Positions 1 through 60,820 of a stretch of DNA of 60,820 nucleotides are shown here, in pieces. How positions within the stretch are numbered: the stretch's first letter is position 1; every line of letters begins with the position of its first letter. Source of the DNA: a virus (taxonomy: Duplodnaviria; Caudoviricetes); the IMG/VR virus record IMGVR_UViG_3300016667_000092, positions 1-60,820 of that record. The stretch is one strand, 5' to 3'. Under the pieces are notes generated by a model. It worked only from the letters and a program-made list of their open reading frames with translations. It did no database searches and had not been told where the DNA came from. The position numbers and the translations under genes are program-made.

Positions 1-1105
1 AAAGCTTTAGTTGCATCTTTAGCACCACGAGCCAAAGCCTTGATCTGATTCTTCAGAGCCTGCTTCTCAGTGATAGTTACTTTGGTAACATCTTTCAGTC
101 TGCCAAGTATTCTATTGATTGATGGTGGTTCTTTGTAGGATTCAGCAAGCATACCATTCACCTGTCTGATGATGGCATCCTTCTGAATGTCGTCAGCTTT
201 CTTATATACATCAGACTTAGACACAAATCTCTTAACAAGATCAATCAACTCTTGACCTGATAGTCTACGCTTAAGGGCATTAGGGATAAGCGTGTTCACC
301 ACATCGTCAATCAGCTTCTCATATCCCGGTAGTCCTTCAGGTCCCTGCTCTACACGACGTGCCTGTTTAGTGGCAGCGGTAATAGGCGCAGCTTTCTCAG
401 TAGTAACAATCTCTTGACCTGTCTTAATAGACACTGCCATTTGATTAAAGAAGTCAATAACCTCTTTCTTGCTAGCCGTTTCGCTGAATGGTTTTATTAA
501 TCCATTAGTCAGCTCTGATACAAACTTATTAACTATAGCTGCAATCTTAGTGATAGTATCTATCTTGATTGACTTATCTTGATCAGCCATTACCGCAGCT
601 AGTTCAACCAACCACTCTTCGGGCTGCTCATTCTCGGCATATAGCTTAGCAAATGAATCTAACTTTTCAACGGTAGATCCTTTCAATACAGTAGTAAGTT
701 GGTCTCTGAACTGTCTGAACTTAGCCTTATTATCGCCAAATGTTTTAAGCATTACAGCGTGGGCTATTTCATGGTACACTGTAGTAGCGTTGGCTCTAGT
801 AAGATCAATGTCTATTCTTACATTAAGACTACCATCAGGGTTCTTACTATAGCTGAATAAACCAACAGAGTCTTGACCCTTAGTTAGTACTTTGGTTTGG
901 CGACTGTAGTCTTCTTGATTATCGAATATATAAATCTCACCGTTAGGGAACAAAGACTTGAATAGCTTAGCTACTGTTCTTATTGCGTCAATGACTGACT
1001 TTTTTCTAGCATCTTCAGCTACAGTAGTCTCTATATCTTTTACCCCTTGCTCATTTGTCAAAGGAGTCCCGTACTCAACCCTAGCTTTTACACCTTCTGC
1101 AGGGG
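1..1105. repeat. Terminal direct repeat, copy A (matches 59701-60820) with divergent core
   Basis: 1-356 nearly identical to 59701-60056; 958-1105 identical to 60673-60820; the middle ~600 bp is homologous but divergent and 15 nt shorter. Confidence 0.95.
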
Positions 1106-4100
1106 CTTGCCTTCCGGCAACTGCTCCGCCCACTGCGGTAGGGGCTGCTCCCACTCGCTCTCCGGCAGGTCCCCGTAAAGCAGATATTTCACGAGCCCTT
1201 TGTTCAGCACGTAGCCTCGCTCCTTCGCGAATTGCGTCACTTGATTTTTGAGTTTCAATTCCTGTTGACTTTCCCCAACTTGGGTTTGCGCTTCTGTTTC
1301 TTGCAATAAGTTCTGTTGCTCTTTCATATGGTGTTTGATTGTTAGTTCTAGTTTCTGTTATATAATCAAATGTTTTTTGCTTTTGCTCAGGAGTCCTGTT
1401 CTTATCATTGATACCAATACGTTGCGCCTCCCACGTAATAGACTGCATCTCTCTTGGCTTTATGCCTGCAATTCTAGCTGCATCAATATAGGCAGACTTT
1501 ACAAGGGCATACAATGGTTCAGCACCTCCGTTAAATAAACCAATTCCACCCGCATCATTAGCGGAGATTGGACTGTTAAGTGCTGCAGATAATGCGTGAG
1601 TGTCCGCTGTTACGTATGGTGTTTCAGAATCAGGATCTACAATATTGTTATAGAAGTTACGAACCTTATTACCACCACCCAATTCAGAGTTTATATTATC
1701 TATAGATCCATCCCTGAATATGCTAATAGCTTTACCTATCTCTGTGTTGGAGTTCCATCTAACAGGGGTAGTATCAAATCCTGTAAACTTTCCTTCAGGG
1801 TCTGTCATTGCAACCTTTGGAGAGTGTACCGCCTGATCAAATGCTCTAAGCATAGCAGCTTGTGTGTCTATACTTAATCCTTGATTCTGTAATTCATTAA
1901 TAGATACTTCACCATACTGATTGAATAAGTCCATTAAATCTTTAGCGAAACTATTAGGCTCTCCATTAGCGTCTGTATTATAAGCCACAGCTTTGCCTAC
2001 AATATCTTTAGTGAGCTTAGTGTCACCATATTTAGTCATCACTTCGATTGTTCGTTCAGCAACAGACACGTTATTGAACCAATCATTCTGAGGACTAAGA
2101 GCAGCTATGATACCACCAACCTGATCAATGCTAAGCTTATACTTCTGAGCAAGAGCTTGTGCCATTCTGTTAGCCCCTACATACCACTGCTTACTTTTCG
2201 CAATAAACTCAGGAGTCAATGAATCATACAGAGCTAACAGGTTTTGAACCATCATGTCCTTGAATTCAGCTAACTGTTGCTTTGCAGTTTTATTAATCTC
2301 TGCAGATATCTTAGCCTTCTCAGCTTTAGCCTCCTTGCTTGTTCCTTTAATTGCTTTATACTTCTCGCGAAGTTTGTTTAGTTTGTTAGTTATTTTTTGG
2401 TTTACAAATGGTAAACTAAAAGTTCTCTTCTCTCCCTTCTTTGTGTAGCTAACCTGCCCTGTTCCTAAGTTAGACGCGACTGTTACTACTCTGCTACTTG
2501 GTGCATGCTCCGATGATTCAATCTCTTCAGCGGTATAGTCTTCCGTATAACGCTCTTGCTTATCGGTAGATAGGTTTACAGTTGGGGCGTTAGAACCCTT
2601 GAATACAGGCTCAGTTCCTTGAGTAACAACTCCCGTCCCTTCAGTCTCAAGTGTGGTAGTTGCAGTAGGAAACTGAACCATTGGAGCCTGAGCCTTAGCT
2701 ACAGCAACTTCCTGTGTTTTCAAAGACACCTGTGGCGCACGATACATCGTGTCCTTTATGGTAAAGTCTTTATTCTCGCCCTTATTTTCTACAAAACCAA
2801 ACCTTTTATAAAAGTTAGTCAATCTTGAAACCGACTCACCGCCAAAGTCTATTGATGGTGTAAGAGTTATTTTAACCCCATTATCATCAGCATACTTGAT
2901 TATTTCTTCCATTACCTGCGTTCCAATACCTGTATCCCTTTGTTCTTCGGGTATTACAATTCTTGAAAGGGTCAGGTTGCCTTTATCTAAGCTCCCTAAT
3001 AGGTCTACTTTAACACCATACTTCTGCTCAAGCTGAGTAGAGAAATTAATAGGAGTTACTTTTTCTTGCGTGAGCGCAGGAGTGACTTGGGCTTCGGCCC
3101 CTGTGGTAGGGACTTGAGGTTTTTGGTCTCCTTCGCCCATTTCTTGCAATCCCAATTCGGGTCTTTGGCTGCGTAGCACGCCTTCATCTGTTGTTTGTTT
3201 TTGAATGGCATCTTCTGATATTTTTGTTAGTTGTTCATTAATTGCTGCAATACGATCGCGTTGTGGTTTAGTTAACGCCTGATCTTTTCCGTCTATAGAT
3301 CTTTCTAAATCTCTTCTCTCTCTCAAAAGATTCATTGCTTCTTTCTTTCCTTCTGTATCCAACCCCTCAGGAAGCGCACGGAATAAACCAATTGAATTAC
3401 GGTAGTCGTTAAGCGTTTCTTTAGCTTGATCTAATGTTATCTCTCCATTGTTTACTCTGTCCTTAAGACTAGTAACAAATGCTTTCTCAATCTTCTCATC
3501 ACCTGCTGCAGCCTCAAACAGCTTAAAGGTATTGTCATCCATACCCTTGAACCCTTGCTCACGATAAGCAGCAGCAACAGCAGATGGCATACCTAATACG
3601 AAACCTCCGATAGCTTCCTGCACACCTGCAGTCAGGATTTCCTTCACGTATCCTTTAACACTATCAGGAGTATCGAACATCTTCATAAACTCGCCATCCT
3701 CGTTTCTTTTATCCTTGATGACATTGTATACATCTTTTACTACAAGTTCTGCAGCTTGTTGCGCAGCACCTGTCTCAGCTTCTGCTAGTGCACCTCCGAC
3801 AATTGTGAGCGCACCTCTTGCAAGACCACTCTCTACTTCATTTTTTACCAAGTCACCAAAGGTCTTAGCAGTTGTAGTTGCACCTGCCTTCCCTAAAGCA
3901 CTCATCGTAAGTTTATTCAGTAGTCCTTTGTTGGCAATAATATTTCTGAAACCAATCTCTTCAAGTGCTGCTCCGGCAAGAGCAATAGGCGTAGAGATCA
4001 ACGCCTTCTCACGCTCACTAATATTTTTAAAGTCAGGGTCACTTTCCATCTCTTTCATCACAGCATCGTCTGTTTGTAAAAACATACGTACTGTTCTTGA

Positions 4101-5639
4101 GTACTTGTCTCCACCAAGAAACGAAGGCACAGATTCAAGCGCACCATATATAGCACCCGGCACTAATCCTTTTCTAATTTCCTGCGCATACTCTTCCGTG
4201 TCACCTGTGCCAATTGCTTTTACAGGAAGACCTCTAAGAATTTCTGTGATTGGTTTCCCTTCTATGTCTATCTGTTTTTCTTCTTTCTTTCTTTCATCAA
4301 TAAATCTAGACCTATATTCAGAAGCTTTGTCTCCAATACTATTTAACCATTTGCTAAAAGAAGTCTTAGATATGTTTCCATTTTTGTCACGCTCAGGAGT
4401 AGGCATACCTTCCTCTTCAGCATATTTAACGTAGGACTGAATAAGAGCAGGCTCTCCCGTAAATTCTCTTAAAGGAGTAACTACCTCTTCTAGTATGTCG
4501 ACCATCTGTCCGTAACCACCACTGATGATATTACCAATACCACGAAGAGGAGCATCGTATAGCTGACTATACCAAGTCCCCTGTTGGGCTTTCATCTCTG
4601 TATACTTACCAACAGCAGTCTCTAGCTGAGACTTTCTTTTGCCAATATCTCCCTGACGATCAGTAATAGATTGTGCTTGAGCTTGCAATCTCTGAAGCTC
4701 TGCTTGATATTTTTGAACTAATGTCTCTCTAGCAGGATCGTTAACAGGCATAGATGCTAACATCTTAGACTGCCCTTCTAATAATTTAGATGAACGGTAG
4801 TAGTCCTGAATATCTTTGTTAAGTTGATTTGCCTGAAATGATACTTGAGAGGTAGCTTCCTCTACTTCTTTGTCACTAATAAATTTCTTATTATCAACAG
4901 CATATTGTTTTTCAATCTCAGCAAGCTTTGCCTTTGGTAACGAAATGGTATTGTCTCTGATAAAAGCCCTAAGCTTTGCTGCTTCAGCAGTAGCTCCTGA
5001 TTCAGTCCAAGCATCTAAAGAGAAGCGAACTTTCTTTCCGTTAGGAGCTATAGCATCTACGTAATCACCAATACCCGCCTGCTCAAACTTAAATCCTAAT
5101 GGACCAAACTGATAGTTTAACTGTGGGACAACAACCTCTTCTCTCTTCTCAGCCATCTCAGGCTTCACTGTTTCAAGCAGTGGCTTTACATATTCGGGTA
5201 CAGCCTCTTCTTTTTTACGGGTAACCTCAGCCACCTCCTTTGGTAATACCAATGGTCTAGGTGCAGCAGTTGATACAGCAGCAGCTCTCTGTTGAGGGAT
5301 TAATAACTTAGGAGATTCTTGAGATGCCGATAAACCACCCTGCAATGACGATGCCATATCGGGGGCTTGCGCTTGAAGGACGCTTTGCTTTGGTTGTTTT
5401 TCTAGCTCCTGAGACAGTACTGCTGTTATCGGCAACTCTTTTTTTTTACTAGGGCCACCGCTAACCAAGCTACTAAACTCGGCAGGAGTTTCTACTAAAC
5501 CTTTTGAACGAGCATACCCAAACATATCTAAGTAAACCTCATCGTCATTTCCAAGAAGAGCTACAAACTCTTCACGACTTTTCTTGTATCCTTTATTAAG
5601 TGCTCGGTTATAAAGCTCGGTTATAAGATTCTCGTTCAT
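1..5639 (-). CDS. Giant polyvalent/internal virion protein, N-terminal part (runs off window start, continues in 56046-59700; ~3,100 aa in total)
   Basis: ATG at 5639 (MNENLITELYNRALNKGYKKS...); open frame that reads into TNEQGVKDIETTV, the same sequence that begins ORF 56046..60776; contains GNAT, glycosylase-like and HExxH domains; missing from the ORF track because it has no stop in the window. Confidence 0.88.
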   Translation of the reverse strand, partial: MNENLITELYNRALNKGYKKSREEFVALLGNDDEVYLDMFGYARSKGLVETPAEFSSLVSGGPSKKKELPITAVLSQELEKQPKQSVLQAQAPDMASSLQGGLSASQESPKLLIPQQRAAAVSTAAPRPLVLPKEVAEVTRKKEEAVPEYVKPLLETVKPEMAEKREEVVVPQLNYQFGPLGFKFEQAGIGDYVDAIAPNGKKVRFSLDAWTESGATAEAAKLRAFIRDNTISLPKAKLAEIEKQYAVDNKKFISDKEVEEATSQVSFQANQLNKDIQDYYRSSKLLEGQSKMLASMPVNDPARETLVQKYQAELQRLQAQAQSITDRQGDIGKRKSQLETAVGKYTEMKAQQGTWYSQLYDAPLRGIGNIISGGYGQMVDILEEVVTPLREFTGEPALIQSYVKYAEEEGMPTPERDKNGNISKTSFSKWLNSIGDKASEYRSRFIDERKKEEKQIDIEGKPITEILRGLPVKAIGTGDTEEYAQEIRKGLVPGAIYGALESVPSFLGGDKYSRTVRMFLQTDDAVMKEMESDPDFKNISEREKALISTPIALAGAALEEIGFRNIIANKGLLNKLTMSALGKAGATTTAKTFGDLVKNEVESGLARGALTIVGGALAEAETGAAQQAAELVVKDVYNVIKDKRNEDGEFMKMFDTPDSVKGYVKEILTAGVQEAIGGFVLGMPSAVAAAYREQGFKGMDDNTFKLFEAAAGDEKIEKAFVTSLKDRVNNGEITLDQAKETLNDYRNSIGLFRALPEGLDTEGKKEAMNLLRERRDLERSIDGKDQALTKPQRDRIAAINEQLTKISEDAIQKQTTDEGVLRSQRPELGLQEMGEGDQKPQVPTTGAEAQVTPALTQEKVTPINFSTQLEQKYGVKVDLLGSLDKGNLTLSRIVIPEEQRDTGIGTQVMEEIIKYADDNGVKITLTPSIDFGGESVSRLTNFYKRFGFVENKGENKDFTIKDTMYRAPQVSLKTQEVAVAKAQAPMVQFPTATTTLETEGTGVVTQGTEPVFKGSNAPTVNLSTDKQERYTEDYTAEEIESSEHAPSSRVVTVASNLGTGQVSYTKKGEKRTFSLPFVNQKITNKLNKLREKYKAIKGTSKEAKAEKAKISAEINKTAKQQLAEFKDMMVQNLLALYDSLTPEFIAKSKQWYVGANRMAQALAQKYKLSIDQVGGIIAALSPQNDWFNNVSVAERTIEVMTKYGDTKLTKDIVGKAVAYNTDANGEPNSFAKDLMDLFNQYGEVSINELQNQGLSIDTQAAMLRAFDQAVHSPKVAMTDPEGKFTGFDTTPVRWNSNTEIGKAISIFRDGSIDNINSELGGGNKVRNFYNNIVDPDSETPYVTADTHALSAALNSPISANDAGGIGLFNGGAEPLYALVKSAYIDAARIAGIKPREMQSITWEAQRIGINDKNRTPEQKQKTFDYITETRTNNQTPYERATELIARNRSANPSWGKSTGIETQKSSDAIREGARLRAEQRAREISALRGPAGERVGAAPTAVGGAVAGRQAPAEGVKARVEYGTPLTNEQGVKDIETTVAEDARKKSVIDAIRTVAKLFKSLFPNGEIYIFDNQEDYSRQTKVLTKGQDSVGLFSYSKNPDGSLNVRIDIDLTRANATTVYHEIAHAVMLKTFGDNKAKFRQFRDQLTTVLKGSTVEKLDSFAKLYAENEQPEEWLVELAAVMADQDKSIKIDTITKIAAIVNKFVSELTNGLIKPFSETASKKEVIDFFNQMAVSIKTGQEIVTTEKAAPITAATKQARRVEQGPEGLPGYEKLIDDVVNTLIPNALKRRLSGQELIDLVKRFVSKSDVYKKADDIQKDAIIRQVNGMLAESYKEPPSINRILGRLKDVTKVTITEKQALKNQIKALARGAKDATKA
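430..960 (-). other. Zincin-like metallopeptidase (MPTase-type) domain in giant protein, allele A
   Basis: TTVYHEIAHAVM (HExxH at 759-773) followed by EEWLVELAA. Confidence 0.7.
1088..1327 (-). CDS. Small acidic protein nested (+1 frame) in the giant gene
   Basis: 79-aa ORF with A-rich upstream (AGAACTAACAATCAAACACCAT-ATG); the giant frame over this stretch is a low-complexity R/A/G linker. Confidence 0.55.
   Translation of the reverse strand: MKEQQNLLQETEAQTQVGESQQELKLKNQVTQFAKERGYVLNKGLVKYLLYGDLPESEWEQPLPQWAEQLPEGKPLQKV
1410..2260 (-). other. HhH-GPD DNA-glycosylase-like domain (DUF7178-like) in giant protein
   Basis: Motifs SKQWY..ANRMAQ, IIAALSPQNDWFNN, GNKVRNFYNNIVDP, VTADTHA, PREMQSITWEAQR. 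Confidence 0.55.
2735..3055 (-). other. GNAT acetyltransferase domain in giant protein
   Basis: LSRIVIPEEQRDTGIGTQVM (motif A, RxxGxG) and LTNFYKRFGF (motif B). Confidence 0.75.
3056..3211 (-). CDS. Small basic protein nested (+1 frame) in the giant gene
   Basis: Manual translation MPFKNKQQMKACYAAKDPNWDCKKWAKETKNLKSLPQGPKPKSLLRSRKKK* (51 aa); A-rich upstream; resembles small phage proteins of the MPFKS.AQ...AK.W.KET...K.LP type. Confidence 0.65.
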   Translation of the reverse strand: MPFKNKQQMKACYAAKDPNWDCKKWAKETKNLKSLPQGPKPKSLLRSRKKK

Positions 5640-5650
5640 TGATTTTTATT

Positions 5651-7132
5651 TTACTTTTGTTCGTAGCTAGGAGGTTTAAATCCTAATTCCTCAAGCGTTT
5701 GAAGTGCAGTTTTCTTTTCAGGAATTGTAGTTTTACTTAAAGCTGTTGTCTCAGTATTCAACTTATTACTCTTTGTTCTACGAGCACCTCTCACGTAATC
5801 CTCAACATTCCCCTTGCCTCCTAATCCTGATACAGCAGATCTAATCCAATCATCTTTTGTAACTAATGCATTACCATCATCAGTATAAAAATTTATAGGT
5901 TTAGTACTTCCATCTGTATATGTAATAACTACACCATCTGTCCTTCTATCAACCTTAGCAACATTGGGTAAGTTATTGAAATAAGTTTGAGCAGCTTGAA
6001 CTTGTTCAGGTGTTCCGCTATACAAATATCCCAACATTGTTCCAAAGTCCTGAGAATCTCTAGCATCCTTAGAGTAAGCAAGAGTAGCAGCGTCAGCTCT
6101 TGGCTCAACGAATGTGCTAATCTCCTCCTTGCGCTTCAACATCTGTTCGATCTGACCCTTCATAAAATCTTTAACGGCAGCTTTCTGATCCTTAGTAAAC
6201 TGCGGGGAAGCCATATTAGTAGAAGGATCTATTCTTAATAGAATAAGATTAGGGTTCTTGGCAGCTTCCGTTTCATCGTAAGTATAGTCATACTCCTTAC
6301 CTGTCTTTCTATCAAAGCCAATATCCTCAGTGAGGATTGAAGATACATTATAGGGAACTTGTAGATTAGACTCAATAGCATCATCTACGGCTTTCTGATA
6401 ACCCGGACGAAGCATAGCATCCTCAATGGTAATAACCTGACCTGCTCTTGTAGTACTACCTCTTCTAATCTCAGCATCTATATACGAAGCCAAACCTGTA
6501 GCAATTTGCTCATTAGCCTGACGAGTATTAAACTTATCAAACTTGCCTTTAATTCTGTTACGAAGTTCATTAACAGATGCCACATCATTAGTTAATTCAT
6601 ATACCCCTTGCTCATTCTTCTTCATCTTACCTACGTTAACCGTATAGTCAGTAGGATTGATTAATGCTTTTGATTCATTGAAGTTTGCGAACCCTTCTAC
6701 GCTAGCCATAAGGAATGACTCAAGAGATTGAGACTCTCCTTTCTTGAAACGCTCCATCTTATCGGCATATTCTGCTTGGTATTCCTTAGCAAGATTGAAC
6801 ACCTGATCAGTTCCGTCAACAAGGTTCTGTCTCATAATGAGATAGTCCTTCAACTTTAACTGACCTGACTTTAATAATCTATCCTGAAGCAGTCTTGCTT
6901 GGGTTGCATCATTGGCATAGTTCAATGTCCAAGTATTAGCACCTGTGTGTTCTCCCGTAGGGGGAGATGCCAATACTTTACCATACTGTCGAGAAGCTTC
7001 ATCAATGGCAGCTTTCTTTTGCTCCCTGATCTTGTCTTCTTCTTTGAGCATATCGGTAACATCCCTACCTACTTCAGCCCAATTTATTTGACTGTCAGCG
7101 TTTCGCTCAGCGTATTTATAAAATGTTGCCAT
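5651..7132 (-). CDS. Putative ejection/internal virion protein
   Basis: 493-aa helical ORF between the ejection-like gene and the giant gene; podovirus synteny. Confidence 0.55.
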   Translation of the reverse strand: MATFYKYAERNADSQINWAEVGRDVTDMLKEEDKIREQKKAAIDEASRQYGKVLASPPTGEHTGANTWTLNYANDATQARLLQDRLLKSGQLKLKDYLIMRQNLVDGTDQVFNLAKEYQAEYADKMERFKKGESQSLESFLMASVEGFANFNESKALINPTDYTVNVGKMKKNEQGVYELTNDVASVNELRNRIKGKFDKFNTRQANEQIATGLASYIDAEIRRGSTTRAGQVITIEDAMLRPGYQKAVDDAIESNLQVPYNVSSILTEDIGFDRKTGKEYDYTYDETEAAKNPNLILLRIDPSTNMASPQFTKDQKAAVKDFMKGQIEQMLKRKEEISTFVEPRADAATLAYSKDARDSQDFGTMLGYLYSGTPEQVQAAQTYFNNLPNVAKVDRRTDGVVITYTDGSTKPINFYTDDGNALVTKDDWIRSAVSGLGGKGNVEDYVRGARRTKSNKLNTETTALSKTTIPEKKTALQTLEELGFKPPSYEQK

Positions 7133-7944
7133 TATCTATATCCAAGTATTTTAGACCAATCATAAAGTGGTTGAGCCGGAGCAAAAGGACTGATGCCTTG
7201 CATAGGCATAGCAAGTCCTGATGGAGTAGGACTAACTAAAGATGCAGGAACCATAGTATTCAACTGAGTAGCTGATGGAGTAGGACTAACATCATAAGGA
7301 GATACAAATGTGCCATACTGTTTAGGAATTGCTTTAGCAGTAGGACCGTATGTCTCAGCAGCAGAAACGCTAACACCTTTATTCCCTCCACCTTTTCTAG
7401 CATATAGAGGAGCTGCTGCTGCCACTTGCTGTCCAAGACTAGTAATACCTTGCAATGCTTGTTGAGTAGCACGACCTGCCATCTCATCTGCTTGTGCTGC
7501 TGCTAACTGTGCACCTGCAACCTCTTCTAAGTTTAATTGAACACCAACATCACGAAGACGACTCTCTTCTCCTGCAATAGCTGCATTGATAGCTTGAATC
7601 TCTTCGTTCATTCTTTTTGTAATATCCTTCTGCGCTTCTTGTTCGGCAAGCATTACTCTTCCTGCAGTAGCTTCAGCACCTCTATCAGATTCGCGAGCAG
7701 CCTCAACAGCTTGAGCTGCTGCTACAAGCTGAGCTTCTCTTTCTGTTTCATATACTTCTTTGTTAATGCCTAACTGCTCATAGTAGTTAACATCCAATTG
7801 TTTTTTGGCTTCTTGCATAGCTGTTTCAGCTTCAGATTGAGCCTTTCGTTGCAGCCTTCTTTGCTTACCTGCCTGAGCAAACGAAGCAGAGGTAGTAGCT
7901 ACTGTAGCTGCTGCACCAATTATCGCTGCTGTTGTTACTGCCAT
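7132..7944 (-). CDS. Putative DNA ejection protein (T7 gp14/P22 gp7-like position)
   Basis: Ala/Gly hydrophobic N-terminus followed by Ala/Gln coiled coil; synteny after tail genes. Confidence 0.55.
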   Translation of the reverse strand: MAVTTAAIIGAAATVATTSASFAQAGKQRRLQRKAQSEAETAMQEAKKQLDVNYYEQLGINKEVYETEREAQLVAAAQAVEAARESDRGAEATAGRVMLAEQEAQKDITKRMNEEIQAINAAIAGEESRLRDVGVQLNLEEVAGAQLAAAQADEMAGRATQQALQGITSLGQQVAAAAPLYARKGGGNKGVSVSAAETYGPTAKAIPKQYGTFVSPYDVSPTPSATQLNTMVPASLVSPTPSGLAMPMQGISPFAPAQPLYDWSKILGYR

Positions 7945-7945
7945 A

Positions 7946-8356
7946 TTATAATGCTTTAATCATTTCGTGAGTGTATGAGTCTGCTTTCATATAACCAAGA
8001 CTCTCATATGTCTCAATCAAACCTTGATGCTTAATCAAAGCATACGCAAACTTGTGTCCCGTATTTCTGCTTATGTTAGTCAAGGTCTCAATTAATAATT
8101 TTATAGCCTCGGTTCTTTGAGGCTTTTTTCTATATTGTTTGTTAGAGATAATCCAATCAACCCAAGCCACCTTAGAGTTGGTGGTATACACAAACCCTGC
8201 ACAGACCGGAATATCTTCATCCATAATCATAATACCACCTGTCCCATCGCCCGGAAGAAAGTCTCTTTGAGGAGACTCCCAACCCCAATCCTTCCACCAT
8301 CCTACAAGAATGTCATCATAGTCGCTTTGAAACAGTGGTCTTACAATAAGTTCCAT
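7946..8356 (-). CDS. GNAT-fold protein of tail/ejection module
   Basis: Start re-assigned to MELIVRPL just after a TATCTTTG promoter; VAWVDWIISNKQYR...YESLGY GNAT-like pattern. Confidence 0.55.
   Translation of the reverse strand: MELIVRPLFQSDYDDILVGWWKDWGWESPQRDFLPGDGTGGIMIMDEDIPVCAGFVYTTNSKVAWVDWIISNKQYRKKPQRTEAIKLLIETLTNISRNTGHKFAYALIKHQGLIETYESLGYMKADSYTHEMIKAL
8261..8276. repeat. 16-bp palindromic motif, 1-mismatch variant (intragenic)
   Basis: GTCTCTTTGAGGAGAC. Confidence 0.8.
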
Positions 8357-8362
8357 TGTAAA

Positions 8363-8370
8363 CAAAGATA
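8363..8370 (-). promoter_or_regulatory. Bacteroidota sigma-70 -7 element
   Basis: TATCTTTG on minus strand, 7 nt before ATG 8356. Confidence 0.6.
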
Positions 8371-8379
8371 CCAAAAAAA

Positions 8380-9216
8380 TCAAGGATAACTTTTCATCAC
8401 CTGAGATTCTACCGCAAATAATTCAATTTTATTATCCTCCGAGTTATCAAGGGTAAACACGCAGTAGTGACCCAATACCCCATGCGATTCAGCTACCGAG
8501 CTCTTTATGTAAAGGATATACGGGTCTTGGATGGCAGGAATAGTAGCTCCCGTGATCGTAGTGTCAACCGTAATCCTGTTCAGCCCTGTCCTATAATTGA
8601 CATTAATAGCAGTAACCTGCCCGAAAAGTAGAGGGGTAGTGTAAGGGGGAAGCGAGTAGTATGCCATGTCCCCTATGCTAATAATGTCCCCTATAGATAC
8701 AATGGTGGGGGTAATTTGGAAGTTTACCTCTACCGCTGCAGGAACAGTAGATACAATCGTGCTAGACCTACCAATCCCGTTCAGACTCCTAAGCGGATAC
8801 TCCTCAGGATTTGCAGGCACAGTACCATCGTTTCTAACAAATGCAAAGAATGATTGCTCCTTCTTCTCAAACCAAGAGGCATTGATAAAGCCTGAAGTCT
8901 GAATGTCAGTCTGAAGCACAGCTCCCCACTTAGCGTCACCCTCAAGGTTAATGGTCTTAAATAGCTTATTCTCAAGGGGTACGTCATTGATAACGCTAGT
9001 GATTCGGGTACTAGTGAAGGCCCCACCGGGATCTCCTAGCCTTACCCACCAATCAGCGTAGAAGGTATTCCTTAAAGCGTTCACGTTGTGCCTATAAAGA
9101 TTACCCCCCTTGAATGTATAGAAGTAGTTATTCATTCCAATCATCCAATCAGGGTAGTAAGAATAAAAGGAAGGCCACCCTTGTACCGCCTCGCTATATG
9201 ATAAAGTATACTCCAT
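8380..9216 (-). CDS. Tail structural protein resembling the C-terminal part of stabilization/nozzle proteins
   Basis: TLSYSE..GWPSFYSYYP, NKLFKTINLEG, FEKKE..FFA, IELFAVES motifs. Confidence 0.6.
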   Translation of the reverse strand: MEYTLSYSEAVQGWPSFYSYYPDWMIGMNNYFYTFKGGNLYRHNVNALRNTFYADWWVRLGDPGGAFTSTRITSVINDVPLENKLFKTINLEGDAKWGAVLQTDIQTSGFINASWFEKKEQSFFAFVRNDGTVPANPEEYPLRSLNGIGRSSTIVSTVPAAVEVNFQITPTIVSIGDIISIGDMAYYSLPPYTTPLLFGQVTAINVNYRTGLNRITVDTTITGATIPAIQDPYILYIKSSVAESHGVLGHYCVFTLDNSEDNKIELFAVESQVMKSYP

Positions 9217-9228
9217 GTTCGTTTTTTA

Positions 9229-10143
9229 TTATGGGCATAAGAAGAATCCTATGATAATACCCCTGTCAACTTCAAATACGTTATATCCCGCAGGGCAGTT
9301 GGTGGACTTGTAATAACCCTTCGTTAAAGGGAACTCCCCATAAGCGTCAGAGAATACCCAATCGTAAAGCCCTAGCTCAAAATCAATACCCGTCACGTGC
9401 TCAACGTGGTACGTCTGATTCACAATAGACCCACACACCACTACAGAGTCCTCTGCTCGTTCACTACTAGAGAACTCCCTAAGTAGGTATGGACATTGAA
9501 CCGACAGATTGAAGGACGGAGACTCACAAGCTGCTATCACCTTGATGTCTACAATACTAGGAGAAGCTGCAGTCTTTGGTATTACAAGCACACAGTCACC
9601 GGGAGAATCATCTCCTGCTATTTCAGGTGATGTAATCGTAACACTTTCGGTTGTCCCTGCTGAAACAAAACTACTACCATCAAAGTAATACTTATTCAGT
9701 ACGGTAGGACTGATAGCAACAAGGTTGCATCCCGATGTTACAGGATCTCCTAAGTATACGGGGAATCCCGGAGTGCCTTCTTGAATACCGTATACAGGTG
9801 AGCTGAAAATATTATAAACAACGCTATCATACTGTATGTAGATACCAACGGGAGAAGAGAAAGGATTAAACGTAATAGGGATAGCTCCTGTGGCTGAACC
9901 CATATTAACACTCACTTCAAACACCCCTGCCGTGTTAACAGAAAACGGAGTGACTGCGCAATCGGAGGCGCAAGAAGGACAGCTTTGCTGCGGTAATAGG
10001 ACACAACCTGACTGCTGTCTCACAATCACACCGTCAGAGTAGAATCCATCAGGTGCACAGATTGTAAGATTGGCATCCATGAAGACCGCTGTCGATGATC
10101 CTAGAGACGGTCCGTTTAAATAGTATGGTAGACTTATTGGCAT
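9229..10143 (-). CDS. Cys-rich putative tail accessory structural protein
   Basis: 304 aa, beta-rich, within the tail operon. Confidence 0.55.
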   Translation of the reverse strand: MPISLPYYLNGPSLGSSTAVFMDANLTICAPDGFYSDGVIVRQQSGCVLLPQQSCPSCASDCAVTPFSVNTAGVFEVSVNMGSATGAIPITFNPFSSPVGIYIQYDSVVYNIFSSPVYGIQEGTPGFPVYLGDPVTSGCNLVAISPTVLNKYYFDGSSFVSAGTTESVTITSPEIAGDDSPGDCVLVIPKTAASPSIVDIKVIAACESPSFNLSVQCPYLLREFSSSERAEDSVVVCGSIVNQTYHVEHVTGIDFELGLYDWVFSDAYGEFPLTKGYYKSTNCPAGYNVFEVDRGIIIGFFLCP

Positions 10144-10152
10144 ATAATTAAT

Positions 10153-13100
10153 TTAACTTGGGCATCCACATTCAATTGCTTCTATCGAAGGTACGCTAGT
10201 TCCAACCAACACAACAGGAGCAGCACCCGTAGTACAAACTATTGCTTCACTTTCAGGGAGCAAAACAAATGATGTCGGCTCACCACTAAAGCATTCAGTA
10301 TATCCTATAGTAACTTCTTCCTGTAAGCCAAGAGATACTCTATATGTTATGCAACCCTCGCATTCTGTACAATTACAACAAGCATCGAATGCACTGTCAG
10401 CAGAATAGCAGAGGTTCAAGGCGGTAGACGATCTCAAGTCCCAAATCAAATACAAATAGGAACTAGTCCCTACTGTTGGGAACTGAGCATAGTACAGATT
10501 ACCTGCACCTAAGATAGGAGTGGCATCGCTAGCAGCAGCAATCAAGTTGTTGATTCCTGTAGGAGTATTCGGATATAGCGTATTAGACTCTAAGTATTTA
10601 AACTTATTATTTAGAGGGCTAAAATTAAACGTGTCAGTCAGTATCTTATTAGATCTGATATCAACCGTGCTTCCACCCGGAGGGAAAGCCCCAAGCCCCA
10701 TAGCTCCTGAAGTTATGTTATACCAAGACACAATCGGATTAGTGCTTCCCGTGAGGAACGTGACTAAGTTTGACTGCAATGGAGAAGTAAACGCACCGTA
10801 AGCATACTTGTACTCAGCGTGTATAGTTTCTCCTGAGTCAGCATCGTTAGTCAGTACAACCTGAACCACATTTAATATCTGACTAGTAGGACAGTTGACT
10901 GTAATCTCTAATGACACAACACCTGTAGTTACAATATCAATTACCACTACACTATCAGTGATTAAGTTCTTATTGACTGTAATAACACCTGAAGTATTTG
11001 TTGGACCACTAGATACTGTTATGGCATCATAGCTGCCTGAAATAATAAAGTCATCAGGAACACCTGAACTAACTATAGTATAGCTAATATCAACAGGACC
11101 TACGGTAGACCCAACATTGACACAGTATTGATATGCCTCTCCCTCAGGATTAAGAAGTGAAATAGTTTGACTGATCCCACATTCAATACATTCTTGAGGA
11201 GTAGGAAGTTCGATATCATTTACAGACAGAACATACTCGTTCATGTATGGATCGAACCCTCCAAGCTTCTGCGTATTGAAAGATGCGTTGAACGTATCCC
11301 TGAACCAAGTACGCATACCACTTTCTGACACAACACGTAGTTGGTCATTGTTATAGGAATCTCCTCTTAATTGAAGAACAGCACCTCTCTTCACATCTGT
11401 AAAGTATCTGTCGTATCCCCAATGCACGTAACTTTCAGGATTGAAGCTGATGCCATATTTCTCGGTTCTTGCAATCTGCGTACCCAATACCTCAGGCACA
11501 GAAGTAATCGCACCACCTGCTGCTGCATCAGAAAGAAGATTCTTTCCTGCTAACACATATGATATCTTATCCTCCTGAAGAACTAACACATCTGTCTCTC
11601 TTCCATCCATCTTAAAGATTGGACCGAACGAAGACTCAAGCAGCTTATAGTTAAGAAGACCTAAGTTAAACTCATTGAGTTTGTTTACATTGGTTTCTTC
11701 ATTGTAGATTCCACTATAGCTAATACTTGAAAATCTGTCAGCCTCTTTGTATTCTTGAGAGGAAGTAGTTGTAACACGGTTACCAAGATTGAAACTCTTT
11801 CCAACGATTGAGTCTCTTATCTTATAACTCTCGGCTCCGTTACCAAATGCAAAGCAGTTAAAGAATCCCGTATCGATAATCGCAGGTATACCTAAAGCGA
11901 TGTCTTGATTCTGAACATTCCCGTCATGATCTCCTGTAGATTGATCAATAGGGAATGATAAGTCATTCTCATACCATACATCAGGAAGAGCATCGATAGG
12001 TTCAGTCTCAAATATTAATGTATTCTCTGCTCTAAATACTTCAATGTTACAAATAATAGATGACCTCCTCTTATTTCTTGCTGCAACTCCTGTACATCTT
12101 TTGGTCCCCGTAATCATTAAAGTCAGCTCATTAGTAGATGGATTGCGGTAAAACCTGTAATAGTTTGTACATAAATCCATTGGTATATCTACCAAGCTAG
12201 CAGCAAGAGTAGGGATATACTGATTATCTGCAGGACAATTCGTTCCTCCAATGTCTTGTATACCATCGTTAAGAACAACCTCTACATTATCACCATCCCA
12301 CCAATCTTTAAAATTATCATAATCAGCAGAGGATATCAATGTCTTTTCTAATGTATATATCCTCCTTTCACAAGCGTTGTCACCATCTCCTGTTCCTAAA
12401 CGCTGAAACTTTAAAGATAATCTTACTCTACTTCCGGCAGGAATATCGTAATCAACCCAAGCACTAGTAGCTGTATCAAACCTGTTTACAGGATAATAGA
12501 GCAAAGGATACATGTCAGGCTGATTCTCATTAACTTCAATTGTACCCGGAGCAATAATAGAAAGCTCATCCATTACAATTGCGAAATTGTTAGGATTGAT
12601 TTTCATATATATTCCTGAGGGAACGGGAATGTCTATCGTCGGGTCTAAGGCACTTGGTATAGTAATAAAGTCTGAAGCCTTAGCTTCTTTCTCAAGAACG
12701 GTAGCATATACACAGTTTTGAGTAGGACCATTAGTGTCAGCCTTTACAATAAGCCTATCACCTGCTTCAACCTTTTTTGCATTTTCACCTTCTAATAAAA
12801 AGTAAGCGTTATTAGTCTCAGGATCTTCAAAGAAGATACTACTGTAAATAGTTTCATACTTCTCTTGGTCAGGCTTAATTACGAACTTATATCTCGTAGC
12901 CCATTCAGGCGCAATCTGACTTGACGGTATTGTAACTCTAATAGAGTTCTTCCTAGCTGAATACCCACAAGGTACATGCTCGGTATTATTCTTACTAACT
13001 AAAGCAGTAGTAGATCTGTTAAACTCATCCATGTACACTATACCAATCTCATACCCTCTGTTACTATGAAGACTTCTAGGATTTGCAATTTCTTGAAAGC

Positions 13101-14802
13101 TAGCTTCAATATACACTATAGAATAATACTCATAAACATTTTGAGTAGGAGTAGTGAGATTGTTAACGTATCTCATTGCAGGCATCTGCAAGCCAATCAC
13201 ATCACTTCCGGGAGAAGTAATAATAGCAATAGGTTGACCGCCCGCAGATATACCACTTGCATATTTAGATAATGAATCTAAGTTGTTTGGTAGCGCACAG
13301 TTTACTCTATCTGTAAATGTCGTGCCATCGCAAGATGTCTCCGCACCGGGAGTAGGATCATATACAGGCTTGATATTTAAAACAGTACCAACAGCTTCTT
13401 GAAATTCCGTACTAGTTGCTAGCTCATATACAGAATTGTAAGAGGTAGGTAAGAAAAAAGAAAAGTTAACATCTATATTAGTAGTGGTCTCTGTTGGTTC
13501 AGGAGGATCACCACTAAAGTCGGCATGGTTTAATCTTATCTCAACAGATAAGGCTGCGCCCTCAACAAGATTTGCTCCTGTTAAATCAATTTCAGCAACA
13601 GCATCTGTTATAGTTTGAGGCCCATTGATAGCGTAGTTTCCCGCAATGGTAGTAGCCGTAATATCAGTATCGCCAATCAATTCAGAAATTAGTTCAGTAT
13701 AATAATCTAAACGAACAGGCTCTCCGAACTTATCAATCAGATCATACCCATCAATATAGTTGCCATACATCAACCTGTTACCCATAATAGTTTGAGCCTT
13801 TGCATAGCGAGGTACGTTATCGTACAGTCGAAGCAGCTCAGATACAGGAAGGATAGTAAATATCTTGCTGTTATTAAACGTATAAGTATAATCCGTATTG
13901 TCAGCAAGACCAAGCATAAACTTATCTAGCTTCTCAATTATCTTGATAACATTATTGTCGGCTTCCTTAAACAAAAGCTCTACTGCTTTTACAAGAGGAC
14001 CGCCTGAGTTGTATGTAATGATTGCGGTATTGGTCAGGTTAACCATCCCTTCATTAAGAAAACTATTAACGCTAAATTCAAAAGGGTTAGGAACGAACGA
14101 TGGCGCAGACCACTGTGATGTGGCAGAGAACTCACCGTTCTCATATTGATACCTATAAGCAAAACATATGAACCTAGTATCCATGAAGTTCTCCTGTCCG
14201 CTTGTAGCTACAGGCTGAACACCCGGAGATTCAACAGGAGGTTTCTTGATAACAAGAATAGACTCTGCAGTAAACTGATCAATATCAGCAACAGGATTAG
14301 CGTAGTTCTTTTTTACGTTAATGAATCTAGGCTGATTGTAATCGTCGGTAAAAAATATAAGATCCTGAATCTTATTGATACCCGTAATTAAATAGTCGGG
14401 ATTAAAGTTCAAAGTAGTGTTAGTCCCACTTCCGTCATCAATACTAATGACATGGTATACCAATATGTTTGTAAGCGTGTTGAACGAAACAATCATATCT
14501 AGCTTACCTGTAGCACCAATGGGAAAGTTAGGATCGTGAACCATCCAATATATAGTCTCATGGATTCCGTCTTCCAAAGCACCGATACATCTAGCGTCAG
14601 TACTAAGTAAAGTACCATCAATGTACCTTAACTCTGAAACAGGGACATTACCTTTAGTGTTCTCCAAGACTCCAATCTCGGATACTTCGGTAGAACCCAT
14701 ACGGACATTCATTGCATCAATGTACTCTCCATTGGGAACAAGGCGTTCGTCAACCACCTTATTCATTTTCCCTGCTACAAAGTTTCTACTTAAGTTAGGC
14801 AT
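10153..14802 (-). CDS. Tail stabilization/nozzle protein (P22 gp10/T7 gp12-like)
   Basis: N-terminal F..GKMNK..DERLVPNGEYIDAMNVR; AQTIMGNRLMYGNY; YGISFNPES; 1549 aa. Confidence 0.8.
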   Translation of the reverse strand: MPNLSRNFVAGKMNKVVDERLVPNGEYIDAMNVRMGSTEVSEIGVLENTKGNVPVSELRYIDGTLLSTDARCIGALEDGIHETIYWMVHDPNFPIGATGKLDMIVSFNTLTNILVYHVISIDDGSGTNTTLNFNPDYLITGINKIQDLIFFTDDYNQPRFINVKKNYANPVADIDQFTAESILVIKKPPVESPGVQPVATSGQENFMDTRFICFAYRYQYENGEFSATSQWSAPSFVPNPFEFSVNSFLNEGMVNLTNTAIITYNSGGPLVKAVELLFKEADNNVIKIIEKLDKFMLGLADNTDYTYTFNNSKIFTILPVSELLRLYDNVPRYAKAQTIMGNRLMYGNYIDGYDLIDKFGEPVRLDYYTELISELIGDTDITATTIAGNYAINGPQTITDAVAEIDLTGANLVEGAALSVEIRLNHADFSGDPPEPTETTTNIDVNFSFFLPTSYNSVYELATSTEFQEAVGTVLNIKPVYDPTPGAETSCDGTTFTDRVNCALPNNLDSLSKYASGISAGGQPIAIITSPGSDVIGLQMPAMRYVNNLTTPTQNVYEYYSIVYIEASFQEIANPRSLHSNRGYEIGIVYMDEFNRSTTALVSKNNTEHVPCGYSARKNSIRVTIPSSQIAPEWATRYKFVIKPDQEKYETIYSSIFFEDPETNNAYFLLEGENAKKVEAGDRLIVKADTNGPTQNCVYATVLEKEAKASDFITIPSALDPTIDIPVPSGIYMKINPNNFAIVMDELSIIAPGTIEVNENQPDMYPLLYYPVNRFDTATSAWVDYDIPAGSRVRLSLKFQRLGTGDGDNACERRIYTLEKTLISSADYDNFKDWWDGDNVEVVLNDGIQDIGGTNCPADNQYIPTLAASLVDIPMDLCTNYYRFYRNPSTNELTLMITGTKRCTGVAARNKRRSSIICNIEVFRAENTLIFETEPIDALPDVWYENDLSFPIDQSTGDHDGNVQNQDIALGIPAIIDTGFFNCFAFGNGAESYKIRDSIVGKSFNLGNRVTTTSSQEYKEADRFSSISYSGIYNEETNVNKLNEFNLGLLNYKLLESSFGPIFKMDGRETDVLVLQEDKISYVLAGKNLLSDAAAGGAITSVPEVLGTQIARTEKYGISFNPESYVHWGYDRYFTDVKRGAVLQLRGDSYNNDQLRVVSESGMRTWFRDTFNASFNTQKLGGFDPYMNEYVLSVNDIELPTPQECIECGISQTISLLNPEGEAYQYCVNVGSTVGPVDISYTIVSSGVPDDFIISGSYDAITVSSGPTNTSGVITVNKNLITDSVVVIDIVTTGVVSLEITVNCPTSQILNVVQVVLTNDADSGETIHAEYKYAYGAFTSPLQSNLVTFLTGSTNPIVSWYNITSGAMGLGAFPPGGSTVDIRSNKILTDTFNFSPLNNKFKYLESNTLYPNTPTGINNLIAAASDATPILGAGNLYYAQFPTVGTSSYLYLIWDLRSSTALNLCYSADSAFDACCNCTECEGCITYRVSLGLQEEVTIGYTECFSGEPTSFVLLPESEAIVCTTGAAPVVLVGTSVPSIEAIECGCPS

Positions 14803-14803
14803 C

Positions 14804-15727
14804 TTATTTTATTTGCTTATCCATTCCACGAAGATTCATTAACAAGCGACCGGGATGGATATTACTAATTCTAATCTTTGCATTTCTCAGTAAGGCACTC
14901 TTTTCTTTTCTAGCCCTAGCCACGATATACTCCTGTACACCAAGCTTAGAACTTAGTATCTCATATTGGATATACGCGTACACATACTTTTCAAATAACT
15001 TATTCACGCTAATTAAAGAGTCATCACCGCCTTCCATACCATCAGAGATATACTCAAGGATGCAGGACTGACCAATCATATCAGAGCTAAAGTTAATAAC
15101 TCCTGCCTTTTTATTTACATTGAAGGTGGGGTTAAAGTTTGCTGTCTCCGTGTTCAAACCAAATCGGTTACCAAAGCTATATTGAAAGTACCAAACACCG
15201 TCATACTGCCATCCCTCCTGACCATCGAAGTCGCTGCCGGGATTGAGGTAAATACTTTTCTTAGTTCCTTTCAGCCTATCGAAATCAATTTGAGAATATT
15301 GAGGTTCTAATATATTACCATTCTGATCAAACAGAATCCATCCGTCGTTATCCTGAAGATAGGCGTTAGATGAAAGCACTTGAATGTTTTCAGTTAATGG
15401 TCTTAACCATCCATCCTTATATAGAGAGATGCGAACCCAATTGACAAAATCAGAAGGTAAAACGTATATGAGATTGTCAGCAACGGTCAGCTCTAATACC
15501 TTAATCTCTTTGAACGCATCGTAGTTTAATTCCTGTATAGCTCTTTTCGCATGGAACAACACCTTGTATCTCTCCTCATTATTAACCAACGAGTGGTTTC
15601 CTGAGTACATCAACATGAAGTTGTTCACTATATCGAACAGGCTTACGTATTGATAAGACCCCCAATTCTCATCTCTAGGGGTGTTACCATTATTATCGTA
15701 GTATTGATATTGTGAAATATATGCCAT
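14804..15727 (-). CDS. Tail ring/adaptor structural protein
   Basis: FHAKRAIQELNYDA, LPSDFVNWVRIS, LEYISDG motifs; synteny. Confidence 0.65.
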   Translation of the reverse strand: MAYISQYQYYDNNGNTPRDENWGSYQYVSLFDIVNNFMLMYSGNHSLVNNEERYKVLFHAKRAIQELNYDAFKEIKVLELTVADNLIYVLPSDFVNWVRISLYKDGWLRPLTENIQVLSSNAYLQDNDGWILFDQNGNILEPQYSQIDFDRLKGTKKSIYLNPGSDFDGQEGWQYDGVWYFQYSFGNRFGLNTETANFNPTFNVNKKAGVINFSSDMIGQSCILEYISDGMEGGDDSLISVNKLFEKYVYAYIQYEILSSKLGVQEYIVARARKEKSALLRNAKIRISNIHPGRLLMNLRGMDKQIK

Positions 15728-15738
15728 CTTTTATAAGT

Positions 15739-16707
15739 TTATTGTTGCATACTAAATGTAGGCTGCTCATGTTGTTGCTGCGCCATACCGAATTGAACCA
15801 CCTCAGCTTCACGGATAGACATACCGCAGTATTCAAGAATCTTTGTAGCTAATTTATACTCATCTTCAAGAGGTAATTCAAAGTCCTGATAGTCGGGCTG
15901 AGTCTGATCAAAAGAAGGCTCACCGTTAATCAATGTAATGTAGGTCCACTTTGGAGCCTTTGGTAATCTAAAGTATTGAGCATATACCTGACCCATAGTT
16001 GTAAACGTAACAGGGTACAAGCTAAATATCTCATTACCTAATGTATACGCAGGGAAAATATTTGACGGAGATGTAAGGAGCGAATTTAAAAGCTGAGTTA
16101 TTTTCCCTTGGCTTACCTTCTCTGCATCTTTAAACTCACTAGCATCAATAACCGCATAAGCCTCTGCAGTAGAAAGAAAGATATCAGCATCCAATAAAAG
16201 TTGAGTTGGAGATATCAAAGCCACAACTTTAGCAGAAAAGCTAGTTGTTTTATTTGTTACAATATCTCCCGCACTAATCCCCGCTGTTACAAAGTTTGCA
16301 GCAGAATCAACCAATGCGTTTGAAACCACACTAGTGTTGGTTCCTACCGTTAAAATATCAGGATAGCAAACAATCTTGTTTATCATATAAGCCTCATCAC
16401 CCGTAGTGATAAGACTAGGATAGTAATAATTATTTGAAGGATACGCCAAGGGGGCAACAGGGACCAATGGTTTAAACTGAGAGAATCTCTCGATAGTTTC
16501 CGTAATTGGTTTTATAATTTCAGCGTAGTCTGTTCCCGATTGACGGGTATTCTCCATATTGATAGTCTTGTTATAACTACTAAAATACTCCTCAAATATT
16601 TCCATCTGAGCCTGCTTAGAGTATAGGTTGAAATCAGAAGGGGAGATGTACCCGTAGTTATTCTTATTCAGGACAGCCAATACGGTGTTCCTTACATCGT
16701 TAATCAT
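15739..16707 (-). CDS. Tail ring/adaptor structural protein
   Basis: VLAVLNKNNYGYISPSDFNL..QAQMEIF, Y.RLPK.PKW, DFELP; synteny. Confidence 0.65.
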   Translation of the reverse strand: MINDVRNTVLAVLNKNNYGYISPSDFNLYSKQAQMEIFEEYFSSYNKTINMENTRQSGTDYAEIIKPITETIERFSQFKPLVPVAPLAYPSNNYYYPSLITTGDEAYMINKIVCYPDILTVGTNTSVVSNALVDSAANFVTAGISAGDIVTNKTTSFSAKVVALISPTQLLLDADIFLSTAEAYAVIDASEFKDAEKVSQGKITQLLNSLLTSPSNIFPAYTLGNEIFSLYPVTFTTMGQVYAQYFRLPKAPKWTYITLINGEPSFDQTQPDYQDFELPLEDEYKLATKILEYCGMSIREAEVVQFGMAQQQHEQPTFSMQQ

Positions 16708-16732
16708 CTATGTGCTTTTTACAAAGATAAAT

Positions 16733-16766
16733 AAAAAAAGGAGGGTTCGCGAACGAACCACTCCTT
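16733..16766 (-). terminator. Intrinsic terminator, followed by TATCTTTG promoter (16722-16729)
   Basis: AAGGAGTGGTTCG..CGAACCCTCCTT hairpin plus T-tract on minus strand. Confidence 0.65.
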
Positions 16767-16789
16767 CGTATATATCTAACAACCAAGAA

Positions 16790-17539
16790 CTACGAATTTA
16801 CATAATTCTCCAACATCTTGAGCGCATCTAAGCCCTCATCTGTTTTAAAGTAATTGGCTACAGTAGCATATGGATCTTCTCCATAAGGCACGGAAAGCAT
16901 CTTCTTCTTGTTGGAAGGGGTGCTAAACCAAATCTCCTTACGCCCGTTTCTGAAGGCTAATAGCTTCTGCTCAAAGAATACGTGGACAGAAGAGTGCAGC
17001 TTCAACATTGGGTCGTTCACCATATTGATAAAACCGATAGGGTCTTTCTTGGCATAGACCAACACATCTCTGCGTAGCTCGGCACTAGTAAATCTAGCAG
17101 GGTCCTTACCGAACAGCACACGGCATACGGTCTCCAATTGCTCTACAGAAAGCTGACGAGCCTCGATCAAGGCATCTACTTCTGCGTTCAGATTCTCTAC
17201 CACTTTTGCTGCATCTTTCTCTGTATCAACCTCTTCAAAGGATACACCATTCAAAGGATGGTAGTACAGGAACTGCTGAAGGACAGGGTTATTTTTGGGT
17301 ACACGAAGGAACCCGTTCTCGAAGATGATAGGCTCGACAATTGCATTGCCGTCCTGATCGTCCTCGAAAGGAGTCTTTTGATTGATGGCATAGCGAAGAG
17401 GTCTGTTCAGATTGTTCTCCTCATCATACCATAAAAGGGGATATCGTCTTGTATTTCGGGAAGGCAGCGTAAAAGAGAGAGGGGCTGCATCGTTCTTAAG
17501 TTTGTAGATTCTATCTACGGGAGTCAACTTAGCTTTCAT
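16790..17539 (-). CDS. Conserved hypothetical protein downstream of capsid gene
   Basis: 249-aa ORF in operon. Confidence 0.6.
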   Translation of the reverse strand: MKAKLTPVDRIYKLKNDAAPLSFTLPSRNTRRYPLLWYDEENNLNRPLRYAINQKTPFEDDQDGNAIVEPIIFENGFLRVPKNNPVLQQFLYYHPLNGVSFEEVDTEKDAAKVVENLNAEVDALIEARQLSVEQLETVCRVLFGKDPARFTSAELRRDVLVYAKKDPIGFINMVNDPMLKLHSSVHVFFEQKLLAFRNGRKEIWFSTPSNKKKMLSVPYGEDPYATVANYFKTDEGLDALKMLENYVNS

Positions 17540-17559
17540 TTGATATAATTTAATTAGTT

Positions 17560-17598
17560 AAAAGAAGGAGGGAGTCTCTTTGAAGAGACTCACCTCCT
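17560..17598 (-). terminator. Hairpin/terminator after capsid gene, containing the 16-bp palindrome (17574-17589)
   Basis: AGGAGGTGAGTCTCTTCAAAGAGACTCCCTCCT-TCTTTT on minus strand. Confidence 0.7.
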
Positions 17599-17615
17599 AA
17601 TTGATAATCCATCTA

Positions 17616-19049
17616 TTAAGCACCGTAGCGGAACAACACGAAGTTGTTAGCACCCAAGGTACATACGCAACGCTCAGAGAGGAAGTTAACCTCCATTGCA
17701 TCGAGGTCGCTAGTCTGTGCACCACCGGCAGAACCTGTGATCCAAGTTTTGTAGCGACGATCTTCAGCTTCAGTAGCGCGGTAGCGAACGTGTAAGAACG
17801 GACGCTTAGCGTTTTTGCCGAGGATTTGATCGTACACGGTAGTAGAACCTGCAGGAACCAACAATCCTGTTACAGTACCTGTAGCAGAAGAACCTGTAGG
17901 CAGACCACCACGCATTGTAGGATCGTTCAGATATTTCCAATCAGACTTGTAGAAGTCATAACCACGACGGAAACCGCTGAATCCAAGATTCAATGCCATC
18001 TCTGTGTCGTTGTCAAACAGACCGAAGGAAGCTGAATTAGCAGCACCTGTTCCGTTGAAACCGTTCAGAGTTGCAAGCATATCGTCGATATCGAAAGAGA
18101 ACTCACGATTAACGAAAATCACGTTCTCCTCGATAGAACCTTGCTTGTCAAGGCGAGAGATGATGCTGTCGAAGTCAGCAAGAGTTGTGGGGTTACCACC
18201 GCCCCATACGTTACCACGGTTGTTTACAACGTAGAACACACCCTCAGAACCTTTGTTACCAAAGTTAGGGTTGATGGCAGCGTTAGCAGCACCTGAACCT
18301 GACTCAGCAGGAACAGCCTCGATCATTGCAGTCTCAAGGTAGTCCTCAAAACGCAGACGAGTTTCGTGCTCACTCTTCAAATACCACAAGTATCCTGTAG
18401 CTCCGTTCTCGGTAGTGATTTCAACCCAACCGATCTGAGCCATATCAGAACCGCTTACAGCGTACTTGTCCTTGATGATGATTGGAGAGTTTTGGAAGAT
18501 ATCATCTTCAGCCTCCAAAGAACCTACCATTCCGATAGTTCCTTTCTTGAACTCAGAACCATAGATCCATACGGTACAAGTAGCAGTGATAGCAAAAGTC
18601 TGACCACCTGCCTCATAGTAAGCAACATCGAACTCGCCTGTAGTAGTGTTAACTGCAGTAACGATACCCTTGTTGCTAAGACCTGTAGCATTGTCAGAGA
18701 TGTTTACAGTCTGACCGGGACGGATTGCGATAGCAGTAACACCTGCATCACTAACCGTGATAGTAGCAGAGTCAGAACCTGCAGCAGCACTAGTAGCACA
18801 ATCAGTGTACTTGGTGTGCAAACGTCCTTGCTCAGCCCACTTGATAAGGTCAGAGTTAGAAGGCATCTCAGCTCCTACCATGCGGAGGAAAGATGCAACA
18901 GTACGATTACCATAACGCTCGAATTCCTTCTCGTAAGTATCAGGAAGATACTGATTCAAGAAGTCGAAGTTGGTAATATAGTTTGTAGATAATGGGACCT
19001 GCTCAGCACTTGGCTGCAGCTGATATCCCGGGGTTGGTAAAACAGCCAT
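17616..19049 (-). CDS. Major capsid protein
   Basis: 477 aa after portal and scaffold; QYLPD.YEKEFERYGNR, KWAEQGRLH, SER.VCTLGANNF motifs; strong codon bias. Confidence 0.85.
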   Translation of the reverse strand: MAVLPTPGYQLQPSAEQVPLSTNYITNFDFLNQYLPDTYEKEFERYGNRTVASFLRMVGAEMPSNSDLIKWAEQGRLHTKYTDCATSAAAGSDSATITVSDAGVTAIAIRPGQTVNISDNATGLSNKGIVTAVNTTTGEFDVAYYEAGGQTFAITATCTVWIYGSEFKKGTIGMVGSLEAEDDIFQNSPIIIKDKYAVSGSDMAQIGWVEITTENGATGYLWYLKSEHETRLRFEDYLETAMIEAVPAESGSGAANAAINPNFGNKGSEGVFYVVNNRGNVWGGGNPTTLADFDSIISRLDKQGSIEENVIFVNREFSFDIDDMLATLNGFNGTGAANSASFGLFDNDTEMALNLGFSGFRRGYDFYKSDWKYLNDPTMRGGLPTGSSATGTVTGLLVPAGSTTVYDQILGKNAKRPFLHVRYRATEAEDRRYKTWITGSAGGAQTSDLDAMEVNFLSERCVCTLGANNFVLFRYGA

Positions 19050-19063
19050 TTTCTTTTAGTTTT

Positions 19064-20209
19064 TTATGCTTTTTTAATACTGCGGATTTTTAAATTTCTG
19101 CCGTTACCCGCATCGACGGCTTTTACTTGGACTCCTCCCTTATTGATAACCTCAGGAGTTTTGCGATCAGACATGTTAATGTTCTTAATCTTACGCATAC
19201 TGCTCTCTGTGGCATCCGACATACCTTGCTCATAAAAGAACTTGGCAAATCGTTCGGGGTTCATCGCGATAGACAAAGACCTGTGGTATCCTGCAGCATC
19301 CTTCATAAGCCCGTTCTCGTCCAAGAATTTACCAATGAAACTCATAGGACTTAACTGCGACTTCTTCAGCTCAGTGGCATCACCGGGTGCAAACTTGAAC
19401 GTCTTATCATTTAGCTTGAACTCAAAACCTTTGAACTCATTACTAAAGACCTCGTCAGTTTTCTGTTGAAACCACTTGCTCTTACGCTCGGCTTCCTCTT
19501 GTTGAGTCTTTGCCTGTTTTACATATTGCTTATAAGCTTCAAATTCTTGTTTCTCTGCGTCAGGAATAGATGCCGTACTTGACTCAAGGGGCACTTTATA
19601 TTTTTCCTTCTGCTCGTTGAAGAACTTTCTAGCTTCAGCAACAGCTTTTTTCTTAGCGATCTTTACCTTCTTAACGCGAGACTCATCGTCGATGTCTTCA
19701 TCATACTTGTAGTCATCCATCAAGATATCAATATCCTCATCGTCTAATCCCTGCTGAGTAGCAGTAAGATAGTTCCTGAGAATCTGATCAGGGTCCATAG
19801 ACTCGTAATCTTTGTTCAACTTCAAGAAGTCTTCAAAGCCACGGCCTGTCTCCTTGCGGTATTTTAAATAAGCAGCTACATCGGCAGGGACATCTTCACC
19901 TCCCTTGCGTTCTGCAACCAACTCCTCAAAGGAATTGATTTGCTTATTGTATCGCTTTTCAATATATGAAAGAACTTTTTTCTCGTCTAGATCAATCTCA
20001 TCGGAACCACCATCGTCTTGACCACCGTCCTGACCACCCATCTGACCACCGTCTTGACCATCATCATCTTGAGATTGCTGAGCTGCTGCAGCAGCTGCTG
20101 CTTCGTCAGCATCTTTTAATGACTGTTCGTGTTTCTCAAGAAGTTCTTTTTCAACTTCCTGTACACCTTTAGGTTCTCCCGTTTCAACTGCTCTTACTTT
20201 GATTTCCAT
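19064..20209 (-). CDS. Capsid scaffolding protein
   Basis: Acidic, coiled-coil protein between portal and capsid genes; FFYEQG motif; DGGQ repeats. Confidence 0.7.
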   Translation of the reverse strand: MEIKVRAVETGEPKGVQEVEKELLEKHEQSLKDADEAAAAAAAQQSQDDDGQDGGQMGGQDGGQDDGGSDEIDLDEKKVLSYIEKRYNKQINSFEELVAERKGGEDVPADVAAYLKYRKETGRGFEDFLKLNKDYESMDPDQILRNYLTATQQGLDDEDIDILMDDYKYDEDIDDESRVKKVKIAKKKAVAEARKFFNEQKEKYKVPLESSTASIPDAEKQEFEAYKQYVKQAKTQQEEAERKSKWFQQKTDEVFSNEFKGFEFKLNDKTFKFAPGDATELKKSQLSPMSFIGKFLDENGLMKDAAGYHRSLSIAMNPERFAKFFYEQGMSDATESSMRKIKNINMSDRKTPEVINKGGVQVKAVDAGNGRNLKIRSIKKA

Positions 20210-20254
20210 TTGATTAAATTTATTGGTACAAAACTATATAAAATTTCCGACATT

Positions 20255-22690
20255 TTATCGAGGCTCAAATTCAGCGAAGTCGAACCCGTCCAAGCTATCC
20301 TCGTTGGACTCAAAGTCCATTGGAGGCAGATTGTTCTTTCTTTGATTGATTAGCTTCGACTGCTCGGTATTCTGTTGGCTTATCCTTTTAGACTTAGCTG
20401 TTTCTTTCAGGTCCTCTCTCTGCTTCATAGCTCCCTCTTTCATGGAAGATAGCTGCATATTATACGCGAACTCAGTCTCCATTAGCATCTTCTTCAGCTC
20501 AGCTTCAGCTTTCATCTTCTCAATCTCAAAGGCAATCTCTGCCTGCTTGATCTGCATCTTAGACTGCGCCTCGGCCTGTATCTTCTGCATAGCCGTTTGG
20601 GCTGCCATCTGCTGAGACTGTAAAGCCTGTTGAGCTGTGATTGCTTGCTTCTGCATAGCCATCTTCTCCTCGCGCTCTTGCTTCTTCTGTCTCTTCAGCT
20701 TCAGTAGCTGATTAGCTAGCTTCAGGTTCTTAATCTCCCTGATGTCGATAGCATCCTCCAAGTTGATATCACCCTTAGACAAAGCCATCTGAATGTTAGC
20801 CTCAAGCTGTGCCTTCTGCTCTTCGTCAGGAGATACCTCGATGAAGATACCAAAGTCGTATACGTACAAGTCCTTAATCTCGTTAAGGATAGATACGTTA
20901 TACTTGCCAATCTTATTTGCGAAGTCATCCTTGAAGTCAGCATACTCTAAGATGTCAGCTACACGGTAGGTCAAAGCCTCAGCCATAGACCTATAGATAT
21001 ACAGACCACCCTCAAGGATATGTCTAGTAGCTGTGTTAGAGTTAAGCGCAGCCAACTTCTGTAAACCAACCAAAGAGTTGGGGTCAGGCATAGAACCGTC
21101 ACGGGCTTCATTAAGACCCGTCACAGACCTGATCATATTCAGATAGTGGTTGTAGTTACCAATCAGCATCTGTGTCTTACTAGCCCCTGAGTTAGAGGTA
21201 AGCTGCTGAATAGGAACCCTAGCATTATTAAAGTCGCCATCCTGCGTATAGCTACGACCGATAACACTACCCGTTTGGAAGTAGAGTCTCAGCGCATCCT
21301 CAGGATTGTAAGCGTTACCTGTTCCTAAATCAACTTCATTCAAGCCATCGGCATCAATAAACACACCATCAGGAACGGTACGCGCAATAACTTGTTGGAG
21401 TTTCAGGTGAGTAATCTGAATAAGGTCAGCGAAAGGAACCATCCTTCTAACCAACGACTCGATCACTCCCTTATACATACGAGGTGCACAAGCCACGTAG
21501 TTTGGAATCGCGTGCTGAGTAGCAGACTTAGGTCTTACCATATTCTCAGCAATCTCCCACTTAAGCAGGATGTTAGTACCCATAACGAGCACTCCGTTAT
21601 ACCAAACATCAATGGTCTTCTCTACCTTTTCAAAGTTACCCTCCTCCATCATCTCTACAGGAGGATTAAAACGATCATCCTTTTCAATCATTCTACTGCC
21701 ACCACCCTCTAATACTTTCTTCTTGTATACAATCTTCTTAGTTGACTTGTAGTTGAAGTACAACAAAGTAGCTGTATCTCTATAGAAAATAGAGTTCTCG
21801 TAGAACTGAGCAATATTGAAATAGTTATACCAACTCTGACTGTACATAGATATCTCTTCCAAGTCTTCTCTTGTCAGCGTTGGATCAATCTTCATTAATT
21901 CAGTAATAGGCAAAGTCTTAATCTCACCCCAATAGAAACAATCTTTAAAGAATGGATCTTCAGTGTAACTGTATACAATGTTGGCGGGGTCTACATATGA
22001 AATCTCAACACCTGCACCGGGAAGAAACTCATGCTTAGCACAACCAATACCTAATACGGTAAGGTCATAGTCTATGCGCTTGCGTAAATCCCAATACTTG
22101 TTCTCATCCATGATGGTATTGATTGCCTCCTCTTCGGCAATCTCAATAGCAGGCTTATAGTTAAGCTGCATATAAAGACTAAGTTCCTCATCAGTTTCAG
22201 GGAGTTCCTCAGGGTCCATCACGAATGGATCAACGCCTGTGTTCTCCTGTATCTTGGTTAAGATATCTTTGGCAGCCATCTGCCCCTCAATCATATCCTG
22301 ATACTTGTTACGCTTAGACTGAGACATTGCATCCTGAGCATAAGCCTTAACCTTAAACAGTCTGTCAGACATACCGTTAACAACGATGTCAACAAACTTA
22401 GGGATGATAGGAACAGGAGTCCAATCAAGGTTCAAGTATGACAGGTCGCCATCAATAGCAAGCTCGTTCTTATATTTTTGAACGGACTGCTCACCACGAG
22501 CGTATAAACGTAAACGATGAAAATCACGCCATTGACTATAGTATCTACATTGATTTCCATCTTTACGGAACCATTCGTACTGAATAGCTTGACCTACTAA
22601 AAGACCAAACTCATACGTGTCCTTCTCAGCATCGGGAACAAACTGACTAGGGAACCCTGTAGATGCTATGTTTATAATTACGTCTTTCAT
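20255..22690 (-). CDS. Portal protein
   Basis: 811 aa after terminase; LNLDWTPVPIIPKFVDIVVNG, IRSVTGLNEARDG; Gln/Met-rich C-terminal helical barrel. Confidence 0.85.
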   Translation of the reverse strand: MKDVIINIASTGFPSQFVPDAEKDTYEFGLLVGQAIQYEWFRKDGNQCRYYSQWRDFHRLRLYARGEQSVQKYKNELAIDGDLSYLNLDWTPVPIIPKFVDIVVNGMSDRLFKVKAYAQDAMSQSKRNKYQDMIEGQMAAKDILTKIQENTGVDPFVMDPEELPETDEELSLYMQLNYKPAIEIAEEEAINTIMDENKYWDLRKRIDYDLTVLGIGCAKHEFLPGAGVEISYVDPANIVYSYTEDPFFKDCFYWGEIKTLPITELMKIDPTLTREDLEEISMYSQSWYNYFNIAQFYENSIFYRDTATLLYFNYKSTKKIVYKKKVLEGGGSRMIEKDDRFNPPVEMMEEGNFEKVEKTIDVWYNGVLVMGTNILLKWEIAENMVRPKSATQHAIPNYVACAPRMYKGVIESLVRRMVPFADLIQITHLKLQQVIARTVPDGVFIDADGLNEVDLGTGNAYNPEDALRLYFQTGSVIGRSYTQDGDFNNARVPIQQLTSNSGASKTQMLIGNYNHYLNMIRSVTGLNEARDGSMPDPNSLVGLQKLAALNSNTATRHILEGGLYIYRSMAEALTYRVADILEYADFKDDFANKIGKYNVSILNEIKDLYVYDFGIFIEVSPDEEQKAQLEANIQMALSKGDINLEDAIDIREIKNLKLANQLLKLKRQKKQEREEKMAMQKQAITAQQALQSQQMAAQTAMQKIQAEAQSKMQIKQAEIAFEIEKMKAEAELKKMLMETEFAYNMQLSSMKEGAMKQREDLKETAKSKRISQQNTEQSKLINQRKNNLPPMDFESNEDSLDGFDFAEFEPR

Positions 22691-24984
22691 CTAATAAGTT
22701 GACTTGTATGACCATTGTTGGTATACCTAGCAAAATTAACGCTAATTTTTGTTTCTTTTTTCTCAGGTAAATATAAGTGTCTTTGGTTAGCCATGATTGC
22801 CAATCCTGAACTAATCGAGGCATCGAACTTAGTACGATCGCTAATATCAAACTTAGCCCAATCCTCAAGCGTTCTATTAAATGGCATAGACCCCATCTGA
22901 TCAGGCTCCCTGTATGTACCCGTTATATCTAACCCCACGTGCTTCTCGATATAGGACTCGATGGCAGAGGCGTGAGCCTGCTTTACATCCTCACTTGAAT
23001 TCGGAATTCCTCCGAGTTCCCTCTCTGTTTTTGACAACTTGCTGAAATGCCTGTCAGGTCTGTTCATACAGAAGTGACGATAGCCCCTGTTCTTAAAGTG
23101 ATACAGTAGCCTAGGCTTATTGTTCTCTATCAGGATCGGCATCCCATAGAATACGCAAGCCATTAGCACCTCCTCAAAGAATACCTCAGCAGTCTGAGGA
23201 CGGGCTATGTATTCTAGGAAGAACTCGTTGATAGGAGCGTCTAACATATGGAACTTGGTCATCCCGTGCAGAGAACCATTAGAACCTCTACCCCCAACCA
23301 CAGCCGAGATATCGTAGGAGTCACAACCGAAGGACCCTATGTGCTCGTTACCGGGATACTTAAGACCGCTTCTTATCTGCACATTGTTCTGTAAGTTATT
23401 GGCAGGAACCCAACTGATCAGGAACCTACCCCTCTCGTCAGGAGCCCACACTACTTTAGAGTCCTTGATCCCATCCTTCCAATGGAACGAACCTCTAGTC
23501 AGGTAGTGCTCCTTAACCATAATATCGTTATAGTCAATCTGCTGATATATCTTGGTCAGGTTAAACAGAGCCTGCTTACTCTCATCCCTGAAGGCATGGC
23601 TCTCGGTGCGAGGAAACTGACGATAGAATTCGTTGAGGGCATCGGGGTCATTCTTTAATGAATCCACCTCAGCTTCCCAATAGTCGATGGCTCCGTTGGT
23701 AATCCAATTCCCATCAACTCCCTTCACAGGCTGCTCACGTTTCCTGAACACGGGCATCCCGTAAACATCAATAAAGCCTTCCATGTTCCACTCCATCGGA
23801 ATAAACAAGGAGTACATTCCACTCTTAGTCTGCCCGTTGGCATTCCTATCAGAAAGGTTTGAGTCTTCGTATAGTTTCTTGTAGTTGTCACCTCCTTTGC
23901 TCAAAGCATTTGAGGTAGATCCCATTAGACACTTTCCGATAATCTTACTACCCAAGCGAAGACAGGTCTTAGTGACACGCCAATTGTTTAAGATATTGTT
24001 TGGCTTAGTCCACTTAGCACTCTCATCATGAGCGAGCAGTAGTAGCTTCTCCCCATCGTATGAGTTCTCTTCTGTATTCTTCCAATCGATTGTGGTATCA
24101 AGACCGTCCACATCATCGTCAGACTGAGTGTACATATTCTTCTTTGTGATCTTAGAGGCAGGAACCCTGTATGCCAACTCCGTCTTTGGCTTGTCCATAC
24201 CATCCATCACAGGCTTGAAGAAGAACGGCAACCTATTGTTAATTGGGACTACCTTGTCGGTAAACATCTTCTTAGCGTCCGCACCCGTCTTAGACAGTAT
24301 TCCCACCCTAGAATCACGAGCTAACGTACCTATGTTGACACACTCCGATGCCGACATAAAAGAGAAACCCGAACGACGAATCTTCAGGTAGATCATCCCG
24401 AAGCAACGAGGGTCAGCCTTACACGCCTCCCAAAATATAAAGAAGATTCTATTAGCTTCTCGGAAGTCAGGGTATCCGATGTCTATACTAGCCCACTGAA
24501 GATACATCCAATGAGCCCCTGTTAGATACGTAGGCTTTCCATTGTTCATAAACCAAAAGCCCTGTTCTCTATAATCAAACTGACACTCTATGTAATCAAC
24601 CCACTTGTCCTTAAACTCTACAGGCATATCATTCCATTGGAAGATTGACTGTATCTTAGCCAACTCCTTAGGTAGCTCCTGCCTTTCCCAATACTGATTA
24701 GCAGGCTTAGAGTCTCTTTGAAGAGACTCCTCAGGCTGTAGGGGTAATGCAATAAATAGACCTGATATGTTTACAATGTCTCCAATCTGCCCGGTCTTAG
24801 ATATGATGACTAGGTCATACTGCTCATTATACCCATACTGCCAAGCCCTAGAAGCGTTCTTCTTACTTATCACATTTGGAGAAACGTATCCATCGGCAAC
24901 ATAGTAAAGACTATTTACGACTTCTTCTTTCTGCAAATCCCTGTTTTGTTTCTGTTCTTTGGACACCTTTTTCTGACATTTCAA
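22687..24984 (-). CDS. terL: Terminase large subunit (start uncertain, non-ATG)
   Basis: Walker A-like KIRRSGFS, Walker B LLAHDES, coupling motif GSTSN, nuclease GCDSYD and C-terminal FDASISSG. Confidence 0.9.
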   Translation of the reverse strand: MKCQKKVSKEQKQNRDLQKEEVVNSLYYVADGYVSPNVISKKNASRAWQYGYNEQYDLVIISKTGQIGDIVNISGLFIALPLQPEESLQRDSKPANQYWERQELPKELAKIQSIFQWNDMPVEFKDKWVDYIECQFDYREQGFWFMNNGKPTYLTGAHWMYLQWASIDIGYPDFREANRIFFIFWEACKADPRCFGMIYLKIRRSGFSFMSASECVNIGTLARDSRVGILSKTGADAKKMFTDKVVPINNRLPFFFKPVMDGMDKPKTELAYRVPASKITKKNMYTQSDDDVDGLDTTIDWKNTEENSYDGEKLLLLAHDESAKWTKPNNILNNWRVTKTCLRLGSKIIGKCLMGSTSNALSKGGDNYKKLYEDSNLSDRNANGQTKSGMYSLFIPMEWNMEGFIDVYGMPVFRKREQPVKGVDGNWITNGAIDYWEAEVDSLKNDPDALNEFYRQFPRTESHAFRDESKQALFNLTKIYQQIDYNDIMVKEHYLTRGSFHWKDGIKDSKVVWAPDERGRFLISWVPANNLQNNVQIRSGLKYPGNEHIGSFGCDSYDISAVVGGRGSNGSLHGMTKFHMLDAPINEFFLEYIARPQTAEVFFEEVLMACVFYGMPILIENNKPRLLYHFKNRGYRHFCMNRPDRHFSKLSKTERELGGIPNSSEDVKQAHASAIESYIEKHVGLDITGTYREPDQMGSMPFNRTLEDWAKFDISDRTKFDASISSGLAIMANQRHLYLPEKKETKISVNFARYTNNGHTSQLIR
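24712..24727. repeat. 16-bp palindromic motif (perfect, intragenic)
   Basis: GTCTCTTTGAAGAGAC. Confidence 0.9.
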
Positions 24985-25198
24985 TATTTTCTCTCTCTTC
25001 CTCTATCCGACTTAGGATATCAAACGCATCAAAAATAGCTAGCTTCTTTGTGGCAGCAGCATTCTTCAATCTGTCTGCACTCAATTCATCTTCAGGATCA
25101 TGCTTGATAATCTCTTCATTAGCCACCTTGATAAGATGCTCAACAGCCCTATATCCCGAATCAATAATCTTTTGCTTAATCTCTTTTATATCCCGCAT
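24911..25198 (-). CDS. Putative terminase small subunit
   Basis: 95-aa helical protein overlapping the terL start; ADRLKNAAATKKLAIFDAF. Confidence 0.5.
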   Translation of the reverse strand: MRDIKEIKQKIIDSGYRAVEHLIKVANEEIIKHDPEDELSADRLKNAAATKKLAIFDAFDILSRIEEERENIEMSEKGVQRTETKQGFAERRSRK

Positions 25199-25671
25199 TT
25201 CTTCTCCTTTAAGAATACAACCTGAATCAATCTAGCTCCTTCGCCTTCCCCAAAGTTTTCTAATATATTTCTAGAGTGAGGAACATCTGCATCAAACGCA
25301 ATCATCCTATTAAACTTAGAACTTATCACACAGGCTACAACCTCATCACTGTCATACATTGTAGTTCCATCAGCATTAGGAGTATACTCATTAAGGTAAA
25401 GGATACAGGTGATGTCCCCCATATTCTTATCGTTATGAATATAGTTCGGTTCTAACTGTCCATAAGGGGATTGCCTTACAAAGTTCCAAGCAACCTCATA
25501 GCCGGGGAAGTAAGCGGTCGCAAACTGAGCGAACTCATCTTTGTGATCTCTTGGCTGTATCCCCTTAAAAGTATTTACCCCATCACTTACATCCTGAAAG
25601 CCATACTTGAAGATGTCCTTCACGTAAGCTCTTGGTTCTTTTAGTACGTCGTCAACTAGGAATAGATTCAT
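25186..25671 (-). CDS. 2OG-Fe(II) oxygenase-like protein
   Basis: IHND...TCILYLN...GTTMY...FNRMIAFD...HSR (HxD..H triad). Confidence 0.7.
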   Translation of the reverse strand: MNLFLVDDVLKEPRAYVKDIFKYGFQDVSDGVNTFKGIQPRDHKDEFAQFATAYFPGYEVAWNFVRQSPYGQLEPNYIHNDKNMGDITCILYLNEYTPNADGTTMYDSDEVVACVISSKFNRMIAFDADVPHSRNILENFGEGEGARLIQVVFLKEKKCGI

Positions 25672-26230
25672 ATTTAATTGTTATTTGGTGATCAAACATT
25701 CTGTATAGCTTCTCACCATCAACCGTAAACTCATACTCACTATCAGGTGCAAAGCAAACTAAGTCGCCACTACTAACGCCCTTCGACAGTAGATAATCAT
25801 TAGGGTATTTCATTATACCCATCAGGGGTTCTTCAGAGAAAGGTTTCTTAATATATGAGTCGGTTACAGGAACAGGCTTGACGAAACAATACCTATCATA
25901 CGCAAACCAACTCCCCCTCTTCTTGTAAAGAAAGAACTGATCAGGCTCTATGAAAAACAAATCTTCTCTGAAAAAACTCTTACCGCTTTTCTGCCGTCCC
26001 TTAATGTCATTGTAAAACTTGAATACGTTGTGATGGACGAGCAGAGTGTCGCCAATTTCAATTGGACCTGAGTAGCCTAAGGGTAGTTCTACGACTTCAG
26101 CGTATCTATTCGAGAACGTGTGATCCTCTTCCGAAGTACTCACAATAAGTTCTATTCCTCCAATCTCTCTCGTGTTGTCGTATCTCTTCCCCTTCAACGG
26201 CTTCGCGATGAAGTAGAACGGAGATTTCAT
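25652..26230 (-). CDS. GroES-like protein (two tandem GroES-like domains)
   Basis: A.VVELP...IEIGDTLLVHH and GVSSGDLVCF...EYEFTVDGEKLYRM patterns. Confidence 0.55.
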   Translation of the reverse strand: MKSPFYFIAKPLKGKRYDNTREIGGIELIVSTSEEDHTFSNRYAEVVELPLGYSGPIEIGDTLLVHHNVFKFYNDIKGRQKSGKSFFREDLFFIEPDQFFLYKKRGSWFAYDRYCFVKPVPVTDSYIKKPFSEEPLMGIMKYPNDYLLSKGVSSGDLVCFAPDSEYEFTVDGEKLYRMFDHQITIKYESIPS

Positions 26231-26457
26231 TAATACACTATATTATATTCGATTGCGATAGGCATAGAAGTGCTGAACTCTTTCCAAAGCATCACCTCTT
26301 GCTTTTCGTTTATTATGTAAATTTTAATAGACATCCTCTCCTCATCATACTTGATGAGGTGTATCTTGTTGTCTTCATTGACAACAGACTGTCCTACTAT
26401 GTAGTGCATTGCACCACCTTTGTAGTCAGGTCCTATAGATACTTTACGGATGTCCAT
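26230..26457 (-). CDS. Conserved hypothetical protein
   Basis: IRKVSIGPDYK..AMHYIVGQ; coupled in operon. Confidence 0.6.
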   Translation of the reverse strand: MDIRKVSIGPDYKGGAMHYIVGQSVVNEDNKIHLIKYDEERMSIKIYIINEKQEVMLWKEFSTSMPIAIEYNIVY

Positions 26458-27821
26458 TATCCAACTTGATTTACAGTTACTATCACACTAGGTACATTAG
26501 GAACTCCTGAAGGAAGACCTGTATCAATATGAGCTATCTGAACATTAGAAGAAGCCGTATACCAAAAGATTTCACAATAATCACCTGCCGTCTGAATAGG
26601 AATTAAGAAGTTCCAAGCAGCAACAAGATAGTCATTATTGTTAGCCATTTGTAACCACGTGGCAGAATCAGGCACATTAGTGTTTCCTATCTTAAGCCAT
26701 ATATATATATCATAAGCAGATCCTCCTGTCTTATTAAACTGAGCACTAAATGCTACATTATAAACTCCTTCCTTAGGGAAAGTAATCTGTGAGTTATTAG
26801 CAATAGAGACTCCGTTAGTAGCTAAGGCATCAGTAGAATTCAGCGTCATTGCTTTTGCAGAACCTCCTATCTGATCAGTAGTATCATAAAAGCTACCATA
26901 GTGAACACTCTCGTTTAGAATCTGAGTCGCAGTCCTATACTTAATAACACCTGAATCGGATACTAATATCTTGTCAACCTCAGCAGCAGCTTGCGTAATA
27001 GTAGCAATTCTTGCATCACCATTTACATCAAGCTTATGAGAAGGGGCAGTACCATTATATCCAAGAGCTAGACTTCCATCTCCAAGTAACATGAAGTTAG
27101 TCTGATAAGTACCGAGGTTTTTCATCCTCATCTCCCATCTCATCGTATAAGAAGCAGCAACAGCGTCAGTAGTCCTGAATGCCATCTGCCCAATTGCGGG
27201 AGCTCCTGAATCATCTTGCACAGCAAAGTGAATACCTGTAGCCATACCAATAGCAGGAGTACCACTAGAGGCAAGCGAACGAATAGTAACAGGGTACTGA
27301 CCACCCGACACATTTGTGCTAACCTCATCAACCGCTAAAGCATATCCATTAAGACCTGAGTTAATAACATACAGTCCGGCTTGAGTAGGATTACCCGCAG
27401 AAGTAGAGACATCAGTAGAGTAATTAATCTTTACCCCGTAATCACGAAACTTGTTAACCTCGACATAATCATTAAAGATTGTATCGTTGTTAAATGTCTT
27501 AATACCTGTGATGGTCTGATTAGTGGATATGGTAACATAAGCTGTAGTATCAACACTACCATCAGCTTTCAAAAATCCTGAAGATGTACCTCCATTAACA
27601 ATGAATGAATCTGCAGTAATAGTATGAGCCCCTAAATCTACATCATTTGTAGCTCCTGAATAAGGCACATATCCTCCACCTCCTCCTTGAGAAACAAATA
27701 GGTTATATATGTCACTAAGAAGATAATTCTTAGTCGCATTGTTATCCGCAACATCGGTTCCTATAACCTTATCTCCTAGCGAGGGAGTGCTATCTACTCC
27801 ATATGTACTAATCTTTGCCAT
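26457..27821 (-). CDS. Fibre-like structural protein
   Basis: MAKISTY...DKVIGTD N-terminus, YVPYSGAT.DVDLG, FLKADGSVD, C1q-like C-terminus. Confidence 0.65.
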   Translation of the reverse strand: MAKISTYGVDSTPSLGDKVIGTDVADNNATKNYLLSDIYNLFVSQGGGGGYVPYSGATNDVDLGAHTITADSFIVNGGTSSGFLKADGSVDTTAYVTISTNQTITGIKTFNNDTIFNDYVEVNKFRDYGVKINYSTDVSTSAGNPTQAGLYVINSGLNGYALAVDEVSTNVSGGQYPVTIRSLASSGTPAIGMATGIHFAVQDDSGAPAIGQMAFRTTDAVAASYTMRWEMRMKNLGTYQTNFMLLGDGSLALGYNGTAPSHKLDVNGDARIATITQAAAEVDKILVSDSGVIKYRTATQILNESVHYGSFYDTTDQIGGSAKAMTLNSTDALATNGVSIANNSQITFPKEGVYNVAFSAQFNKTGGSAYDIYIWLKIGNTNVPDSATWLQMANNNDYLVAAWNFLIPIQTAGDYCEIFWYTASSNVQIAHIDTGLPSGVPNVPSVIVTVNQVG

Positions 27822-27824
27822 ATC

Positions 27825-28061
27825 CTAATGTACTATTCCTAAGATATCACTTCCTGTTATACGATAAATATTTCCTACTACTAATCCATTCAGCAGAGCC
27901 TCTGCATTATCTGCATATTCAGGAACATTAGGAAATGGCATTGACAGAATTGAAGATATAGTATAGTTCTTTGTTATGCTACTATCATTCACATCGGTCC
28001 CTATGAGCTTATCTCCAAGACTAGGATTCCCATCTACCGAATATTCGCTAATCTTTGCCAT
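27825..28061 (-). CDS. Small structural protein sharing its N-terminus with the adjacent fibre
   Basis: MAKISEY.VD..PSLGDKLIGTDV...TKNY nearly identical to the N-terminus of 26457..27821. Confidence 0.65.
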   Translation of the reverse strand: MAKISEYSVDGNPSLGDKLIGTDVNDSSITKNYTISSILSMPFPNVPEYADNAEALLNGLVVGNIYRITGSDILGIVH

Positions 28062-28065
28062 TCTA

Positions 28066-28407
28066 TTATACGAGGGTTAATAAGTATAAAGTCTTGTCTA
28101 CAAGAGCAAGCATCTCATCCATAATATTCTGAAGCTCGGAAGGATAGTTATTACGCTCGCTGTCAATTGTAGACTGCAAACCTTTTAAATGTTCAACAGC
28201 GGAAGTGTTCTTAGACTCAGGAATAACAATCTCAACTCTCTTCATTCTCCCAAAGTAAACTTCAGAAAACTTATCAGTTAGATCTAAGATGCCATCATAA
28301 TAAGCTCCAAGAGCTTTATGCTCTGCATATGAAGTAGTCTGCAAGTGGGCGATGTGCATAGCATCGCGAGATTGGAACAGAGTTCCAATGAAATTTCCCG
28401 GTGTCAT
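28066..28407 (-). CDS. Ferritin/Dps-like four-helix protein (DUF5856-like)
   Basis: HIAHLQT.SYAEHKALG.YYD...D.F.E.Y.G; NIMDEM...KTLYLLTL. Confidence 0.7.
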   Translation of the reverse strand: MTPGNFIGTLFQSRDAMHIAHLQTTSYAEHKALGAYYDGILDLTDKFSEVYFGRMKRVEIVIPESKNTSAVEHLKGLQSTIDSERNNYPSELQNIMDEMLALVDKTLYLLTLV

Positions 28408-28409
28408 AT

Positions 28410-28649
28410 TTATATTTCTTTTTCTGTCACTTCTCCTGTTTTAATGTTGATTACCGCATTTGCTCCGTACTTCTCAATCAATACCTTTTCGTTTTCAGCA
28501 AACACAATCTTCAACGATTCAATGTGTTTCAGTAATCCTTGCTTCTCTAACTCTAAGTCTCCAAGTGCCATCTTCGACTTAGTGAAATCGTTCTGCAAGT
28601 CCTGTAACTGTTTTAATTCTTCAGCGGTTAATTGTTTTGTTGTACTCAT
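28410..28649 (-). CDS. Small coiled-coil protein
   Basis: EKYG...INIKTGE; TATCTTTG promoter at 28666-28673. Confidence 0.6.
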   Translation of the reverse strand: MSTTKQLTAEELKQLQDLQNDFTKSKMALGDLELEKQGLLKHIESLKIVFAENEKVLIEKYGANAVINIKTGEVTEKEI

Positions 28650-28675
28650 TTGATTATAGTTTTAACAAAGATATA

Positions 28676-29236
28676 CTATTTTTTCCACCTAAATTCTCTT
28701 TGATACCTAACACCAACCTGCCCTTTGCCATACACAGCACTAAAGACATTGCGGTCTATCCTAGCCCCTATTGAAACATCAGCCCCCGCAGTAGTTAAAG
28801 AACCACCTACCACGATAGCACGCTTCCTGTACTCTAGTATTTTAGTGGCTCTACGGTTTTGAAACCATACCTGCCTGCTAGCTATCCTATTCTTAGTCAG
28901 CGTCTCATTGATCACGATCAGTGCGCTAGAGTCATTTTTAACCGTATCAGCATACATGACAGTAGCAAAGTAATCTCTTAAGATTAAGGCCGTATCAACA
29001 GGGACCTGTACGTACACTGTATCCCCATCCAAGATAGTAGTGTCATAGGCTGTCACCGTGTCCCTGTAAACCACCTTATAGGGGACAGGTTTGTTCTCGT
29101 ATACCTTGTAGGGGATTGAGTCTCCCTTGATGTACCTGACATCCACCTCAGGCTCCGGCCCACAACCCCTCATCAGGATTAAAGCAAGAACTGCCACGAC
29201 AAGGGCAGCCACGATATATGAAACTATCTTATTCAT
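28676..29236 (-). CDS. Membrane-anchored lysis accessory (spanin-like) protein
   Basis: N-terminal transmembrane segment, beta-strand C-terminus, adjacent to endolysin. Confidence 0.5.
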   Translation of the reverse strand: MNKIVSYIVAALVVAVLALILMRGCGPEPEVDVRYIKGDSIPYKVYENKPVPYKVVYRDTVTAYDTTILDGDTVYVQVPVDTALILRDYFATVMYADTVKNDSSALIVINETLTKNRIASRQVWFQNRRATKILEYRKRAIVVGGSLTTAGADVSIGARIDRNVFSAVYGKGQVGVRYQREFRWKK

Positions 29237-29841
29237 AAAGTCTTTAACATTTGTACTAGTTTAGGATGAGGATAGACATCCACCTTGTCAGCTCTTACCG
29301 AGTTGTGAGTAAAGACCCCCACGCCACCATTAAGAGCCCTCTGAGTCAAACCCCAAATGTCCTCATTATAATCTAAGGGTATCCCGTACTTATTATTCCA
29401 AAGTAAGAGTAAATCCTTAGTGGCTTCTATCTGAGCATCAGTATAATTATGAAAGTACTTGTGACCTTTGAAGGGAACATCAAGCTCTTGCACTTGCGAC
29501 TCAGGGATCTCCCTGTTGGTATAGCTATAGAACTTACTATCCTTTAGGGTCAATTGACCCCAATTACAAAGTTCAATCCCTATTGAAATCTTATCTAGCG
29601 GTATAGCAGCACCCTTCACTCCTAGATGGTAAGCCCAATATTTAGAGCTGAAGCCCTGCAGAATTCTACCACTAGGCTCGATTACCACGCAAGTAGCTAT
29701 CCTATCAGGACTACTTTCCCAAAAACGAAAAACCTGCACCCCGTCAGGGCCACCTGCCGTATGATGCAGATATATCTGCTTCTTAGGATACTCCTCCTTC
29801 AGGTACTGTCTTTCGGAAAACTTTACCTGTACTAGATTCAT
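29233..29841 (-). CDS. Endolysin, N-acetylmuramoyl-L-alanine amidase (Amidase_2)
   Basis: IYLHHTAG, WAYHLG, SIGIELCN, YTDAQIEA, THNSVR.DK.D. Confidence 0.85.
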   Translation of the reverse strand: MNLVQVKFSERQYLKEEYPKKQIYLHHTAGGPDGVQVFRFWESSPDRIATCVVIEPSGRILQGFSSKYWAYHLGVKGAAIPLDKISIGIELCNWGQLTLKDSKFYSYTNREIPESQVQELDVPFKGHKYFHNYTDAQIEATKDLLLLWNNKYGIPLDYNEDIWGLTQRALNGGVGVFTHNSVRADKVDVYPHPKLVQMLKTL

Positions 29842-30035
29842 TACTCCTCTTCAGCAAAAAAGTTTGAAATAAACTTGCCTACGATAGCCACTACCATCAC
29901 AACAGTCCCCACAATAGGATGACCGTTAAGTATTGACACGCTAGCCCCAAAGGTTCCGGCAGCAGCTAAACTATCTCCTAGTACCCTAACCCTCTTAGGG
30001 GTCGGCTTGAAGTAATGCGACCAACCGAACTTCAT
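29841..30035 (-). CDS. Putative holin
   Basis: 64 aa, two hydrophobic segments, next to endolysin. Confidence 0.55.
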   Translation of the reverse strand: MKFGWSHYFKPTPKRVRVLGDSLAAAGTFGASVSILNGHPIVGTVVMVVAIVGKFISNFFAEEE

Positions 30036-30253
30036 TCTCTGTCTTGTTTGTTTTGCAACTGAATAGATAAATTGTGTAACTGAGTAGTGATCATATCAAG
30101 CTTCTTACTGATATCATCATCTTTCTTTTCTACTACGGACACCCTTATTTCTAACTCTTTTAACTTTAGTGATACTTTCACATATATACTGATGAGTCCT
30201 ATGAGGATGGTTACTGCCTGACCCGCCAAGAACACAACTAGACTAGTTGTCAT
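30032..30253 (-). CDS. Putative holin/membrane protein (TM plus coiled coil)
   Basis: N-terminal TM, heptad C-terminus. Confidence 0.5.
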   Translation of the reverse strand: MTTSLVVFLAGQAVTILIGLISIYVKVSLKLKELEIRVSVVEKKDDDISKKLDMITTQLHNLSIQLQNKQDRE

Positions 30254-30648
30254 TTATCTATAAATTTAAAAAATACAGGGTAGAACTCATCAGTCTCAAT
30301 TGCCTCAAAGTCTTTTAATGATAGATCGTCAGACCAAAGAGAATCTACATCAATGTTTTTGTTTACTCTTAAAAGTTGATCAAATTCAACTTTAAAAGAT
30401 TCTATATTTTCTGTAGGGATAGACACAGATTCACCTTCTTGTATTCCATATTTTAATAATAACTCTTTACGAGTATCTTCAAATACTTTCAATTCCTCGG
30501 CAACTACTTTGTTTAAACGCTGCAGATAAACTTTTGTTTTCAAAGAGATTTTCTGAGCAAGTAATCCATTAAGAACAACCTTGTCATCTTTCTTTATCCC
30601 ATTAAGTTCGTAGCTTAACTGTACAATCTCATTTAAATTTAGATTCAT
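30250..30648 (-). CDS. Hypothetical protein (fibre-associated)
   Basis: 132-aa ORF in operon after fibre gene. Confidence 0.55.
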   Translation of the reverse strand: MNLNLNEIVQLSYELNGIKKDDKVVLNGLLAQKISLKTKVYLQRLNKVVAEELKVFEDTRKELLLKYGIQEGESVSIPTENIESFKVEFDQLLRVNKNIDVDSLWSDDLSLKDFEAIETDEFYPVFFKFIDK

Positions 30649-30711
30649 GATTATCGGATTTTAATTGTTTGATTACTAAAATTTATTCGGTAATAACTAT
30701 TGAATTACCCA

Positions 30712-30936
30712 TTATTTTTCATCTTGATCCTGTACATCATTCTTATTGAAATAATCGATATCTCCCGTTAATTCTATCACTCTACTTTTGGCTTGCTCCT
30801 CAGTCTCGAATTCCTCCATAAACGGTTGACCACTAGATAACTTCTGCCCACTTATCAAATTTACGATAGCAAATATACTTTCGTTATTGTGGCATAAAAC
30901 CCATACGTCTTTGTCTGAATAACTAATCTCTTTCAT
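30712..30936 (-). CDS. Hypothetical protein
   Basis: MKEISYSD... directly follows the fibre gene. Confidence 0.5.
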   Translation of the reverse strand: MKEISYSDKDVWVLCHNNESIFAIVNLISGQKLSSGQPFMEEFETEEQAKSRVIELTGDIDYFNKNDVQDQDEK

Positions 30937-30941
30937 TATTT

Positions 30942-33900
30942 TTAGTTTGTTGTTACTATACATCCTCTTGCAACCAATGTTGCTTTTGCAGTATTACCTG
31001 TTGCGCTAGGAGCAGATGATGTTCCTGTAATAGTGATTACCCTGTTACTAAGCAAAGTAGTACCGTTTGTTCCATCTAGTTTTGCTAGTTGTACTAAAAT
31101 ATTGTCAACGCTCGCTTGATTCAATGCACAAGAACTCAAGTTAAAGTTTCCGGCATTTAAACCAACTCCGGCTGTACTTATTGTTTCAGCTCTTAATAAT
31201 GAAGTTCCAATATCAAAAGTAGTTAAATTTGGTGTTGTTGTCAATTGAATTATATTAACACTACCCGGATTAACTTGAACTATATTTGTAATTTTTGATA
31301 AATTAATAGTTGTTAAACTACTTGCAATAAGTTGTATAATGTTTTGATTTTGAGCTAGAGTACAATAAATGTTTTCTAATGCACTAAAATCTAATGTTTG
31401 AACATTTGGTTGGTTTATAGATATTGCTATATTGTTATTACTAATAAAAATATCTTTTAATTTAGGGAAACTATACGTTAAGATATTTGTATTTGTTCCC
31501 GATATACTAATTTGTCCGCCCAATGTCTTCAATTCAGGGAAATTAAAAACATTAACATTATTCCATATACTCAGATTAATATTACCCAAGATTATTTCTA
31601 ATTTAGGGAAATTTAAAGTAGTTAAAGACGTAGAGGTTACACTTAAAGCACCTCCAATAAGACCCTTTAAATTAGGAACGGTAAATGTTTGTATAGTACT
31701 ACTACTTATAGTAATACCTGCCCTTATGTACAATAAACTATTCGCAATAAAGTTTACCACATTATACGATGGAAGACCTAGAAGCCCTGTTATATTCCCT
31801 AAATTTAGTGTTGTACAAGTTGTCGGCAATGTTATACCAAACAATTCCCCATAAACATCACCAAAATTACATACCGTGCCATCAAGTAGTTGTACATTTA
31901 TTGAAGGATATCTTGCAAAGATATTATATGGAGGAGTGGGCAGACCAACAATAGTAACACCAAGAGTAGTTGCCGAAGCTGAATTTGCTTCTAATGCTAT
32001 TGTCCCATTATTTGCCGGCAAATTATAATTAAATGTTCCTGTTGCTACTGTAAAACTTCCCGAATTTCCGCTAGTATGAAACGAAATAAGTTGATTCCCG
32101 TCATCAACTTTCAAAAATGTTCCATTAATTGTTGAATTATAATCACCTAATGCATAGAATTGATTTAAAAAATCAAGTTTTAATCCTATATTATTACCTC
32201 CCATTATAGTCCTTATATCTTTAGAACTATCATCAATAAACAAATAACAAGCATTATAAGTATCATTGTAATCACCAATTGCAATATATCGCGAACTTGT
32301 ATAACAACTAATGCCGAAAGAGTCTATACTTAAATTATAAAATGAGTTTCCAAAATCTAAATATAATCCTTGATCGTTGCTATTCCATCTTGTAAATATT
32401 TTAGCAGCATTAGTTGTATCATCTACTATTAAACTTGTTCCGTGATTAGCGCCAAAGTCATAATCACCTAATTTGTAAGTATTATTTGCAAAATCAAGTT
32501 TTAATCCCTTGTCAGTACCGTTATTCTTAGTTAGTAATACTTGAGAAGTATCGTCAATACCTAGTGATGATCCATTATAAGAATAATTATAATCACCTAA
32601 ATAAACTTGTTTATTTACTCCATCATATACAACATATCCAAAATCATTTATTGGATCTCCTAACTTGTATTGACTATTTGCAAAATCAAGTTTTAATCCT
32701 TTATCAATACCTGCGTGTTGTGTGTAAATTTTTTCATTACCATCATCTATATATAACGATGTTCCAGCATTACCGCTACCATCGTAATTACCTATTTTAG
32801 TTAAACTTTGCGCTGTAAATAAAAATCCTCCGTTATTTGCAACATCACCAAATGAGTATGTACCATTATTATTTACAAAATCAAGCTTGAACCCTTTAAT
32901 ATCACTGCCATAACTTGTATTAATTACATCGTCACTAGATCCACTTCCAATGTGTAATTTAATTTCACTTCCAAAACTTCCGCTAAAATCACCAATCTCT
33001 ATATTACCATTGTTTCTATTTTCCAACAATCCCCATCCGTTTACGCTATCACCTAGCCAAAATTCATTATTGGCAAAATCAAGTTTTAATCCTTGTGTTA
33101 CTCCTGAATTATATGTTATAATTGCTTGTGCTGCATCTGAAATTTCTAAATATGTTAAATTATTAGGGTTATCATAATCAGAGTCGCCAATCCTTACATC
33201 CGTAAATCCCGGTGTCCCCATGACTCCAATTCCCTTGAACCAACCATCACCGGGCGAGCTGCTTTCCCCTATTACATACGCATTATCATCAAAAGAAAGC
33301 TTTAATCCTTTATCAACACTGCTATAAACAGTCTTAACTAAATTAGAACCATTATCATAAACCAATGATGTGTCTAGACTAGATAAACCTGACCATCTTG
33401 ATAAGTAATTTGTAGTACCTGTCCCTGTAACAGGATTAGTTAATGCAGCTTGGTACTGAGGAATATTAAGAGTACTCCCAATTAAAGTAGACGCACCACT
33501 TGTCCCTGTAGTAGTTAAAGTAATTGCGTTCTGTTTATTATTAAATGTACTCCAATCAGCAGCACTTAAAGCTCCTCGATTAGTAGCACTTGCCGTAGGA
33601 ACATTTAATGTAATAACAGGAGTAGTTGACCCGTTAGCGACAGAGGAACTTAAATCAGTACCCGATGTTCCTAATGTCAAAGAAGCAACACTTGTTACAG
33701 TACCAACATTCCAAGTCCTATCGGCAGACAAGTCTTGAGCAGTTCCATTAATAGTAATTGTTCTTGTTAAAGGAACACCCCCCAATCCGCTAAGAGTATA
33801 CTCAGGGATGTTCAACGTGGCTCCAACAAGAGTTGCAGCTCCGCTGCTTCCTGTAGTAGTAAGCGTTAATGGGTCTTGATAAGGAAGATCACTCACCAAC

Positions 33901-34001
33901 ACCTTTACATTCAAACTAGACAATGTATCATAACCAACCAAGTAGGTGGTAGCATCAGGGGTTGTATCTGCGAGGAACTGTGAAAATTTTACGTTTGCCA
34001 T
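30942..34001 (-). CDS. Tail fibre/receptor-binding protein with internal repeats and LRR-like C-terminus
   Basis: Repeats of LTTTG.SGA.TL.G.TLNIP.Y and KGLKLDF.N..Y.LGD; F(P)xLxxI LRR-like units; AT-rich distal part. Confidence 0.75.
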   Translation of the reverse strand: MANVKFSQFLADTTPDATTYLVGYDTLSSLNVKVLVSDLPYQDPLTLTTTGSSGAATLVGATLNIPEYTLSGLGGVPLTRTITINGTAQDLSADRTWNVGTVTSVASLTLGTSGTDLSSSVANGSTTPVITLNVPTASATNRGALSAADWSTFNNKQNAITLTTTGTSGASTLIGSTLNIPQYQAALTNPVTGTGTTNYLSRWSGLSSLDTSLVYDNGSNLVKTVYSSVDKGLKLSFDDNAYVIGESSSPGDGWFKGIGVMGTPGFTDVRIGDSDYDNPNNLTYLEISDAAQAIITYNSGVTQGLKLDFANNEFWLGDSVNGWGLLENRNNGNIEIGDFSGSFGSEIKLHIGSGSSDDVINTSYGSDIKGFKLDFVNNNGTYSFGDVANNGGFLFTAQSLTKIGNYDGSGNAGTSLYIDDGNEKIYTQHAGIDKGLKLDFANSQYKLGDPINDFGYVVYDGVNKQVYLGDYNYSYNGSSLGIDDTSQVLLTKNNGTDKGLKLDFANNTYKLGDYDFGANHGTSLIVDDTTNAAKIFTRWNSNDQGLYLDFGNSFYNLSIDSFGISCYTSSRYIAIGDYNDTYNACYLFIDDSSKDIRTIMGGNNIGLKLDFLNQFYALGDYNSTINGTFLKVDDGNQLISFHTSGNSGSFTVATGTFNYNLPANNGTIALEANSASATTLGVTIVGLPTPPYNIFARYPSINVQLLDGTVCNFGDVYGELFGITLPTTCTTLNLGNITGLLGLPSYNVVNFIANSLLYIRAGITISSSTIQTFTVPNLKGLIGGALSVTSTSLTTLNFPKLEIILGNINLSIWNNVNVFNFPELKTLGGQISISGTNTNILTYSFPKLKDIFISNNNIAISINQPNVQTLDFSALENIYCTLAQNQNIIQLIASSLTTINLSKITNIVQVNPGSVNIIQLTTTPNLTTFDIGTSLLRAETISTAGVGLNAGNFNLSSCALNQASVDNILVQLAKLDGTNGTTLLSNRVITITGTSSAPSATGNTAKATLVARGCIVTTN

Positions 34002-34011
34002 TTATTATCTT

Positions 34012-34179
34012 TTAATACTCTGTTATCATTCTATCAAATCCATTCTCGGATACTAAATACTCTAACACCATATCCTCAGATATAATGAAGTTAGGGACGG
34101 GTGGTGGAGGCGCAACAGCATCCTCCAAATCACCGACAATGTCAATGCCTATCTTTATTACTAGTCCCTGATTTAACAT
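34012..34179 (-). CDS. Small structural protein (55 aa, not in ORF track)
   Basis: MLNQGLVIKIGIDIVG...FIISED..LEYLVSENGFDRMITEY*; fills the gap between genes. Confidence 0.6.
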   Translation of the reverse strand: MLNQGLVIKIGIDIVGDLEDAVAPPPPVPNFIISEDMVLEYLVSENGFDRMITEY

Positions 34180-34180
34180 A

Positions 34181-34648
34181 TTACCAAAGAGCTACAATGT
34201 TTGTTGCACTACTTGAATCCAAAACCTGTACTACCTGAACGGGTAAGAACTGACCCGCAAGCACCGCTGCAAATTGAACAGTGTCTCCACCTGCAGTAAC
34301 CACATCTAATGCTCCTGCAGTCCCAACGTATAACACACACCCACTGTTACCATTACCTGCGTATATAGTATAAGACTTACCTGTCAATAAGAAGATGTCG
34401 TCATTAAGCTCAATCACAGTCTCACTTAATACTTTCACAACAGTGGCAGCCGTCTTATCAACTGTATTATAAACAATGTCTCCTGTCATTACGTTATCAG
34501 TAATGAATGTAGCAGCAGAATCAACCAACTGATTAGCTACAACACTATCATTAACGCCTGAAGTGGTAACAGCAGGGAAAGGAATCTGCGCATAGTTTGA
34601 AGGGATTACCTCCAATGCTCTAGATACTTGTATTTTTTGAGTTGCCAT
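34181..34648 (-). CDS. Head decoration/spike-base-like protein (RcGTA Rcc01079-like C-terminus)
   Basis: VLYVGTAG.L.VVTAGGD.V.F..V.AG.FLPVQV..V...ATNIVALW. Confidence 0.6.
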   Translation of the reverse strand: MATQKIQVSRALEVIPSNYAQIPFPAVTTSGVNDSVVANQLVDSAATFITDNVMTGDIVYNTVDKTAATVVKVLSETVIELNDDIFLLTGKSYTIYAGNGNSGCVLYVGTAGALDVVTAGGDTVQFAAVLAGQFLPVQVVQVLDSSSATNIVALW

Positions 34649-34651
34649 TTA

Positions 34652-34825
34652 TTATTTTTTTTCTGTGTATGGGAACATTCTGTTTAATGTATCTTTTCTT
34701 TTACCGCAGCCACAGTCTTTTCCCACAGAACTAGCAACTGCTGTTACAACTTTTTTAATTCCTGTAGCTGTGGTGATCTTCTCGATCGTGTCACCCAAGC
34801 CTTTACTTTTTTCGGTTAATTTCAT
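34652..34825 (-). CDS. Small conserved phage protein (57 aa)
   Basis: MKLTEKSKGLGDTIEKITTATGIKKVV...DCGCGKRKDTLNRMFPY. Confidence 0.7.
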   Translation of the reverse strand: MKLTEKSKGLGDTIEKITTATGIKKVVTAVASSVGKDCGCGKRKDTLNRMFPYTEKK

Positions 34826-34977
34826 TTTGATTTCTTTTTTCCGGCATTAGCCATTTTTTGAAACTGTGTCTTCCCGTATTTCTTACGACCAATAGCAGCA
34901 GTGATGGCATTTGCTCTCTTCTCAGAGATGCCTTGCTTCTTTTGAATCTTCTCGCTTAGTTTAGTAAACTTGCTCAT
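34822..34977 (-). CDS. Small basic protein (51 aa)
   Basis: MSKFTKLSEKIQKKQG...AAIGRKKYGK..FQKMANAGKKKSK; ATGA overlap with next gene. Confidence 0.7.
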   Translation of the reverse strand: MSKFTKLSEKIQKKQGISEKRANAITAAIGRKKYGKTQFQKMANAGKKKSK

Positions 34978-35004
34978 AGTTGCAAAGTTATTGATTATTA
35001 TGAC

Positions 35005-35340
35005 CTATATTTTAGATACTCTTTTACCCATTCCTACTCTAGACTTCTCAGCCTTCTTAGCAGCAAGGGTAGAGGCACTTATCTCAGACTTAGTCTTTGG
35101 TGTCTTTGAAGAGACTCTCTTAGTTGGACGACAGTACTCGTTCTTTCCTCCCGCACCACAGGCTTTACCTGTACGGGTGTCGACCCACTTCTCCTTCTCC
35201 CATCTTTTTAATGAACTACCTTTCTCGGTCTTGCGAACTGAGCCTGACTCCTTCCTGCACTTGGCAATTGCTTGAGACGCTCTCGCTGAGGGGAACACAT
35301 CATACTGCGCCTTGACTTTTTTATAGCAAGCGTCTTTCAT
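35005..35340 (-). CDS. Basic protein (DUF5872-like)
   Basis: KDACYKKVKA.Y.VFPSA; LKRW.KEKWVD...GK.CG; YCRP.KRVS. Confidence 0.7.
   Translation of the reverse strand: MKDACYKKVKAQYDVFPSARASQAIAKCRKESGSVRKTEKGSSLKRWEKEKWVDTRTGKACGAGGKNEYCRPTKRVSSKTPKTKSEISASTLAAKKAEKSRVGMGKRVSKI
35100..35115. repeat. 16-bp palindromic motif, 1-mismatch variant (intragenic)
   Basis: GTGTCTTTGAAGAGAC. Confidence 0.7.
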
Positions 35341-35630
35341 TAATACTTACCCCTCTTACTTTTAGGACTAGCTTTGGTAGAACCACCGGGCCCTGCCCAT
35401 AGATTCTTACAGGCCCAATATCTTGGAGTTAACTTATCAGTGGCTGTCTCACATTTGTGTCGAGCCTTGAATGACTTACGTGCTGCTGCGGAATAGTTGT
35501 GACCATAGCCCTTAGCACCGAAGTGAAGGAGTTTCTCCTCCCCTCCGGCACAGGCTTTAACCATCTTCTTCTTACCGGGTCGGTCAGAAGCGACAGGTCG
35601 GTTACATTTCATCGAAGCTTTGTTAGCCAT
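35340..35630 (-). CDS. Small basic conserved phage protein
   Basis: KLLHFGAKGY, ARKSFKARHKC, YWACKNLW. Confidence 0.7.
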   Translation of the reverse strand: MANKASMKCNRPVASDRPGKKKMVKACAGGEEKLLHFGAKGYGHNYSAAARKSFKARHKCETATDKLTPRYWACKNLWAGPGGSTKASPKSKRGKY

Positions 35631-35800
35631 TACTTCTTACCCATTTTCTTGGACATAGACTTCTTAGCTCCCTTAACAAGAGACTTAGCAATCTTGCTTC
35701 CTCCAATTTTCAACATCTTAGGAGAAGATCCTTTAGATGCAGGAGGATTAAGAATAGATGCCTTAGGAAGTCCTGATCCTTTTGCTACTACGTTTTTCAT
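35630..35800 (-). CDS. Lys-rich small protein (56 aa)
   Basis: MKNVVAKGSGLPK...KKSMSKKMGKK*; its stop overlaps the next start. Confidence 0.6.
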   Translation of the reverse strand: MKNVVAKGSGLPKASILNPPASKGSSPKMLKIGGSKIAKSLVKGAKKSMSKKMGKK

Positions 35801-35811
35801 TTTTTTTGTTT

Positions 35812-35883
35812 TTACTTTTTTGATTTTGGTTTACCTACTGCTGCCTGCACTTTCACTGTGCAAGGTGTACTTGATGGTTTCAT
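35812..35883 (-). CDS. Tiny basic peptide (23 aa)
   Basis: MKPSSTPCTVKVQAAVGKPKSKK*; ATGA coupling to upstream gene. Confidence 0.45.
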   Translation of the reverse strand: MKPSSTPCTVKVQAAVGKPKSKK

Positions 35884-36116
35884 ATTTTTGGAGTTGATGA
35901 TGAACCTAATGATTTTAATCCTGCAACGCCTTTAAGTCTCGCTGCATTAGCAACACGGCTTTTCATTGTAGACAAAGTTTTCTTTGTACCTTCAGGACCG
36001 TCCCACTTCTTAGACAATCTGTCGATGACAGTGTTGCGGAAGTTGAGATCCTCGTAGGTAAGTGCTGTCTTCTTTTCTTTCTGCTCAGCAACCTTCTTTT
36101 CTTTTTGATCAGCCAT
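35880..36116 (-). CDS. Basic hypothetical protein
   Basis: MADQKEKKVAEQKEKK...; TACTTTTG promoter at 36137-36144. Confidence 0.55.
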   Translation of the reverse strand: MADQKEKKVAEQKEKKTALTYEDLNFRNTVIDRLSKKWDGPEGTKKTLSTMKSRVANAARLKGVAGLKSLGSSSTPKI

Positions 36117-36158
36117 TGTACTATTTTTGCTCATTACAAAAGTAATAAATTAAATCAA

Positions 36159-36626
36159 ATGAAATCAGACTACCTCAAGTATTGGAGAGTCGTTCGCTAT
36201 TACGTAAAGGCTAAGTACGGGATATCTCAAGCAGACCTTGAGTTCCTGCTGTTCCTATACTCAGAGTCCTACTTCAGTAAGGACAAGTTCCGTGAGTTCG
36301 ACAAGCTGATATCATGGGATAGGCACAGGTTCGATCGCCTGCGCCAAGAAGGATGGATAGGTGTGTTCAGACCTAGAAAGGGGAAACGCAAAGCCCTGTA
36401 CGAGCTTACCTACAAATCAACTAGAATGATTCAGTCCGTATACAAAAAATTGAATGGGGATGAGATACCCACTGACTTAGGAAACAACCCCCTGTTCTAC
36501 AAGAATGTGAAGAGCACCGACAAGATATATCGGAACATGATCCTTCAGATGAACGAGTACGTCCGAAAGAATAACAAAGAAAAAAGGATGAAGCCTCAGA
36601 CTACAACCACCACATCCCTTTCCTGA
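36159..36626 (+). CDS. Winged-helix (MarR-like) DNA-binding protein
   Basis: YGISQADLEFLLFLY...FDRLRQEGWI.VF....KALYELT; only plus-strand gene in the late arm; TATTTTTG at 36122-36129. Confidence 0.65.
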   Translation: MKSDYLKYWRVVRYYVKAKYGISQADLEFLLFLYSESYFSKDKFREFDKLISWDRHRFDRLRQEGWIGVFRPRKGKRKALYELTYKSTRMIQSVYKKLNGDEIPTDLGNNPLFYKNVKSTDKIYRNMILQMNEYVRKNNKEKRMKPQTTTTTSLS

Positions 36627-36856
36627 ATCACAGTATAGGTCTCGTTCCCAATCATCATAGAGAACCCGTGACCCTTATCGTAATAGATCACGTCTCCCTC
36701 GTTGATGTTGTTCACATCTGTGCCGGGCTTGACCACCTTTGCCTTTTGGTATCTAAAGCTTTTGGCATCCTCTGCCGACAGTAGCAGACCTGAGTTGGTC
36801 TTCACCTCCTCGTCCTTGATCTCCGTGATTACAATGTACTTACCTATTGGTTTCAT
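36596..36856 (-). CDS. groES: Co-chaperonin GroES
   Basis: MKPIGKYIVI, KTNSGLLL mobile loop, KVVKPG, GDVIYY, IQERDVVVVV. Confidence 0.85.
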   Translation of the reverse strand: MKPIGKYIVITEIKDEEVKTNSGLLLSAEDAKSFRYQKAKVVKPGTDVNNINEGDVIYYDKGHGFSMMIGNETYTVIQERDVVVVV

Positions 36857-37137
36857 AATGTATTAGATTCATCGTCAATATCAAAGTGGTCCTCCACGAA
36901 TATGGGAGTTCTGTCCCCAAAGTCAACATCCTTCAGGCTGTACTCCACAAAGTCTACCGCGTCCATGTAGTCATAGCCTTTGTCCACAAGTATCTGTATG
37001 CACTTCTTCACCGAGTATACCAACACTAAAGTCTCAGCTTCTACCCCAATGACCGCATCGTCAAAACCCTCAGGCTTGATGAACAACTCATCGGGATAGA
37101 AGTCCACGATCTTAGACAGTAGCGTTTGCTTGCTCAT
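36853..37137 (-). CDS. Conserved hypothetical protein
   Basis: GFDDAVIGV...LVYS.KKCI.IL...AVDF..Y...G.RTPIFV. Confidence 0.65.
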   Translation of the reverse strand: MSKQTLLSKIVDFYPDELFIKPEGFDDAVIGVEAETLVLVYSVKKCIQILVDKGYDYMDAVDFVEYSLKDVDFGDRTPIFVEDHFDIDDESNTL

Positions 37138-38740
37138 AGCTTCTTGCCATTGTGATGATAGCATTAGTTGATAGTATCGTGGTAGCCACACTCACCGCGT
37201 TTTGCAAAGCTGAGCGTGTCACCTTCAGCGGATCAATGACACCCATCTCAATGAGGTCACCCATCTGTCCTGTCTTCAGGTTATACCCATGACCCACAGG
37301 AACCTCGCCATTGTAGACAGCACTTGGTTTAAGTCCTGCGTTTATTAGTATCTGTTGGAACGGAGCCATGAGCGCACTAACTAAAATCTGAAGTGCCACC
37401 TGATGTTCAACACTTTTTTTCACCTCATCGATAGTTGAATACAACTCAGCACTCTCATCAAGCAAAGCCTTACCCGCACCGGGAAGTATACCTTCCTCAA
37501 GCGCAGAGCGCACCGCACACACCGCATCGTCAACACGGTCGTACAACTCCTTCTGCTCAAGATCAGTGTTTCCACCTACGTAGATTACACCAATGCCTCC
37601 TGTCAGAGAAGCAATACGCTCAAGGATGAAGTCCTTGTCCTGCTTCTTCACCGCCTCACCATGCGCCTTCCAAAGCTGAGCCACCCTCTCCTCAATCTTC
37701 GCCTCGTCAACTTTCTTGTCACTCTTCAAGATGATGGTCTTGTCCTTACCCACCACCACCTTAGCAGCATGACCTAGATCAGCGTAAGTAATTATACTTA
37801 GATCATCGCCCGTCTTCTCGCTGAAGTAAGTAGCACCAACACTCACCGCAATGTCCTGCATCAGCTCGTGCTGACGGTACCCAAAGCTAGGAGGTTGTAT
37901 GGCGCATATCTTCAAGTTGTTCTTAAGCACGTTGGCAGCTAAAGTATTCACCACGTTCTTGTGGCAAGGGGATATGATCAGAAGCTTCTTACCCTCTTGG
38001 ATGATTGGCTTCAGTACGTTCTCAATCTGAAGTATGTTGGCAATCTCAATGTCAGCCACTAGCACCATCACATCCTCAAGCACACACTCGTCTCTTCCCT
38101 GATCGTTGATGAACAGCGGACTGAGGTAGCCCCTGTCAACCTTCAACCCTTTAGTGGTCTCGGCATAGGTCTCAAAGCTCTGAGACTTCTCCACCGTCAC
38201 AATACCTTGACGGCCCACGTCCTGATATACCTCAGCAATAATCCTTCCAATCGAAGGGTCGTTGTTGGCAGAGATGGTCGCCACATCCAACATCATGTCA
38301 TCGCTAAGCTCTCTACTCTTGGCCTTCAACTTCTCCACCACCGTATCGGATAACTCCACCAACGATCTCAACACCTCGGTCACATTGTGCCCTTCTTTGA
38401 TGTGATCAAGACCCGACAGTACCAACGCCTCAGTCAGAACGATCGCGGTCGTAGTGCCGTCGCCTGCGCTTGTAGCGGTACGCTCAGATGCCTCCTTCAT
38501 AATCTTCACCGCCAAGTTCTCGACAGGGTCAATTAGATCAACAGCCTTCGCAACTGTGACACCATCCTTTGTAACCGTAATGCCGTGTGTGTGATTAGGA
38601 GCCTCAATCAAAACTGTGTTACCGCTAGGACCTAGCGTACTCTTCACAGCCTTGGCAATCTTCTTGATGCCTGTAACAAGCTTGGCTCGCCCGTTTGAAT
38701 CGAAGTGCAACTCCTTCGGTGAATAGCCCATTGAATCCAT
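37112..38740 (-). CDS. groEL: Chaperonin GroEL
   Basis: VKSTLGP.G, TKDGVTVAK, AGDGTTTA, EEGILPG.G, GVIDPLKVTRSALQNA. Confidence 0.95.
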   Translation of the reverse strand: MDSMGYSPKELHFDSNGRAKLVTGIKKIAKAVKSTLGPSGNTVLIEAPNHTHGITVTKDGVTVAKAVDLIDPVENLAVKIMKEASERTATSAGDGTTTAIVLTEALVLSGLDHIKEGHNVTEVLRSLVELSDTVVEKLKAKSRELSDDMMLDVATISANNDPSIGRIIAEVYQDVGRQGIVTVEKSQSFETYAETTKGLKVDRGYLSPLFINDQGRDECVLEDVMVLVADIEIANILQIENVLKPIIQEGKKLLIISPCHKNVVNTLAANVLKNNLKICAIQPPSFGYRQHELMQDIAVSVGATYFSEKTGDDLSIITYADLGHAAKVVVGKDKTIILKSDKKVDEAKIEERVAQLWKAHGEAVKKQDKDFILERIASLTGGIGVIYVGGNTDLEQKELYDRVDDAVCAVRSALEEGILPGAGKALLDESAELYSTIDEVKKSVEHQVALQILVSALMAPFQQILINAGLKPSAVYNGEVPVGHGYNLKTGQMGDLIEMGVIDPLKVTRSALQNAVSVATTILSTNAIITMARSYEQANATV

Positions 38741-38760
38741 AGTAGATTTAATTTAAGACC

Positions 38761-38768
38761 CAAAGATA
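38761..38768 (-). promoter_or_regulatory. Bacteroidota -7 element for groEL
   Basis: TATCTTTG 21 nt upstream of ATG. Confidence 0.6.
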
Positions 38769-38770
38769 CA

Positions 38771-38786
38771 AGTTTCACGTGAAACT
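38771..38786. promoter_or_regulatory. parS-like palindrome
   Basis: AGTTTCACGTGAAACT, perfect palindrome; central 14 bp identical to canonical parS TGTTTCACGTGAAACA. Confidence 0.65.
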
Positions 38787-39081
38787 AAAAATATCCATCC
38801 TGCAACGGATCTGACTCTTGATCGTCAACCCTACGATAACCCTCCCTCCACAAAACATTGATGAGGTCAATACTCATCCTCTCCACCTCTTCCTCACTCG
38901 CCTTCGGAAGTAACAGGTGTATCACCTCATGAGTCAGGATCTCCAAATGCTTCTTCCCCTTCAGCTTCTCATCCAACTCAATCAAGAGCTTGCTCTCATC
39001 AGCAAGACCCCACACATTCTTATTGCCTAGCTTAAGCTTCTTTAAATACTTCACCCTTATTCTTCGTCTTCGTTTAGCCAT
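38785..39081 (-). CDS. Small HExxH metallopeptidase-like protein
   Basis: WGLA...IELD..L...HLEILTHEVIH. Confidence 0.6.
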   Translation of the reverse strand: MAKRRRRIRVKYLKKLKLGNKNVWGLADESKLLIELDEKLKGKKHLEILTHEVIHLLLPKASEEEVERMSIDLINVLWREGYRRVDDQESDPLQDGYF

Positions 39082-39110
39082 AGCACCTCAAATATACCAA
39101 ACAAATAGCT

Positions 39111-39262
39111 CATGTCGGAATGTCAAACTTCTTCCTTCCCTACTCTCTCTCTATATTCCCTTTATATATATATTTTTTTCCCACTAGAAACCTTCTTTAA
39201 AATCGACATTTTCGACATTACTATTAATAATCAATTATTTAGATCTTTCAAATCGACATAAA
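39111..39262. promoter_or_regulatory. Origin-like element 1 (TGTC/CGACA boxes flanking an AT-rich spacer)
   Basis: TGTCGGAATGTCA...TTAAAATCGACATTTTCGACAT...TAATCAATTA...AATCGACAT. Confidence 0.55.
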
Positions 39263-39311
39263 ATCAGGAATAAATAATAAATAATCTATCATAGTAAAAG
39301 AAAATCGGGAA

Positions 39312-39343
39312 TAAAAAGGGGGCAACTAGAAAGAAGCCCCCCT
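39312..39343 (-). terminator. Intrinsic terminator
   Basis: G/C-run stem (GGGGGGC...GCCCCCC) followed by T-tract on minus strand. Confidence 0.65.
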
Positions 39344-39368
39344 CACTAAACCTAAACTATGAAAACAA

Positions 39369-39593
39369 TCACCGAATCTTTTTGATCTCCTTCTCCACGT
39401 CAGCCATCATCTCACCTCTGTAAAACGCTTCAGCCATACGTTGGGTCTTAGCCTCACGCTTCAAAGCCTTACGATCAATAGCAGCCTTTGTAATCGGAGC
39501 CATAGCATCTCCAATCTGCTCATTAATCAACCGACCATTACGAACAGTCAGTCCGCTATATCTCATCGAATTCATTCCATCTAGTATTTTCAT
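39369..39593 (-). CDS. Hypothetical protein
   Basis: 74-aa ORF with TATATTTG promoter at 39609-39616. Confidence 0.6.
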   Translation of the reverse strand: MKILDGMNSMRYSGLTVRNGRLINEQIGDAMAPITKAAIDRKALKREAKTQRMAEAFYRGEMMADVEKEIKKIR

Positions 39594-40079
39594 GTTGTAT
39601 TGTTTTTACAAATATACGAAGTTTAGATATGCGTATTGTTGAGGCTATATATACATTTTGCGACACGGCTCCCGGACCGAAAGTCATTTTTTAAAAAAGG
39701 GGTTGGGGGGTCGATTTCCTTTTCCCCCTGCAAAGTTTTTGGCGTTTTCCCCACAGCCCCCTGAACCGGACCGACAAGGTGAATGAATCAGACCGACCCG
39801 TATGTCCTGCGTCCTGCATCCCCTGTCTGTGCACCCGTTTTTTGTCCCTTGCACCCGTTTTTCTCCCAAAGAGAGACTAAAGCACGAAGAGGGCTACCCC
39901 TCCCCCATAGCTTGACCCTTCAGATGCCTGATGGGGAGCGAATCCTCACAATCTACGCGTTTCTAAGTATAAATACGTGTTTTTAAAAAATAGTTGGGGT
40001 GTGTTGATTGTTTTATCAGAATTGTACATATATTGCACTCGAATTGATTAATTAACTAACAAAACAAACACTACACACT

Positions 40080-40778
40080 ATGACAAACTTACTTGCAATT
40101 GAGGAATCATTCCTTAGCAAATCAGAGGTGAAACAAGCGTTAGACCTTACCAATGTTCGGTCTCTTCAAAGACACCTTCAGAACGGACAGAAAAAGAAAT
40201 TCGAGCAGACCCTTGCATTGAGTGGCATTGTTGCGAAGGGTTATCAGTGGTTCAAAAGTGAGGGAAAAGCAATGTTAGCCGAGCAGGGTCTTGAGTGGAC
40301 GGCAAAGGACTTCGCATCCAAAGTTTACGGGTGGAACAAGAGTTACCTGTTCAAGGTGGTGAAAGCAGGTGAGACTGAAGCGGAAAAGATTGAGACATTC
40401 AAGACCAAGTGTGACGAGATGGAGCGTGAAGGTAAAGAGCCCAACAGGACATTGGAGGGTCTACTCAAGTGGCTAAGTACGTCAGCCACCGAAGGTGGAG
40501 AAGGTGATGGTGAAGGTGGAGAAGGTGAGGAGACCCAAGTTGAGGAGAGACAGAAAGCTATCATGACTTTTGCCTACAAAGTTGATGGGGTGAGCGTATC
40601 CTGTCGAGTGATGTCTAACGGTGAGGTCAAGACCACAAACAGCAGGGAGGAGTTAACAATTGCTATTAAGACCCTGTTAAGATACGTTGAGACCCCACAG
40701 GATGACCCTATGGGAGACTATGAGGACAGATTGGAGTTTGCTATGGATGCTGAAGAGGAGGACGACTACATTGAATAG
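40080..40778 (+). CDS. First early protein, hypothetical
   Basis: 232 aa, A-rich translation start, TATATTGC promoter-like element upstream, Gly/Glu linker. Confidence 0.7.
   Translation: MTNLLAIEESFLSKSEVKQALDLTNVRSLQRHLQNGQKKKFEQTLALSGIVAKGYQWFKSEGKAMLAEQGLEWTAKDFASKVYGWNKSYLFKVVKAGETEAEKIETFKTKCDEMEREGKEPNRTLEGLLKWLSTSATEGGEGDGEGGEGEETQVEERQKAIMTFAYKVDGVSVSCRVMSNGEVKTTNSREELTIAIKTLLRYVETPQDDPMGDYEDRLEFAMDAEEEDDYIE
40160..40175. repeat. 16-bp palindromic motif, 1-mismatch variant (intragenic)
   Basis: GTCTCTTCAAAGACAC. Confidence 0.7.
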
Positions 40779-40793
40779 TCTCTTTGAAGAGAC
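40778..40793. repeat. 16-bp palindromic motif (perfect, intergenic)
   Basis: GTCTCTTTGAAGAGAC. Confidence 0.9.
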
Positions 40794-40796
40794 CAT

Positions 40797-40841
40797 GAGC
40801 AGGGACGGTCTTCAGGTAGGTTCGAGTCCTACCCCTGCTCC
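40797..40841 (+). ncRNA. tRNA-like minihelix (acceptor stem plus T-arm, no D or anticodon arm)
   Basis: GAGCAGGG...GTAGG-TTCGAGT-CCTAC-CCCTGCTC. Confidence 0.6.
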
Positions 40842-40878
40842 TTTCGTATAAATTTTGTATAAAACTAAACACTACACT

Positions 40879-41787
40879 ATGCAAAACGCAACTACAGGCA
40901 TCACCTACCTAAAAACAGGTGACAGGCACAGAGCAATCGTTAACGATTACCACAGGAAGCCGTACCCAAGAGAGATGCAAAAGACGATGTTCAATGTTGA
41001 CATCGCAGGACTCAAGATGGCTGACAGAAGGAATGTTCACCTTGTTGGGGCTGAGTTTGTCTCAAAGTTCACTATCGGTATGGAGGTTGAGAAAAACAGA
41101 CTTAGCAGGGGTGCAGTCAAGGAATATGAGCTGTTCTGTGGGTTTGAGAGAGACTCCTCCTGCGGTTATGAGGCAGTCACTAACATCCTGCCGTTACTAC
41201 CTGCGGGAATGTGGAGGAACAAAGTCTTTGATATGATGTTCAAAGCAAGCAGGATAATTGAAGACCAATACAGCCCGTCCAATGATCGCTGTGGTGGGCA
41301 CATATCAATCGGGGTTCGTGGGATGACCGGTGACACGATTATGGGAGTGATTCGACCCTTCTGTGGCATCCTGTATGCTATCTTTCATAAGAGACTGAAT
41401 ACACATTTCTGTGAGCACAATCCGCGGATGTTGCACAGAAACGATGCTGACTTCTACAACTATCCCACACACAGCAAGTACAATGTAGCACAGCCGAAGA
41501 CGGAATGTCTTGAGTTCAGACTCCCTTCACGTTTCCAATCTGTAAAGCAGATGATGAGAAGATACGAGTTGATGTACGAGATTACCAACTTTGCTTTCAA
41601 CACCCCAAGAGGTTCACATAAGATGCTCCTCAAGAAGGTGAAACCAATCCTGATGTCAATGTATGACGGCAATGAAGAGAAGGTGAACGAGCGTATCAAG
41701 ATGGCTGAGGACTTCAGGGAGTACATTCTGAACGGAACAATCACAGACCTAATCAGACCCTATGTACGAGACAGATATAGAAGATAA
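40879..41787 (+). CDS. Amidoligase (COOH-NH2 ligase, Amidoligase_2-like)
   Basis: IGMEVE, ERDSS..YEAVT, CGGHI, KY, LEFRLP motifs. Confidence 0.75.
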   Translation: MQNATTGITYLKTGDRHRAIVNDYHRKPYPREMQKTMFNVDIAGLKMADRRNVHLVGAEFVSKFTIGMEVEKNRLSRGAVKEYELFCGFERDSSCGYEAVTNILPLLPAGMWRNKVFDMMFKASRIIEDQYSPSNDRCGGHISIGVRGMTGDTIMGVIRPFCGILYAIFHKRLNTHFCEHNPRMLHRNDADFYNYPTHSKYNVAQPKTECLEFRLPSRFQSVKQMMRRYELMYEITNFAFNTPRGSHKMLLKKVKPILMSMYDGNEEKVNERIKMAEDFREYILNGTITDLIRPYVRDRYRR

Positions 41788-41809
41788 TTGGTAGTGTAGT
41801 GACTCCAAT

Positions 41810-41840
41810 GGAGGTGAGTCTCCTCAAAGAGACTCCCTCC
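41810..41840 (+). repeat. Hairpin containing the 16-bp palindrome variant (41818-41833)
   Basis: GGAGGTGAGTCTCCTCAAAGAGACTCCCTCC; near-identical to the minus-strand hairpin at 17563-17597. Confidence 0.8.
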
Positions 41841-41893
41841 TTCTGTAGAGTGGTGAGTGCCACTCCTGATGAGTCCAAAAGGACGAAACAGAA
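41841..41893 (+). ncRNA. Type III hammerhead ribozyme
   Basis: TTCTG-TA | GAGTGG-tgagtg-CCACTC | CTGATGA | GTCC-aaaa-GGAC | GAAA | CAGAA; all core nucleotides and three stems present; predicted GUA cleavage after 41847. Confidence 0.92.
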
Positions 41894-41912
41894 ACACTAA
41901 AAAACTATAGCT

Positions 41913-42128
41913 ATGAAAGTAATGTATTCAAAGTATGTCAACTCCTGTGCAGACTCAGGCAAGTTGATTATGAGAGGCGACAAAATCTACTATGACTTCA
42001 GGACTAAGAAAGCCTATCACCCTGACTCTGACTTCGTGAGAATCTACGAACAGGAAAGAGAACGTCAGGCGGTGATGTCCTACATTGATGAGCAAGAGAT
42101 GTTGATGTATGAAAGAGGCTATCATTAA
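41913..42128 (+). CDS. Small early protein
   Basis: MYSKY...CADSGK.I.RGD.I.YD; A-rich start. Confidence 0.65.
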   Translation: MKVMYSKYVNSCADSGKLIMRGDKIYYDFRTKKAYHPDSDFVRIYEQERERQAVMSYIDEQEMLMYERGYH

Positions 42129-42133
42129 GGCTG

Positions 42134-42180
42134 TATGGCTGAGGTGCACAGCCTGTCGAAGGCTGTTCACTCAGACCATA
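42134..42180 (+). ncRNA. Long imperfect hairpin (possible RNase III site)
   Basis: Nested pairing TATGG/CCATA, CTGA/TCAG, GTG/CAC, ACAGCCT/AGGCTGT. Confidence 0.45.
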
Positions 42181-42236
42181 GTCAAGACCAAGAAAAGCAA
42201 ACCTATCTGTCCACATTGTAATAAAATTAACCCACA

Positions 42237-42422
42237 ATGAAAGTCTATACTATCGCAATGGTTCGGGTCTACAAGACCTACCTTCAGTACGAAGCTAACA
42301 CACAGGAAGAGGCATTGGAAATGTTTAACAAGGATACGGACAAGTATGCAGTAGAACTTGAGCAATGCAACGCATATGAAATATCAGTAACAATAGTAGA
42401 CGAAGATGATTCACGAATTTAA
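42237..42422 (+). CDS. Small early protein
   Basis: YEANTQEEALE motif; operon context. Confidence 0.6.
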   Translation: MKVYTIAMVRVYKTYLQYEANTQEEALEMFNKDTDKYAVELEQCNAYEISVTIVDEDDSRI

Positions 42423-42618
42423 AACACCAATCGCGGTTAAGACTCCTCATGGGAATGGCGATGCAATCCTGTTCATTGACTATGGTCTCAATGTCAACAG
42501 CGTGTGGGTCGTTAGACTTCAAGGAGGACAGGTCAAACACTATTATTCAGATGACATCCTAATCTATGGCAACCCAATGGATGGTCGTGGATGGGATATT
42601 AAAAATGAAACACTATGA
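42406..42618 (+). CDS. Small early protein
   Basis: PIAVKTPHG.G.AI.FIDYG....VWVV. Confidence 0.65.
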   Translation: MIHEFKTPIAVKTPHGNGDAILFIDYGLNVNSVWVVRLQGGQVKHYYSDDILIYGNPMDGRGWDIKNETL

Positions 42619-42869
42619 AAGACGCAAAACTATTGGAGCAATTGGGATACCAAGACATGGAGTCCCTGTTCGAGGACATCTTAGGCAAGAGAAAGGTAGG
42701 CGAGTTGATTGAGGCGAGGCAACTATACTCAAAGCTTAGCGGTCAACAGAGAGTAGCTTTCTATCAGTACGTGGAGGAGAGTTACTTCTACTCTGTGATT
42801 GAGGATGAGCATGAGTTTCCTCTTGAATATCGCAACCTGCTGTTAGACTTCGTTGACATAACAGACTAA
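42615..42869 (+). CDS. Hypothetical protein
   Basis: ATGA-coupled ORF. Confidence 0.6.
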   Translation: MKDAKLLEQLGYQDMESLFEDILGKRKVGELIEARQLYSKLSGQQRVAFYQYVEESYFYSVIEDEHEFPLEYRNLLLDFVDITD

Positions 42870-42876
42870 AAATAAA

Positions 42877-42908
42877 TTTGGCAGTGTGCAATTTTTGTAT
42901 TATCTTTG
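42877..42908 (+). promoter_or_regulatory. Bacteroidota sigma-70 promoter
   Basis: TTTG-N20-TATCTTTG, consensus -33/-7. Confidence 0.8.
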
Positions 42909-42926
42909 TATAAATAACCTACAATT

Positions 42927-43115
42927 ATGGAAAACAATCTACCACTTAACGAGTCCGAACGCAATGAGATATTGCAGGACATCATTGACCGTATGCTCTA
43001 CCTGAAAGGTGACGAGCGTAATCGTTTCCTCTTTTACCTTGATGCACTAAGAGATGTATTCAAAGTCAACGTACAAATCGTGGACGGAGTACGTGTGTAC
43101 AAGGTATCCAAGTAA
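42927..43115 (+). CDS. Hypothetical protein
   Basis: ORF directly after promoter. Confidence 0.6.
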   Translation: MENNLPLNESERNEILQDIIDRMLYLKGDERNRFLFYLDALRDVFKVNVQIVDGVRVYKVSK

Positions 43116-43136
43116 TCAATCTTTAATCAGGACTCT

Positions 43137-43152
43137 GTCTCTTTGAAGAGAC
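43137..43152. repeat. 16-bp palindromic motif (perfect, intergenic)
   Basis: GTCTCTTTGAAGAGAC within a GGAC...GTCC extended hairpin. Confidence 0.9.
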
Positions 43153-43173
43153 TGTCCGCAAATCAAATCAACT

Positions 43174-44262
43174 ATGTGTGTAATCATTATCAAGCAGAAG
43201 AACAGAACCCTATCCCCTGAGATTGCCAAGACATCAGGACGGATGAATCCCCATGGACTCGGCATCATTTGGTTAGACACCTTTGAGGTGACCTACCACA
43301 AGTCAAGCGAATACAGGAAGCTACTCACAGACAGACCCTACATTGCCCACTTCAGATACGCGACCGTCGGTGCTATCGGCAGAAGCAACACACACCCATT
43401 CCAATGCGGGTCAAGCAAGCACGAGTACCTGATGATGAACGGAACAATCAAAGGTCTCGGCAATGCCAAAGACTGCGACAGCAAAGTACTTGCCTGTCAA
43501 TTGGGAGACAAACCAAGACACACGTGGAAGGCTGAACTGTCAAGTCATCCTTGTCGGTTCGTGACTATCAATGTCCGCAACAAAACCTATCAGATATACA
43601 ATCAAGAACTGTGGACTAAGCACGACGGCATATGGTTCAGTAAGGACGAGGTGATTGAGGATAACTTGGTAGCTGTGTATGGCACACTTCGCAAGGGACA
43701 TGGCAACTACAACTATTACCTGACCGACTCAAAGCATATCGGCAAGGGATATACCAAAGAAAAGTACCCACTAATCATTGATGGTCTACCCTATCTGATT
43801 GAGAAGAGTGGACAAGGTCACAACGTGGAGGTGGATGTGTTCAAAGTAAGCAACAGCGTGATGAGGCAGCTCGATGTATTGGAGGGTCATCCCAATTGGT
43901 ACAAAAGAAAGAGAGTACCCATCAAGGTAGGTGGTAAGGAGTTGATGTGTTGGATATACTTCAACAATACAGTAGACTACAAGGGCAAAGAGATGCACGT
44001 GAGATACGAGAAGCCTAAGCCTGTGACTGTACCCAAGAACAGACTGTCCTATGATATGCCAATCACGAAGCGACCTGCCCAACGTACATTCTACTTTGAG
44101 GATATGGTAGAGGATTTCAATAATGAGTTTGCGGTGGAGAGTGAGAAGCCTGTGTGCAGGTACTGCTATCAAGATCTTGAGCACGACTACTTCAACAACT
44201 ATCATTGCAACGGATGCGACTCTTGGTTCAGCGACCATGAGATTAACAGACGAGTATACTAA
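43174..44262 (+). CDS. Class II glutamine amidotransferase fused to gamma-glutamylcyclotransferase (AIG2-like) and C-terminal Zn ribbon
   Basis: N-terminal MC, NPHGLG, HFRYATVG, NTHPF, NGTI; VAVYGTLRKG, LDVLEGHP.WY; CxxC...CxxC. Confidence 0.85.
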   Translation: MCVIIIKQKNRTLSPEIAKTSGRMNPHGLGIIWLDTFEVTYHKSSEYRKLLTDRPYIAHFRYATVGAIGRSNTHPFQCGSSKHEYLMMNGTIKGLGNAKDCDSKVLACQLGDKPRHTWKAELSSHPCRFVTINVRNKTYQIYNQELWTKHDGIWFSKDEVIEDNLVAVYGTLRKGHGNYNYYLTDSKHIGKGYTKEKYPLIIDGLPYLIEKSGQGHNVEVDVFKVSNSVMRQLDVLEGHPNWYKRKRVPIKVGGKELMCWIYFNNTVDYKGKEMHVRYEKPKPVTVPKNRLSYDMPITKRPAQRTFYFEDMVEDFNNEFAVESEKPVCRYCYQDLEHDYFNNYHCNGCDSWFSDHEINRRVY

Positions 44263-44283
44263 CCATTACTATAAACAGGAGGG

Positions 44284-44299
44284 GTCTCTTCAAAGAGAC
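44284..44299. repeat. 16-bp palindromic motif (perfect, intergenic hairpin)
   Basis: GGAGGG-GTCTCTTCAAAGAGAC-TCCCTCC. Confidence 0.9.
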
Positions 44300-44321
44300 T
44301 CCCTCCACAAATTAAATCAAC

Positions 44322-44471
44322 ATGACAATCCAAAATCTAATCGAACAAATCCAAGACAACGCAGAGTTTCTTATGACTACAGATGGTGATGACATTGACT
44401 GCATCAGCCTAGAAAACTTAGAAGGAATCCTGTCAACCTATTTAAATCAAACTGTAAAATTAGCACGATGA
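44322..44471 (+). CDS. Small acidic protein (49 aa)
   Basis: MTIQNLIEQIQDNAEFLMTTDGDDIDCISLENL...; ATGA overlap with next gene. Confidence 0.6.
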   Translation: MTIQNLIEQIQDNAEFLMTTDGDDIDCISLENLEGILSTYLNQTVKLAR

Positions 44472-44938
44472 CAATTAAGAAAGGAACACACGCGCCATGT
44501 AGACTACCAAGACTACTTATTGGAACAAGTTCACTTGTAATGAGCGTCAGCTTTGATAAGTCTTGCATATACGACATTGGCTCTGAGCAAGGAGATGTCA
44601 ATAAATTATTTGGCATAGGGTACTTCCCGCATCATAGATTCAAAAGCGTAAGAGTAGGGTGGAATTATAATCTACAAACTAAGCTTATAGACTTATTCTC
44701 GTATTGGTATGCAGAAAACAATCTTACATTTAATTATCTTGAAAGTACTGAGCTTTATAAGAATAACATTATTTCAATTGATATAGAGAAAGATAAGCAC
44801 ACCATCCATACTCCTTCTGTTATCCAAGAAATATATCTGCCAAGTAATGGCAATGGATATTTACTTAGAGAGTATTTTGGAGGACAGACTAAAGCTCCGC
44901 ATGACATAAGTATTAATTCACATTTAGTAATAATTTAA
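44468..44938 (+). CDS. Hypothetical beta-rich protein (AT-rich)
   Basis: DVNKLFGIG, SVRVGW, YFGG..KAPHD. Confidence 0.6.
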   Translation: MTIKKGTHAPCRLPRLLIGTSSLVMSVSFDKSCIYDIGSEQGDVNKLFGIGYFPHHRFKSVRVGWNYNLQTKLIDLFSYWYAENNLTFNYLESTELYKNNIISIDIEKDKHTIHTPSVIQEIYLPSNGNGYLLREYFGGQTKAPHDISINSHLVII

Positions 44939-44940
44939 TT

Positions 44941-45342
44941 ATGACAATCAAAGTAAAGCAAGAGATTACAATCACAAGGAAAATCCTTGAGGATATATTT
45001 GTGACAGCTATCGAAGGGGGTAGTAACTATTGGTACTTCTTTAATGATGCAGCCTGCGATAAGGTGCGAGATGCAATTCCTGAACACGTAGACCCATGCT
45101 TTTCAACGGCAGTACTTCGCGCAGTATTAGACAAGAGAGTAGCGATAGATGTGTCTGATGTAGAGACAGATGAAGTCATTGGTTCGTTAGATGTCAACCT
45201 GTTTAAGCGTAGACTTCAAGATCTATTTAATGATGAGTCATGCAGACAAGCGTTACTCAACATGATAAACGAAGAGGGTGACGCATCAGATGCAGACATC
45301 GTGTTTCAGTACCTGATTATGGGAGAGGTAGTATACGGATAA
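44941..45342 (+). CDS. Conserved hypothetical protein
   Basis: TAIEGGSNYW ... DASDAD..FQY.IMGEVVYG. Confidence 0.7.
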   Translation: MTIKVKQEITITRKILEDIFVTAIEGGSNYWYFFNDAACDKVRDAIPEHVDPCFSTAVLRAVLDKRVAIDVSDVETDEVIGSLDVNLFKRRLQDLFNDESCRQALLNMINEEGDASDADIVFQYLIMGEVVYG

Positions 45343-45356
45343 TTAAAACTAAAGCT

Positions 45357-45533
45357 ATGAACATCACCTGTAAAGTATGCAAAAAGATAAAGCCGGAGAA
45401 GGACTTCAGACATAAACACTTCGCACCTACCATGTGCATCCAATGCCATAAGGAAAGACGAAGCGAAAAGTACCGTAAGAATCCGAGACAGAACTCTACT
45501 AAATGGATGGATATTATAATTGGTAAATCATAA
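45357..45533 (+). CDS. Small Zn-finger protein (58 aa)
   Basis: CKVCKKIKPEKDF...CIQC. Confidence 0.6.
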   Translation: MNITCKVCKKIKPEKDFRHKHFAPTMCIQCHKERRSEKYRKNPRQNSTKWMDIIIGKS

Positions 45534-45543
45534 ATCAACTACA

Positions 45544-45807
45544 ATGAAAAGACAGACATCAATGGAATGGTTAGAGCAGGAACTACAGAACGTATACCAA
45601 AAAGAATGGAAGTTACCAATAGGATACACACTACACCTGTTGGGTCAGGCTAAGAAGATGAACGAAGAGGAAATCAAGGAGGCATACAATGATGGACACG
45701 AGGATGCCGACATAAAGAGTGGAGTATACGATGGCTTTGATATCAGACTCTCAACTCTTGCGAGTGAATACTATGAAAAGAAATTTAAAAACGAACAGCA
45801 TGGTTAA
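45544..45807 (+). CDS. Hypothetical protein (paralog of 52405..52623)
   Basis: QTSMEWL...QAKKM.EE.I.EAY...EYY. Confidence 0.65.
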   Translation: MKRQTSMEWLEQELQNVYQKEWKLPIGYTLHLLGQAKKMNEEEIKEAYNDGHEDADIKSGVYDGFDIRLSTLASEYYEKKFKNEQHG

Positions 45808-46003
45808 ACTTATCGTAATCTATTGGGCATTGACAACTATGTACGGGGTGTATTGGTTACTCAAGAACCCTTCATCAGGTGATGACCCTGATTATTTTTC
45901 AATAGCAGATTGCTTGGGATATATATTCCCGTCCGCAACTCTTGCTTGGTTCCTCGTCCCTTTAATGTTATTATCATCAATAAAAATCAAACGTCAGTTA
46001 TGA
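45800..46003 (+). CDS. Small membrane protein
   Basis: Two hydrophobic segments. Confidence 0.55.
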   Translation: MVKLIVIYWALTTMYGVYWLLKNPSSGDDPDYFSIADCLGYIFPSATLAWFLVPLMLLSSIKIKRQL

Positions 46004-46293
46004 AAGACACAATCTTAGAATCAGTGCTTGAGAAGTACAAGCAACGCTCTGAAGCAGGGCAACAGAAGTACAACACAACCTTAGACAGGGAAGACCTGTT
46101 CGTAGTTGAATGGCTTACTCACCTGCAAGAAGAACTCATGGATGCAACCCTGTACATAGAGAAGCTCAGAAGAATCGCAATGAACGGTGAAGCAATGATG
46201 ATATCCAATGAAGCATACAGGAACGCACAGAAGATAGTGATAGATGGGTTTGTATTCGTAAAATATAATGACCTGAATCCATTGCCATTCTAA
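46000..46293 (+). CDS. MazG-like nucleotide pyrophosphohydrolase-fold protein
   Basis: RS..G..KYNTTLDR.D....WL.HLQEELMDA.LY. Confidence 0.6.
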   Translation: MKDTILESVLEKYKQRSEAGQQKYNTTLDREDLFVVEWLTHLQEELMDATLYIEKLRRIAMNGEAMMISNEAYRNAQKIVIDGFVFVKYNDLNPLPF

Positions 46294-46303
46294 TTATTTG
46301 TAC

Positions 46304-46311
46304 TATCTTTG
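46304..46311 (+). promoter_or_regulatory. Bacteroidota -7 element
   Basis: TATCTTTG upstream of 46351. Confidence 0.6.
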
Positions 46312-46350
46312 TACAGAATTTAATTAAATAACTATCTAAATCTAAATCAA

Positions 46351-46707
46351 ATGTTCAACATCCAAGAAGCAATCAGCACCGAGCTGTTCAAACCAAAGCC
46401 CGACACACTTCATCTTAGAGTCATCGAGCAATTGAAAGAGTCAGGTATCTTGACGCTTAAACAATTCTCAAGCACAGGTCGATTCGTTGGAGCAGATACA
46501 TTTACGAAAGAGAACCCTGATGTGTCACTACATAGTAGTTGCACAGACGTAGTGTATTACGTAGGAGGATTCTATGTGCAAGCACTTAAGGATAACACAT
46601 TCTTTGCTGACTTATGCGGGCACAAGATTGTAAACAAATCACTTGATGAGATTGAAGTAATCATTTGGGATATATTCTTAGACAACTTTTTTAATAACCA
46701 AAAATAA
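46351..46707 (+). CDS. Hypothetical protein
   Basis: 118-aa ORF. Confidence 0.6.
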   Translation: MFNIQEAISTELFKPKPDTLHLRVIEQLKESGILTLKQFSSTGRFVGADTFTKENPDVSLHSSCTDVVYYVGGFYVQALKDNTFFADLCGHKIVNKSLDEIEVIIWDIFLDNFFNNQK

Positions 46708-46774
46708 ATATCAAGATTGTTGAGGAGATATGCACACAATAAATTATCTTCGTCGACTCTCTCAAATTAAATCT

Positions 46775-47062
46775 ATGAAGCACGAAGTATTCAATAGTTA
46801 CGTAGATAAAATTACACAGCTATTCTCAATAGACAAGCAGACACTCTTCAGCAAGACCAAGAAGAGAGAGGTGGTAGATGCAAGACATATCCTTTACTAT
46901 GTATGTTCAGTAAGACCAATGCGTATCAGCTACATTCAGCGATACCTTGAGGCGAATGGGTACTCTGTGCAACACACATCAATCCTTCATGGGATCAGAA
47001 CAATCAAGAAAAAAATTACTGAAGACCCTGACTATGTAAGTATCATTAGAAAATTAAATTAA
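46775..47062 (+). CDS. DnaA C-terminal (domain IV)-like HTH protein
   Basis: SKTKKREVVDARHILYY...HTSILHGIRTI. Confidence 0.7.
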   Translation: MKHEVFNSYVDKITQLFSIDKQTLFSKTKKREVVDARHILYYVCSVRPMRISYIQRYLEANGYSVQHTSILHGIRTIKKKITEDPDYVSIIRKLN

Positions 47063-47075
47063 TAAATCAACAACC

Positions 47076-47705
47076 ATGGCAACAGAAAAAAAGCAGACAA
47101 CATTTGAGAAGCTTAGTGCTATCAATGTTAACGACCACGTAGAAAAGAAAGACGGACTCACGTATCTGTCTTGGGCTTGGGCTTGGTCAGCCGTAAAGAA
47201 AGCCTGTCCCGATGCAACCTATGAGCTACTGCCTACAGACTATGATGATGACTTAGGTTTCATGTGCCACACCAAAGTAACAATCGCAGGCGAGACACTT
47301 GAGATGTGGTTACCTGTGATGGATGGCAAGAACAAGAGCATGAAGAGAAAGTCTTACACCTATGCCACTAAGTACGGAGAGAAGACAGTAGAGGCAGCAA
47401 CCACATTCGATATCAATAAGACTTTGATGCGTTGCTTAGTAAAGAACCTTGCGATGTTTGGATTAGGTCTATACATCTATGCAGGTGAGGACTTACCTGA
47501 GACTACAGTTGAGGTAGCTGAAGTACCAACTAAGAAGTCTGCTCTCATTGAACTTGAGAAGGGGACTGAGGATTGGGCTAAGGTAGTTAAGTACGTTAGT
47601 GCTAATAAGGATGCAGGGATACAGAAGATTGGTCAGCAGTTGACACGCAAGTATTCTATCAGCCCCGAACTCAAACAAGAAATCGCTAACCTATTAAACG
47701 ACTAA
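47076..47705 (+). CDS. Sak/Rad52-like single-strand annealing protein (DUF1071)
   Basis: VEKKDGLTYLSWAWAW, LPVMD..NK, RCLVKNLAMFGLGLYIYAGEDLP. Confidence 0.85.
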   Translation: MATEKKQTTFEKLSAINVNDHVEKKDGLTYLSWAWAWSAVKKACPDATYELLPTDYDDDLGFMCHTKVTIAGETLEMWLPVMDGKNKSMKRKSYTYATKYGEKTVEAATTFDINKTLMRCLVKNLAMFGLGLYIYAGEDLPETTVEVAEVPTKKSALIELEKGTEDWAKVVKYVSANKDAGIQKIGQQLTRKYSISPELKQEIANLLND

Positions 47706-47706
47706 G

Positions 47707-48450
47707 ATGAATCCGAACCAACAGATAATAGAGAAGCTTAAGGATGACAGAGAATACTATGCAGGTATTGGTAAATCATACCTGTCCAACTCTGATATCG
47801 GACTCCTGCTTTCCAACCCTAAGGGGTATGGTAAACCAAGAGAAGACAACAAGTCTTTCGCGGAAGGTAGATACTTTCATCAGTCTCTGATTGAACCACA
47901 CAAAGTAATCAACACGCCGTTCGTTGATGTGAGTAGCAGAAACACTAAAGAATACAAGAACTTCTGCGAGACAAACAACTACGACTTTGTTCTACTCAAG
48001 AAGGAGATCGATGAACTAAACAGTCTTGTCTCATTAATGAAGAGTAACATACTTTTCTTTGAGCAAATCTACAAGGACGGGAATCAATATGAGCTACCAT
48101 CTGTTGGTGAGATTATGGGTCTGAGTTGGAAAGGCAAAGCTGATATCGTAACTGATGAAATGATAATAGACTTAAAGACTACATCAGATATCAATAAGTT
48201 TAAGTACTCAGCAAGAGCTTACAACTACGACTCACAGTGCTACATCTATCAGAATCTGTTTGGTAAACCGTTAGTGTTCTTTGTAATTGATAAGGAGACG
48301 GGTCAGTTAGGAATCTTTAAACCCACAGAAAACTTTGTAAAGGGTGGAGAGGATAAGGTAAGAAGAGCTGTCGATGTCTACAATAAATACTTTGGACCTA
48401 ACAAATCCGAGGATATAGTAAACCATTACATCAACGAAACACTAGACTAA
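47707..48450 (+). CDS. RecE-like PD-(D/E)XK exonuclease (DUF3799-like)
   Basis: YLSNSDI, KGKAD, IIDLKTT, YNYDSQCYIY. Confidence 0.8.
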   Translation: MNPNQQIIEKLKDDREYYAGIGKSYLSNSDIGLLLSNPKGYGKPREDNKSFAEGRYFHQSLIEPHKVINTPFVDVSSRNTKEYKNFCETNNYDFVLLKKEIDELNSLVSLMKSNILFFEQIYKDGNQYELPSVGEIMGLSWKGKADIVTDEMIIDLKTTSDINKFKYSARAYNYDSQCYIYQNLFGKPLVFFVIDKETGQLGIFKPTENFVKGGEDKVRRAVDVYNKYFGPNKSEDIVNHYINETLD

Positions 48451-48452
48451 AT

Positions 48453-48653
48453 ATGAAACGGTTAATCAATCTAATCTTTAAAAGACAGAAGCACGTTAAA
48501 AAGAATCCAAAGGTCGATGCAATTTACGGACACAGTATCACGATACTAGTTCCTGCTGAGGCTAAGACCGAGGACGAGAAGGCAAAGTATATACTTGATG
48601 CCGTCACACTCATGGAGACACACATTCAAATAATAAAAACAAAAGTAAAATGA
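48453..48653 (+). CDS. Hypothetical protein
   Basis: ORF in operon. Confidence 0.5.
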   Translation: MKRLINLIFKRQKHVKKNPKVDAIYGHSITILVPAEAKTEDEKAKYILDAVTLMETHIQIIKTKVK

Positions 48654-48934
48654 AAGACGAAAAAATCTTTGCAGACGGTTTCTCATTTAAGAGAAGCGAG
48701 AACGCCCCCGACTTTGTAGTGGGTAGACTATCAATGAAAGTAGACGAAGCCATTGCGTTTATGAAGCAACACGAGAAGCGCGGATGGATTAACCTCAACA
48801 TCAAGACTGCACGTAGTGGTAACGCTTATGTAGAGCTTGACACTTATGAGCCTAAGGGTACACAGGAGGAAGCTACGAGCAAGCCAAGCAAAGCTAAGGC
48901 TGCTAGCAAGGAAGGAGAGAACCTTCCGTTCTAA
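48650..48934 (+). CDS. SSB-like protein
   Basis: Beta-rich core, ELDTYEP, C-terminal LPF; follows recombination genes. Confidence 0.6.
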   Translation: MKDEKIFADGFSFKRSENAPDFVVGRLSMKVDEAIAFMKQHEKRGWINLNIKTARSGNAYVELDTYEPKGTQEEATSKPSKAKAASKEGENLPF

Positions 48935-48953
48935 TCCCTGCCTGTGTGTCTAA

Positions 48954-48985
48954 GGAAGGGGGCAAGTCCCCCTTTCTTTTTCTTT
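48954..48985 (+). terminator. Intrinsic terminator
   Basis: AAGGGGG-caagt-CCCCCTT followed by T-rich tract. Confidence 0.7.
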
Positions 48986-48990
48986 AAACC

Positions 48991-49150
48991 GTGACGAAAA
49001 TGTCAGATAATACATCTCTATACTTACTACTTATATATATACTACTATTATTATTATTTATTATTATAATTAGTAATTAAAATCGACATAATCGACATAG
49101 TAAATAGTAATCAATTAGTTATAAAAATATATCGTACACTAAACCGACAC
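48991..49150. promoter_or_regulatory. Origin-like element 2, upstream of primase-helicase
   Basis: TGACGAAAATGTCA...TTAAAATCGACATAATCGACAT...TAATCAATTA; same spacing as 39111-39262. Confidence 0.6.
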
Positions 49151-49154
49151 AACA

Positions 49155-51572
49155 ATGACACCACAGGTAACAATATTTCAGAACATAAAAGAAACATCCA
49201 CTCCCTTCTTTAGGGATGTTAGGATAATCCTTGAAAGGATTAAGGACGGTGCGACTAAGGACTTGGTTAAGAAGATTAGAACCGAGAAGAGAAAGCCTGA
49301 GCGCAACGAACTAAAGAAACAACTACCTGCTATCTGCTTCAGCGGTAAGTTCAACAAGAGAGCCGACACTTCACTCATCGAACACAGCGGACTTATCTGT
49401 TTGGACTTCGATGGATACGAGAAGAGTAAGCAGTTACTTGAGGATAAGGAGATGCTGAGCAAGAATAAGTACGTATACTCCGTATTCATATCACCTTCCG
49501 GCAATGGTTTGAAAGTGCTTGTTAAAATCCCTGCCGATGCAGAGAACCATACCAATTACTTCAACAGCTTAGAGAAATATTTTAACTCACCCTACTTCGA
49601 TAAGACTAGTAAGAACCTAAGCCGAGTATGCTATGAGTCTTATGATCCCCTTATCTATGTAAACGAGAACTCCTCCACTTGGGATGTGATTGAGGAGGCT
49701 GAGTACACAGAGGTCAGCAAGTACAGGGACAAGCCAACCATCCCAATCACAGACGAGAATAAGATTGTGGACATACTACTTAAGTGGTGGACAAAGAAGT
49801 ACCCTATGGTGGAGGGTCAGCGCAATCAGAACTGCTACGTGTTGGCGATGGCGTTGAATGACTTTGGAATCAACAAGAGCTTAGCTTCGTTTGTATTAAA
49901 CCAATACGCTGACGATAGCTTCACACAGACCGAGATAAACAGAACAATCCAATCCGCGTATCAGAACACAGCCAACTTCGGAACCAAGTACTACGAGGAT
50001 GAGGAGCGCATCAATTCCATCAAGGCTAAGCTAAGGAGGGGGGTATCAAAGAAGGAGGTGCGCATCCAACTACAGGACTCCAACCTTGACACAGAGACCA
50101 TCGAGTCGGTGCTCAATAAGGTAGAGGAGGAGAACGCAAAGCAAACCTTTTGGGAACGCAACGACAAGGGCATAGTAAGAATCATACACATACAGTTCAA
50201 ACAATTCCTTGAGGATAATGGATTCTATAAGTACTGTCCTGAGGGTAGCAAGAACTACGTGTTCGTGAAGGTGACTAATAACTTGGTAGACCACACATCA
50301 GAGAAAGAGATTAAGGACTTCGTGCTTGGTCACCTGCTTGAGCTTGATGACATTACGGTATACAACTACTTCGCTGACAACACGCGCTTCTTTAAGGAGG
50401 AGTTCCTGTCCATGCTGAGTACGATTGACATCTACTTCATTGAGGATACCAAAGAGACAGCGTACCTGTACTACCGCAACTGTGCGGTGATGATAACTAA
50501 GAACGAGGTAAAGCCGATAGACTATCTTGATCTTGGTGGTTACGTATGGAAAGACCACGTGATAGATAGGAACTTTAATCTGTGTGGTGTGTCAGCAGAC
50601 TTTGATTATGTTAAGTTTATCTACAACATCAACGGGTCAGATGAGCATAGGGTCAAGTCAATGGAGAGTACGATTGGATTCCTGATGCACGGGTACAAGA
50701 ACCTAAGCTACTGCCCTGCCGTCATCCTTAACGACGAGGTGATAAGCGACAACCCTGAGGGTGGTACGGGTAAGGGTATCCTAATGAACGCATTATCTAA
50801 GATGAAGAAGGTGGTGACTATTGATGGTAAGAGCTTCACCTTTGAGCGTAGCTTCGCCTATCAGTTAGTGAGCGCAGACACACAGATACTGTGCTTCGAT
50901 GATGTGAAGAAACACTTTGACTTTGAGAGATTGTTTAGTGTGGTGACTGAGGGCTTGACACTTGAGAAGAAGAACAAGGATGCCATCAAGATTCCTTTCA
51001 GCAAGAGTCCGAAGATTGCTATCACTACCAACTATGCTATTAAGGGTGCGGGTAATTCATTCGCTCGTAGGAAGTGGGAGTTAGAGTTACATCAGTACTA
51101 CAGCAAGAACTTCACGCCACTCGATGAGTTCGGTAAGCTTCTGTTTGGGGATTGGGGTGATGATGATTGGTGTCAGTTCGATAACTACATGATTGGATGT
51201 TTGAGAAACTACTTGCGTACAGGACTAGTGAAGAGTAAGTTCGTGAACCTGAAGGTGAGACAGTTGTCAGCGGAAACCTGCCACGAGTTCATCGAATGGT
51301 GTGGGCTAGTGGATGGCAGCGACAGAACCAATATGCTGCACACGGATGTCAGACTGTACAAGAACGACCTGTACTTTAACTTCATCGAGGAGTACCCTGA
51401 CTACGGACCGAAGGCTAAGATGACTATCAGCAGGACTAGGTTCTACAAGTGGCTGATATCTTACGGCTTGTTCAAGGAAGGGGTAATGCCGGAGGAAGGC
51501 AGGGACCAACAGGGTAGATGGATTATCATCAAGAAGAAGAGGGAGGAGACCGATGATGCGCCACCGTTTTGA
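49155..51572 (+). CDS. Primase-helicase (BT4734/VirE N-terminal-like primase, PriCT, P-loop helicase)
   Basis: KKQLPAICFSG, SGLICLDFD, FISPSGNGLK, EGQRN, GGTGKG Walker A, LCFDD Walker B, ITTN. Confidence 0.85.
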   Translation: MTPQVTIFQNIKETSTPFFRDVRIILERIKDGATKDLVKKIRTEKRKPERNELKKQLPAICFSGKFNKRADTSLIEHSGLICLDFDGYEKSKQLLEDKEMLSKNKYVYSVFISPSGNGLKVLVKIPADAENHTNYFNSLEKYFNSPYFDKTSKNLSRVCYESYDPLIYVNENSSTWDVIEEAEYTEVSKYRDKPTIPITDENKIVDILLKWWTKKYPMVEGQRNQNCYVLAMALNDFGINKSLASFVLNQYADDSFTQTEINRTIQSAYQNTANFGTKYYEDEERINSIKAKLRRGVSKKEVRIQLQDSNLDTETIESVLNKVEEENAKQTFWERNDKGIVRIIHIQFKQFLEDNGFYKYCPEGSKNYVFVKVTNNLVDHTSEKEIKDFVLGHLLELDDITVYNYFADNTRFFKEEFLSMLSTIDIYFIEDTKETAYLYYRNCAVMITKNEVKPIDYLDLGGYVWKDHVIDRNFNLCGVSADFDYVKFIYNINGSDEHRVKSMESTIGFLMHGYKNLSYCPAVILNDEVISDNPEGGTGKGILMNALSKMKKVVTIDGKSFTFERSFAYQLVSADTQILCFDDVKKHFDFERLFSVVTEGLTLEKKNKDAIKIPFSKSPKIAITTNYAIKGAGNSFARRKWELELHQYYSKNFTPLDEFGKLLFGDWGDDDWCQFDNYMIGCLRNYLRTGLVKSKFVNLKVRQLSAETCHEFIEWCGLVDGSDRTNMLHTDVRLYKNDLYFNFIEEYPDYGPKAKMTISRTRFYKWLISYGLFKEGVMPEEGRDQQGRWIIIKKKREETDDAPPF

Positions 51573-51890
51573 TTATCAAAAGTTTAAAATGGTGCAAGTT
51601 TTAATACTGTTGGTATAAAAATGAGCTATAAATAGAGTAATAATGAGCGACAAGTAGTGATATCCACTACCTTTCGCAAAAGATTACTCGAACTAATGTC
51701 CTTTTTATGACGCAAAAACACATCATTAAGTAATTTATATGACACATTTGATGCAAAAATCCACCATAAAGTGATTTATATGACACATTTATATGCAACA
51801 CCATCCATTTTGCGATATTTCTGCACTATAATATGCATTTGCATACACTTTTACGTATGTAAAAATGTAATTTTTAACACTTTTTCAAAC
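51567..51890. other. Non-coding array of short imperfect palindromes
   Basis: GTAGTG-N5-CACTAC, TTCG-N12-CGAA, TGCA-N8-TGCA, CATAC-N8-GTATG; duplicated AAGT(A/G)ATTTATATGACACATTT. Confidence 0.5.
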
Positions 51891-51897
51891 GAATAAT

Positions 51898-52116
51898 ATG
51901 GACTTAATTAAACATGATAAAGATTGGTTCACAGAAAGAGTAGGACAAAGAGTATTCAGAACCAAGGGGGATTGTTATTGTGACGCTTGCGAAAAAGTTT
52001 ATTTGGAAGGATTAATAATTCAAGATAAACAACACGCTCAATATTTATATGATTGTCAGAATGAATTAGGCTTATACTATTACACAAAAAACAAACAACA
52101 TGGGGACAAGAGTTAA
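51898..52116 (+). CDS. Hypothetical protein with Cys cluster
   Basis: 72 aa, CYCDAC. Confidence 0.6.
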   Translation: MDLIKHDKDWFTERVGQRVFRTKGDCYCDACEKVYLEGLIIQDKQHAQYLYDCQNELGLYYYTKNKQHGDKS

Positions 52117-52393
52117 AGTAACATACGTAGCATTAAATGAATATGGGAAACCTATTATATCAGCAAGTACATTTGATGATCTTCGTAAAGGATTAGATGA
52201 CTATTATGCTGTAGATAGAACAGACGCTAAATGTCTTGGATTCGTTCCTTATGAAACCAAATATCCTGACGACTATGAAGGACATTATACCTATAGTTGG
52301 ACAAGTATTATTCATAATGAGAAAACTACAGAGCTAGATGTTATTAAGGTGTATTGCATTGATTATTTCCCTCACACAATATATGAAGTATAA
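52100..52393 (+). CDS. Hypothetical protein
   Basis: 97-aa ORF in AT-rich cassette. Confidence 0.6.
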   Translation: MGTRVKVTYVALNEYGKPIISASTFDDLRKGLDDYYAVDRTDAKCLGFVPYETKYPDDYEGHYTYSWTSIIHNEKTTELDVIKVYCIDYFPHTIYEV

Positions 52394-52404
52394 AAACAAA
52401 TAAT

Positions 52405-52623
52405 ATGAAACAACAAACAACAGTACAATGGTTAGAAGAACAACTAAATAAATGGTCAGATGGAAGATTTTATTTACCACCACACTTATTTGAACAAGCC
52501 AAACAAATGGAGAAGGAGCAGATAATAAACGCTTGGAGAGAAGGAGATAATGATAGTATGTATAACCCAAAAGAATTAGACAAACAAGCAGAACAATACT
52601 ACAATGAAACATATGGAAAATAA
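52405..52623 (+). CDS. Hypothetical protein (QT.V.WL / QAK.MEKEQI family)
   Basis: Paralog of 45544..45807. Confidence 0.65.
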   Translation: MKQQTTVQWLEEQLNKWSDGRFYLPPHLFEQAKQMEKEQIINAWREGDNDSMYNPKELDKQAEQYYNETYGK

Positions 52624-52948
52624 AAAACTACTACACGTAAGTATGATCAATTCATACAATGTAATCACAGGCAAGGCGAACATTAACGACATTGCTATCG
52701 CTAGTCTAGGATTCTTTATCCATCAACCCGATGAGCCCGTGTCCGCAAGCATAATGGATTACATAATAAGTTACTTTGAAGAGAAGGAAATGTTTGAGTA
52801 CTGTGCTGATGTAAAGAAAATAAAAGACTCTATCTACAATCAGGACGGCACATTGAAAGAAAGCTTATGCGCCTGCGAGCTACCGATGATAACCAAATAC
52901 TCCTGCGTAACTAGATGCGATAACTGCAACAACCCTATAAGATTGTAA
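52613..52948 (+). CDS. Hypothetical protein with C-terminal Cys motifs
   Basis: YFEEKEMFEYCA; CxC..CxxC. Confidence 0.6.
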   Translation: MENKKLLHVSMINSYNVITGKANINDIAIASLGFFIHQPDEPVSASIMDYIISYFEEKEMFEYCADVKKIKDSIYNQDGTLKESLCACELPMITKYSCVTRCDNCNNPIRL

Positions 52949-54417
52949 TGGATATCATCAAGAGATATACGGGATACAGTAATGAGATGATGCTTCGGCA
53001 ATGCGAGATTCTAAAGAAGGTGATGACATCTACCAAAGAGGTGAAGACAGGAAGAGGAAAGGATGTAAAGATAGAGCACCGACTGAAGTACAATAGCGAA
53101 CCCGAAGTATTGCAGAGGATTCTAAACAGCTACGAACACTACCTAAAACTATACGAGCAGGACATGGAAAGAAAGAACCGAATAACATTTAGAGATTATC
53201 AGTCACAGATTATAGACGAAGCCCTGAAGATTATAACTCAGCATAGATTTGTGTATCTTGCAATGGAGGTTAGGACAGGCAAGACGCTCACTAGCCTCGG
53301 CATAGCAGAAGAGGTTCATGTAAGCAAGGTCTTATTCGTAACCAAGAAGAAAGCAATAGGGTCAATATCTGCGGATCTCGAACTGTTCATGCCGTCATTT
53401 GACATGACGATTATAAACTATGAGAGTCTGCATACCGTTGCCGACAGCGAGAAGTGGGACCTGATTATACTAGACGAAGCCCACAGTATGGGCGCATTCC
53501 CAAAGCCAAGCCAAAGAGCCATACAGGTTAAGGAGATTATCCAAAATCATAGACCATACGTAATCCTCCTGTCAGGTACGCCAACCCCTGAGTCCTACTC
53601 ACAGATGTACCATCAGGTATATGGTATACCAACCAACCCCTTCAGTAAGTTCGCTAACTTCTATAGGTTCTGCGATGAGTACGTAAAGGTGAAGCAGAAG
53701 AAGGTGAACGGGATGTTCATCAACGACTACACCCACGGTAAGCAGGAGATACTTGACGTGATGAAACCATACACTATATCCTACACGCAGAAGGAGGCAG
53801 GGTTCATCACTAAGACCACGGAAAATATCTTAGAGGTAGAGCTGAAGGAGTCAACCTATAGGTTAATTAGTAGGCTTAAGAAGGACTTAGTAGTGGAGGG
53901 GAGGGAGCAGCTGATACTAGCCGACACCCCTGTCAAGCTAATGTCCAAGCTCCATCAGCTATACTCAGGGACCATCAAGTTTGAAAGCGGGGATTCTATG
54001 GTTCTCGATACTACTAAGGCTGAGTTCATCCGTTCTCGGTTTGCGAACCGTAAAATAGGAATCTTCTACAAATTCAAGGAGGAACTGAACGCTCTTAAGG
54101 AAGTATTCAAGGATTCCTTGACAACTGAACTGAGTCTCTTTGAAGAGACCGACAAGTCTATAGCCCTGCAGATAGTGTCCGGGAGGGAGGGTATAACCCT
54201 ACAGAAGGCTGAGGTGTTGGTCTATTATAACATTGACTTCAGTGCCACTAGCTATTGGCAGAGCAAGGACAGGATGACCACCAAGCTCAGACCGACCAAT
54301 GATATCTATTGGGTCTTCGCTAAGGACGGGATTGAGCACGACATTTACAAGACCGTGATTAAAAAAAAGGACTATACTGTTTCGCACTTTAAACAAAATT
54401 TATTAACATTGTACTAA
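52948..54417 (+). CDS. SF2 (SNF2-like) helicase
   Basis: RDYQ, VRTGKT, ILDEAH, LSGTP, SGREGITL, QSKDR. Confidence 0.85.
   Translation: MDIIKRYTGYSNEMMLRQCEILKKVMTSTKEVKTGRGKDVKIEHRLKYNSEPEVLQRILNSYEHYLKLYEQDMERKNRITFRDYQSQIIDEALKIITQHRFVYLAMEVRTGKTLTSLGIAEEVHVSKVLFVTKKKAIGSISADLELFMPSFDMTIINYESLHTVADSEKWDLIILDEAHSMGAFPKPSQRAIQVKEIIQNHRPYVILLSGTPTPESYSQMYHQVYGIPTNPFSKFANFYRFCDEYVKVKQKKVNGMFINDYTHGKQEILDVMKPYTISYTQKEAGFITKTTENILEVELKESTYRLISRLKKDLVVEGREQLILADTPVKLMSKLHQLYSGTIKFESGDSMVLDTTKAEFIRSRFANRKIGIFYKFKEELNALKEVFKDSLTTELSLFEETDKSIALQIVSGREGITLQKAEVLVYYNIDFSATSYWQSKDRMTTKLRPTNDIYWVFAKDGIEHDIYKTVIKKKDYTVSHFKQNLLTLY
54134..54149. repeat. 16-bp palindromic motif (perfect, intragenic)
   Basis: GTCTCTTTGAAGAGAC. 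Confidence 0.9.
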
Positions 54418-54428
54418 ATATATCAACA

Positions 54429-54668
54429 ATGAATTGGAATAAGTATGTACTATCGAACACATCAAACAAAACTGTGTTGATGCTTGAAAGGGATGGGATT
54501 TCATTCAAGGCAGAAATACCGTGGGACTCGGACATAGACACAGTAATGAATGCGTTCACGGCCCTGATGATAGGGATGGGGTATTCAAAGGAAGGCATTG
54601 ATGATTGGATTGTTGAGAGTTCTCAATTAATAATTGAACAGAATGACGGAGCAACAGATTCAGAGTAA
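54429..54668 (+). CDS. Hypothetical protein
   Basis: 79-aa ORF. Confidence 0.55.
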   Translation: MNWNKYVLSNTSNKTVLMLERDGISFKAEIPWDSDIDTVMNAFTALMIGMGYSKEGIDDWIVESSQLIIEQNDGATDSE

Positions 54669-54966
54669 GAGAATAAAAGAACTAGAGGCTGAAGGGTACT
54701 TCGTATTAAAGCTGATCAGGACAAACAAGAATGGGATACCTGATCTACTAGCGATACCGAAGAACTCAGACGTACTATTCTCTGAAATAAAAAAGCCGGA
54801 CGGGAAACTAACTAAACTACAGGAGTACAGATTAAAAGAATTAAAATCTTATGGAATTAAAACAGAAGTATACAGAGGGGATAAAGGAACAGCACGCGCA
54901 GAAAGCAAGAGAGATAGTGGAAGAGGTGATGTTAGTAAGTCTGTCAAGCAAAAGAAGGACTCGTGA
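54643..54966 (+). CDS. VRR-NUC family nuclease (Holliday-junction resolvase-like)
   Basis: TEQQIQ, GIPDLL, FSEIKKPDGKLT.LQ. Confidence 0.8.
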   Translation: MTEQQIQSKRIKELEAEGYFVLKLIRTNKNGIPDLLAIPKNSDVLFSEIKKPDGKLTKLQEYRLKELKSYGIKTEVYRGDKGTARAESKRDSGRGDVSKSVKQKKDS

Positions 54967-55399
54967 AATTGTAGATGGAAAGATGATATACTCAAAGCTG
55001 TTAAGAGAAAGAGGGTATACATTGAAGACCATTGGTGAGACGCTAGGTAAAGACCACACAACTATCATTCACTATATCAGGTCGATTGAGAATCTAATTG
55101 AGACGGAACCAAACATTAACAATGCCTATGCTAAGTGCAGAGACATCTTCTTTGAGGGTGAGGAGCAAGAGCCTGAGCTAGACCCTGAAGTATTGAAGAT
55201 AAGAATAAAGCAATGTACTAAAGAATATGATACCATGAAGGTGACATTGCAAAGAGAGAAGGAGTACAACAGAAGATTAAAAAGATTAAGACAAATTGTG
55301 AATATGCTTGACGAGCGTATACCAAAGGGGAAAGAAGACAAGTACCAAGCAATTATAAACAGGGTCTTCAACAACATAGAAGACTACCTAAAAGAATAA
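54851..55399 (+). CDS. Second DnaA domain IV-like HTH protein
   Basis: RRTREIVDGKMIY...TLKTIGETLGKDHTTIIHY. Confidence 0.7.
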   Translation: MELKQKYTEGIKEQHAQKAREIVEEVMLVSLSSKRRTREIVDGKMIYSKLLRERGYTLKTIGETLGKDHTTIIHYIRSIENLIETEPNINNAYAKCRDIFFEGEEQEPELDPEVLKIRIKQCTKEYDTMKVTLQREKEYNRRLKRLRQIVNMLDERIPKGKEDKYQAIINRVFNNIEDYLKE

Positions 55400-55402
55400 C
55401 AT

Positions 55403-55597
55403 ATGCTAGATAACAAGAAGTTGGAAACAGAAAGGGCAATGCGAATATCTATGAGGATGGAGGATTGTCATCTTGTTATCTCAGATATATATGAGAAGCT
55501 TGTCGATCGTGAGTTTGACACCGTGCCACAGCAGATCAAGTCTTTGATATCCGACCTCCGTATGGTTTTAAAAAGCATGGAAGATGACGATTTTTGA
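55403..55597 (+). CDS. Hypothetical protein
   Basis: 64-aa ORF. Confidence 0.55.
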   Translation: MLDNKKLETERAMRISMRMEDCHLVISDIYEKLVDREFDTVPQQIKSLISDLRMVLKSMEDDDF

Positions 55598-56000
55598 AAC
55601 AGAGCAGGACAGAGTAAGAGAGACAAAAGCTATTGAGACATTCGTGTCTGTGTTCAATGGATCGTATCAGAAGCTAGATCCGTTTGATATAGACTTCAAA
55701 GTCTTCGACAAGGATAAGAACCTGATAGCTTACGCTGAAGTAAAGGGTAGGATAAGACCAATAAGAGATGCCTATCCTCTGCCATTGTCAGCAGAGAAAC
55801 TTATCAAACTGATCAACAAAAGGATAACACCTGTTATCATATGGTCTTGCGAGGACGGCATCATCTACGCTCAGGCAGATAAACTAATTGGAACCATCAA
55901 ATGGGGAGGACGAAAGCCTAGAGCAGGTTCGTTCAACGACAGCGAGATGATGGTATACTACGACAAGCAAAAGGATTTCAAGTATGTTCGGTTCGTGTAA
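55584..56000 (+). CDS. PD-(D/E)XK-like nuclease
   Basis: IDF.V......AYAEVKGR. Confidence 0.6.
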   Translation: MTIFETEQDRVRETKAIETFVSVFNGSYQKLDPFDIDFKVFDKDKNLIAYAEVKGRIRPIRDAYPLPLSAEKLIKLINKRITPVIIWSCEDGIIYAQADKLIGTIKWGGRKPRAGSFNDSEMMVYYDKQKDFKYVRFV

Positions 56001-56012
56001 GGTTTAGCAATC

Positions 56013-56045
56013 ACCCCCTTCTGTTTCTACAGAGGGGGCTTTTTA
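56013..56045. terminator. Terminator between convergent arms
   Basis: CCCCCTTCTGT-ttct-ACAGAGGGGG followed by T-tract. Confidence 0.7.
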
Positions 56046-59000
56046 TTATTCGCCAAACTTACCACCACCAAAGGACTCTCCTTTCTTTTTCTGTCCTCCG
56101 AACTTACCTCCACCAAAAGCTCCACCTTTTTGTTTAGTAGTATATTGATAGAGATCATCCTTGATGTCTCTTACAATATCATCAATCACATTATCAATTA
56201 ACTTGTCTTTGTAACCTTCTGTGTTTAAGAGATTGAACACCCCTTCCTCTCCAAAGGTTGCCTCGTACATTTCAGGGTCATACCTTCTCATGTCAGTCTT
56301 GCTCTCATACCCTTGAAGCAGAAGCTTCTCTAGTTCTTTCTTATTACCAAAAGTCTTTTTGCTTTTCTCTAAATCTTTATACAACTCTTTCAGCATTACG
56401 TTCCTTGCATCCTTGTATAATGGGATATATCCAAGATTGCCGAGAACTTCAAAAGGAATACGAATACCAATTTCTTTTCCTCTTGTCTCTTCAAACTTTT
56501 CCTTCTTTCCTTTTATACCAAGCTGCTGCTTAATAAGCTGCTTCAATGTTTCAGGCTGCTTCTCTTCTTCCTTAGGTGCGCCCTTCTTAAGTATTCCTTT
56601 CTCTAGGATTAAAGTTCCTGTTCTAAGAGCAGGCCCCATAGATCCACCCATCCTAGCTACTAAATCCATAGCTGAAGTATTGGCTGCTGTCTTTGGATCA
56701 ACAGGAATCATAGAGTATTGGATCGCATCCTTGTACGGATCGTACTCTCCGTTCCTTAAGAACTCAAGGAATTCAATATTCATTTTCTCTACTCCATAGT
56801 TCACTACATTCTTAGTGGCATTACCGAAGTCTCTACCGAAAGCAAGTGATGTGAATGTGGATGCTAATCCCTGCCCTATCTTCTGAAGCAAACTCTTCTC
56901 ATCTTCCGGCTCCTCATCATCATTACCCCATACCATCTTAGTTAGTGCGTTAGTAAGCATCGGGGTAAGGACAGAGTATACAGTCATCCTTAAAGTAACA
57001 GCTGCTAACAACTTAACCCCTTCAGCTCTTGATATCATGCCTCTACCCATAGCAGCATAGATACCTGTCCTAGCATTTACATAGTCATTGATCAAGAACC
57101 TACTCATGAAGTTGTTAAAGTTATTGAAAGCTCTAGCCCATGCGCTCTGATTTCTAGTAGCAGTACCCTTAAGGATTCCCATGAAAGGATTATCTGTGCC
57201 ACCCATTTTTATAGAAGCATCATCAGCTTGGTCTCTAGCAAATTGAATGGCTGCAACATTCTCATTCATGTACTGCTCATCGTTGGCAGCTATCTTATCA
57301 AAGTCAGGCTTTGATCCTGTCATCTCTTCAAAAGCTAAAGCGAAAGAACCAAACCAAGTTGGTCTCATTATAGACTTATCGGGAGTAGATATTAAAGTAT
57401 CTGCTGTAAGCTCAACGAAGTTCTTCTGCTTCTTTAATGTATTGTTGTATATCTGCTGAAGCTTACTAGCTAAGAATCCCTTCGCTCTGCTTCCTCTGAT
57501 ACCACTAGTCTGATTCAGGATTGAAGGGTCAATCATTTGTCCACTCAAACTACCCGCAGGGTAAACCCTTGTAGTGGCAGAACTCTTTACGTTCTTCATT
57601 ATGTCAACGCCATCAGGACTAGCAAACACATCAAAGTATTTTATACCCTCACCAAACTGCTTTGAATATGCAGTAAGCGCAGCGGATACGTTACCTGTTA
57701 ACTCCCCTATAAACCTCGGCACACTTGCAAGTACAGCTCGGTATCCCTGTCTAGATATCTCGTCAACAATCTCTTCAGCCAATGTCCCCTCTTTGAAAGA
57801 CGTGATAAGCGTAGTCTCAACAGCTCTTTCTAAAGCTTGGTTAAACGCATTGAAGATTTTATATTGCTCACTAGTAATACCTTTGTCTTCCTCAAGCTTT
57901 TTCTCTACTTGATTTATGGTCTTTCTTACAGTTCTGATCGGAGCAGTAAGATGGTAGTCCATCAACTGACTAGACACAGCCTGATTAACAGACTTAAGAA
58001 TATCAAACTCGATAGCCTTAGCACCGGGGGTTCTTTCCATCAGCGACTTCGCTCTTGTGGATGGGTTCATCCTTGAGTTGAAGTTACTGATCGCGTCAGC
58101 ATCAGCCATCGCCTCAGTAGGAGAAGACTCAATCATTACATCGTGATGGATGTAGTTATTAATTGGAGTAAACTTCTCACCCCTTAGAACACCTGCGATA
58201 TACTCAGCCTTCGATGTCATCTCCGCGTTGATATCTTGGATAGTCTTGATGGCTTTTTTCTCAGCCTCATTGAACGAGTTGTATAACTTATCAGCATCTA
58301 TCTGACCATCGGTACTATAGTTCGTAACAATATCCTGAAGCATCTCGGCATCACGCTCACTGTAGCTAGTCTTCCCTTTTCTTATCTTCTTTATAGTAGC
58401 ATCAAGAAACTCAATAGCAGGATTAACCTTGTTGGATTCAGGGTTACTCAGGTATTCCAACTGAAGAAGGTAAGCTGTCATCTTATACTTAGACATCACA
58501 ACCTTGTCGCCATCGTTTCTAAAAGACTTCTCAACAGCTTTAAAAGCTTTGTCTAATCTTTCCTGCGTACTAATAACAGATGATTTGAAAGTTGCATACG
58601 CATCAGTAATTGGCTTAAAGATAGCGTCGTATACAGCCCTTGTGTTAAAGTCCCCCAACAACTGATCATAATAATACGTAGGGTTTCTTTCAAACATCAG
58701 CGTAATAGCATCCCTCTTCCCCCTTAATATTAAGCTCTTCAACTTAGCATACATCTTTGACAGAGGAAGAAGCTTTGCTTTCTTTATTGATTGAACCACC
58801 CTATCAGATGGTATAGAAGCATCCATCTTCTCAATCATCAACTGAGCGTAGTTAGGAAGGAAGCCATTGTTGATATTGTCAATAACCCTAAGAAGATTCT
58901 TAAGCTCGTTATTTGTTAAAGCATTAAGAGAATCTGTGCTTCTTAAAAGTCTCTTCAATTTATTAGCAGTATCCCTTTCGTCTCTGCTAGGCAAAGTAGT

Positions 59001-60820
59001 AGTGTCAACATCGGCATCTTGAATTAGCTTAATCAATTCCTTCTTCTCATCGGCTAACTCCTGCTCAGTCATAGGTTCTGTAGGGATAGACGGAGAGATG
59101 ATTGACTTATACTTCTTCATCACCTCCACATCAGCTGAGGTAATAACATTATTACTCAGCATATCCTTGATGGTCTCTGCATAATCTACATTGCCATCCT
59201 CATCAACCACCTTGCTTGGGTACTGCTCATAGATATCAGCTAACTCGTAAGCAAGCGACTGCTCCTCCTGTACTGCAGAAAGAATCTTGGAAGCCGTATC
59301 CATAATCTCACCTGACTCTTGCAGGTTCAACACCGACTTGCGCTCACCCATCATTGACACTAGCGAAGCGTATTCGCTGAGCAGATTGTCGGGGATCAGG
59401 GTAGGCTTGATGGCAAACAGCTTTCTAAGTACGGGGATCAGGTTCTTAGATACGCCTAGCTTAGTCTCGATATTCTTCTTGGCATTAGGCAATGCTTTAT
59501 TGATAGTGGCAATTTGCTCTGCATACTCAGCATTAGCAAACACCTTTGACATATAGTCAACGAACCTACCAATCGAAGCATCATCAAACATATTAACCTT
59601 AGCGAATCTTGATACCACAGCAGCAACCTGCTTGGCTGTGATCCTGCCTGTATCTGCTAAGTCTTGTACCGCTGTAGCAAGTTCTTTACTAGCCTGTGTA
59701 AAAGCTTTAGTTGCATCTTTAGCACCACGAGCCAAAGCCTTGATCTGATTCTTCAGAGCCTGCTTCTCAGTCATAGTTACTTTGGTAACATCTTTCAGTC
59801 TGCCAAGTATTCTATTGATTGATGGTGGTTCTTTGTAGGATTCAGCAAGCATACCATTCACCTGTCTGATGATGGCATCCTTCTGAATGTCGTCAGCCTT
59901 CTTATATACATCAGACTTAGATACGAATCTCTTAACGAGATCAATCAACTCTTGACCTGATAGTCTACGCTTAAGGGCATTAGGGATAAGCGTGTTCACT
60001 ACATCGTCAATTAACTTCTCATATCCCGGTAATCCTTCAGGCCCTTGCTCTACACGTTTAGCCGTCTTAGATAAAACGGTAGCTATGTCAGCAGGGTTAG
60101 TAATCTTTTGTTCAGACAAGTTCAACTCCTGTCCTGTTCTTATAACAGAAGCAATTTCATTAAAGAAGTCAATCACATCATTCTTACTAGCAGTCTCGCT
60201 GAAAGGTTTGATTAAGCCATTGGTTAAATCAGATACAAGCTTATTAACGATAGCTGCAATCTTTGTGATGGTGTCAACCTTAATAGACTTCTCTTGATCA
60301 GCCATATTAGCAGCGAGTTCAACCAACCATTCTTCATGGCTAACTTTCTTTTCGTAAAGATTAGCGAATCTATCCAACTGCTTAACGGTAGAATCTTTGA
60401 GTACAGTTGATAGTTGGTTCTTAAACTTCTCAAACAGCGCAGGGTTATCACCAAAAGCTTTAAGCATAATAGCGTGAGATACCTCGTGGTATACCGTAGT
60501 AGCTGTAGCTCTGCTTAAATTGATATCAATCCTTGCAGTATAACTGCCGTCAGCGTTTTTCTTATAGCTAAAGTATCCTCTATCTGTTGGACTATTATTG
60601 ATAGACCTCGCATACGCAGCGAAGTCGTCCTGATTGTCGTAGATATAAATCTCAGAATTAGGGAATAAAGATTTGAATAGCTTAGCTACTGTTCTTATTG
60701 CGTCAATGACTGACTTTTTTCTAGCATCTTCAGCTACAGTAGTCTCTATATCTTTTACCCCTTGCTCATTTGTCAAAGGAGTCCCGTACTCAACCCTAGC
60801 TTTTACACCTTCTGCAGGGG
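56046..60820 (-). CDS. Giant polyvalent/internal virion protein, C-terminal part (with MPTase allele B)
   Basis: Open from window end to stop at 56046; YHEVSHA at 60474-60488; continuous with 1..5639 through the terminal repeat. Confidence 0.88.
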   Translation of the reverse strand, partial: PAEGVKARVEYGTPLTNEQGVKDIETTVAEDARKKSVIDAIRTVAKLFKSLFPNSEIYIYDNQDDFAAYARSINNSPTDRGYFSYKKNADGSYTARIDINLSRATATTVYHEVSHAIMLKAFGDNPALFEKFKNQLSTVLKDSTVKQLDRFANLYEKKVSHEEWLVELAANMADQEKSIKVDTITKIAAIVNKLVSDLTNGLIKPFSETASKNDVIDFFNEIASVIRTGQELNLSEQKITNPADIATVLSKTAKRVEQGPEGLPGYEKLIDDVVNTLIPNALKRRLSGQELIDLVKRFVSKSDVYKKADDIQKDAIIRQVNGMLAESYKEPPSINRILGRLKDVTKVTMTEKQALKNQIKALARGAKDATKAFTQASKELATAVQDLADTGRITAKQVAAVVSRFAKVNMFDDASIGRFVDYMSKVFANAEYAEQIATINKALPNAKKNIETKLGVSKNLIPVLRKLFAIKPTLIPDNLLSEYASLVSMMGERKSVLNLQESGEIMDTASKILSAVQEEQSLAYELADIYEQYPSKVVDEDGNVDYAETIKDMLSNNVITSADVEVMKKYKSIISPSIPTEPMTEQELADEKKELIKLIQDADVDTTTLPSRDERDTANKLKRLLRSTDSLNALTNNELKNLLRVIDNINNGFLPNYAQLMIEKMDASIPSDRVVQSIKKAKLLPLSKMYAKLKSLILRGKRDAITLMFERNPTYYYDQLLGDFNTRAVYDAIFKPITDAYATFKSSVISTQERLDKAFKAVEKSFRNDGDKVVMSKYKMTAYLLQLEYLSNPESNKVNPAIEFLDATIKKIRKGKTSYSERDAEMLQDIVTNYSTDGQIDADKLYNSFNEAEKKAIKTIQDINAEMTSKAEYIAGVLRGEKFTPINNYIHHDVMIESSPTEAMADADAISNFNSRMNPSTRAKSLMERTPGAKAIEFDILKSVNQAVSSQLMDYHLTAPIRTVRKTINQVEKKLEEDKGITSEQYKIFNAFNQALERAVETTLITSFKEGTLAEEIVDEISRQGYRAVLASVPRFIGELTGNVSAALTAYSKQFGEGIKYFDVFASPDGVDIMKNVKSSATTRVYPAGSLSGQMIDPSILNQTSGIRGSRAKGFLASKLQQIYNNTLKKQKNFVELTADTLISTPDKSIMRPTWFGSFALAFEEMTGSKPDFDKIAANDEQYMNENVAAIQFARDQADDASIKMGGTDNPFMGILKGTATRNQSAWARAFNNFNNFMSRFLINDYVNARTGIYAAMGRGMISRAEGVKLLAAVTLRMTVYSVLTPMLTNALTKMVWGNDDEEPEDEKSLLQKIGQGLASTFTSLAFGRDFGNATKNVVNYGVEKMNIEFLEFLRNGEYDPYKDAIQYSMIPVDPKTAANTSAMDLVARMGGSMGPALRTGTLILEKGILKKGAPKEEEKQPETLKQLIKQQLGIKGKKEKFEETRGKEIGIRIPFEVLGNLGYIPLYKDARNVMLKELYKDLEKSKKTFGNKKELEKLLLQGYESKTDMRRYDPEMYEATFGEEGVFNLLNTEGYKDKLIDNVIDDIVRDIKDDLYQYTTKQKGGAFGGGKFGGQKKKGESFGGGKFGE
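59701..60820. repeat. Terminal direct repeat, copy B
   Basis: See 1-1105. Confidence 0.95.

What the first reader, a model, noticed from the sequence alone, without database searches (positions are those of the whole stretch)
3056..3211. Complete small basic gene overprinted inside the giant virion gene
Seen: in the +1 frame of the giant ORF lies MPFKNKQQMKACYAAKDPNWDCKKWAKETKNLKSLPQGPKPKSLLRSRKKK*, with an A-rich Bacteroidota-style start (AACAACTAACAAAAATATCAGAAG-ATG). The giant frame there reads as a disordered linker (DAIQKQTTDEGVLRSQRPELG...). From recognition, not a search, the peptide resembles small phage proteins (MPFKS.AQ...W.KET...LP) that are normally stand-alone genes, and it matches the Lys-rich class at 34.6-36.1 kb. 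Inference: dual coding in which the giant protein has engulfed a working gene. It falls below the ORF track's length cutoff and gene callers would miss it.
Basis: partly seen in the sequence, partly recalled or inferred. Interest (0 to 1): 0.8.

Follow-up and report, generated by a model that had tools for sequence, protein, structure and literature searches.

The report
Conserved small gene inside giant gene
A 51-codon gene for a small, very basic phage protein is read one base out of step inside a giant virion-protein gene; selection keeps both readings in hundreds of related aquatic phages, and the deposited phage annotations I inspected do not list it.

Summary
Window 3056..3211 (minus strand) is an intact ATG-started 51-codon ORF in the +1 frame of the giant virion ("polyvalent") gene 5639..3.

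It is not a chance ORF.
- Relatives: 323 viral contigs encode one. All 80 examined keep an intact 41-52 codon ORF nested the same way.
- Wider family: 137 protein clusters carry the same module, mostly as the N-terminus of proteins of 38-1359 aa.
- Selection: variation sits at the small frame's wobble position (pNN/pSN 0.23). The giant frame shows no amino-acid constraint of its own (0.89).
- Giant frame kept open: 68 of 68 unique ORFs are open, although synonymous reshuffling gives P about 0.0003.
- Start site: sequence conservation begins exactly at the ATG. The start has a Bacteroidia-type A-rich, unstructured initiation context.

Related genomes carry one copy each, either in the giant gene or in the scaffold-position gene. 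One complete relative has none.

Best reading: a real, independently initiated nested gene for a two-helix, Lys-rich protein of unknown function, probably virion- or DNA-associated. The giant gene reads through it as a disordered linker. There is no direct evidence of translation.

This scan reported the same kind of nested gene earlier on another genome (e1-6052523). I found no published description. It is a new variant of the embedded-gene theme (lambda Rz/Rz1).

The parts
3056..3211 (-). Nested gene: ATG at 3211..3209, 51 codons, stop TAA at 3058..3056; +1 frame relative to the giant gene
   Evidence: homologues; selection
3104..3211 (-). Conserved 36-codon core (MPFK...SLP). AlphaFold2 predicts two short helices (residues 6-15 and 22-28). 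It is an island of nucleotide conservation whose 5' edge is the ATG.
   Evidence: column identity 0.61-0.92 inside, 0.30-0.46 in the flanks; pLDDT 82-85 over residues 1-30
3056..3103 (-). Variable Lys/Arg-rich tail and stop codon. Total ORF length varies from 41 to 52 codons among relatives.
   Evidence: tail pLDDT 54-61
3212..3241 (-). Internal translation-initiation region inside the giant ORF. It is A-rich, G-poor and predicted to be unstructured. A is frequent at -13, -12, -11, -6, -5, -3 and -2 across relatives.
   Evidence: compared with Baez et al. 2019, section 15
3..5639 (-). Host gene: 5' part of the giant virion/polyvalent protein ORF (1879 codons in this piece). Codons about 810-862 are co-encoded with the nested gene and read as a low-confidence linker.
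56046..60818 (-). The other piece of the giant ORF at the far end of the window. The two window ends overlap by about 1.1 kb.
2772..2987 (-). GNAT acetyltransferase-like domain of the giant protein (residues 885-956), the cassette directly downstream of the nested gene
   Evidence: sub-threshold Pfam GNAT hits; phrog_10691, 4.8e-36; folded region, pLDDT 64-75
2712..2729 (-). Giant-frame linker motif VSLKTQ, closing the GNAT cassette. It recurs in other giant genes.
   Evidence: 16 of 51 unique giant ORF pieces carry it

Best explanation
Window 3211..3056 (minus strand) is a genuine protein-coding gene nested one base out of frame inside the giant virion (polyvalent/ejection-type) gene of a roughly 60-kb podovirus-like phage related to Flavobacterium Elemovirus phages.

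How it most likely works:
- The late structural mRNA is translated from the giant gene's own start, reading the segment as a disordered acidic linker (DAIQKQTTDEG...).
- Some ribosomes load separately at an unstructured, A-rich, Shine-Dalgarno-less initiation region embedded in that linker. They translate a 51-residue product and stop.
- The product is a small two-helix module (MPFK..Q..C..W.C..W.KET...LP) followed by a disordered Lys/Arg tail (pI about 10.3).
- The module is older than its host reading frame. Elsewhere it is a free small protein or the in-frame N-terminal or internal module of phage proteins carrying cell-wall hydrolase, ART, GNAT, ParB and MuF domains.
- The giant ORF therefore reads through a pre-existing gene rather than the small ORF having arisen inside it.

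What is shown and what is inferred:
- Shown: homology, purifying selection on the small frame, selection to keep the giant frame open, and start-site features.
- Inferred: independent initiation, direction of evolution and function.

My best guess at function, at about 40%, is a basic virion-internal or DNA-associated helper that acts with the packaged or ejected proteins.
For: Homology
- One search found 3 near-identical predicted proteins.
- 137 clusters matched at E<=1e-3, mostly residues 1-40 at position 1 of proteins of 38-1359 aa.
- the long members carry YkuD, Phage_lysozyme2, ART-PolyVal, Peptidase_C39, MuF, ParB_N and GNAT domains. In P0100 the module is internal and in frame, just before a GNAT.

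ORF integrity
- All 80 loci keep an ATG-started ORF (79 of 41-52 codons; L040's is cut by the locus end at 43) nested in the same frame relation.
- 74 of 77 further loci are nested the same way.

Selection
-, 68 unique sequences: entropy at small-frame codon positions 1/2/3 is 0.44/0.33/0.81. The giant frame's wobble position is the least variable.
- unique sequences, 2346 pairs: p-distances are NN 0.137, NS 0.154, SN 0.593.
- The small-frame ratio is 0.23 (bootstrap 0.14-0.36; 0.13 with Jukes-Cantor correction). The giant-frame ratio is 0.89 (0.55-1.42).
- relatives of the PELAKKW subtype, three of the five found through the portal or giant gene, show the same order (85/48/142 differences).

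Giant frame kept open
- the exact probability that the giant frame stays open, given the peptide and background codon usage, averages 0.0003. 68 unique ORFs were scored.
- A wobble T before AA/AG/GA codons occurs 0 times in 751. Elsewhere it occurs 135 times in 967. The background share is 0.50.

Start site
- column identity jumps from 0.35-0.58 to 0.92 exactly at the ATG. A frequency is 0.93/0.85/0.92 at -13/-12/-11, 0.73 at -6 and 0.82 at -3.
- Baez et al. 2019 name -3, -6, -12 and -13 as positive determinants in F. johnsoniae (section 15 read).
- scored with a matrix built from 35 of the window's own gene starts, the nested start gets 5.27 bits against a median of 4.95. Only 0.21% of 975 internal ATGs score as high.
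- predicted folding energy for -30..+20 is -1.41 kcal/mol against -5.72 elsewhere. The start window is less structured in 67 of 67 sequences.

Fold
- mean pLDDT 76.9, helices at 6-15 and 22-28.
- the giant-frame stretch over the overlap has pLDDT 32-43 and no secondary structure (single-sequence model).
Against: - There is no direct evidence of translation. No RNA run was listed, and I saw no ribosome profiling or proteomics.
- Most comparative loci were found through the peptide itself. That favours copies with a conserved small frame.
- The less biased samples are small. Among 13 portal-sampled records, 8 have the gene.
- One complete relative (G003) has a 2718-codon giant ORF and no copy at E<=1. 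The gene is therefore dispensable in some phages.
- No Pfam, PHROG, PDB or BFVD match gives a function.
- Internal initiation within a translated ORF is assumed, not shown.
- AlphaFold confidence for a 51-residue peptide is only moderate.
Confidence: 0.86

Rival explanations
1. Isoform by frameshifting. Ribosomes start at the nested ATG, translate the MPFK module, then slip -1 in the Lys-codon run at its end into the giant frame. The product would be an N-terminally truncated giant protein with the MPFK module at its head, mimicking the in-frame fusions seen in other phages.
For: - In other phages the same module is the in-frame N-terminus of long proteins with enzymatic domains.
- The giant frame is exactly -1 relative to the small frame.
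- The tail is made of AAA/AAG codons.
Against: - Windows downstream of the stop (+125..+200) fold no better than average, -5.0 to -5.6 kcal/mol, so no stimulatory structure is apparent.
- The Lys-rich tail is also present in free-standing and in-frame homologues, so it needs no frameshift explanation.
- The window's tail reads G AAA AAG, not a canonical X XXY YYZ site.
- I did not count slippery sites across the loci.
Confidence: 0.07
2. By-product. The conserved element is a giant-frame peptide motif (DAIQ.Q..., for example a processing or binding site), and the +1 ORF is an untranslated shadow of it.
For: The giant frame reads a recurring DAIQ-type string in all three subtypes.
Against: - The giant frame's own wobble position is the least variable and its first codon position the most variable.
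- The giant-frame ratio of 0.89 cannot be told from neutrality, whereas the small-frame ratio is 0.23.
- Conservation starts at the nested ATG.
- The peptide has homologues in other, non-nested contexts.
Confidence: 0.03
3. Nucleotide-level element. The segment is conserved as DNA or RNA, for example as a recombination linker for shuffling domain cassettes or as an RNA structure, and neither alternative reading matters.
For: - Giant-frame sequence downstream of the segment is unrelated among loci.
- The segment sits at a cassette boundary together with the VSLKTQ linker.
- Windows +50..+100 fold more strongly than average, -9.4 to -9.8 kcal/mol.
Against: - A DNA or RNA element does not predict three-base periodicity of variation locked to one frame.
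- It also does not predict an invariant ATG, an upstream in-frame stop, or four-fold wobble variation such as at codon T29.
- A recombination role could still coexist with coding.
Confidence: 0.04

Closest known systems
Lambda Rz/Rz1 two-component spanin genes, embedded architecture (Kongari et al. 2018, PMC6139136; abstract seen; the +1 embedding of Rz1 in Rz is recalled)
   Same: A complete small gene with its own start lies wholly inside a larger phage gene in another frame of the same strand, and both products are needed.
   Different: - The nested protein here has no signal peptide or lipobox and is not a lipoprotein by inspection of the sequence.
- The host is a giant virion gene or a scaffold-position gene, not a lysis gene.
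- The nested module is older than the host reading and occurs in two different host genes.
In-frame MPFK-type module of phage polyvalent and MuF-type proteins (hits P0100, P0106, P0112, P0123; the term 'polyvalent proteins' from Iyer et al. 2017 is recalled, not read)
   Same: The sequence module is the same. In P0100 it sits immediately upstream of a GNAT domain, as the nested gene does here.
   Different: There it is part of the polypeptide, in frame and without its own Met. Here it is out of frame with its own start and stop.
Overprinted genes of small phages (phiX174 B in A, E in D; recalled from general knowledge; reviewed by Pavesi 2021, PMC8227390, search listing only)
   Same: Both are same-strand dual coding in which one frame carries most of the constraint.
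   Different: In classical overprinting the nested frame is the young one. Here the nested frame is the conserved, widely distributed one. The host frame is the unconstrained linker in a 60-kb genome that is under no obvious size pressure.
Pfam DUF3008 (PF11450) small phage/bacterial proteins
   Same: The ESM Atlas feature search listed a DUF3008-labelled cluster at rank 20 (score 0.91; 37% of members carry the family). A similar 'MP.KSKAQ' start is only recalled.
   Different: hmmscan of P0001, of the 64 members of A2 and of three Cys-less variants found no DUF3008 hit. Membership is not supported.

Membership tests
Unnamed MPFK small basic phage protein/module family (defined here) | Significant sequence similarity over the 36-40 residue module | tested here: met
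   137 clusters at E<=1e-3, best 7.8e-12; the family HMM scores the window ORF at 85.1 bits (the window peptide is a row of that model).
Unnamed MPFK small basic phage protein/module family (defined here) | Invariant or near-invariant residues P2, F3, Q8, W25, T29, L35 and P36, plus C12, W20 and C22 in the Cys subtype | tested here: met
   64 sequences; 17 sequences, three subtypes. P0001 carries all of them.
Embedded out-of-frame phage gene (Rz1-in-Rz type architecture) | The whole ORF, with its own start and stop, lies inside a longer same-strand ORF in another frame | tested here: met
Embedded out-of-frame phage gene (Rz1-in-Rz type architecture) | Evolutionary constraint on both readings | tested here: met
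   Small frame: ratio 0.23. Giant frame: kept open against P about 0.0003, with 0 of 751 dangerous wobble T. The giant frame shows no amino-acid-level constraint (ratio 0.89).
Embedded out-of-frame phage gene (Rz1-in-Rz type architecture) | Both products detected experimentally | not testable with these tools
   No RNA holder was listed. I saw no proteomics.
o-spanin (Rz1-like lipoprotein) | N-terminal signal sequence with a lipobox Cys | tested here: not met
   Inspection of the peptide shows no hydrophobic stretch before C12. The N-terminus is MPFKNKQQMK.
Pfam DUF3008 (PF11450) | Match to the Pfam model | tested here: not met
   no hit at E<=0.1 to 1.
Programmed -1 ribosomal frameshift site | Canonical slippery heptamer followed by a stimulatory structure | tested here: inconclusive
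   The window tail is G AAA AAG. There is no above-average folding downstream of the stop. No systematic heptamer count was made.
Bacteroidia-type translation initiation region (Baez et al. 2019) | A at -3, -6, -12 and -13, an A-rich stretch at -14..-11, no Shine-Dalgarno sequence, low mRNA structure | tested here: met
   set against the paper's section 15.
Phage polyvalent / giant virion protein (host gene) | Very long ORF in the structural block with several unrelated enzymatic or unknown-function domains separated by linkers | tested here: met
   (GNAT-like, DUF7178, phrog_10691). One search gives the structural context; cultured relatives annotate it as a structural protein.

The most novel reading that the evidence does not exclude
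The MPFK gene may be a portable, dual-coded cassette. On this reading the small gene has been shaped so that its -1 frame is stop-free and hydrophilic. It can then be spliced by recombination into any disordered linker of a late structural gene, borrowing that gene's transcription while supplying its own start site.

This would explain several observations:
- Closely related phages (portal 80-92% identical) carry exactly one copy, either in the giant ejection-type gene or in the scaffold-position gene, or carry none.
- Three divergent subtypes are exchanged among these phages.
- The cassette marks the boundary of shuffled domain modules.

It would also be the out-of-frame counterpart of the in-frame module found in other polyvalent proteins. 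That would make two genetic routes to deliver the same small protein together with packaged effector proteins.
Probability: 0.35. Interest if true: 0.82.

Novelty: new variant of a known kind. Interest (0 to 1): 0.7.

Why it matters
Fully nested, out-of-frame genes with strong evidence for both readings are rare in tailed phages. Outside Rz/Rz1 they are mostly ignored by annotation.

What this case adds:
- It is conserved across hundreds of uncultured aquatic phages and 68 cultured Flavobacterium phage records, so it can be tested at the bench.
- It reverses the usual overprinting story. The hidden frame is the old, constrained one, and the giant gene's reading is the unconstrained linker.
- It adds a previously unnamed small protein family to the virion or late-gene repertoire of Bacteroidota phages.
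- It shows how a Shine-Dalgarno-less initiation region can be embedded inside a translated ORF.
- It gives a positive control for methods that search for overlapping genes.
- It suggests that the linkers of polyvalent proteins can hide further genes.

Tried and rejected
- **Family libraries.** Pfam and PHROGs on the peptide, on the 64 family members of A2 and on three Cys-less variants gave no family.
- **DUF3008.** This lead from the ESM Atlas was not supported by Pfam.
- **Fold searches.** The 51-residue model against BFVD hit only uncharacterised small viral proteins, best E 0.024. Against PDB nothing scored below E 4.8.
- **Ascertainment-free samples.** A scan with the protein upstream of the giant gene found no relatives. 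A scan with giant residues 870-1340 gave 26 loci, of which only 4 had a nested MPFK-type ORF within 3 kb. The other 22 have a different architecture.
- **Giant gene in other genomes.** A search for the DUF7178 segment in four genomes found nothing and says nothing either way.
- **RNA evidence.** No RNA holder was listed.
- **Complex prediction.** Complex prediction was not used, because I claim no specific binding partner.
- **Homology to the Lys-rich genes at 34.6-36.1 kb.** Rejected: phmmer scores are below 5 bits, and only composition is alike.
- **Spanin reading.** Rejected on sequence.
- **Literature.** The searches found no description of this peptide or of a nested gene in polyvalent or giant virion genes. 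The original Elemovirus phage paper was not in the library. Supplements were closed and were not consulted, so virion proteomics tables may exist that bear on this.
- **Recalled, not read.** The OLGenie method (Nelson et al. 2020) and Iyer et al. 2017.
Full report
**Observation**

Window 3056..3211, read on the minus strand, is an ATG-started ORF of 51 codons. It lies inside the ORF 3..5639 (minus strand, 1879 codons in this piece) at a +1 offset.

The host ORF continues at the other end of the window, because the two window ends overlap by about 1.1 kb. Length alone is unremarkable. The giant gene contains other same-strand alternative-frame ORFs of 41-79 codons.

**Genomic setting**

The window is a roughly 60.8-kb virus record. 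PHROG hits give:
- terminase large subunit at 22687..24984
- portal at 20255..22690
- a 381-residue protein in the scaffold position at 19064..20209
- a capsid-type virion protein at 17616..19049
- further virion proteins ending with the giant gene

The giant protein has sub-threshold GNAT hits at residues 885-956, DUF7178 at 1124-1207 and phrog_10691.

The only cultured relatives carrying the peptide are 68 Flavobacterium phage vB_FspP_elemo records, plus one uncultured record. In the two records inspected, only the giant "structural protein" CDS is annotated over the match.

**The peptide is a member of a real family**

- A word-indexed search found three near relatives of 76-84% identity.
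- An exhaustive phmmer search of 1.84 billion representatives found 137 clusters at E<=1e-3 (best 7.8e-12). Nearly all align residues 1-40 of the query to position 1 of proteins of 38-1359 residues.
- The sequences fetched share MPF.SK.Q.+.C.A..D..W.C..W..ET...K.LP followed by a basic tail.
- Long members carry YkuD, Phage_lysozyme2, ART-PolyVal, Peptidase_C39, MuF, ParB_N and GNAT domains.
- In P0100 the module is internal, in frame and directly before a GNAT. In the window, the nested ORF sits directly before the giant protein's GNAT.
- No Pfam or PHROG model covers the module.

**Conservation of the nested arrangement**

- All 80 have an intact ATG-started ORF (79 of 41-52 codons; one, L040, cut by the locus end at 43), with a stop 1-27 codons upstream in its own frame. 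In all 80 the frame one base upstream is open across it.
- In most loci the enclosing ORF is 2000-4150 codons. In about 27 it is a gene of roughly 390-408 codons lying between the portal and capsid genes.
- That gene is the homologue of the window's 381-residue scaffold-position protein (31% identity, E 9e-44). The window's own copy has no nested ORF.
- A second scan seeded with distant family members gave 77 new loci. Of these, 74 are nested in the same relation, one is in the other frame (probably an indel), and two have a truncated or interrupted host frame.

**Which frame is selected**

Over the 36-codon core in 68 unique sequences, entropy at small-frame codon positions 1/2/3 is 0.44/0.33/0.81. 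The giant frame's wobble position is therefore the least variable and its first position the most variable.

I applied a site-class analysis in the spirit of OLGenie to 69 unique sequences (2346 pairs). The class code gives the small frame first and the giant frame second.

| Class or ratio | Value |
|---|---|
| p-distance NN | 0.137 |
| p-distance NS | 0.154 |
| p-distance SN | 0.593 |
| Small-frame ratio NN/SN | 0.23 (codon bootstrap 0.14-0.36; 0.13 with Jukes-Cantor) |
| Giant-frame ratio NN/NS | 0.89 (0.55-1.42) |

Because these loci were found through the peptide, I checked less biased sets. Five sequences of a second subtype (three found through the portal or the giant's downstream region, two more by scoring portal-sampled records with the family model) show 85/48/142 pairwise differences at positions 1/2/3. 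Three sequences of a third subtype show 27/18/27.

**The giant frame is also under selection, but only to stay open and hydrophilic**

Given each peptide and the pooled codon usage of the host ORFs, the exact probability that the giant frame has no stop across the nested ORF averages 0.0003 (median 0.0001, maximum 0.002). This was calculated for 68 unique ORFs.

A wobble T that would create TAA, TAG or TGA in the giant frame occurs 0 times in 751 opportunities. In harmless contexts it occurs 135 times in 967, against a background share of 0.50. This test does not depend on how the loci were found.

A single-sequence AlphaFold model of giant residues 740-1000 gives pLDDT 32-43 and no secondary structure over the overlap. 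A helix lies before it and a folded GNAT-like region after it.

**Start site**

- Anchored at the ATG, mean column identity among 74 unique segments is 0.33-0.46 from -120 to -13 and 0.58 from -12 to -1. It is 0.92 in the first 12 bases of the ORF and falls back to 0.30-0.46 after about +108.
- Upstream A frequencies are 0.93, 0.85 and 0.92 at -13, -12 and -11. They are 0.73 at -6, 0.88 at -5, 0.82 at -3 and 0.81 at -2. G is almost absent from -24 to -8.
- Baez et al. 2019 (abstract and section 15 read) report that F. johnsoniae initiation is favoured by A at -3, -6, -12 and -13, by an A-rich stretch at -14..-11 and by low structure.
- A position matrix from 35 of the window's own ATG gene starts scores the nested start at 5.27 bits. 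The median for true starts is 4.95. Only 0.21% of 975 internal ATGs score as high.
- Predicted folding energy of the -30..+20 window is -1.41 kcal/mol, against -5.72 for other windows of the same genes. The start window is weaker in 67 of 67 unique sequences.

**The product**

With a 64-sequence alignment, AlphaFold2 gives mean pLDDT 76.9. It predicts helices at residues 6-15 and 22-28 and a low-confidence basic tail. K+R is 31% and pI is 10.3.

Fold searches found nothing informative. The window holds only one copy of the family. The Lys-rich genes at 34.6-36.1 kb resemble it in composition only.

**Distribution among close relatives**

- The portal has at least 599 relatives in IMG/VR. The best 80 are 80-92% identical.
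- Of 13 larger records sampled through the portal, 8 have a nested MPFK-type ORF. They fall into three subtypes: the Cys type as here, a "PELAKKW" type and an "RRWMY" type.
- Seven of those eight were verified as nested in the giant frame.
- A complete relative with terminal repeats (G003) has none at E<=1, although it has a 2718-codon ORF.
- Five genomes of the scaffold-hosted type each have exactly one copy. One of them, G017, also has a 3006-codon ORF without a copy.
- Giant-frame sequence immediately downstream of the nested gene is unrelated among loci.

**Interpretation**

The small frame is translated and under purifying selection, and the giant frame is translated through it as a linker. 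Independent initiation at the conserved ATG is the simplest reading. An in-frame stop lies as little as one codon upstream, and conservation starts at the ATG.

The module is widespread in non-nested and in-frame forms, while the host reading is unconstrained.

Function is unknown. Three observations make a virion-internal or DNA-associated helper my best guess, at about 40%:
- its basic tail
- its association with packaged polyvalent or MuF-type proteins
- its position in late structural genes

**Rivals**

- A -1 frameshift isoform is not excluded. It lacks a canonical site in the window and any downstream structure.
- A giant-frame motif, or a pure nucleotide element, is contradicted by the frame-locked variation.

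**Prior knowledge**

Four literature searches found no description. This scan had already reported the same kind of nested MPFKSK gene in another genome (e1-6052523). My tests agree with that note, and I ran them independently on this window.

Noticed in passing
window 1-1120 and 59701-60820: The two window ends overlap by about 1.1 kb. The outer parts are identical, but the middle (about columns 355-960) is divergent and has a 15-base indel. The assembly therefore joins two variants of one cassette of the giant gene, the region holding the HExxH-like motif.
   Followed up: partly
window 2712-2729 (minus strand); also many loci, e.g. L015, L016, L023, L048: A giant-frame linker motif VS[LS]KTQ closes the GNAT cassette here. 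It recurs in 16 of 51 unique giant ORF pieces, so it looks like a second conserved cassette boundary.
   Followed up: partly
window 34652-36134 (minus strand): A run of six small Lys/Arg-rich genes (51-111 codons, pI 9.75-11.15) lies next to GroES-like (36596..36856) and GroEL-like (37112..38740) ORFs. None is homologous to the nested gene. The chaperonin labels come from reading the translations, not from a search.
   Followed up: partly
nested ORF +50..+100 in 67 loci (window about 3110-3160): Predicted mRNA folding is stronger than average inside the body of the nested ORF, -9.4 to -9.8 against -5.7 kcal/mol. I did not test it for covariation, and it may only reflect composition.
   Followed up: no
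protein P0029; loci L119, L128: Rare variants behave differently. In P0029 the scaffold-position protein's N-terminus runs in frame into the MPFK peptide. In L119 and L128 the host frame is interrupted. These may be natural frame changes or assembly errors.
   Followed up: no
G003 (L274-L276), complete 57,294-bp relative: Its portal is about 81% identical to the window's, and it has a 2718-codon ORF but no MPFK-type ORF at E<=1. The nested gene is therefore accessory.
   Followed up: partly
L267-L273 versus the window: Phages with 80-92% identical portals carry three strongly divergent subtypes of the nested gene at the same kind of site. This suggests exchange of the cassette rather than vertical divergence.
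   Followed up: partly
proteins P0012, P0015, P0022, P0024, P0030: Several long MPFK-headed proteins share two further conserved stretches: a 'QFSTLGQIDPVPVQNFQPN' block and a C-terminal 'HKGYCTPMTKSTCT' block. These have no Pfam family.
   Followed up: no

Follow-up and report, generated by a model that had tools for sequence, protein, structure and literature searches.

A 16-bp palindrome recurs throughout the genome of a tailed phage, both inside genes and between them, which raises the question of what maintains it and what reads it. We analyzed the whole stretch of 60,820 nucleotides (hereafter the window), which is a complete IMG/VR virus record (IMGVR_UViG_3300016667_000092). The perfect palindrome, GTCTCTTTGAAGAGAC, has six exact matches in the window, at 17574, 24712, 40778, 43137 and 54134 on the plus strand and at 44284 on the minus strand (mean in 100 dinucleotide-preserving shuffles = 0.00), and a search with GTCTCTTNNAAGAGAC allowing up to two mismatches returned ten sites, each with zero or one mismatch (0.54 expected; ten reached in 0 of 100 shuffles). 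The original prediction, made from the letters of this genome, had listed six perfect and four one-mismatch copies with practically none expected by chance, and our searches recovered the same set at exactly the same coordinates. They also recovered its two variant classes (8261 and 41818 share one inner mismatch, 35100 and 40160 another), the clustering of five copies within 40160-44299, and the five copies inside open reading frames: 8261 in a GNAT gene (7946-8383, minus strand), 24712 in terL (22687-24984), 35100 in a DUF5872 gene (35005-35340, minus strand), 40160 in the first early gene (40080-40778, plus strand) and 54134 in a helicase gene (52948-54417). We read the 35100/40160 class as hybrids, with one GTGTC arm and one GAGAC arm. 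A degenerate copy with arms TTCTC and GAGAC around a 7-nt spacer lies upstream of the first early gene (39861-39877), where it adjoins short direct repeats.

By comparison with related genomes, the window 16-mer differs from GTGTCTT-YR-AAGACAC by a symmetric pair of changes (G3>C, C14>G), and the motif is common to other genomes rather than private to the window. The family consists of ~60-kb freshwater podophages, distant kin of Flavobacterium Elemovirus. Whole records of near-complete relatives carried either 7-17 copies (15 of 24) or 0-1 (9 of 24), and a reversed-pattern control gave 0-1 copies. In 80 loci of relatives we found 158 matches to GT[GC]TC-N6-GA[GC]AC, 109 of which read GTGTCTT(TG/CA)AAGACAC. 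The places recur as well: among five complete GTGTC-type relatives, a copy is present at terL codon ~86, at helicase codon ~396 and 3' of the GATase/GGACT gene in all five, and 3' of the capsid gene and at groEL codon 219 in four. Conservation extends over the 16 nt only, with variable flanks. A perfect copy also sits just after iteron-like repeats in four relatives (G012, G002, G004 and G023), matching the place of the degenerate copy at 39861; the predicted early -7 box follows this conserved copy at a distance of ~150-220 bp, which probably places the copy outside the early transcript. The window retains a relic of the older spelling, GTGTTTTCAAAGACAC with one mismatch, inside its giant gene (2714-2729). 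The copy in the GNAT gene, GTCTCTTTGAGGAGAC with one inner mismatch (8261-8276; peptide E-S-P-Q-R-D), has no motif at that place in any of ten aligned relatives and, as far as the alignment goes, is new in the window's lineage.

The original prediction held that copies inside genes are maintained despite coding constraint, and in the relatives these sites are indeed kept, with their synonymous positions frozen. The perfect helicase copy (54134-54149; codons 396-401, S-L-F-E-E-T) corresponds to S-V-F-E-D-T in relatives' loci, and 41 of 72 gap-free aligned loci carry the motif there (49 of 80 loci by eye). Within those 41 loci the codons are AGT (38 of 38), GTC (41 of 41) and GAC (41 of 41), while neighboring Leu, Thr and Gly residues use four to six codons each; L032 and L035 encode the same amino acids without the motif, using GTA/TTC. 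The perfect terL copy (24712-24727; codons 86-91, E-S-L-Q-R-D) lies where five of five GTGTC-type relatives read C-L-Q-R-H and where G051, a GTCTC-type genome, reads S-L-Q-R-D as the window does. The spelling switch altered both proteins, from C-L-Q-R-H to S-L-Q-R-D in terL and from S-V-F-E-D-T to S-L-F-E-E-T in the helicase, and in these alignments the sites changed spelling jointly, with amino-acid changes as the cost. The hybrids fit the same pattern. At 35100-35115 (GTGTC and GAGAC arms on the plus strand), where G004 has the perfect older spelling, the window has changed GTG to GTC synonymously and kept ACA; at 40160-40175 (codons 27-32, R-S-L-Q-R-H), close relatives of the first early protein keep (R/K)SLQRH. 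At both sites the switch was limited to the arm that could change synonymously or cheaply.

What is held constant is the sequence of the arms. Across 1.48 Mb of DNA from the family, TTYRAA was flanked by perfect 5-bp arms reading GTGTC 119 times, GTCTC six times and anything else eight times in total (control center, 3). Only these two of 1024 possible arm sequences rose above background, and no other base-pair-preserving variant did, which suggests that something reads the sequence itself and not just a hairpin. The center is always a pyrimidine-purine step, with TG (56) and CA (53) in similar numbers on one strand in the 80 loci of relatives, and its orientation flips between orthologous sites; changes at inner positions 6/11 and 7/10 are not compensated. 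The pyrimidine-purine center, the inner variation, the hybrids, the scarcity of long stems and the copy beside the iteron-like repeats favor, on sequence grounds, double-stranded DNA read by a symmetric dimer. The putative site for a dimeric, sequence-specific factor first proposed for this palindrome fits the arm constraint, the conserved intragenic sites, the joint switch and the center; for the parS-like or packaging role suggested alongside it, the comparisons speak neither for nor against.

Because the site is palindromic, its transcript is predicted to fold into a stem-loop (6-bp stem, 4-nt loop), and several copies in the window are embedded in larger RNA structures. The perfect copy at 17574-17589 caps a 33-nt hairpin (17566-17598, minus strand; dG -22.5 kcal/mol, z -3.0) between the capsid-like gene (17616-19049; PHROG virion structural protein) and the gene at 16790-17539, and with TTCTTTT following on the sense strand this hairpin looks like a terminator. 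The copy at 41818-41833, with one inner mismatch, caps a 31-nt hairpin (41810-41840, plus strand; -19.8 kcal/mol, z -2.7) downstream of the gene at 40879-41787. At the end of this hairpin begins a type III hammerhead ribozyme (41840-41894, plus strand; predicted cut after GUA, 41847), which matches RF00008 over the full model length with 43.7 bits (gathering 48.5; E 3e-6) and in which the core CUGAUGA...GAAAC can be read. The perfect copy at 40778-40793 shares 1 nt with the stop codon that ends the first early gene and is directly followed by a tRNA-like minihelix (40797-40841, plus strand), an 8-bp acceptor-like stem stacked on a T-arm (-19.0 kcal/mol over 40795-40845), at which ARAGORN called no tRNA. 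The GATase/GGACT gene (43174-44262) is flanked by two perfect copies: 43137-43152, 21 nt upstream of its ATG, has a 4-bp outer stem (43130-43157, plus strand; -11.4 kcal/mol), and 44284-44299, after the gene, caps a 30-nt hairpin (44277-44306, plus strand; -19.9 kcal/mol). At the copy in relatives that is orthologous to 43137, the outer stem covaries (GAGG/CCTC, GGG/CCC, AGG/CCT and GAG/CTC, with GGAC/GTCC at 43130-43157 in the window). In relatives, five of six hammerhead matches (L010, L013 and L023) abut a copy, and tRNA genes of L013 and L028 start 4 and 9 nt downstream of a copy. Extended hairpins with z ≤ -2 are capped by 17 of 54 intergenic copies, about a third, against 4 of 35 copies inside genes and none of the 14 in MW202828. 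This split is crude: it places the terL copies of the window, G004, G023, G011 and G012 among the intergenic ones and counts some spurious open reading frames as intragenic. Most copies have neither a T-run nor a long stem.

The explanation we favor, at a little short of an even chance, is that the 16-mer is the putative DNA site of a dimeric protein and doubles as RNA punctuation. It would be the version found in this phage of a recognition site with dyad symmetry that the large podophage family shares. In the working unit, a 6-bp A/T-rich spacer centered on a pyrimidine-purine step would separate two 5-bp arms, GTCTC and GAGAC in the window and GTGTC and GACAC in most relatives. Selection would hold about ten copies at fixed places between and inside genes, as the comparisons above indirectly show, because a sequence-specific reader recognizes them. 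The most likely reader would be a homodimer of the 40080-40778 product on the double-stranded site, used as a genome-wide operator, with sites in and around its own gene and one by the iteron-like region upstream of the early operon. At gene boundaries the core caps long hairpins that would end a message, as after the capsid gene, or that stand directly before the hammerhead or tRNA-like minihelix in the window and before tRNA genes in relatives. Given these caps and RNA-cutting neighbors, whose structure and position are observed, the element probably also punctuates and stabilizes mRNAs.

A possible though less probable explanation is that the element works mainly in RNA, as a conserved stem-loop that sets mRNA ends, stability or translation through a phage or host protein specific for the hairpin, either an RNA-binding protein or an endoribonuclease, much like the histone mRNA stem-loop or a Cas6-type hairpin, with the DNA palindrome serving only as template. 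Long capped stems with covarying outer pairs and the three kinds of RNA-processing neighbor are explained more simply this way, and the lack of orientation is no obstacle since a palindromic stem is the same both ways. Moreover, successive early genes of MW202828 and G030 have the lineage's palindrome between them, past the stop codon of one and 15-25 nt ahead of the ATG of the next, and a feature-based comparison offered, as a lead only, the T4 RegA translational-repressor family, with 133 features in common and a score of 0.91. However, two thirds of the intergenic and almost all of the intragenic copies are bare 16-mers of about -6 kcal/mol, weak stems within translated open reading frames, and the uncompensated inner positions speak against a conserved stem. 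The hybrids disrupt the middle of the stem and yet moved towards the new spelling, the strict pyrimidine-purine center makes sense as a symmetric feature of DNA but would have no evident role in a loop, and one conserved copy lies by the iteron-like repeats upstream of the predicted early promoter. Among 30 window proteins scanned, none was a candidate RNA-binding protein or nuclease for the hairpin.

If the 16-mer is a DNA site read by a dimer, the wHTH protein originally put forward (36105-36626) is not supported as its binder. It is present in all 24 near-complete relatives, including seven with zero motif copies, and so does not track the motif; moreover, genomes with identical motifs differ in the putative recognition helix of this protein. 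The first early protein (40080-40778, plus strand; 232 aa) is fast-evolving and has a helical N-terminal domain, which includes an HTH-like segment (aa ~75-97), joined through an acidic linker to a small C-terminal domain of beta-beta-beta-alpha topology. Its profile matches 15 of 15 near-complete genomes with at least seven copies. It also matches G018, G030 and G024, in which the first early gene is flanked by a different palindrome particular to each genome, and has no match in G025 or G026, neither of which has a repeated palindrome. In this comparison the first early protein tracks the palindrome far better than the wHTH protein does, although shared ancestry confounds the co-occurrence, and with 1 of 13 inner branches well supported the terL tree is too unresolved for counting independent events. 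Its C-terminal domain is predicted to dimerize (score 0.43 vs 0.05 for the best control, a mark reached by 20 of 30 proteins solved as one-chain pairs and 1 of 23 solved as single chains), with runs agreeing in at least 86% of contacts and a partner pLDDT of at least 61; the model supports putative binding without showing it. The putative recognition helix, KVFGWQKS..., is present in 19 of 22 GTGTC-type genomes and different in six of six GTCTC-type genomes, but the link is not clean, with five different helices among those six and with exceptions: G047 keeps Q, the GTGTC-type G008 has G, and MW202828 has S with GTGTC arms. The protein matched no Pfam or PHROG family and had no Foldseek match at E ≤ 0.001. 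Weak structural matches include the CHD1 C-terminal DNA-binding domain (Z 6.1, rmsd 3.8, 93 aligned), the KorB operator-binding domain (Z 5.0, rmsd 3.4-3.6, 85-96 aligned) and Spo0J (Z 4.5, rmsd 4.0, 89 aligned), and these DNA-binding matches tie with unrelated helical proteins.

It is unlikely that the reader is host-encoded, the phage exploiting or decoying a DNA- or RNA-binding factor such as a nucleoid or partition protein, or the palindrome mimicking a CRISPR repeat hairpin in the manner of Racrs, with the GTGTC and GTCTC spellings reflecting different hosts. The GTCTC spelling does occur in several genomes other than the window's nearest relatives (terL identity is 70-76% to G051-G054 vs 74-80% to GTGTC-type genomes), the terL tree does not group the GTCTC types, and their first early proteins are very unlike each other, all of which would suit a host factor. 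RNA anti-CRISPRs mimicking repeat hairpins do exist in phages (PMC10651486). The palindrome, however, conserves only 16 nt between variable flanks, whereas Racrs copy whole repeats, and ten or more copies, some at conserved places in essential genes, are unlike solitary repeat units. Palindrome type also goes with the presence and divergence of a phage gene. A scan of the genomes of 185,579 species returned at least 120 stretches, as single matches in unrelated taxa with no enriched genome among the matches listed.

We consider it quite improbable that there is no specific reader, the copies being common terminators or structural hairpins, or else linkers at which gene modules recombine, homogenized by gene conversion or recombination between copies or co-infecting relatives. 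Copy 17574 with its T-run and copies in relatives (L058 2872; L059 3099 and 7172) do resemble terminators, a Sak annealing protein and a PDDEXK nuclease are among the phage's gene products, and early genes are gained and lost between close relatives. Against this, more than pairing is conserved, the intragenic copies are held synonymously with amino acids altered alongside spelling, the features of a terminator are absent from most copies, and none of four clean gene-sized joints in close relatives falls at the palindrome. Least probable is an N4-like arrangement in which the palindromes are hairpin promoters and the giant virion protein (>3,400 aa, its gene wrapping the record ends) conceals an RNA polymerase carried in the virion: the early-gene palindromes of MW202828 and G030 are suitably placed, but copies occur in both orientations, in opposite-strand late genes and inside terL, groEL and the helicase gene, several precede a T-run or ribozyme rather than a gene start, and Pfam, PHROGs and a sequence search of solved structures found GNAT and DUF7178 domains only and no polymerase domain in that protein.

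The use of the site as an operator by a dimer of the first early protein, as we propose it, would resemble that of KorB on its operators or of a repressor on stoperators. The closest precedent for the element is the 17-bp repeats of Cluster O mycobacteriophages.

The palindrome occurs six times in the 60,820-base window as exact GTCTCTTTGAAGAGAC, where 0.00 occurrences are expected. With the centre left free and up to two mismatches allowed, the search returned ten sites, each with 0 or 1 mismatch, against 0.54 expected and with none of 100 shuffles reaching ten. The ten copies of the original prediction were thereby all recovered, at 8261, 17574, 24712, 35100, 40160, 40778, 41818, 43137, 44284 and 54134, and no further copy appeared; its placement of five copies in coding sequence also held, with five inside open reading frames (ORFs) and five between genes. 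A k-mer census found no comparable repeat in the window besides a fourfold internal repeat in a 1019-aa gene (30942-34001) that has no Pfam or PHROG family. This 18-nt unit (AAAATCAAGTTTTAATCC, one strand) lies four times at 32169-33090, spaced by 192-393 nt, and is probably the marker of an internally repeated protein domain.

The window corresponds to an entire IMG/VR virus record. Minus-strand genes fill about 5-39 kb, with terL, portal, a capsid-like gene and groEL among them, and the plus-strand genes of 40-56 kb are early and replication genes. A giant gene spans the two ends of the record (1-5639 and 56046-60820); GNAT and DUF7178 are the sole Pfam matches of its product. The two open frames of this gene are out of phase across the junction, so the record may overlap itself or miss a few bases there.

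We then compared the motif across the phage family. The only close relative in GenBank, MW202828.1, is about 75% identical at the DNA level across portal and terL. It has zero copies of the window's motif and carries a perfect palindrome of its own, GTGTCGTTAACGACAC, 14 times, all in the early region and mostly directly past a stop codon, 16-25 nt ahead of the next ATG. From more than 596 helicase relatives in IMG/VR, 80 loci were kept for motif counts, and in these GT[GC]TC-N6-GA[GC]AC occurs 158 times, 109 of them as GTGTCTT(TG/CA)AAGACAC. Whole-record counts in 24 near-complete genomes were bimodal, with 7-17 copies in 15 genomes and 0-1 in the other nine; the reversed pattern, as a control, gave 0-1 copies. 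Based on these family-wide counts, the window's spelling is the family consensus with one symmetric change (G3>C plus C14>G). Copies 35100 and 40160 are hybrids that pair a new arm with an old one. The GTCTC spelling is also found in four other IMG/VR relatives (G051, 10 copies; G052, 6; G053, 11; G054, 5), and G047 is mixed, with six GTCTC copies and two of the older spelling. In the terL tree, which bears on the number of independent spelling switches, only one of 13 inner branches was well supported.

Three relatives without the GTSTC motif have different palindromes in the early region: AGTTCGGTSACCGAACT eight times in G030, GTGGTTTYRAAACCAC four times in G018, and CGTATTTNAAATACG four to five times in G024. 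In the G030 record (L125, 43273-52157), each AGTTCGGTSACCGAACT copy stands 15-25 nt ahead of an early gene start. No repeated palindrome was found in the early regions of G025 and G026, nor in the Elemovirus MT497017.1. Flavobacterium Elemoviruses (MT497017.1) are the closest cultured phages by terL, at 44.6% identity, and share with the window a genome plan that includes a giant structural protein and GroEL/ES. Because of this kinship, and because Shine-Dalgarno sequences are missing before the start codons, the host probably belongs to the Bacteroidota. With each prokaryote species represented by one genome, a scan returned at least 120 stretches with the window's spelling; among the matches listed, almost all were single and from unrelated taxa, and no enrichment was seen. 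In the searchable literature, none of the five spellings turned up as a text string. L195, an IMG/VR contig of 182,057 bases from an apparently unrelated jumbo-sized virus, also holds the window's 16-mer in three exact copies within about 530 bases.

The sites keep their places in relatives. Five complete GTGTC-type relatives share with the window the copies at terL codon ~86 (5/5) and helicase codon ~396 (5/5), and four of the five have the copy that follows the capsid gene; in these relatives copies flank the first early and GATase/GGACT genes as well. The window's lineage gained the GNAT-gene site at 8261, and a site at groEL codon 219, kept in four of the five relatives, was lost in the window. 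At the helicase site, 41 motif-bearing loci used AGT in 38 of 38 cases and GTC and GAC in 41 of 41 each, while the neighboring Thr, Leu and Gly positions used four to six different codons each, and motif-less genomes with the same helicase amino acids used other codons. Intragenic copies are thus conserved in relatives at synonymous positions, which answers a check proposed with the original prediction. Different genes read the motif in all three frames (V-F-E-D-T, C-L-Q-R-H, V-S-S-K-T), indicating that no peptide is under selection. The change of spelling was followed by the proteins: C-L-Q-R-H became S-L-Q-R-D in terL, S-V-F-E-D-T became S-L-F-E-E-T in the helicase, and in the DUF5872 gene the sole arm to change was the one able to change synonymously. 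The palindrome is real and selected.

If base pairing alone mattered, any compensated arm variant would be expected, so fixed arms speak for a reader beyond the hairpin. A survey of 1.48 Mb of family DNA for perfect 5-bp arms on either side of TTYRAA found GTGTC 119 times, GTCTC six times and all others together eight times; a control centre gave three in the same search. The arms GTSTC/GASAC are invariant and the inner six nucleotides variable, with many copies within and between genes as in a dispersed repeat. Inner positions 6, 7, 10 and 11 vary freely and without compensation. The central two bases are almost always pyrimidine-purine, divided between TG (56) and CA (53) on one strand; there is no orientation bias relative to transcription, and the centre flips at orthologous sites, again the behavior of a dispersed repeat. 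Judged from sequence, fixed arms, a tolerant A/T-rich spacer, a deformable centre, lack of orientation and independent half-sites would be the usual signature of a dimer on double-stranded DNA. We conclude that the palindrome is very probably the target of a sequence-specific factor. More tentatively, and with slightly less than even confidence, we propose that this factor is a dimer of the first early protein (232 aa, encoded at 40080-40778, +) acting on DNA, with use of the RNA hairpin as a second layer.

The strongest rival places the element's function primarily in RNA. Longer hairpins hold four of the five intergenic window copies, at 17566-17598 (-22.5 kcal/mol), 41810-41840 (-19.8 kcal/mol), 44277-44306 (-19.9 kcal/mol) and 43130-43157 (-11.4 kcal/mol), the last in the 5' leader of the GATase/GGACT gene and with an outer stem that covaries in relatives. 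In seven genomes, stem-extending flanks (z<=-2) accompanied 17 of 54 copies classed as intergenic and 4 of 35 classed as intragenic, a split made by a crude ORF rule that misfiled several copies; in MW202828 none of 14 copies had such flanks. A 302-aa gene without a family match (40879-41787) and the GATase-like/GGACT fusion (43174-44262), whose product has an N-terminal Met-Cys, are each bracketed by palindrome hairpins.

Putative RNA-cutting elements adjoin several copies. The end of the hairpin at 41810 coincides exactly with the start of a putative type III hammerhead ribozyme (41840-41894, +), a full-length match to RF00008 at 43.7 bits against a gathering score of 48.5 (E 3e-6) with the conserved core CUGAUGA...GAAA, three stems and an NUH triplet. 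Five of six hammerhead matches in three relatives (L010 109-163 and 1164-1218; L013 40-95 and 2381-2436; L023 28-83 and 1838-1892) begin within a few bases of a copy. Putative type III hammerheads of the early operon usually number one or two per genome in the family, all just under Rfam's gathering threshold (35-45 bits against 48.5), and most begin at the end of a palindrome-capped hairpin. In two relatives a tRNA gene lies 4 or 9 nt past a copy (L013 6361-6453; L028 3975-4062), and copy 40778 is followed by a tRNA-like minihelix of acceptor stem and T-arm (40797-40841, +), at which ARAGORN called no tRNA and whose position is comparable to that of the two tRNA genes. With three kinds of RNA-cutting device directly 3' of the element, the upstream message would end in a hairpin.

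Either the element's main job is in RNA, or a palindromic operator was recruited as a hairpin seed. We consider the former somewhat unlikely; if the element acted in RNA alone, it would be a rare sequence-defined mRNA 3'-end or processing signal in a phage. Arguing for a DNA role is a conserved copy directly after iteron-like direct repeats in G012, G002, G004 and G023, whose distance upstream is 230-280 nt to the first early gene and 150-220 nt to a predicted -7 promoter box. The window has only a degenerate copy at the same place (39861-39877). Short direct-repeat arrays are found in the divergent late/early region of the window (39660-39880) and of four relatives, differ in each genome, and may mark a replication origin.

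Other classes of element were compared with the sites. The original prediction counted a motif that only forms terminator stems among its refuting outcomes, and at most a minority of copies qualify: 17574, whose GC-rich stem runs into TTCTTTT on the sense strand, is the sole window copy with a T-run, although T-runs follow several relatives' copies too. Five copies are within ORFs, and 40778, 43137 and 44284 have no T-run. Intrinsic terminators, unlike these sites, need no fixed stem sequence, do not sit in ORFs at conserved places and show no concerted spelling switch. Asymmetric, singly oriented stoperators do not match sites that are dyad-symmetric and found in both orientations. A role at cassette junctions is argued against by a comparison of the window with contigs of close relatives from other metagenomes, in which none of four gene-sized joints is at a palindrome. 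The contigs join cleanly across window 42227-42405, 42602-42860, 44467-44941 and 45538-45797, indicating that the small early ORFs 42237-42422, 42615-42869 and 44468-44938 and part of 45520-45807 are present in some strains and absent from others. Whereas REP or MITE elements add extragenic sequence, copies inside genes replace codons without an indel relative to orthologues. CRISPR-repeat mimics (Racr) are solitary, resemble a full-length host repeat and stand behind a promoter; the copies here number ten, five of them in ORFs, and share 16-20 nt. N4-style hairpin promoters, which go with an encoded virion RNA polymerase and stand upstream of early genes alone, are unlikely, since sequence methods gave no polymerase signal in the giant protein, and copies also lie in late genes and inside ORFs.

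Several observations point to the first early protein as the candidate reader. Its profile matched all 15 near-complete genomes with at least seven copies, and also G018 (7e-15), G030 (4e-12) and G024 (1e-3); in all three, the first early gene has the lineage's own palindrome beside or inside it. The profile had no match in G025 or G026, both of which lack a repeated palindrome; in G013, G020, G029 and G032 the first early gene is absent and no repeat was found in 21 kb around the helicase gene. In the predicted structure, a disordered acidic linker separates a helical N-domain (pLDDT 90) from a small beta-beta-beta-alpha C-domain. For the C-domain, symmetric pairing of two copies is predicted (score 0.43 versus 0.05 for the best control). 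Of 30 proteins whose solved structure is a pair of one chain, 20 attained this mark, as did 1 of 23 with a single-chain structure; runs shared at least 86% of contacts, and the partner had a pLDDT of at least 61. The modeling supports pairing of the C-domain.

The N-domain had weak fold matches, all level with those to unrelated helical proteins; the nucleic-acid-binding ones were the CHD1 C-terminal DNA-binding domain (Z 6.1, rmsd 3.8, 93 aligned), the KorB operator-binding domain (Z 5.0, rmsd 3.4-3.6, 85-96 aligned), Spo0J (Z 4.5, rmsd 4.0, 89 aligned) and a sigma-factor HTH (Z 5.0, rmsd 3.0, 57 aligned). With Foldseek, no PDB structure matched at E<=0.001, and a profile search of PDB sequences yielded nothing meaningful. 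A Pfam scan of 66 family members yielded marginal matches only (Cdh1_DBD_1 in 5 of 66, best E 0.006), and the Atlas hits DUF3102 and Translat_reg (scores 0.90-0.91) serve as leads only. Among 50,697 GenBank phage records, none but MW202828 held a homologue.

An HTH-like segment of the protein, KVFGWQKS..., is present in 19 of 22 GTGTC-type genomes and different in all six GTCTC-type genomes. At helix position 86, Q or K stands in 21 of 22 genomes of the GTGTC type versus one of six of the GTCTC type, and the window's subclade (6 of 66 family members) has N86, L90 and F91. Because G008, G047 and MW202828 are exceptions and the counts ignore kinship, a single-residue specificity code at position 86 is suggestive only.

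Other binder candidates fared less well. The original prediction had favored the wHTH protein (36105-36626), which is encoded in 24 of 24 near-complete relatives (42 of 50 records) with or without the motif, and whose putative recognition helix varies among genomes with an identical motif. As a core gene product with a helix that does not track the motif, it was set aside as best binder, though it may well bind DNA as such. Two DnaA-domain-IV-like proteins of the window (46730-47062 and 54851-55399) were set aside as well; the first is present in 30 of 30 full-length loci whatever the motif, and its helix varies without pattern. In 30 of 31 full-length loci, the locus with exactly one copy being left out, the GATase/GGACT gene accompanied 16 of 17 motif-bearing and 0 of 13 motif-less loci, and a 118-aa gene (46351-46707) 15 of 17 and 1 of 13. 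Since both genes are missing in some motif-bearing genomes and lack a nucleic-acid-binding signal, we rejected them as binders and read their pattern as a clade marker.

In a further-reaching reading, a fast-evolving dimeric first early protein would read, at about ten conserved positions in the genome, a palindrome specific to its lineage. The transcribed palindrome would form a hairpin setting mRNA ends jointly with hammerhead ribozymes, tRNAs or tRNA-like minihelices, and single base-pair spelling switches (G:C to C:G) would sweep all sites, including those in essential genes. As a whole, a lytic family with such a co-evolving identity system of reader and palindrome, whose hairpin also defines mRNA ends with hammerheads, tRNAs and minihelices, and which spelling switches split into regulatory incompatibility groups, strikes us as fairly unlikely. 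It would provide a viral counterpart, from the bacterial world, of stem-loop-dependent 3'-end formation, and its incompatibility groups would resemble immunity groups but exist without lysogeny. The family comprises hundreds of environmental genomes with the same site map and changing spelling; the selective footprint is clear, in frozen synonymous sites and amino-acid changes that follow the motif, and a concrete candidate reader is at hand. If the main proposal of a first early protein dimer acting on DNA is true, it would reveal a layer of genome-wide regulation in freshwater phages that are abundant and have Bacteroidota-type hosts, and a natural coupling of operator, protective hairpin and self-cleaving ribozyme. 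It also bears on how regulatory specificity diversifies in phages.

Histone mRNAs end in a conserved stem-loop bound by SLBP, and RiboJ is an engineered insulator that joins a ribozyme to a hairpin. The 16-nt element resembles both, in that a 6-bp stem with a 4-nt loop lies beside a cleavage site and the upstream RNA would end in the hairpin. Those systems are eukaryotic or synthetic, whereas here cleavage would be by a hammerhead or by RNase P/Z on a tRNA-like element, and most copies are not beside a cleavage device.

By analogy, the best mechanistic models are the KorB operators of RK2 and the Cluster A stoperators. RK2 has 12 OB operators, in three distance classes. KorB is a ParB-family CTPase that acts as a dimer and has an HTH, a flexible linker and, for dimerisation, a separate C-terminal domain (PMC11790492). 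As in this family, a short palindrome is present there about a dozen times on a mobile genome of about 60 kb, near and far from promoters and in genes; KorB acts on it as a global regulator. The present case differs in being a lytic phage whose sites double as RNA hairpins, and no ParB-family or CTPase domain was found by Pfam or PHROG among the 30 window proteins scanned, a subset of the ORFs.

Stoperators are 13 bp long and oriented relative to transcription. In Cluster A they are asymmetric sites read by a monomeric repressor (PMC9283540), with tens of them across a phage genome, many in short intergenic gaps, and a site sequence that co-evolves with its reader between lineages, as may be the case here (PMC9283540, PMC6550527). 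They serve lysogenic immunity, whereas the present sites are dyad-symmetric and orientation-free and no lysogeny genes were seen among the proteins scanned.

Dispersed short repeats in lytic phages were known before, for example in the Cluster O mycobacteriophages, and have so far gone unexplained. Corndog and its relatives, actinobacterial siphophages, carry a 17-bp dyad repeat with 7-bp arms and a 3-bp centre, 34 times in Corndog and more than 30 times per Cluster O genome, for which the authors predicted a dimeric DNA-binding protein and left the role unexplained (PMC4351075; also PMC6439249 for the repeat). The likeness extends to invariant inverted arms and a variable centre, genome-wide copies that are denser at one end with about one third in coding regions, an orientation without meaning, no tie to promoters or involvement in indels, and phages that are not obviously temperate. 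The G030 palindrome shares the arms GTTCGG/CCGAAC and a 3-nt centre with the Cluster O repeat (PMC4351075), and tblastn of the G030 first early protein gave no Cluster O match. Spelling switches, synonymous-site tests, a candidate reader and ribozyme or tRNA-like links, all four of them features of the present family, are not among what the Cluster O paper describes (PMC4351075). The Cluster O repeat is the closest described case, and what is new is the combination of a family-wide site map, synonymous-site selection, a concerted spelling switch, a candidate reader and coupling to ribozymes and tRNA-like elements.

What the first reader, a model, noticed from the sequence alone, without database searches (positions are those of the whole stretch)
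41841..41893. Type III hammerhead ribozyme in the early operon
Seen: canonical core (CUGAUGA, GAAA, GUA cleavage triplet), fully paired stems I (6 bp), II (4 bp) and III, and loops UGAGUG/AAAA compatible with loop-loop contact. It is on the sense strand between the amidoligase and a small gene, and ends 19 nt before the next ATG. Established: hammerheads self-cleave and leave a 5'-OH end. Inference: it segments the early mRNA and may stabilise or tune the downstream message.
Basis: partly seen in the sequence, partly recalled or inferred. Interest (0 to 1): 0.75.

Follow-up and report, generated by a model that had tools for sequence, protein, structure and literature searches.

The report
Hammerhead ribozyme between phage genes
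A genuine self-cleaving hammerhead RNA sits between two genes of a phage that probably infects Flavobacteria; related phages keep one at the same spot or put a tRNA-like cutting signal there, so it most likely cuts a long message into separate pieces.

Summary
Window 41841-41893 (+) is a complete type III hammerhead with a canonical core and cleavage after A41847. Rfam RF00008 scores it 43.7 bits, below the 48.5 cut-off but at E 7e-10 for the genome.

Comparative evidence:
- 32 of 39 related phage contigs hold a hammerhead just after the homologous upstream gene. All are on the sense strand, and all six stem I pairs covary.
- All 55 distinct hammerhead contexts are intergenic. The median gap is 32 nt from the upstream stop and 22 nt to the next ATG.
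- In 43 of 51 contexts a strong hairpin, a family-wide 16-bp palindrome, ends within 3 nt of the ribozyme.
- Of the 7 relatives without a hammerhead in this slot, 5 carry a tRNA-like acceptor/T-arm minihelix there instead. This evidence is graded.

I read this as selection for RNA cutting itself. The cut would leave a hairpin-capped upstream mRNA and a downstream mRNA with a 5'-OH, ribozyme-capped end.

Cleavage, transcription timing and stabilisation remain untested. Hammerheads flanking phage genes, and this processing idea, were published in 2011. It is therefore a new member of a known kind with an informative context. Cultured Flavobacterium phages with a related hammerhead make it testable.

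The parts
41841..41893 (+). Type III hammerhead ribozyme, 53 nt. The predicted cut is between A41847 and G41848.
   Evidence: sequence. (RF00008, 43.7 bits, full length). (fold, z -3.99). (R1, 75.5 bits). (covariation in homologues).
41854..41859 (+). Loop 1, a hexaloop of the UN3YN type. Its 5' U and penultimate U are the residues proposed to contact loop 2.
   Evidence: Among 45 distinct homologues the 5' U is kept in 45 of 45 and the penultimate U in 42 of 45. The motif definition comes from PMC2632901 (passages read).
41877..41880 (+). Loop 2, an AAAA tetraloop of the RNnA type. Its 3' A is the proposed partner of the loop 1 U.
   Evidence: The last A is kept in 45 of 45 and the two before it in 43 of 45 each; the first position is free. 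PMC2632901 names AAAA among the commonest loops 2.
41810..41840 (+). Hairpin of 5+7 bp with one bulge that abuts the ribozyme. Its centre, 41818-41833, is a one-mismatch copy of the genome-wide 16-bp palindrome.
   Evidence: the fold of 41788-41930 holds both the hairpin and the hammerhead; z -4.56. (10 palindrome copies in the window against 0.54 expected). (a hairpin ends within 3 nt of the ribozyme in 43 of 51 distinct contexts, against 226 of 2000 random positions).
41894..41912 (+). A-rich 19-nt leader with no Shine-Dalgarno-like run, between the ribozyme and the next start codon.
   Evidence: In relatives the gap has a median of 22 nt and a range of 16-44, with 45 of 55 between 15 and 30 nt.
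41913..42128 (+). Downstream 71-aa ORF of unknown family. It would be the first cistron of the 3' cleavage product.
   Evidence: No Pfam or PHROG family. It is not similar to the ORFs behind the orthologous ribozymes of 21 relatives (best E 4.9).
40879..41787 (+). Upstream gene of 302 aa from the ATG at 40879 (the ORF lister starts it at a TTG at 40855). It is a possible distant Amidoligase_2 relative, and its 3' end would be made by the cut.
   Evidence: The Atlas holds the protein from residue 9, and its nearest clusters carry PF12224 in 12% and 99% of members (feature score 0.97, TM 0.83 and 0.57; a lead only). No Pfam hit even at E 10. 44% identity to residues 226-547 of the MW202828.1 protein.
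40796..40842 (+). tRNA-like minihelix in the preceding spacer: an 8-bp acceptor-like stem, a GG-containing linker and a T-arm. It follows a palindrome copy at 40778-40793 and is probably a second kind of cutting signal of the same system.
   Evidence: tRNA-Sec 16.7 bits, E 0.59; mascRNA 15.9 bits. (R2, 52.7 bits, a training row). ARAGORN finds no tRNA in the window.

Best explanation
This is an active type III hammerhead ribozyme, transcribed as part of a multi-gene message on the + strand of a roughly 61-kb phage. Its nearest cultured relatives infect Flavobacteria.

Proposed mechanism:
- As the RNA is made, a hairpin (41810-41840) folds, and then the ribozyme folds.
- Loops 1 and 2 dock. The RNA cuts itself between A41847 and G41848.
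- The upstream message, for an amidoligase-like gene, then ends in a stable hairpin plus a 7-nt tail with a 2',3'-cyclic phosphate. That makes it a poor substrate for 3' exonucleases.
- The downstream message begins with a 5'-OH followed by the compact ribozyme body and a 19-nt A-rich leader before the ATG of a small gene. This insulates its translation start and likely its stability from whatever lies upstream.

What is shown: the motif, its conservation, its covariation, its strict intergenic geometry, its association with the hairpin, and its replacement by a tRNA-like element in some relatives.

What is inferred: self-cleavage in vivo, co-transcription of the flanking genes, and the effects on stability and translation.

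My odds are about 0.9 that it is a functional self-cleaving hammerhead and about 0.6 that mRNA segmentation with end protection is its selected role.
For: 1. Motif. The core is canonical and RF00008 aligns full length at 43.7 bits, E 7.1e-10 for the genome. The fold has z -3.99.

2. Positional conservation. 39 related loci were found through the upstream protein, not through the RNA. Of these, 32 have a hammerhead starting 19-163 nt after the end of the protein match.

3. Strand. All 63 R1 hits (55-78 bits) are on the gene's strand; the next best hit scores 17.8 bits.

4. Covariation in 31 sequences:
- Stem I has 6 of 6 pairs changed on both sides and is 100% paired.
- Stem II has 3 of 4 such pairs.
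- The covariation score is 0.685 against 0.212 in shuffles (0 of 500 reach it) and at most 0.135 when partners are slid.
- G-U pairs occur, which fit RNA of the + strand only.

5. Core variation among 45 distinct sequences:
- It is almost confined to the two positions known to be free: N7 (U 42, C 3) and H17 (C 26, A 18, U 1, G 0).
- C3, U4, G5, A6, G8, G12, A13, A14, A15.1 and U16.1 are each 45 of 45.

6. Loop motifs UNmYN and RNnA are met and their key residues are conserved.

7. Geometry:
- 55 of 55 distinct contexts have an ORF start 16-44 nt downstream (median 22).
- For 54 of 55 a long upstream frame ends 20-57 nt before the ribozyme (median 32); one (L040:6459) could not be assessed.

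8. Hairpin:
- One ends within 3 nt of the ribozyme in 43 of 51 distinct contexts, against 226 of 2000 random positions.
- Mean folding energy of the 32 nt upstream is -11.8 kcal/mol against -3.0.

9. Slot exchange. Of the 7 loci without a hammerhead in this slot, 5 show a tRNA-like acceptor/T-arm element there:
- L015, 46.3 bits (a training row).
- L016, 31.5 bits, E 9e-6.
- L019, 22.3 bits, E 0.005.
- L041, 18.3 bits, E 0.078 (all four).
- L018, Rfam tRNA-Sec 21.6 bits, E 0.021.
Conversely, the window's own minihelix slot holds a hammerhead in L010 and L040.

10. Promoter. No TAnnTTTG-type promoter motif lies on the + strand between 39616 and 42873.

11. Analogy. RiboJ, a type III hammerhead plus hairpin, raised downstream transcript about twofold and protein 2- to 10-fold in E. 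coli (PMC6206723, passages read).
Against: - No RNA data of any kind, so cleavage, co-transcription and timing are untested.
- The Rfam score is below the family's gathering cut-off (43.7 against 48.5).
- The closest relative by DNA, MW202828.1, has no hammerhead anywhere. Its two homologous genes are only 58 nt apart, so the element is dispensable.
- Some orthologues carry core changes that may weaken them. L017 has A9 changed to U. 13 of 45 distinct sequences have U10.1/U11.1 in place of G-C, although that mismatch is reported to keep activity (PMC3088659, passage read).
- The 31 sequences used for the pair counts were picked by a descriptor that demanded pairing. The percentage paired is therefore inflated by selection, though the variety of pair types is not.
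- The hairpin is also a DNA palindrome that occurs inside genes and on both strand orientations in the window. A DNA-level role for it cannot be excluded.
- Support for two of the five tRNA-like replacements is marginal: L041 at E 0.078, with no Rfam hit at E 1 or better.
- Several of the 39 loci are near-duplicates, so they are not 39 independent lineages.
Confidence: 0.7

Rival explanations
1. The selected function is 3'-end formation for the upstream gene only. Hairpin plus ribozyme would act as a terminator substitute that fixes a hairpin-capped 3' end, and any effect on the downstream gene would be incidental.
For: - The ribozyme's position is conserved relative to the upstream gene, while the downstream genes are unrelated to one another (best E 4.9 against 21 others).
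- The hairpin abuts the ribozyme's 5' side in 43 of 51 contexts.
- In five whole relatives all 9 of 9 hits lie in the amidoligase/GGACT gene cluster.
Against: The distance from the ribozyme to the next ATG is just as tightly kept (16-44 nt in 55 of 55). That would not be needed for a pure 3'-end device. In cultured Elemovirus phages the related ribozyme sits in a divergent promoter region 14 nt before the first gene, with no upstream gene on that strand.
Confidence: 0.15
2. The hairpin-ribozyme unit is mainly a repeated boundary cassette at the DNA level. It would provide homology for swapping small gene modules between phages, and RNA cleavage would be secondary or vestigial.
For: - The genes behind the ribozyme differ between relatives.
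- The 16-bp palindrome is repeated 186 times in 39 loci and 10 times in the window.
- In MW202828.1 the two genes are adjacent, whereas the window has about 1.4 kb with the ribozyme and small ORFs between them.
Against: - Stems covary while the catalytic core is invariant, which points to selection on RNA structure and catalysis rather than on DNA identity.
- G-U pairs fit only the + strand RNA.
- The centre of the palindrome is never TG when a ribozyme follows (0 of 38, against 35 of 186 overall). This is a strand bias.
- Replacement by a tRNA-like element points to cutting as the common property.
Confidence: 0.08
3. The ribozyme is a regulated or down-tuning device. Cleavage would uncouple and destabilise the downstream small gene, or depend on conditions such as Mg2+, time of infection or a protein, rather than stabilise it.
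For: - Perreault et al. raise regulated cleavage for phage hammerheads (PMC3088659, discussion passage read).
- A sub-class with a U10.1/U11.1 mismatch recurs at one slot in relatives (13 of 45 distinct sequences). It could be a slower, tunable form.
Against: The window's copy has a fully canonical core and the loop motifs that give fast cleavage at low Mg2+. No extra domain or aptamer-like insert is present in its 53 nt. No conserved alternative pairing with the flanks was found (mean z 0.13, and 0 of 55 below -2).
Confidence: 0.06
4. It is a chance or decayed hammerhead-like motif with no activity.
For: It is below the Rfam gathering score. There is only one copy in the window, and none in the closest relative.
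Against: E is 7.1e-10 for the genome. 32 of 39 relatives keep one in the same slot with compensatory changes, and the core is perfect.
Confidence: 0.01

Closest known systems
Hammerhead ribozyme type III (Rfam RF00008; viroid and satellite RNAs such as sTRSV, plus bacterial and metagenomic intergenic examples)
   Same: Same core, same three-helix junction open at stem III, a GUH cleavage site, and loop 1 UNmYN with loop 2 RNnA. The resemblance of stem II and loop 1 to sTRSV is partly recalled; PMC2632901 gives sTRSV loop 1 as UGUGCUU and loop 2 as GUGA.
   Different: - It sits in a DNA phage operon, not in a circular RNA replicon.
- It is a compact 53-nt form with a hexaloop and an AAAA tetraloop.
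- It scores below the Rfam cut-off. Only 2 of the 29 R1 hits in the 19 of 39 relative loci that I scanned pass it.
Clustered hammerheads flanking genes in prophages (Perreault et al. 2011, PMC3088659; for example the triple arrangement around ardA in Agrobacterium tumefaciens)
   Same: Several ribozymes bracket single genes or short gene blocks, the bracketed genes vary, and processing of long phage transcripts into shorter mRNAs was proposed there (passages read). Relatives of this phage have 1-5 copies within 9 kb.
   Different: That paper stresses type II forms and does not, in the passages I read, describe three things seen here: an obligatory hairpin on the 5' side, a fixed distance to the start codon, or exchange with tRNA-like elements. 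The window has a single copy.
HHphage of haloviruses HF1/HF2 (PMC3088659)
   Same: It lies a few nucleotides (13) upstream of the start codon of an early gene, and a mapped 5' end lies within 3 nt of the cut (passage read). The Elemovirus copy lies 14 nt before gp59 and the window copy 19 nt before its ATG.
   Different: HHphage is a structural variant that needs high salt or Mg2+ and sits at the start of a transcript. The window copy is canonical and lies between two genes.
RiboJ synthetic insulator (sTRSV hammerhead plus 23-nt hairpin; PMC6206723)
   Same: A type III hammerhead placed just upstream of a translation start. After the cut, the ribozyme body stays on the 5' end of the message. 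It raised transcript and protein levels in E. coli (passages read).
   Different: RiboJ is engineered, and its hairpin lies downstream of the ribozyme. Here the hairpin lies upstream and would stay on the other product.
RNase III processing sites of the T7 early mRNA; tRNA punctuation and t-elements of organelle mRNAs (PMC1920247, search listing and start of abstract only; the T7 case is recalled)
   Same: They work the same way. An endonucleolytic cut between cistrons leaves a hairpin at the 3' end of the upstream message, and tRNA-like structures serve as cut signals for RNase P or RNase Z.
   Different: Those depend on host enzymes, whereas the hammerhead needs none. Here both a self-cutting and an enzyme-dependent signal seem to be used in the same slot of related phages.

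Membership tests
Hammerhead ribozyme (type III) | Catalytic core C3 U4 G5 A6 N7 G8 A9, G12 A13 A14, A15.1-U16.1, and H17 (not G) at the cleavage site | tested here: met
   CUGAUGA at 41866-41872, GAA at 41885-41887, A41888 pairs with U41846, and H17 is A41847. The same positions are 45 of 45 in distinct homologues, except N7 and H17.
Hammerhead ribozyme (type III) | Three helices around the core, with stems I and II closed by loops and stem III open to the flanks | tested here: met
   The Rfam alignment covers model positions 1-54 of 54. The minimum-free-energy fold gives exactly this junction.
Hammerhead ribozyme (type III) | Helices supported by compensatory changes in homologues | tested here: met
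   11 of 16 pairs change on both sides, and the covariation score is 0.685 against 0.212 (0 of 500 shuffles reach it). Caveat: the rows were chosen by a pairing descriptor.
Hammerhead ribozyme (type III) | G10.1-C11.1 pair closing stem II next to the core | tested here: met
   G41873 pairs with C41884. In relatives the pair is G-C in 31, G-U in 1 and U/U in 13 of 45 distinct sequences.
Hammerhead ribozyme (type III) | Loop 1 / loop 2 tertiary contact motif (UNmYN with RNnA; Dufour et al. 2009) | tested here: met
   Loop 1 at 41854-41859 fits UN3YN and loop 2 at 41877-41880 fits RN2A. This is a match of sequence only; docking is not shown.
Hammerhead ribozyme (type III) | Score at or above Rfam's curated gathering threshold for RF00008 (48.5 bits) | tested here: not met
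   43.7 bits, and 0 matches at gathering thresholds. This is a curators' cut-off tuned to the seed, not a biological property. E is 7.1e-10.
Hammerhead ribozyme (type III) | Site-specific, Mg2+-assisted self-cleavage 3' of H17, giving 2',3'-cyclic phosphate and 5'-OH ends | not testable with these tools
Ribozyme-based mRNA processing / insulator module (works-like class, not a curated family) | Located inside a polycistronic transcript, between cistrons, on the sense strand | tested here: inconclusive
   Sense strand and intergenic position are met. Co-transcription is only inferred, from the absence of a TAnnTTTG motif on the + strand between 39616 and 42873.

The most novel reading that the evidence does not exclude
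In this family of probable Flavobacteria phages, a conserved hairpin is followed by either of two interchangeable 'cut here' devices. One is a self-cleaving hammerhead. The other is a tRNA-like acceptor/T-arm minihelix, a likely RNase P/Z substrate. The same intergenic slot holds one or the other in different phages. This would be a phage counterpart of organelle tRNA punctuation. It would also be a natural experiment showing that the selected function of phage hammerheads is simply an endonucleolytic cut that yields hairpin-capped 3' ends and protected 5' ends.
Probability: 0.45. Interest if true: 0.7.

Novelty: new member of a known kind. Interest (0 to 1): 0.5.

Why it matters
The biological role of the thousands of hammerheads in phage and prophage DNA is still called an open question (PMC6155905 and PMC6765202, passages read).

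This locus offers unusually clean comparative evidence:
- A fixed stop-hairpin-ribozyme-leader-ATG layout.
- Confinement to one gene cluster.
- Apparent exchange with a tRNA-like processing signal.

A related hammerhead also occurs in cultured Flavobacterium phages (Elemovirus) whose host is in hand, so the processing hypothesis can be tested directly.

There are two practical points. The Rfam gathering cut-off misses most of this compact phage group: 2 of 29 pass in the loci scanned. And the hairpin-ribozyme unit is a natural template for insulator parts in Bacteroidota, which lack Shine-Dalgarno-driven initiation (this last point is recalled).

Tried and rejected
**RNA evidence.** The look-up of sequencing runs on 40800-43200 listed no RNA holder. 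It gave one coded run of unknown kind, holding 0.21 of the words as contigs. I did not lay it, since contigs cannot show RNA ends.

**Long-range helix.** The fold of 41788-41930 pairs 41788-41800 with the start-codon region. This is not conserved: duplex energies of the flanks in 55 contexts give a mean z of 0.13, with none below -2. Rejected.

**Split gene idea.** I suspected that the 232-aa and 310-aa ORFs were halves of the 574-aa protein of MW202828.1. Only the second matches, at residues 226-547 with 44% identity. The first does not (E 8.8). Rejected.

**Upstream gene family.**
- Pfam: 0 families at E 0.01 and at E 10.
- PHROGs: 0.
- PDB sequences: best E 0.33.
- Only the Atlas gives an Amidoligase_2 lead.

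**Promoter and terminator scans.**
- The sigma-70 and terminator scan of 38500-46500 found no more sites than shuffles: 12 against 17.3, and 6 against 5.8.
- TAnnTTTG is not enriched overall: 61 against 52.3.

- My first descriptor script had an off-by-one error and missed the window's own ribozyme. It was fixed.
- A relaxed regex for minihelices was too noisy: 41 hits against 16 in shuffles. I replaced it with covariance model R2.
- Rfam gave no tRNA-like hit at E 1 or better for the L041 slot.
- The IMES-2 hit over the ribozyme (15.4 bits, E 0.099) is noise.

**Literature.** Four searches turned up no paper describing a hairpin-hammerhead unit, or hammerhead/tRNA-like exchange, in phages. 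Those searches cover open-access text only, and supplements were closed. Perreault's supplementary figures of gene contexts may bear on this claim.
Full report
**What is there**

The 53 nt at window 41841-41893 (+) read as a textbook type III hammerhead:
- A 6-bp stem III (41841-41846 with 41888-41893).
- The cleavage nucleotide A41847.
- A 6-bp stem I capped by a hexaloop.
- The core CUGAUGA.
- A 4-bp stem II capped by AAAA.
- GAA.

Rfam's Hammerhead_3 model aligns over its whole length at 43.7 bits. E is 1.7e-8 in a 351-nt search and 7.1e-10 for the 60,820-bp record. The score is under the curated 48.5-bit cut-off, which is why the default scan of the window lists nothing. The 53 nt fold on their own into the expected junction: -18.7 kcal/mol, z -3.99, and 0 of 200 shuffles fold as well.

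**Homologues**

The window is a complete virus record. I looked for relatives through the protein encoded just upstream (40855-41787), not through the RNA, and obtained 39 loci from viral contigs.

A strict descriptor script found compact type III hammerheads right after the homologous gene in 27 of them. I then built a covariance model (R1). It used 31 distinct sequences: the window's plus 30 from relatives, out of 75 distinct descriptor hits in all loci.
- R1 found 63 hits of 55-78 bits in the window plus the 39 loci. All are on the strand of the gene, and the next best hit scores 17.8 bits.
- 32 of 39 loci have a hit starting 19-163 nt after the end of the protein match; 7 do not.
- Several loci are near-identical. 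There are 45 distinct ribozyme sequences and 55 distinct contexts.

**Covariation and core**

On the 31-sequence alignment:
- 94.4% of cells pair, against 71.6% in shuffles.
- The covariation score is 0.685, against 0.212 in shuffles (0 of 500 reach it) and at most 0.135 when partners are slid.
- All 6 stem I pairs and 3 of 4 stem II pairs change on both sides.
- G-U pairs occur, which fit only the + strand RNA.

The rows were picked by a descriptor that required pairing, so the percentage paired is biased upward. The diversity of pair types is not.

Among the 45 distinct sequences:
- Every catalytic position is invariant except N7 (U 42, C 3) and H17 (C 26, A 18, U 1, never G), apart from one A9-to-U change in L017. 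N7 and H17 are the two positions known to be free.
- The 5' U of loop 1 (45 of 45), its penultimate U (42 of 45) and the 3' A of loop 2 (45 of 45) are kept.
- These are the residues of the UNmYN/RNnA loop-loop motif of Dufour et al. (PMC2632901, passages read), who list UN3YN hexaloops and AAAA tetraloops among the commonest natural forms.

**Anatomy of the spacer**

- In all 55 distinct contexts an ORF of at least 30 codons starts 16-44 nt after the ribozyme (median 22; 45 of 55 within 15-30 nt).
- In 54 of 55 a long frame ends 20-57 nt before it (median 32).
- The leaders are A-rich, without a Shine-Dalgarno run.
- Directly 5' of the ribozyme lies a strong hairpin. It ends within 3 nt of the ribozyme and has at least 7 pairs in 43 of 51 distinct contexts, against 226 of 2000 random positions. 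The 32 nt upstream fold at a mean of -11.8 against -3.0 kcal/mol.
- In the window this hairpin is 41810-41840, and the fold of the whole spacer holds both elements.

The centre of the hairpin is a 16-bp palindrome, GTGTCTT-NN-AAGACAC in most relatives and GTCTCTT-NN-AAGAGAC in the window.
- It occurs 10 times in the window, against 0.54 expected.
- It occurs 186 times in the 39 loci, and 38 of those copies are followed by a hammerhead.
- When a hammerhead follows, the centre is CA, TA or CG and never TG (0 of 38, against 35 of 186 overall). This strand bias, together with wobble pairs in the extended stems, favours an RNA hairpin.
- Copies inside genes leave a DNA-level role open.

The first-stage reader had noted this palindrome separately.

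**What follows the ribozyme**

The small ORFs behind the orthologous ribozymes are not homologous to the window's 71-aa ORF. I compared it with 21 others, after dropping duplicates from the 32, and the best E was 4.9. Many of them look like small membrane proteins. The ribozyme is therefore anchored to the upstream gene and to a variable downstream slot.

**Exchange with a tRNA-like element**

While reading the preceding spacer I found an acceptor-like stem plus a T-arm at 40797-40840, just after a palindrome copy. ARAGORN calls no tRNA in the window.

In L010 and L040 a hammerhead occupies that same slot. Conversely, I examined the 7 loci with no hammerhead after the amidoligase-like gene:
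- Five hold a T-loop-bearing, acceptor-like element there.
- Two (L022, L032) hold hairpins only.

A second model (R2) was built from 9 such elements. It has 12 of 13 pairs changed on both sides, a covariation score of 0.776 against 0.271, and an invariant GG in the linker that recalls the D-loop. In that slot it scores:
- L015, 46.3 bits (a training row).
- L016, 31.5 bits (E 9e-6).
- L019, 22.3 bits (E 0.005).
- L041, 18.3 bits (E 0.078).

L018 has a larger tRNA-like fold (Rfam tRNA-Sec 21.6 bits, E 0.021). L041 has no Rfam hit. The support is thus graded, and two cases are marginal.

If it holds, 37 of 39 relatives carry one of two devices whose only shared property is that they direct an endonucleolytic cut a few nucleotides 3' of the hairpin.

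**Genome and host**

- The + strand block around the ribozyme encodes a GATase/gamma-glutamyl cyclotransferase fusion, a Sak-like annealing protein, an exonuclease, a primase/helicase and a helicase.
- Structural genes and a GroEL gene lie on the - strand.
- 'Early' is plausible but untested.
- The primase/helicase is nearest to MW202828.1 (79% identity), then to Flavobacterium phages of genus Elemovirus (42% over 40% of its length) and other Bacteroidota phages. This fits the leaders that lack a Shine-Dalgarno run.
- In five relatives searched as whole records (5 of the 39), all 9 R1 hits lie in the amidoligase/GGACT cluster.
- MW202828.1 has none, and its two genes are 58 nt apart.
- Two cultured Elemovirus genomes each hold one related hammerhead (42.4 bits). 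It lies in a divergent intergenic region, 14 nt before the first gene of the leftward block.

**Mechanism**

- Shown: a conserved, covarying, canonical hammerhead on the sense strand, in a fixed stop-hairpin-ribozyme-leader-ATG layout.
- From established hammerhead chemistry: the cut leaves a 2',3'-cyclic phosphate on A41847 and a 5'-OH on G41848.
- Inferred, upstream: the upstream mRNA ends in a hairpin with a 7-nt tail and is shielded from 3' exonucleases.
- Inferred, downstream: the downstream mRNA starts with a 5'-OH and the folded ribozyme body. That should blunt 5'-end-dependent decay and isolate the unstructured leader from upstream context.

The engineered RiboJ part shows that such an arrangement can raise transcript about twofold and protein 2- to 10-fold in E. 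coli (PMC6206723, passages read).

**Comparison and novelty**

- Hammerheads that flank genes in prophages, and the idea that they process long phage transcripts, were published by Perreault et al. (PMC3088659, passages read).
- Canonical type III forms in bacterial intergenic regions and metagenomes are noted in PMC6155905 (passage read).
- The role of these ribozymes is still described as open (PMC6155905; PMC6765202).

The element is therefore a new member of a known kind. In the passages I read and in four searches I did not find three things described: the obligatory 5' hairpin, the fixed distance to the start codon, or the apparent exchange with tRNA-like signals. Supplements were closed and subscription journals are not covered.

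Practical note: only 2 of the 29 R1 hits in the 19 loci scanned with Rfam reach its cut-off. R1 matches 45 sites at E 1e-5 or better in 80 of those 120 pattern-selected loci.

**Caveats**

- There are no RNA data.
- The loci are windows of 4-9 kb, so copy numbers are lower bounds.
- Near-duplicate contigs inflate the counts.
- The two models were built from sequences I selected.
- The upstream gene's name rests on an Atlas lead only.

Noticed in passing
window 40796-40842 (+); relatives L006:3930-3976, L015:4890-4938, L016:3902-3948 and 4886-4934, L018:3915-3960, L020:2535-2581, L030:3316-3362: tRNA-like minihelices sit in intergenic spacers, mostly right after a palindrome copy. Each has a 7-8 bp acceptor-like stem, a linker with an invariant GG, and a T-arm with a GTTCGA-type loop, but no anticodon arm. 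Model R2 finds 15 hits at E 0.1 or better, all on the + strand, and one of them is part of a true tRNA. They are likely RNase P/Z signals. The first-stage reader noted the window's copy separately.
   Followed up: partly
window 8261, 17574, 24712, 35100, 40160, 40778, 41818, 43137, 44284, 54134 (16 bp each): A genome-wide 16-bp palindrome occurs 10 times at up to 2 mismatches, against 0.54 expected. Some copies lie inside genes. Relatives use a variant with a compensating G/C swap in both arms: 186 copies in 39 loci, with centre CA 111, TG 35, TA 30 and CG 10. Its function (RNA hairpin, protein site or both) is open.
   Followed up: partly
relatives, e.g. L004:7689-7742, L008:7645-7698, L018:7334-7387, L021:8631-8684, L040:8371-8423: A recurrent hammerhead sub-class has U10.1/U11.1 in place of the G-C pair next to the core (13 of 45 distinct sequences). 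It is found mostly after the roughly 373-codon GATase/GGACT gene and before a 74-76-aa ORF. Its stem I still covaries, so it looks selected. Perreault et al. report this mismatch as tolerated.
   Followed up: partly
NC_055853.1 17866-17920 (-) = L166; MT497078.1 28913-28967 (-) = L165: Cultured Flavobacterium phages of genus Elemovirus carry one related type III hammerhead (R1, 42.4 bits; core CUGAAGA). It lies in a divergent intergenic region, 14 nt before the ATG of gp59. No feature is annotated there in the record.
   Followed up: partly
L003 (MW202828.1) 3134-6134 versus window 40879-44262: In the closest relative the amidoligase-like gene and the GATase/GGACT gene are 58 nt apart, with no hammerhead. 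The window has about 1.4 kb between them, holding the ribozyme and several small ORFs. The 574-aa annotation in that record matches the window protein only from its residue 226, an internal Met. The annotated start may therefore be too far upstream, or the N-terminal part is a different domain.
   Followed up: partly
window 43174-44262 (+): A 362-aa protein combines a weak class-II glutamine amidotransferase match (residues 56-95, E 0.0018, below the Pfam cut-off) with a clear GGACT gamma-glutamyl cyclotransferase domain (residues 166-269, E 3e-21). Together with the amidoligase-like neighbour, this resembles the phage amidoligase/GATase/cyclotransferase clusters described by Iyer et al. 2009 (recalled, not checked).
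   Followed up: no
window 37112-38740 (-): The phage encodes a GroEL-type chaperonin (phrog_5725, E 1e-133).
   Followed up: no
relatives L006, L012-L014, L017, L023-L026, L028, L031, L032, L034, L036, about 2-2.6 kb upstream of the amidoligase-like gene: ARAGORN finds 22 true tRNA genes in the 39 loci, as one to three genes per locus on the + strand. The window has none.
   Followed up: no
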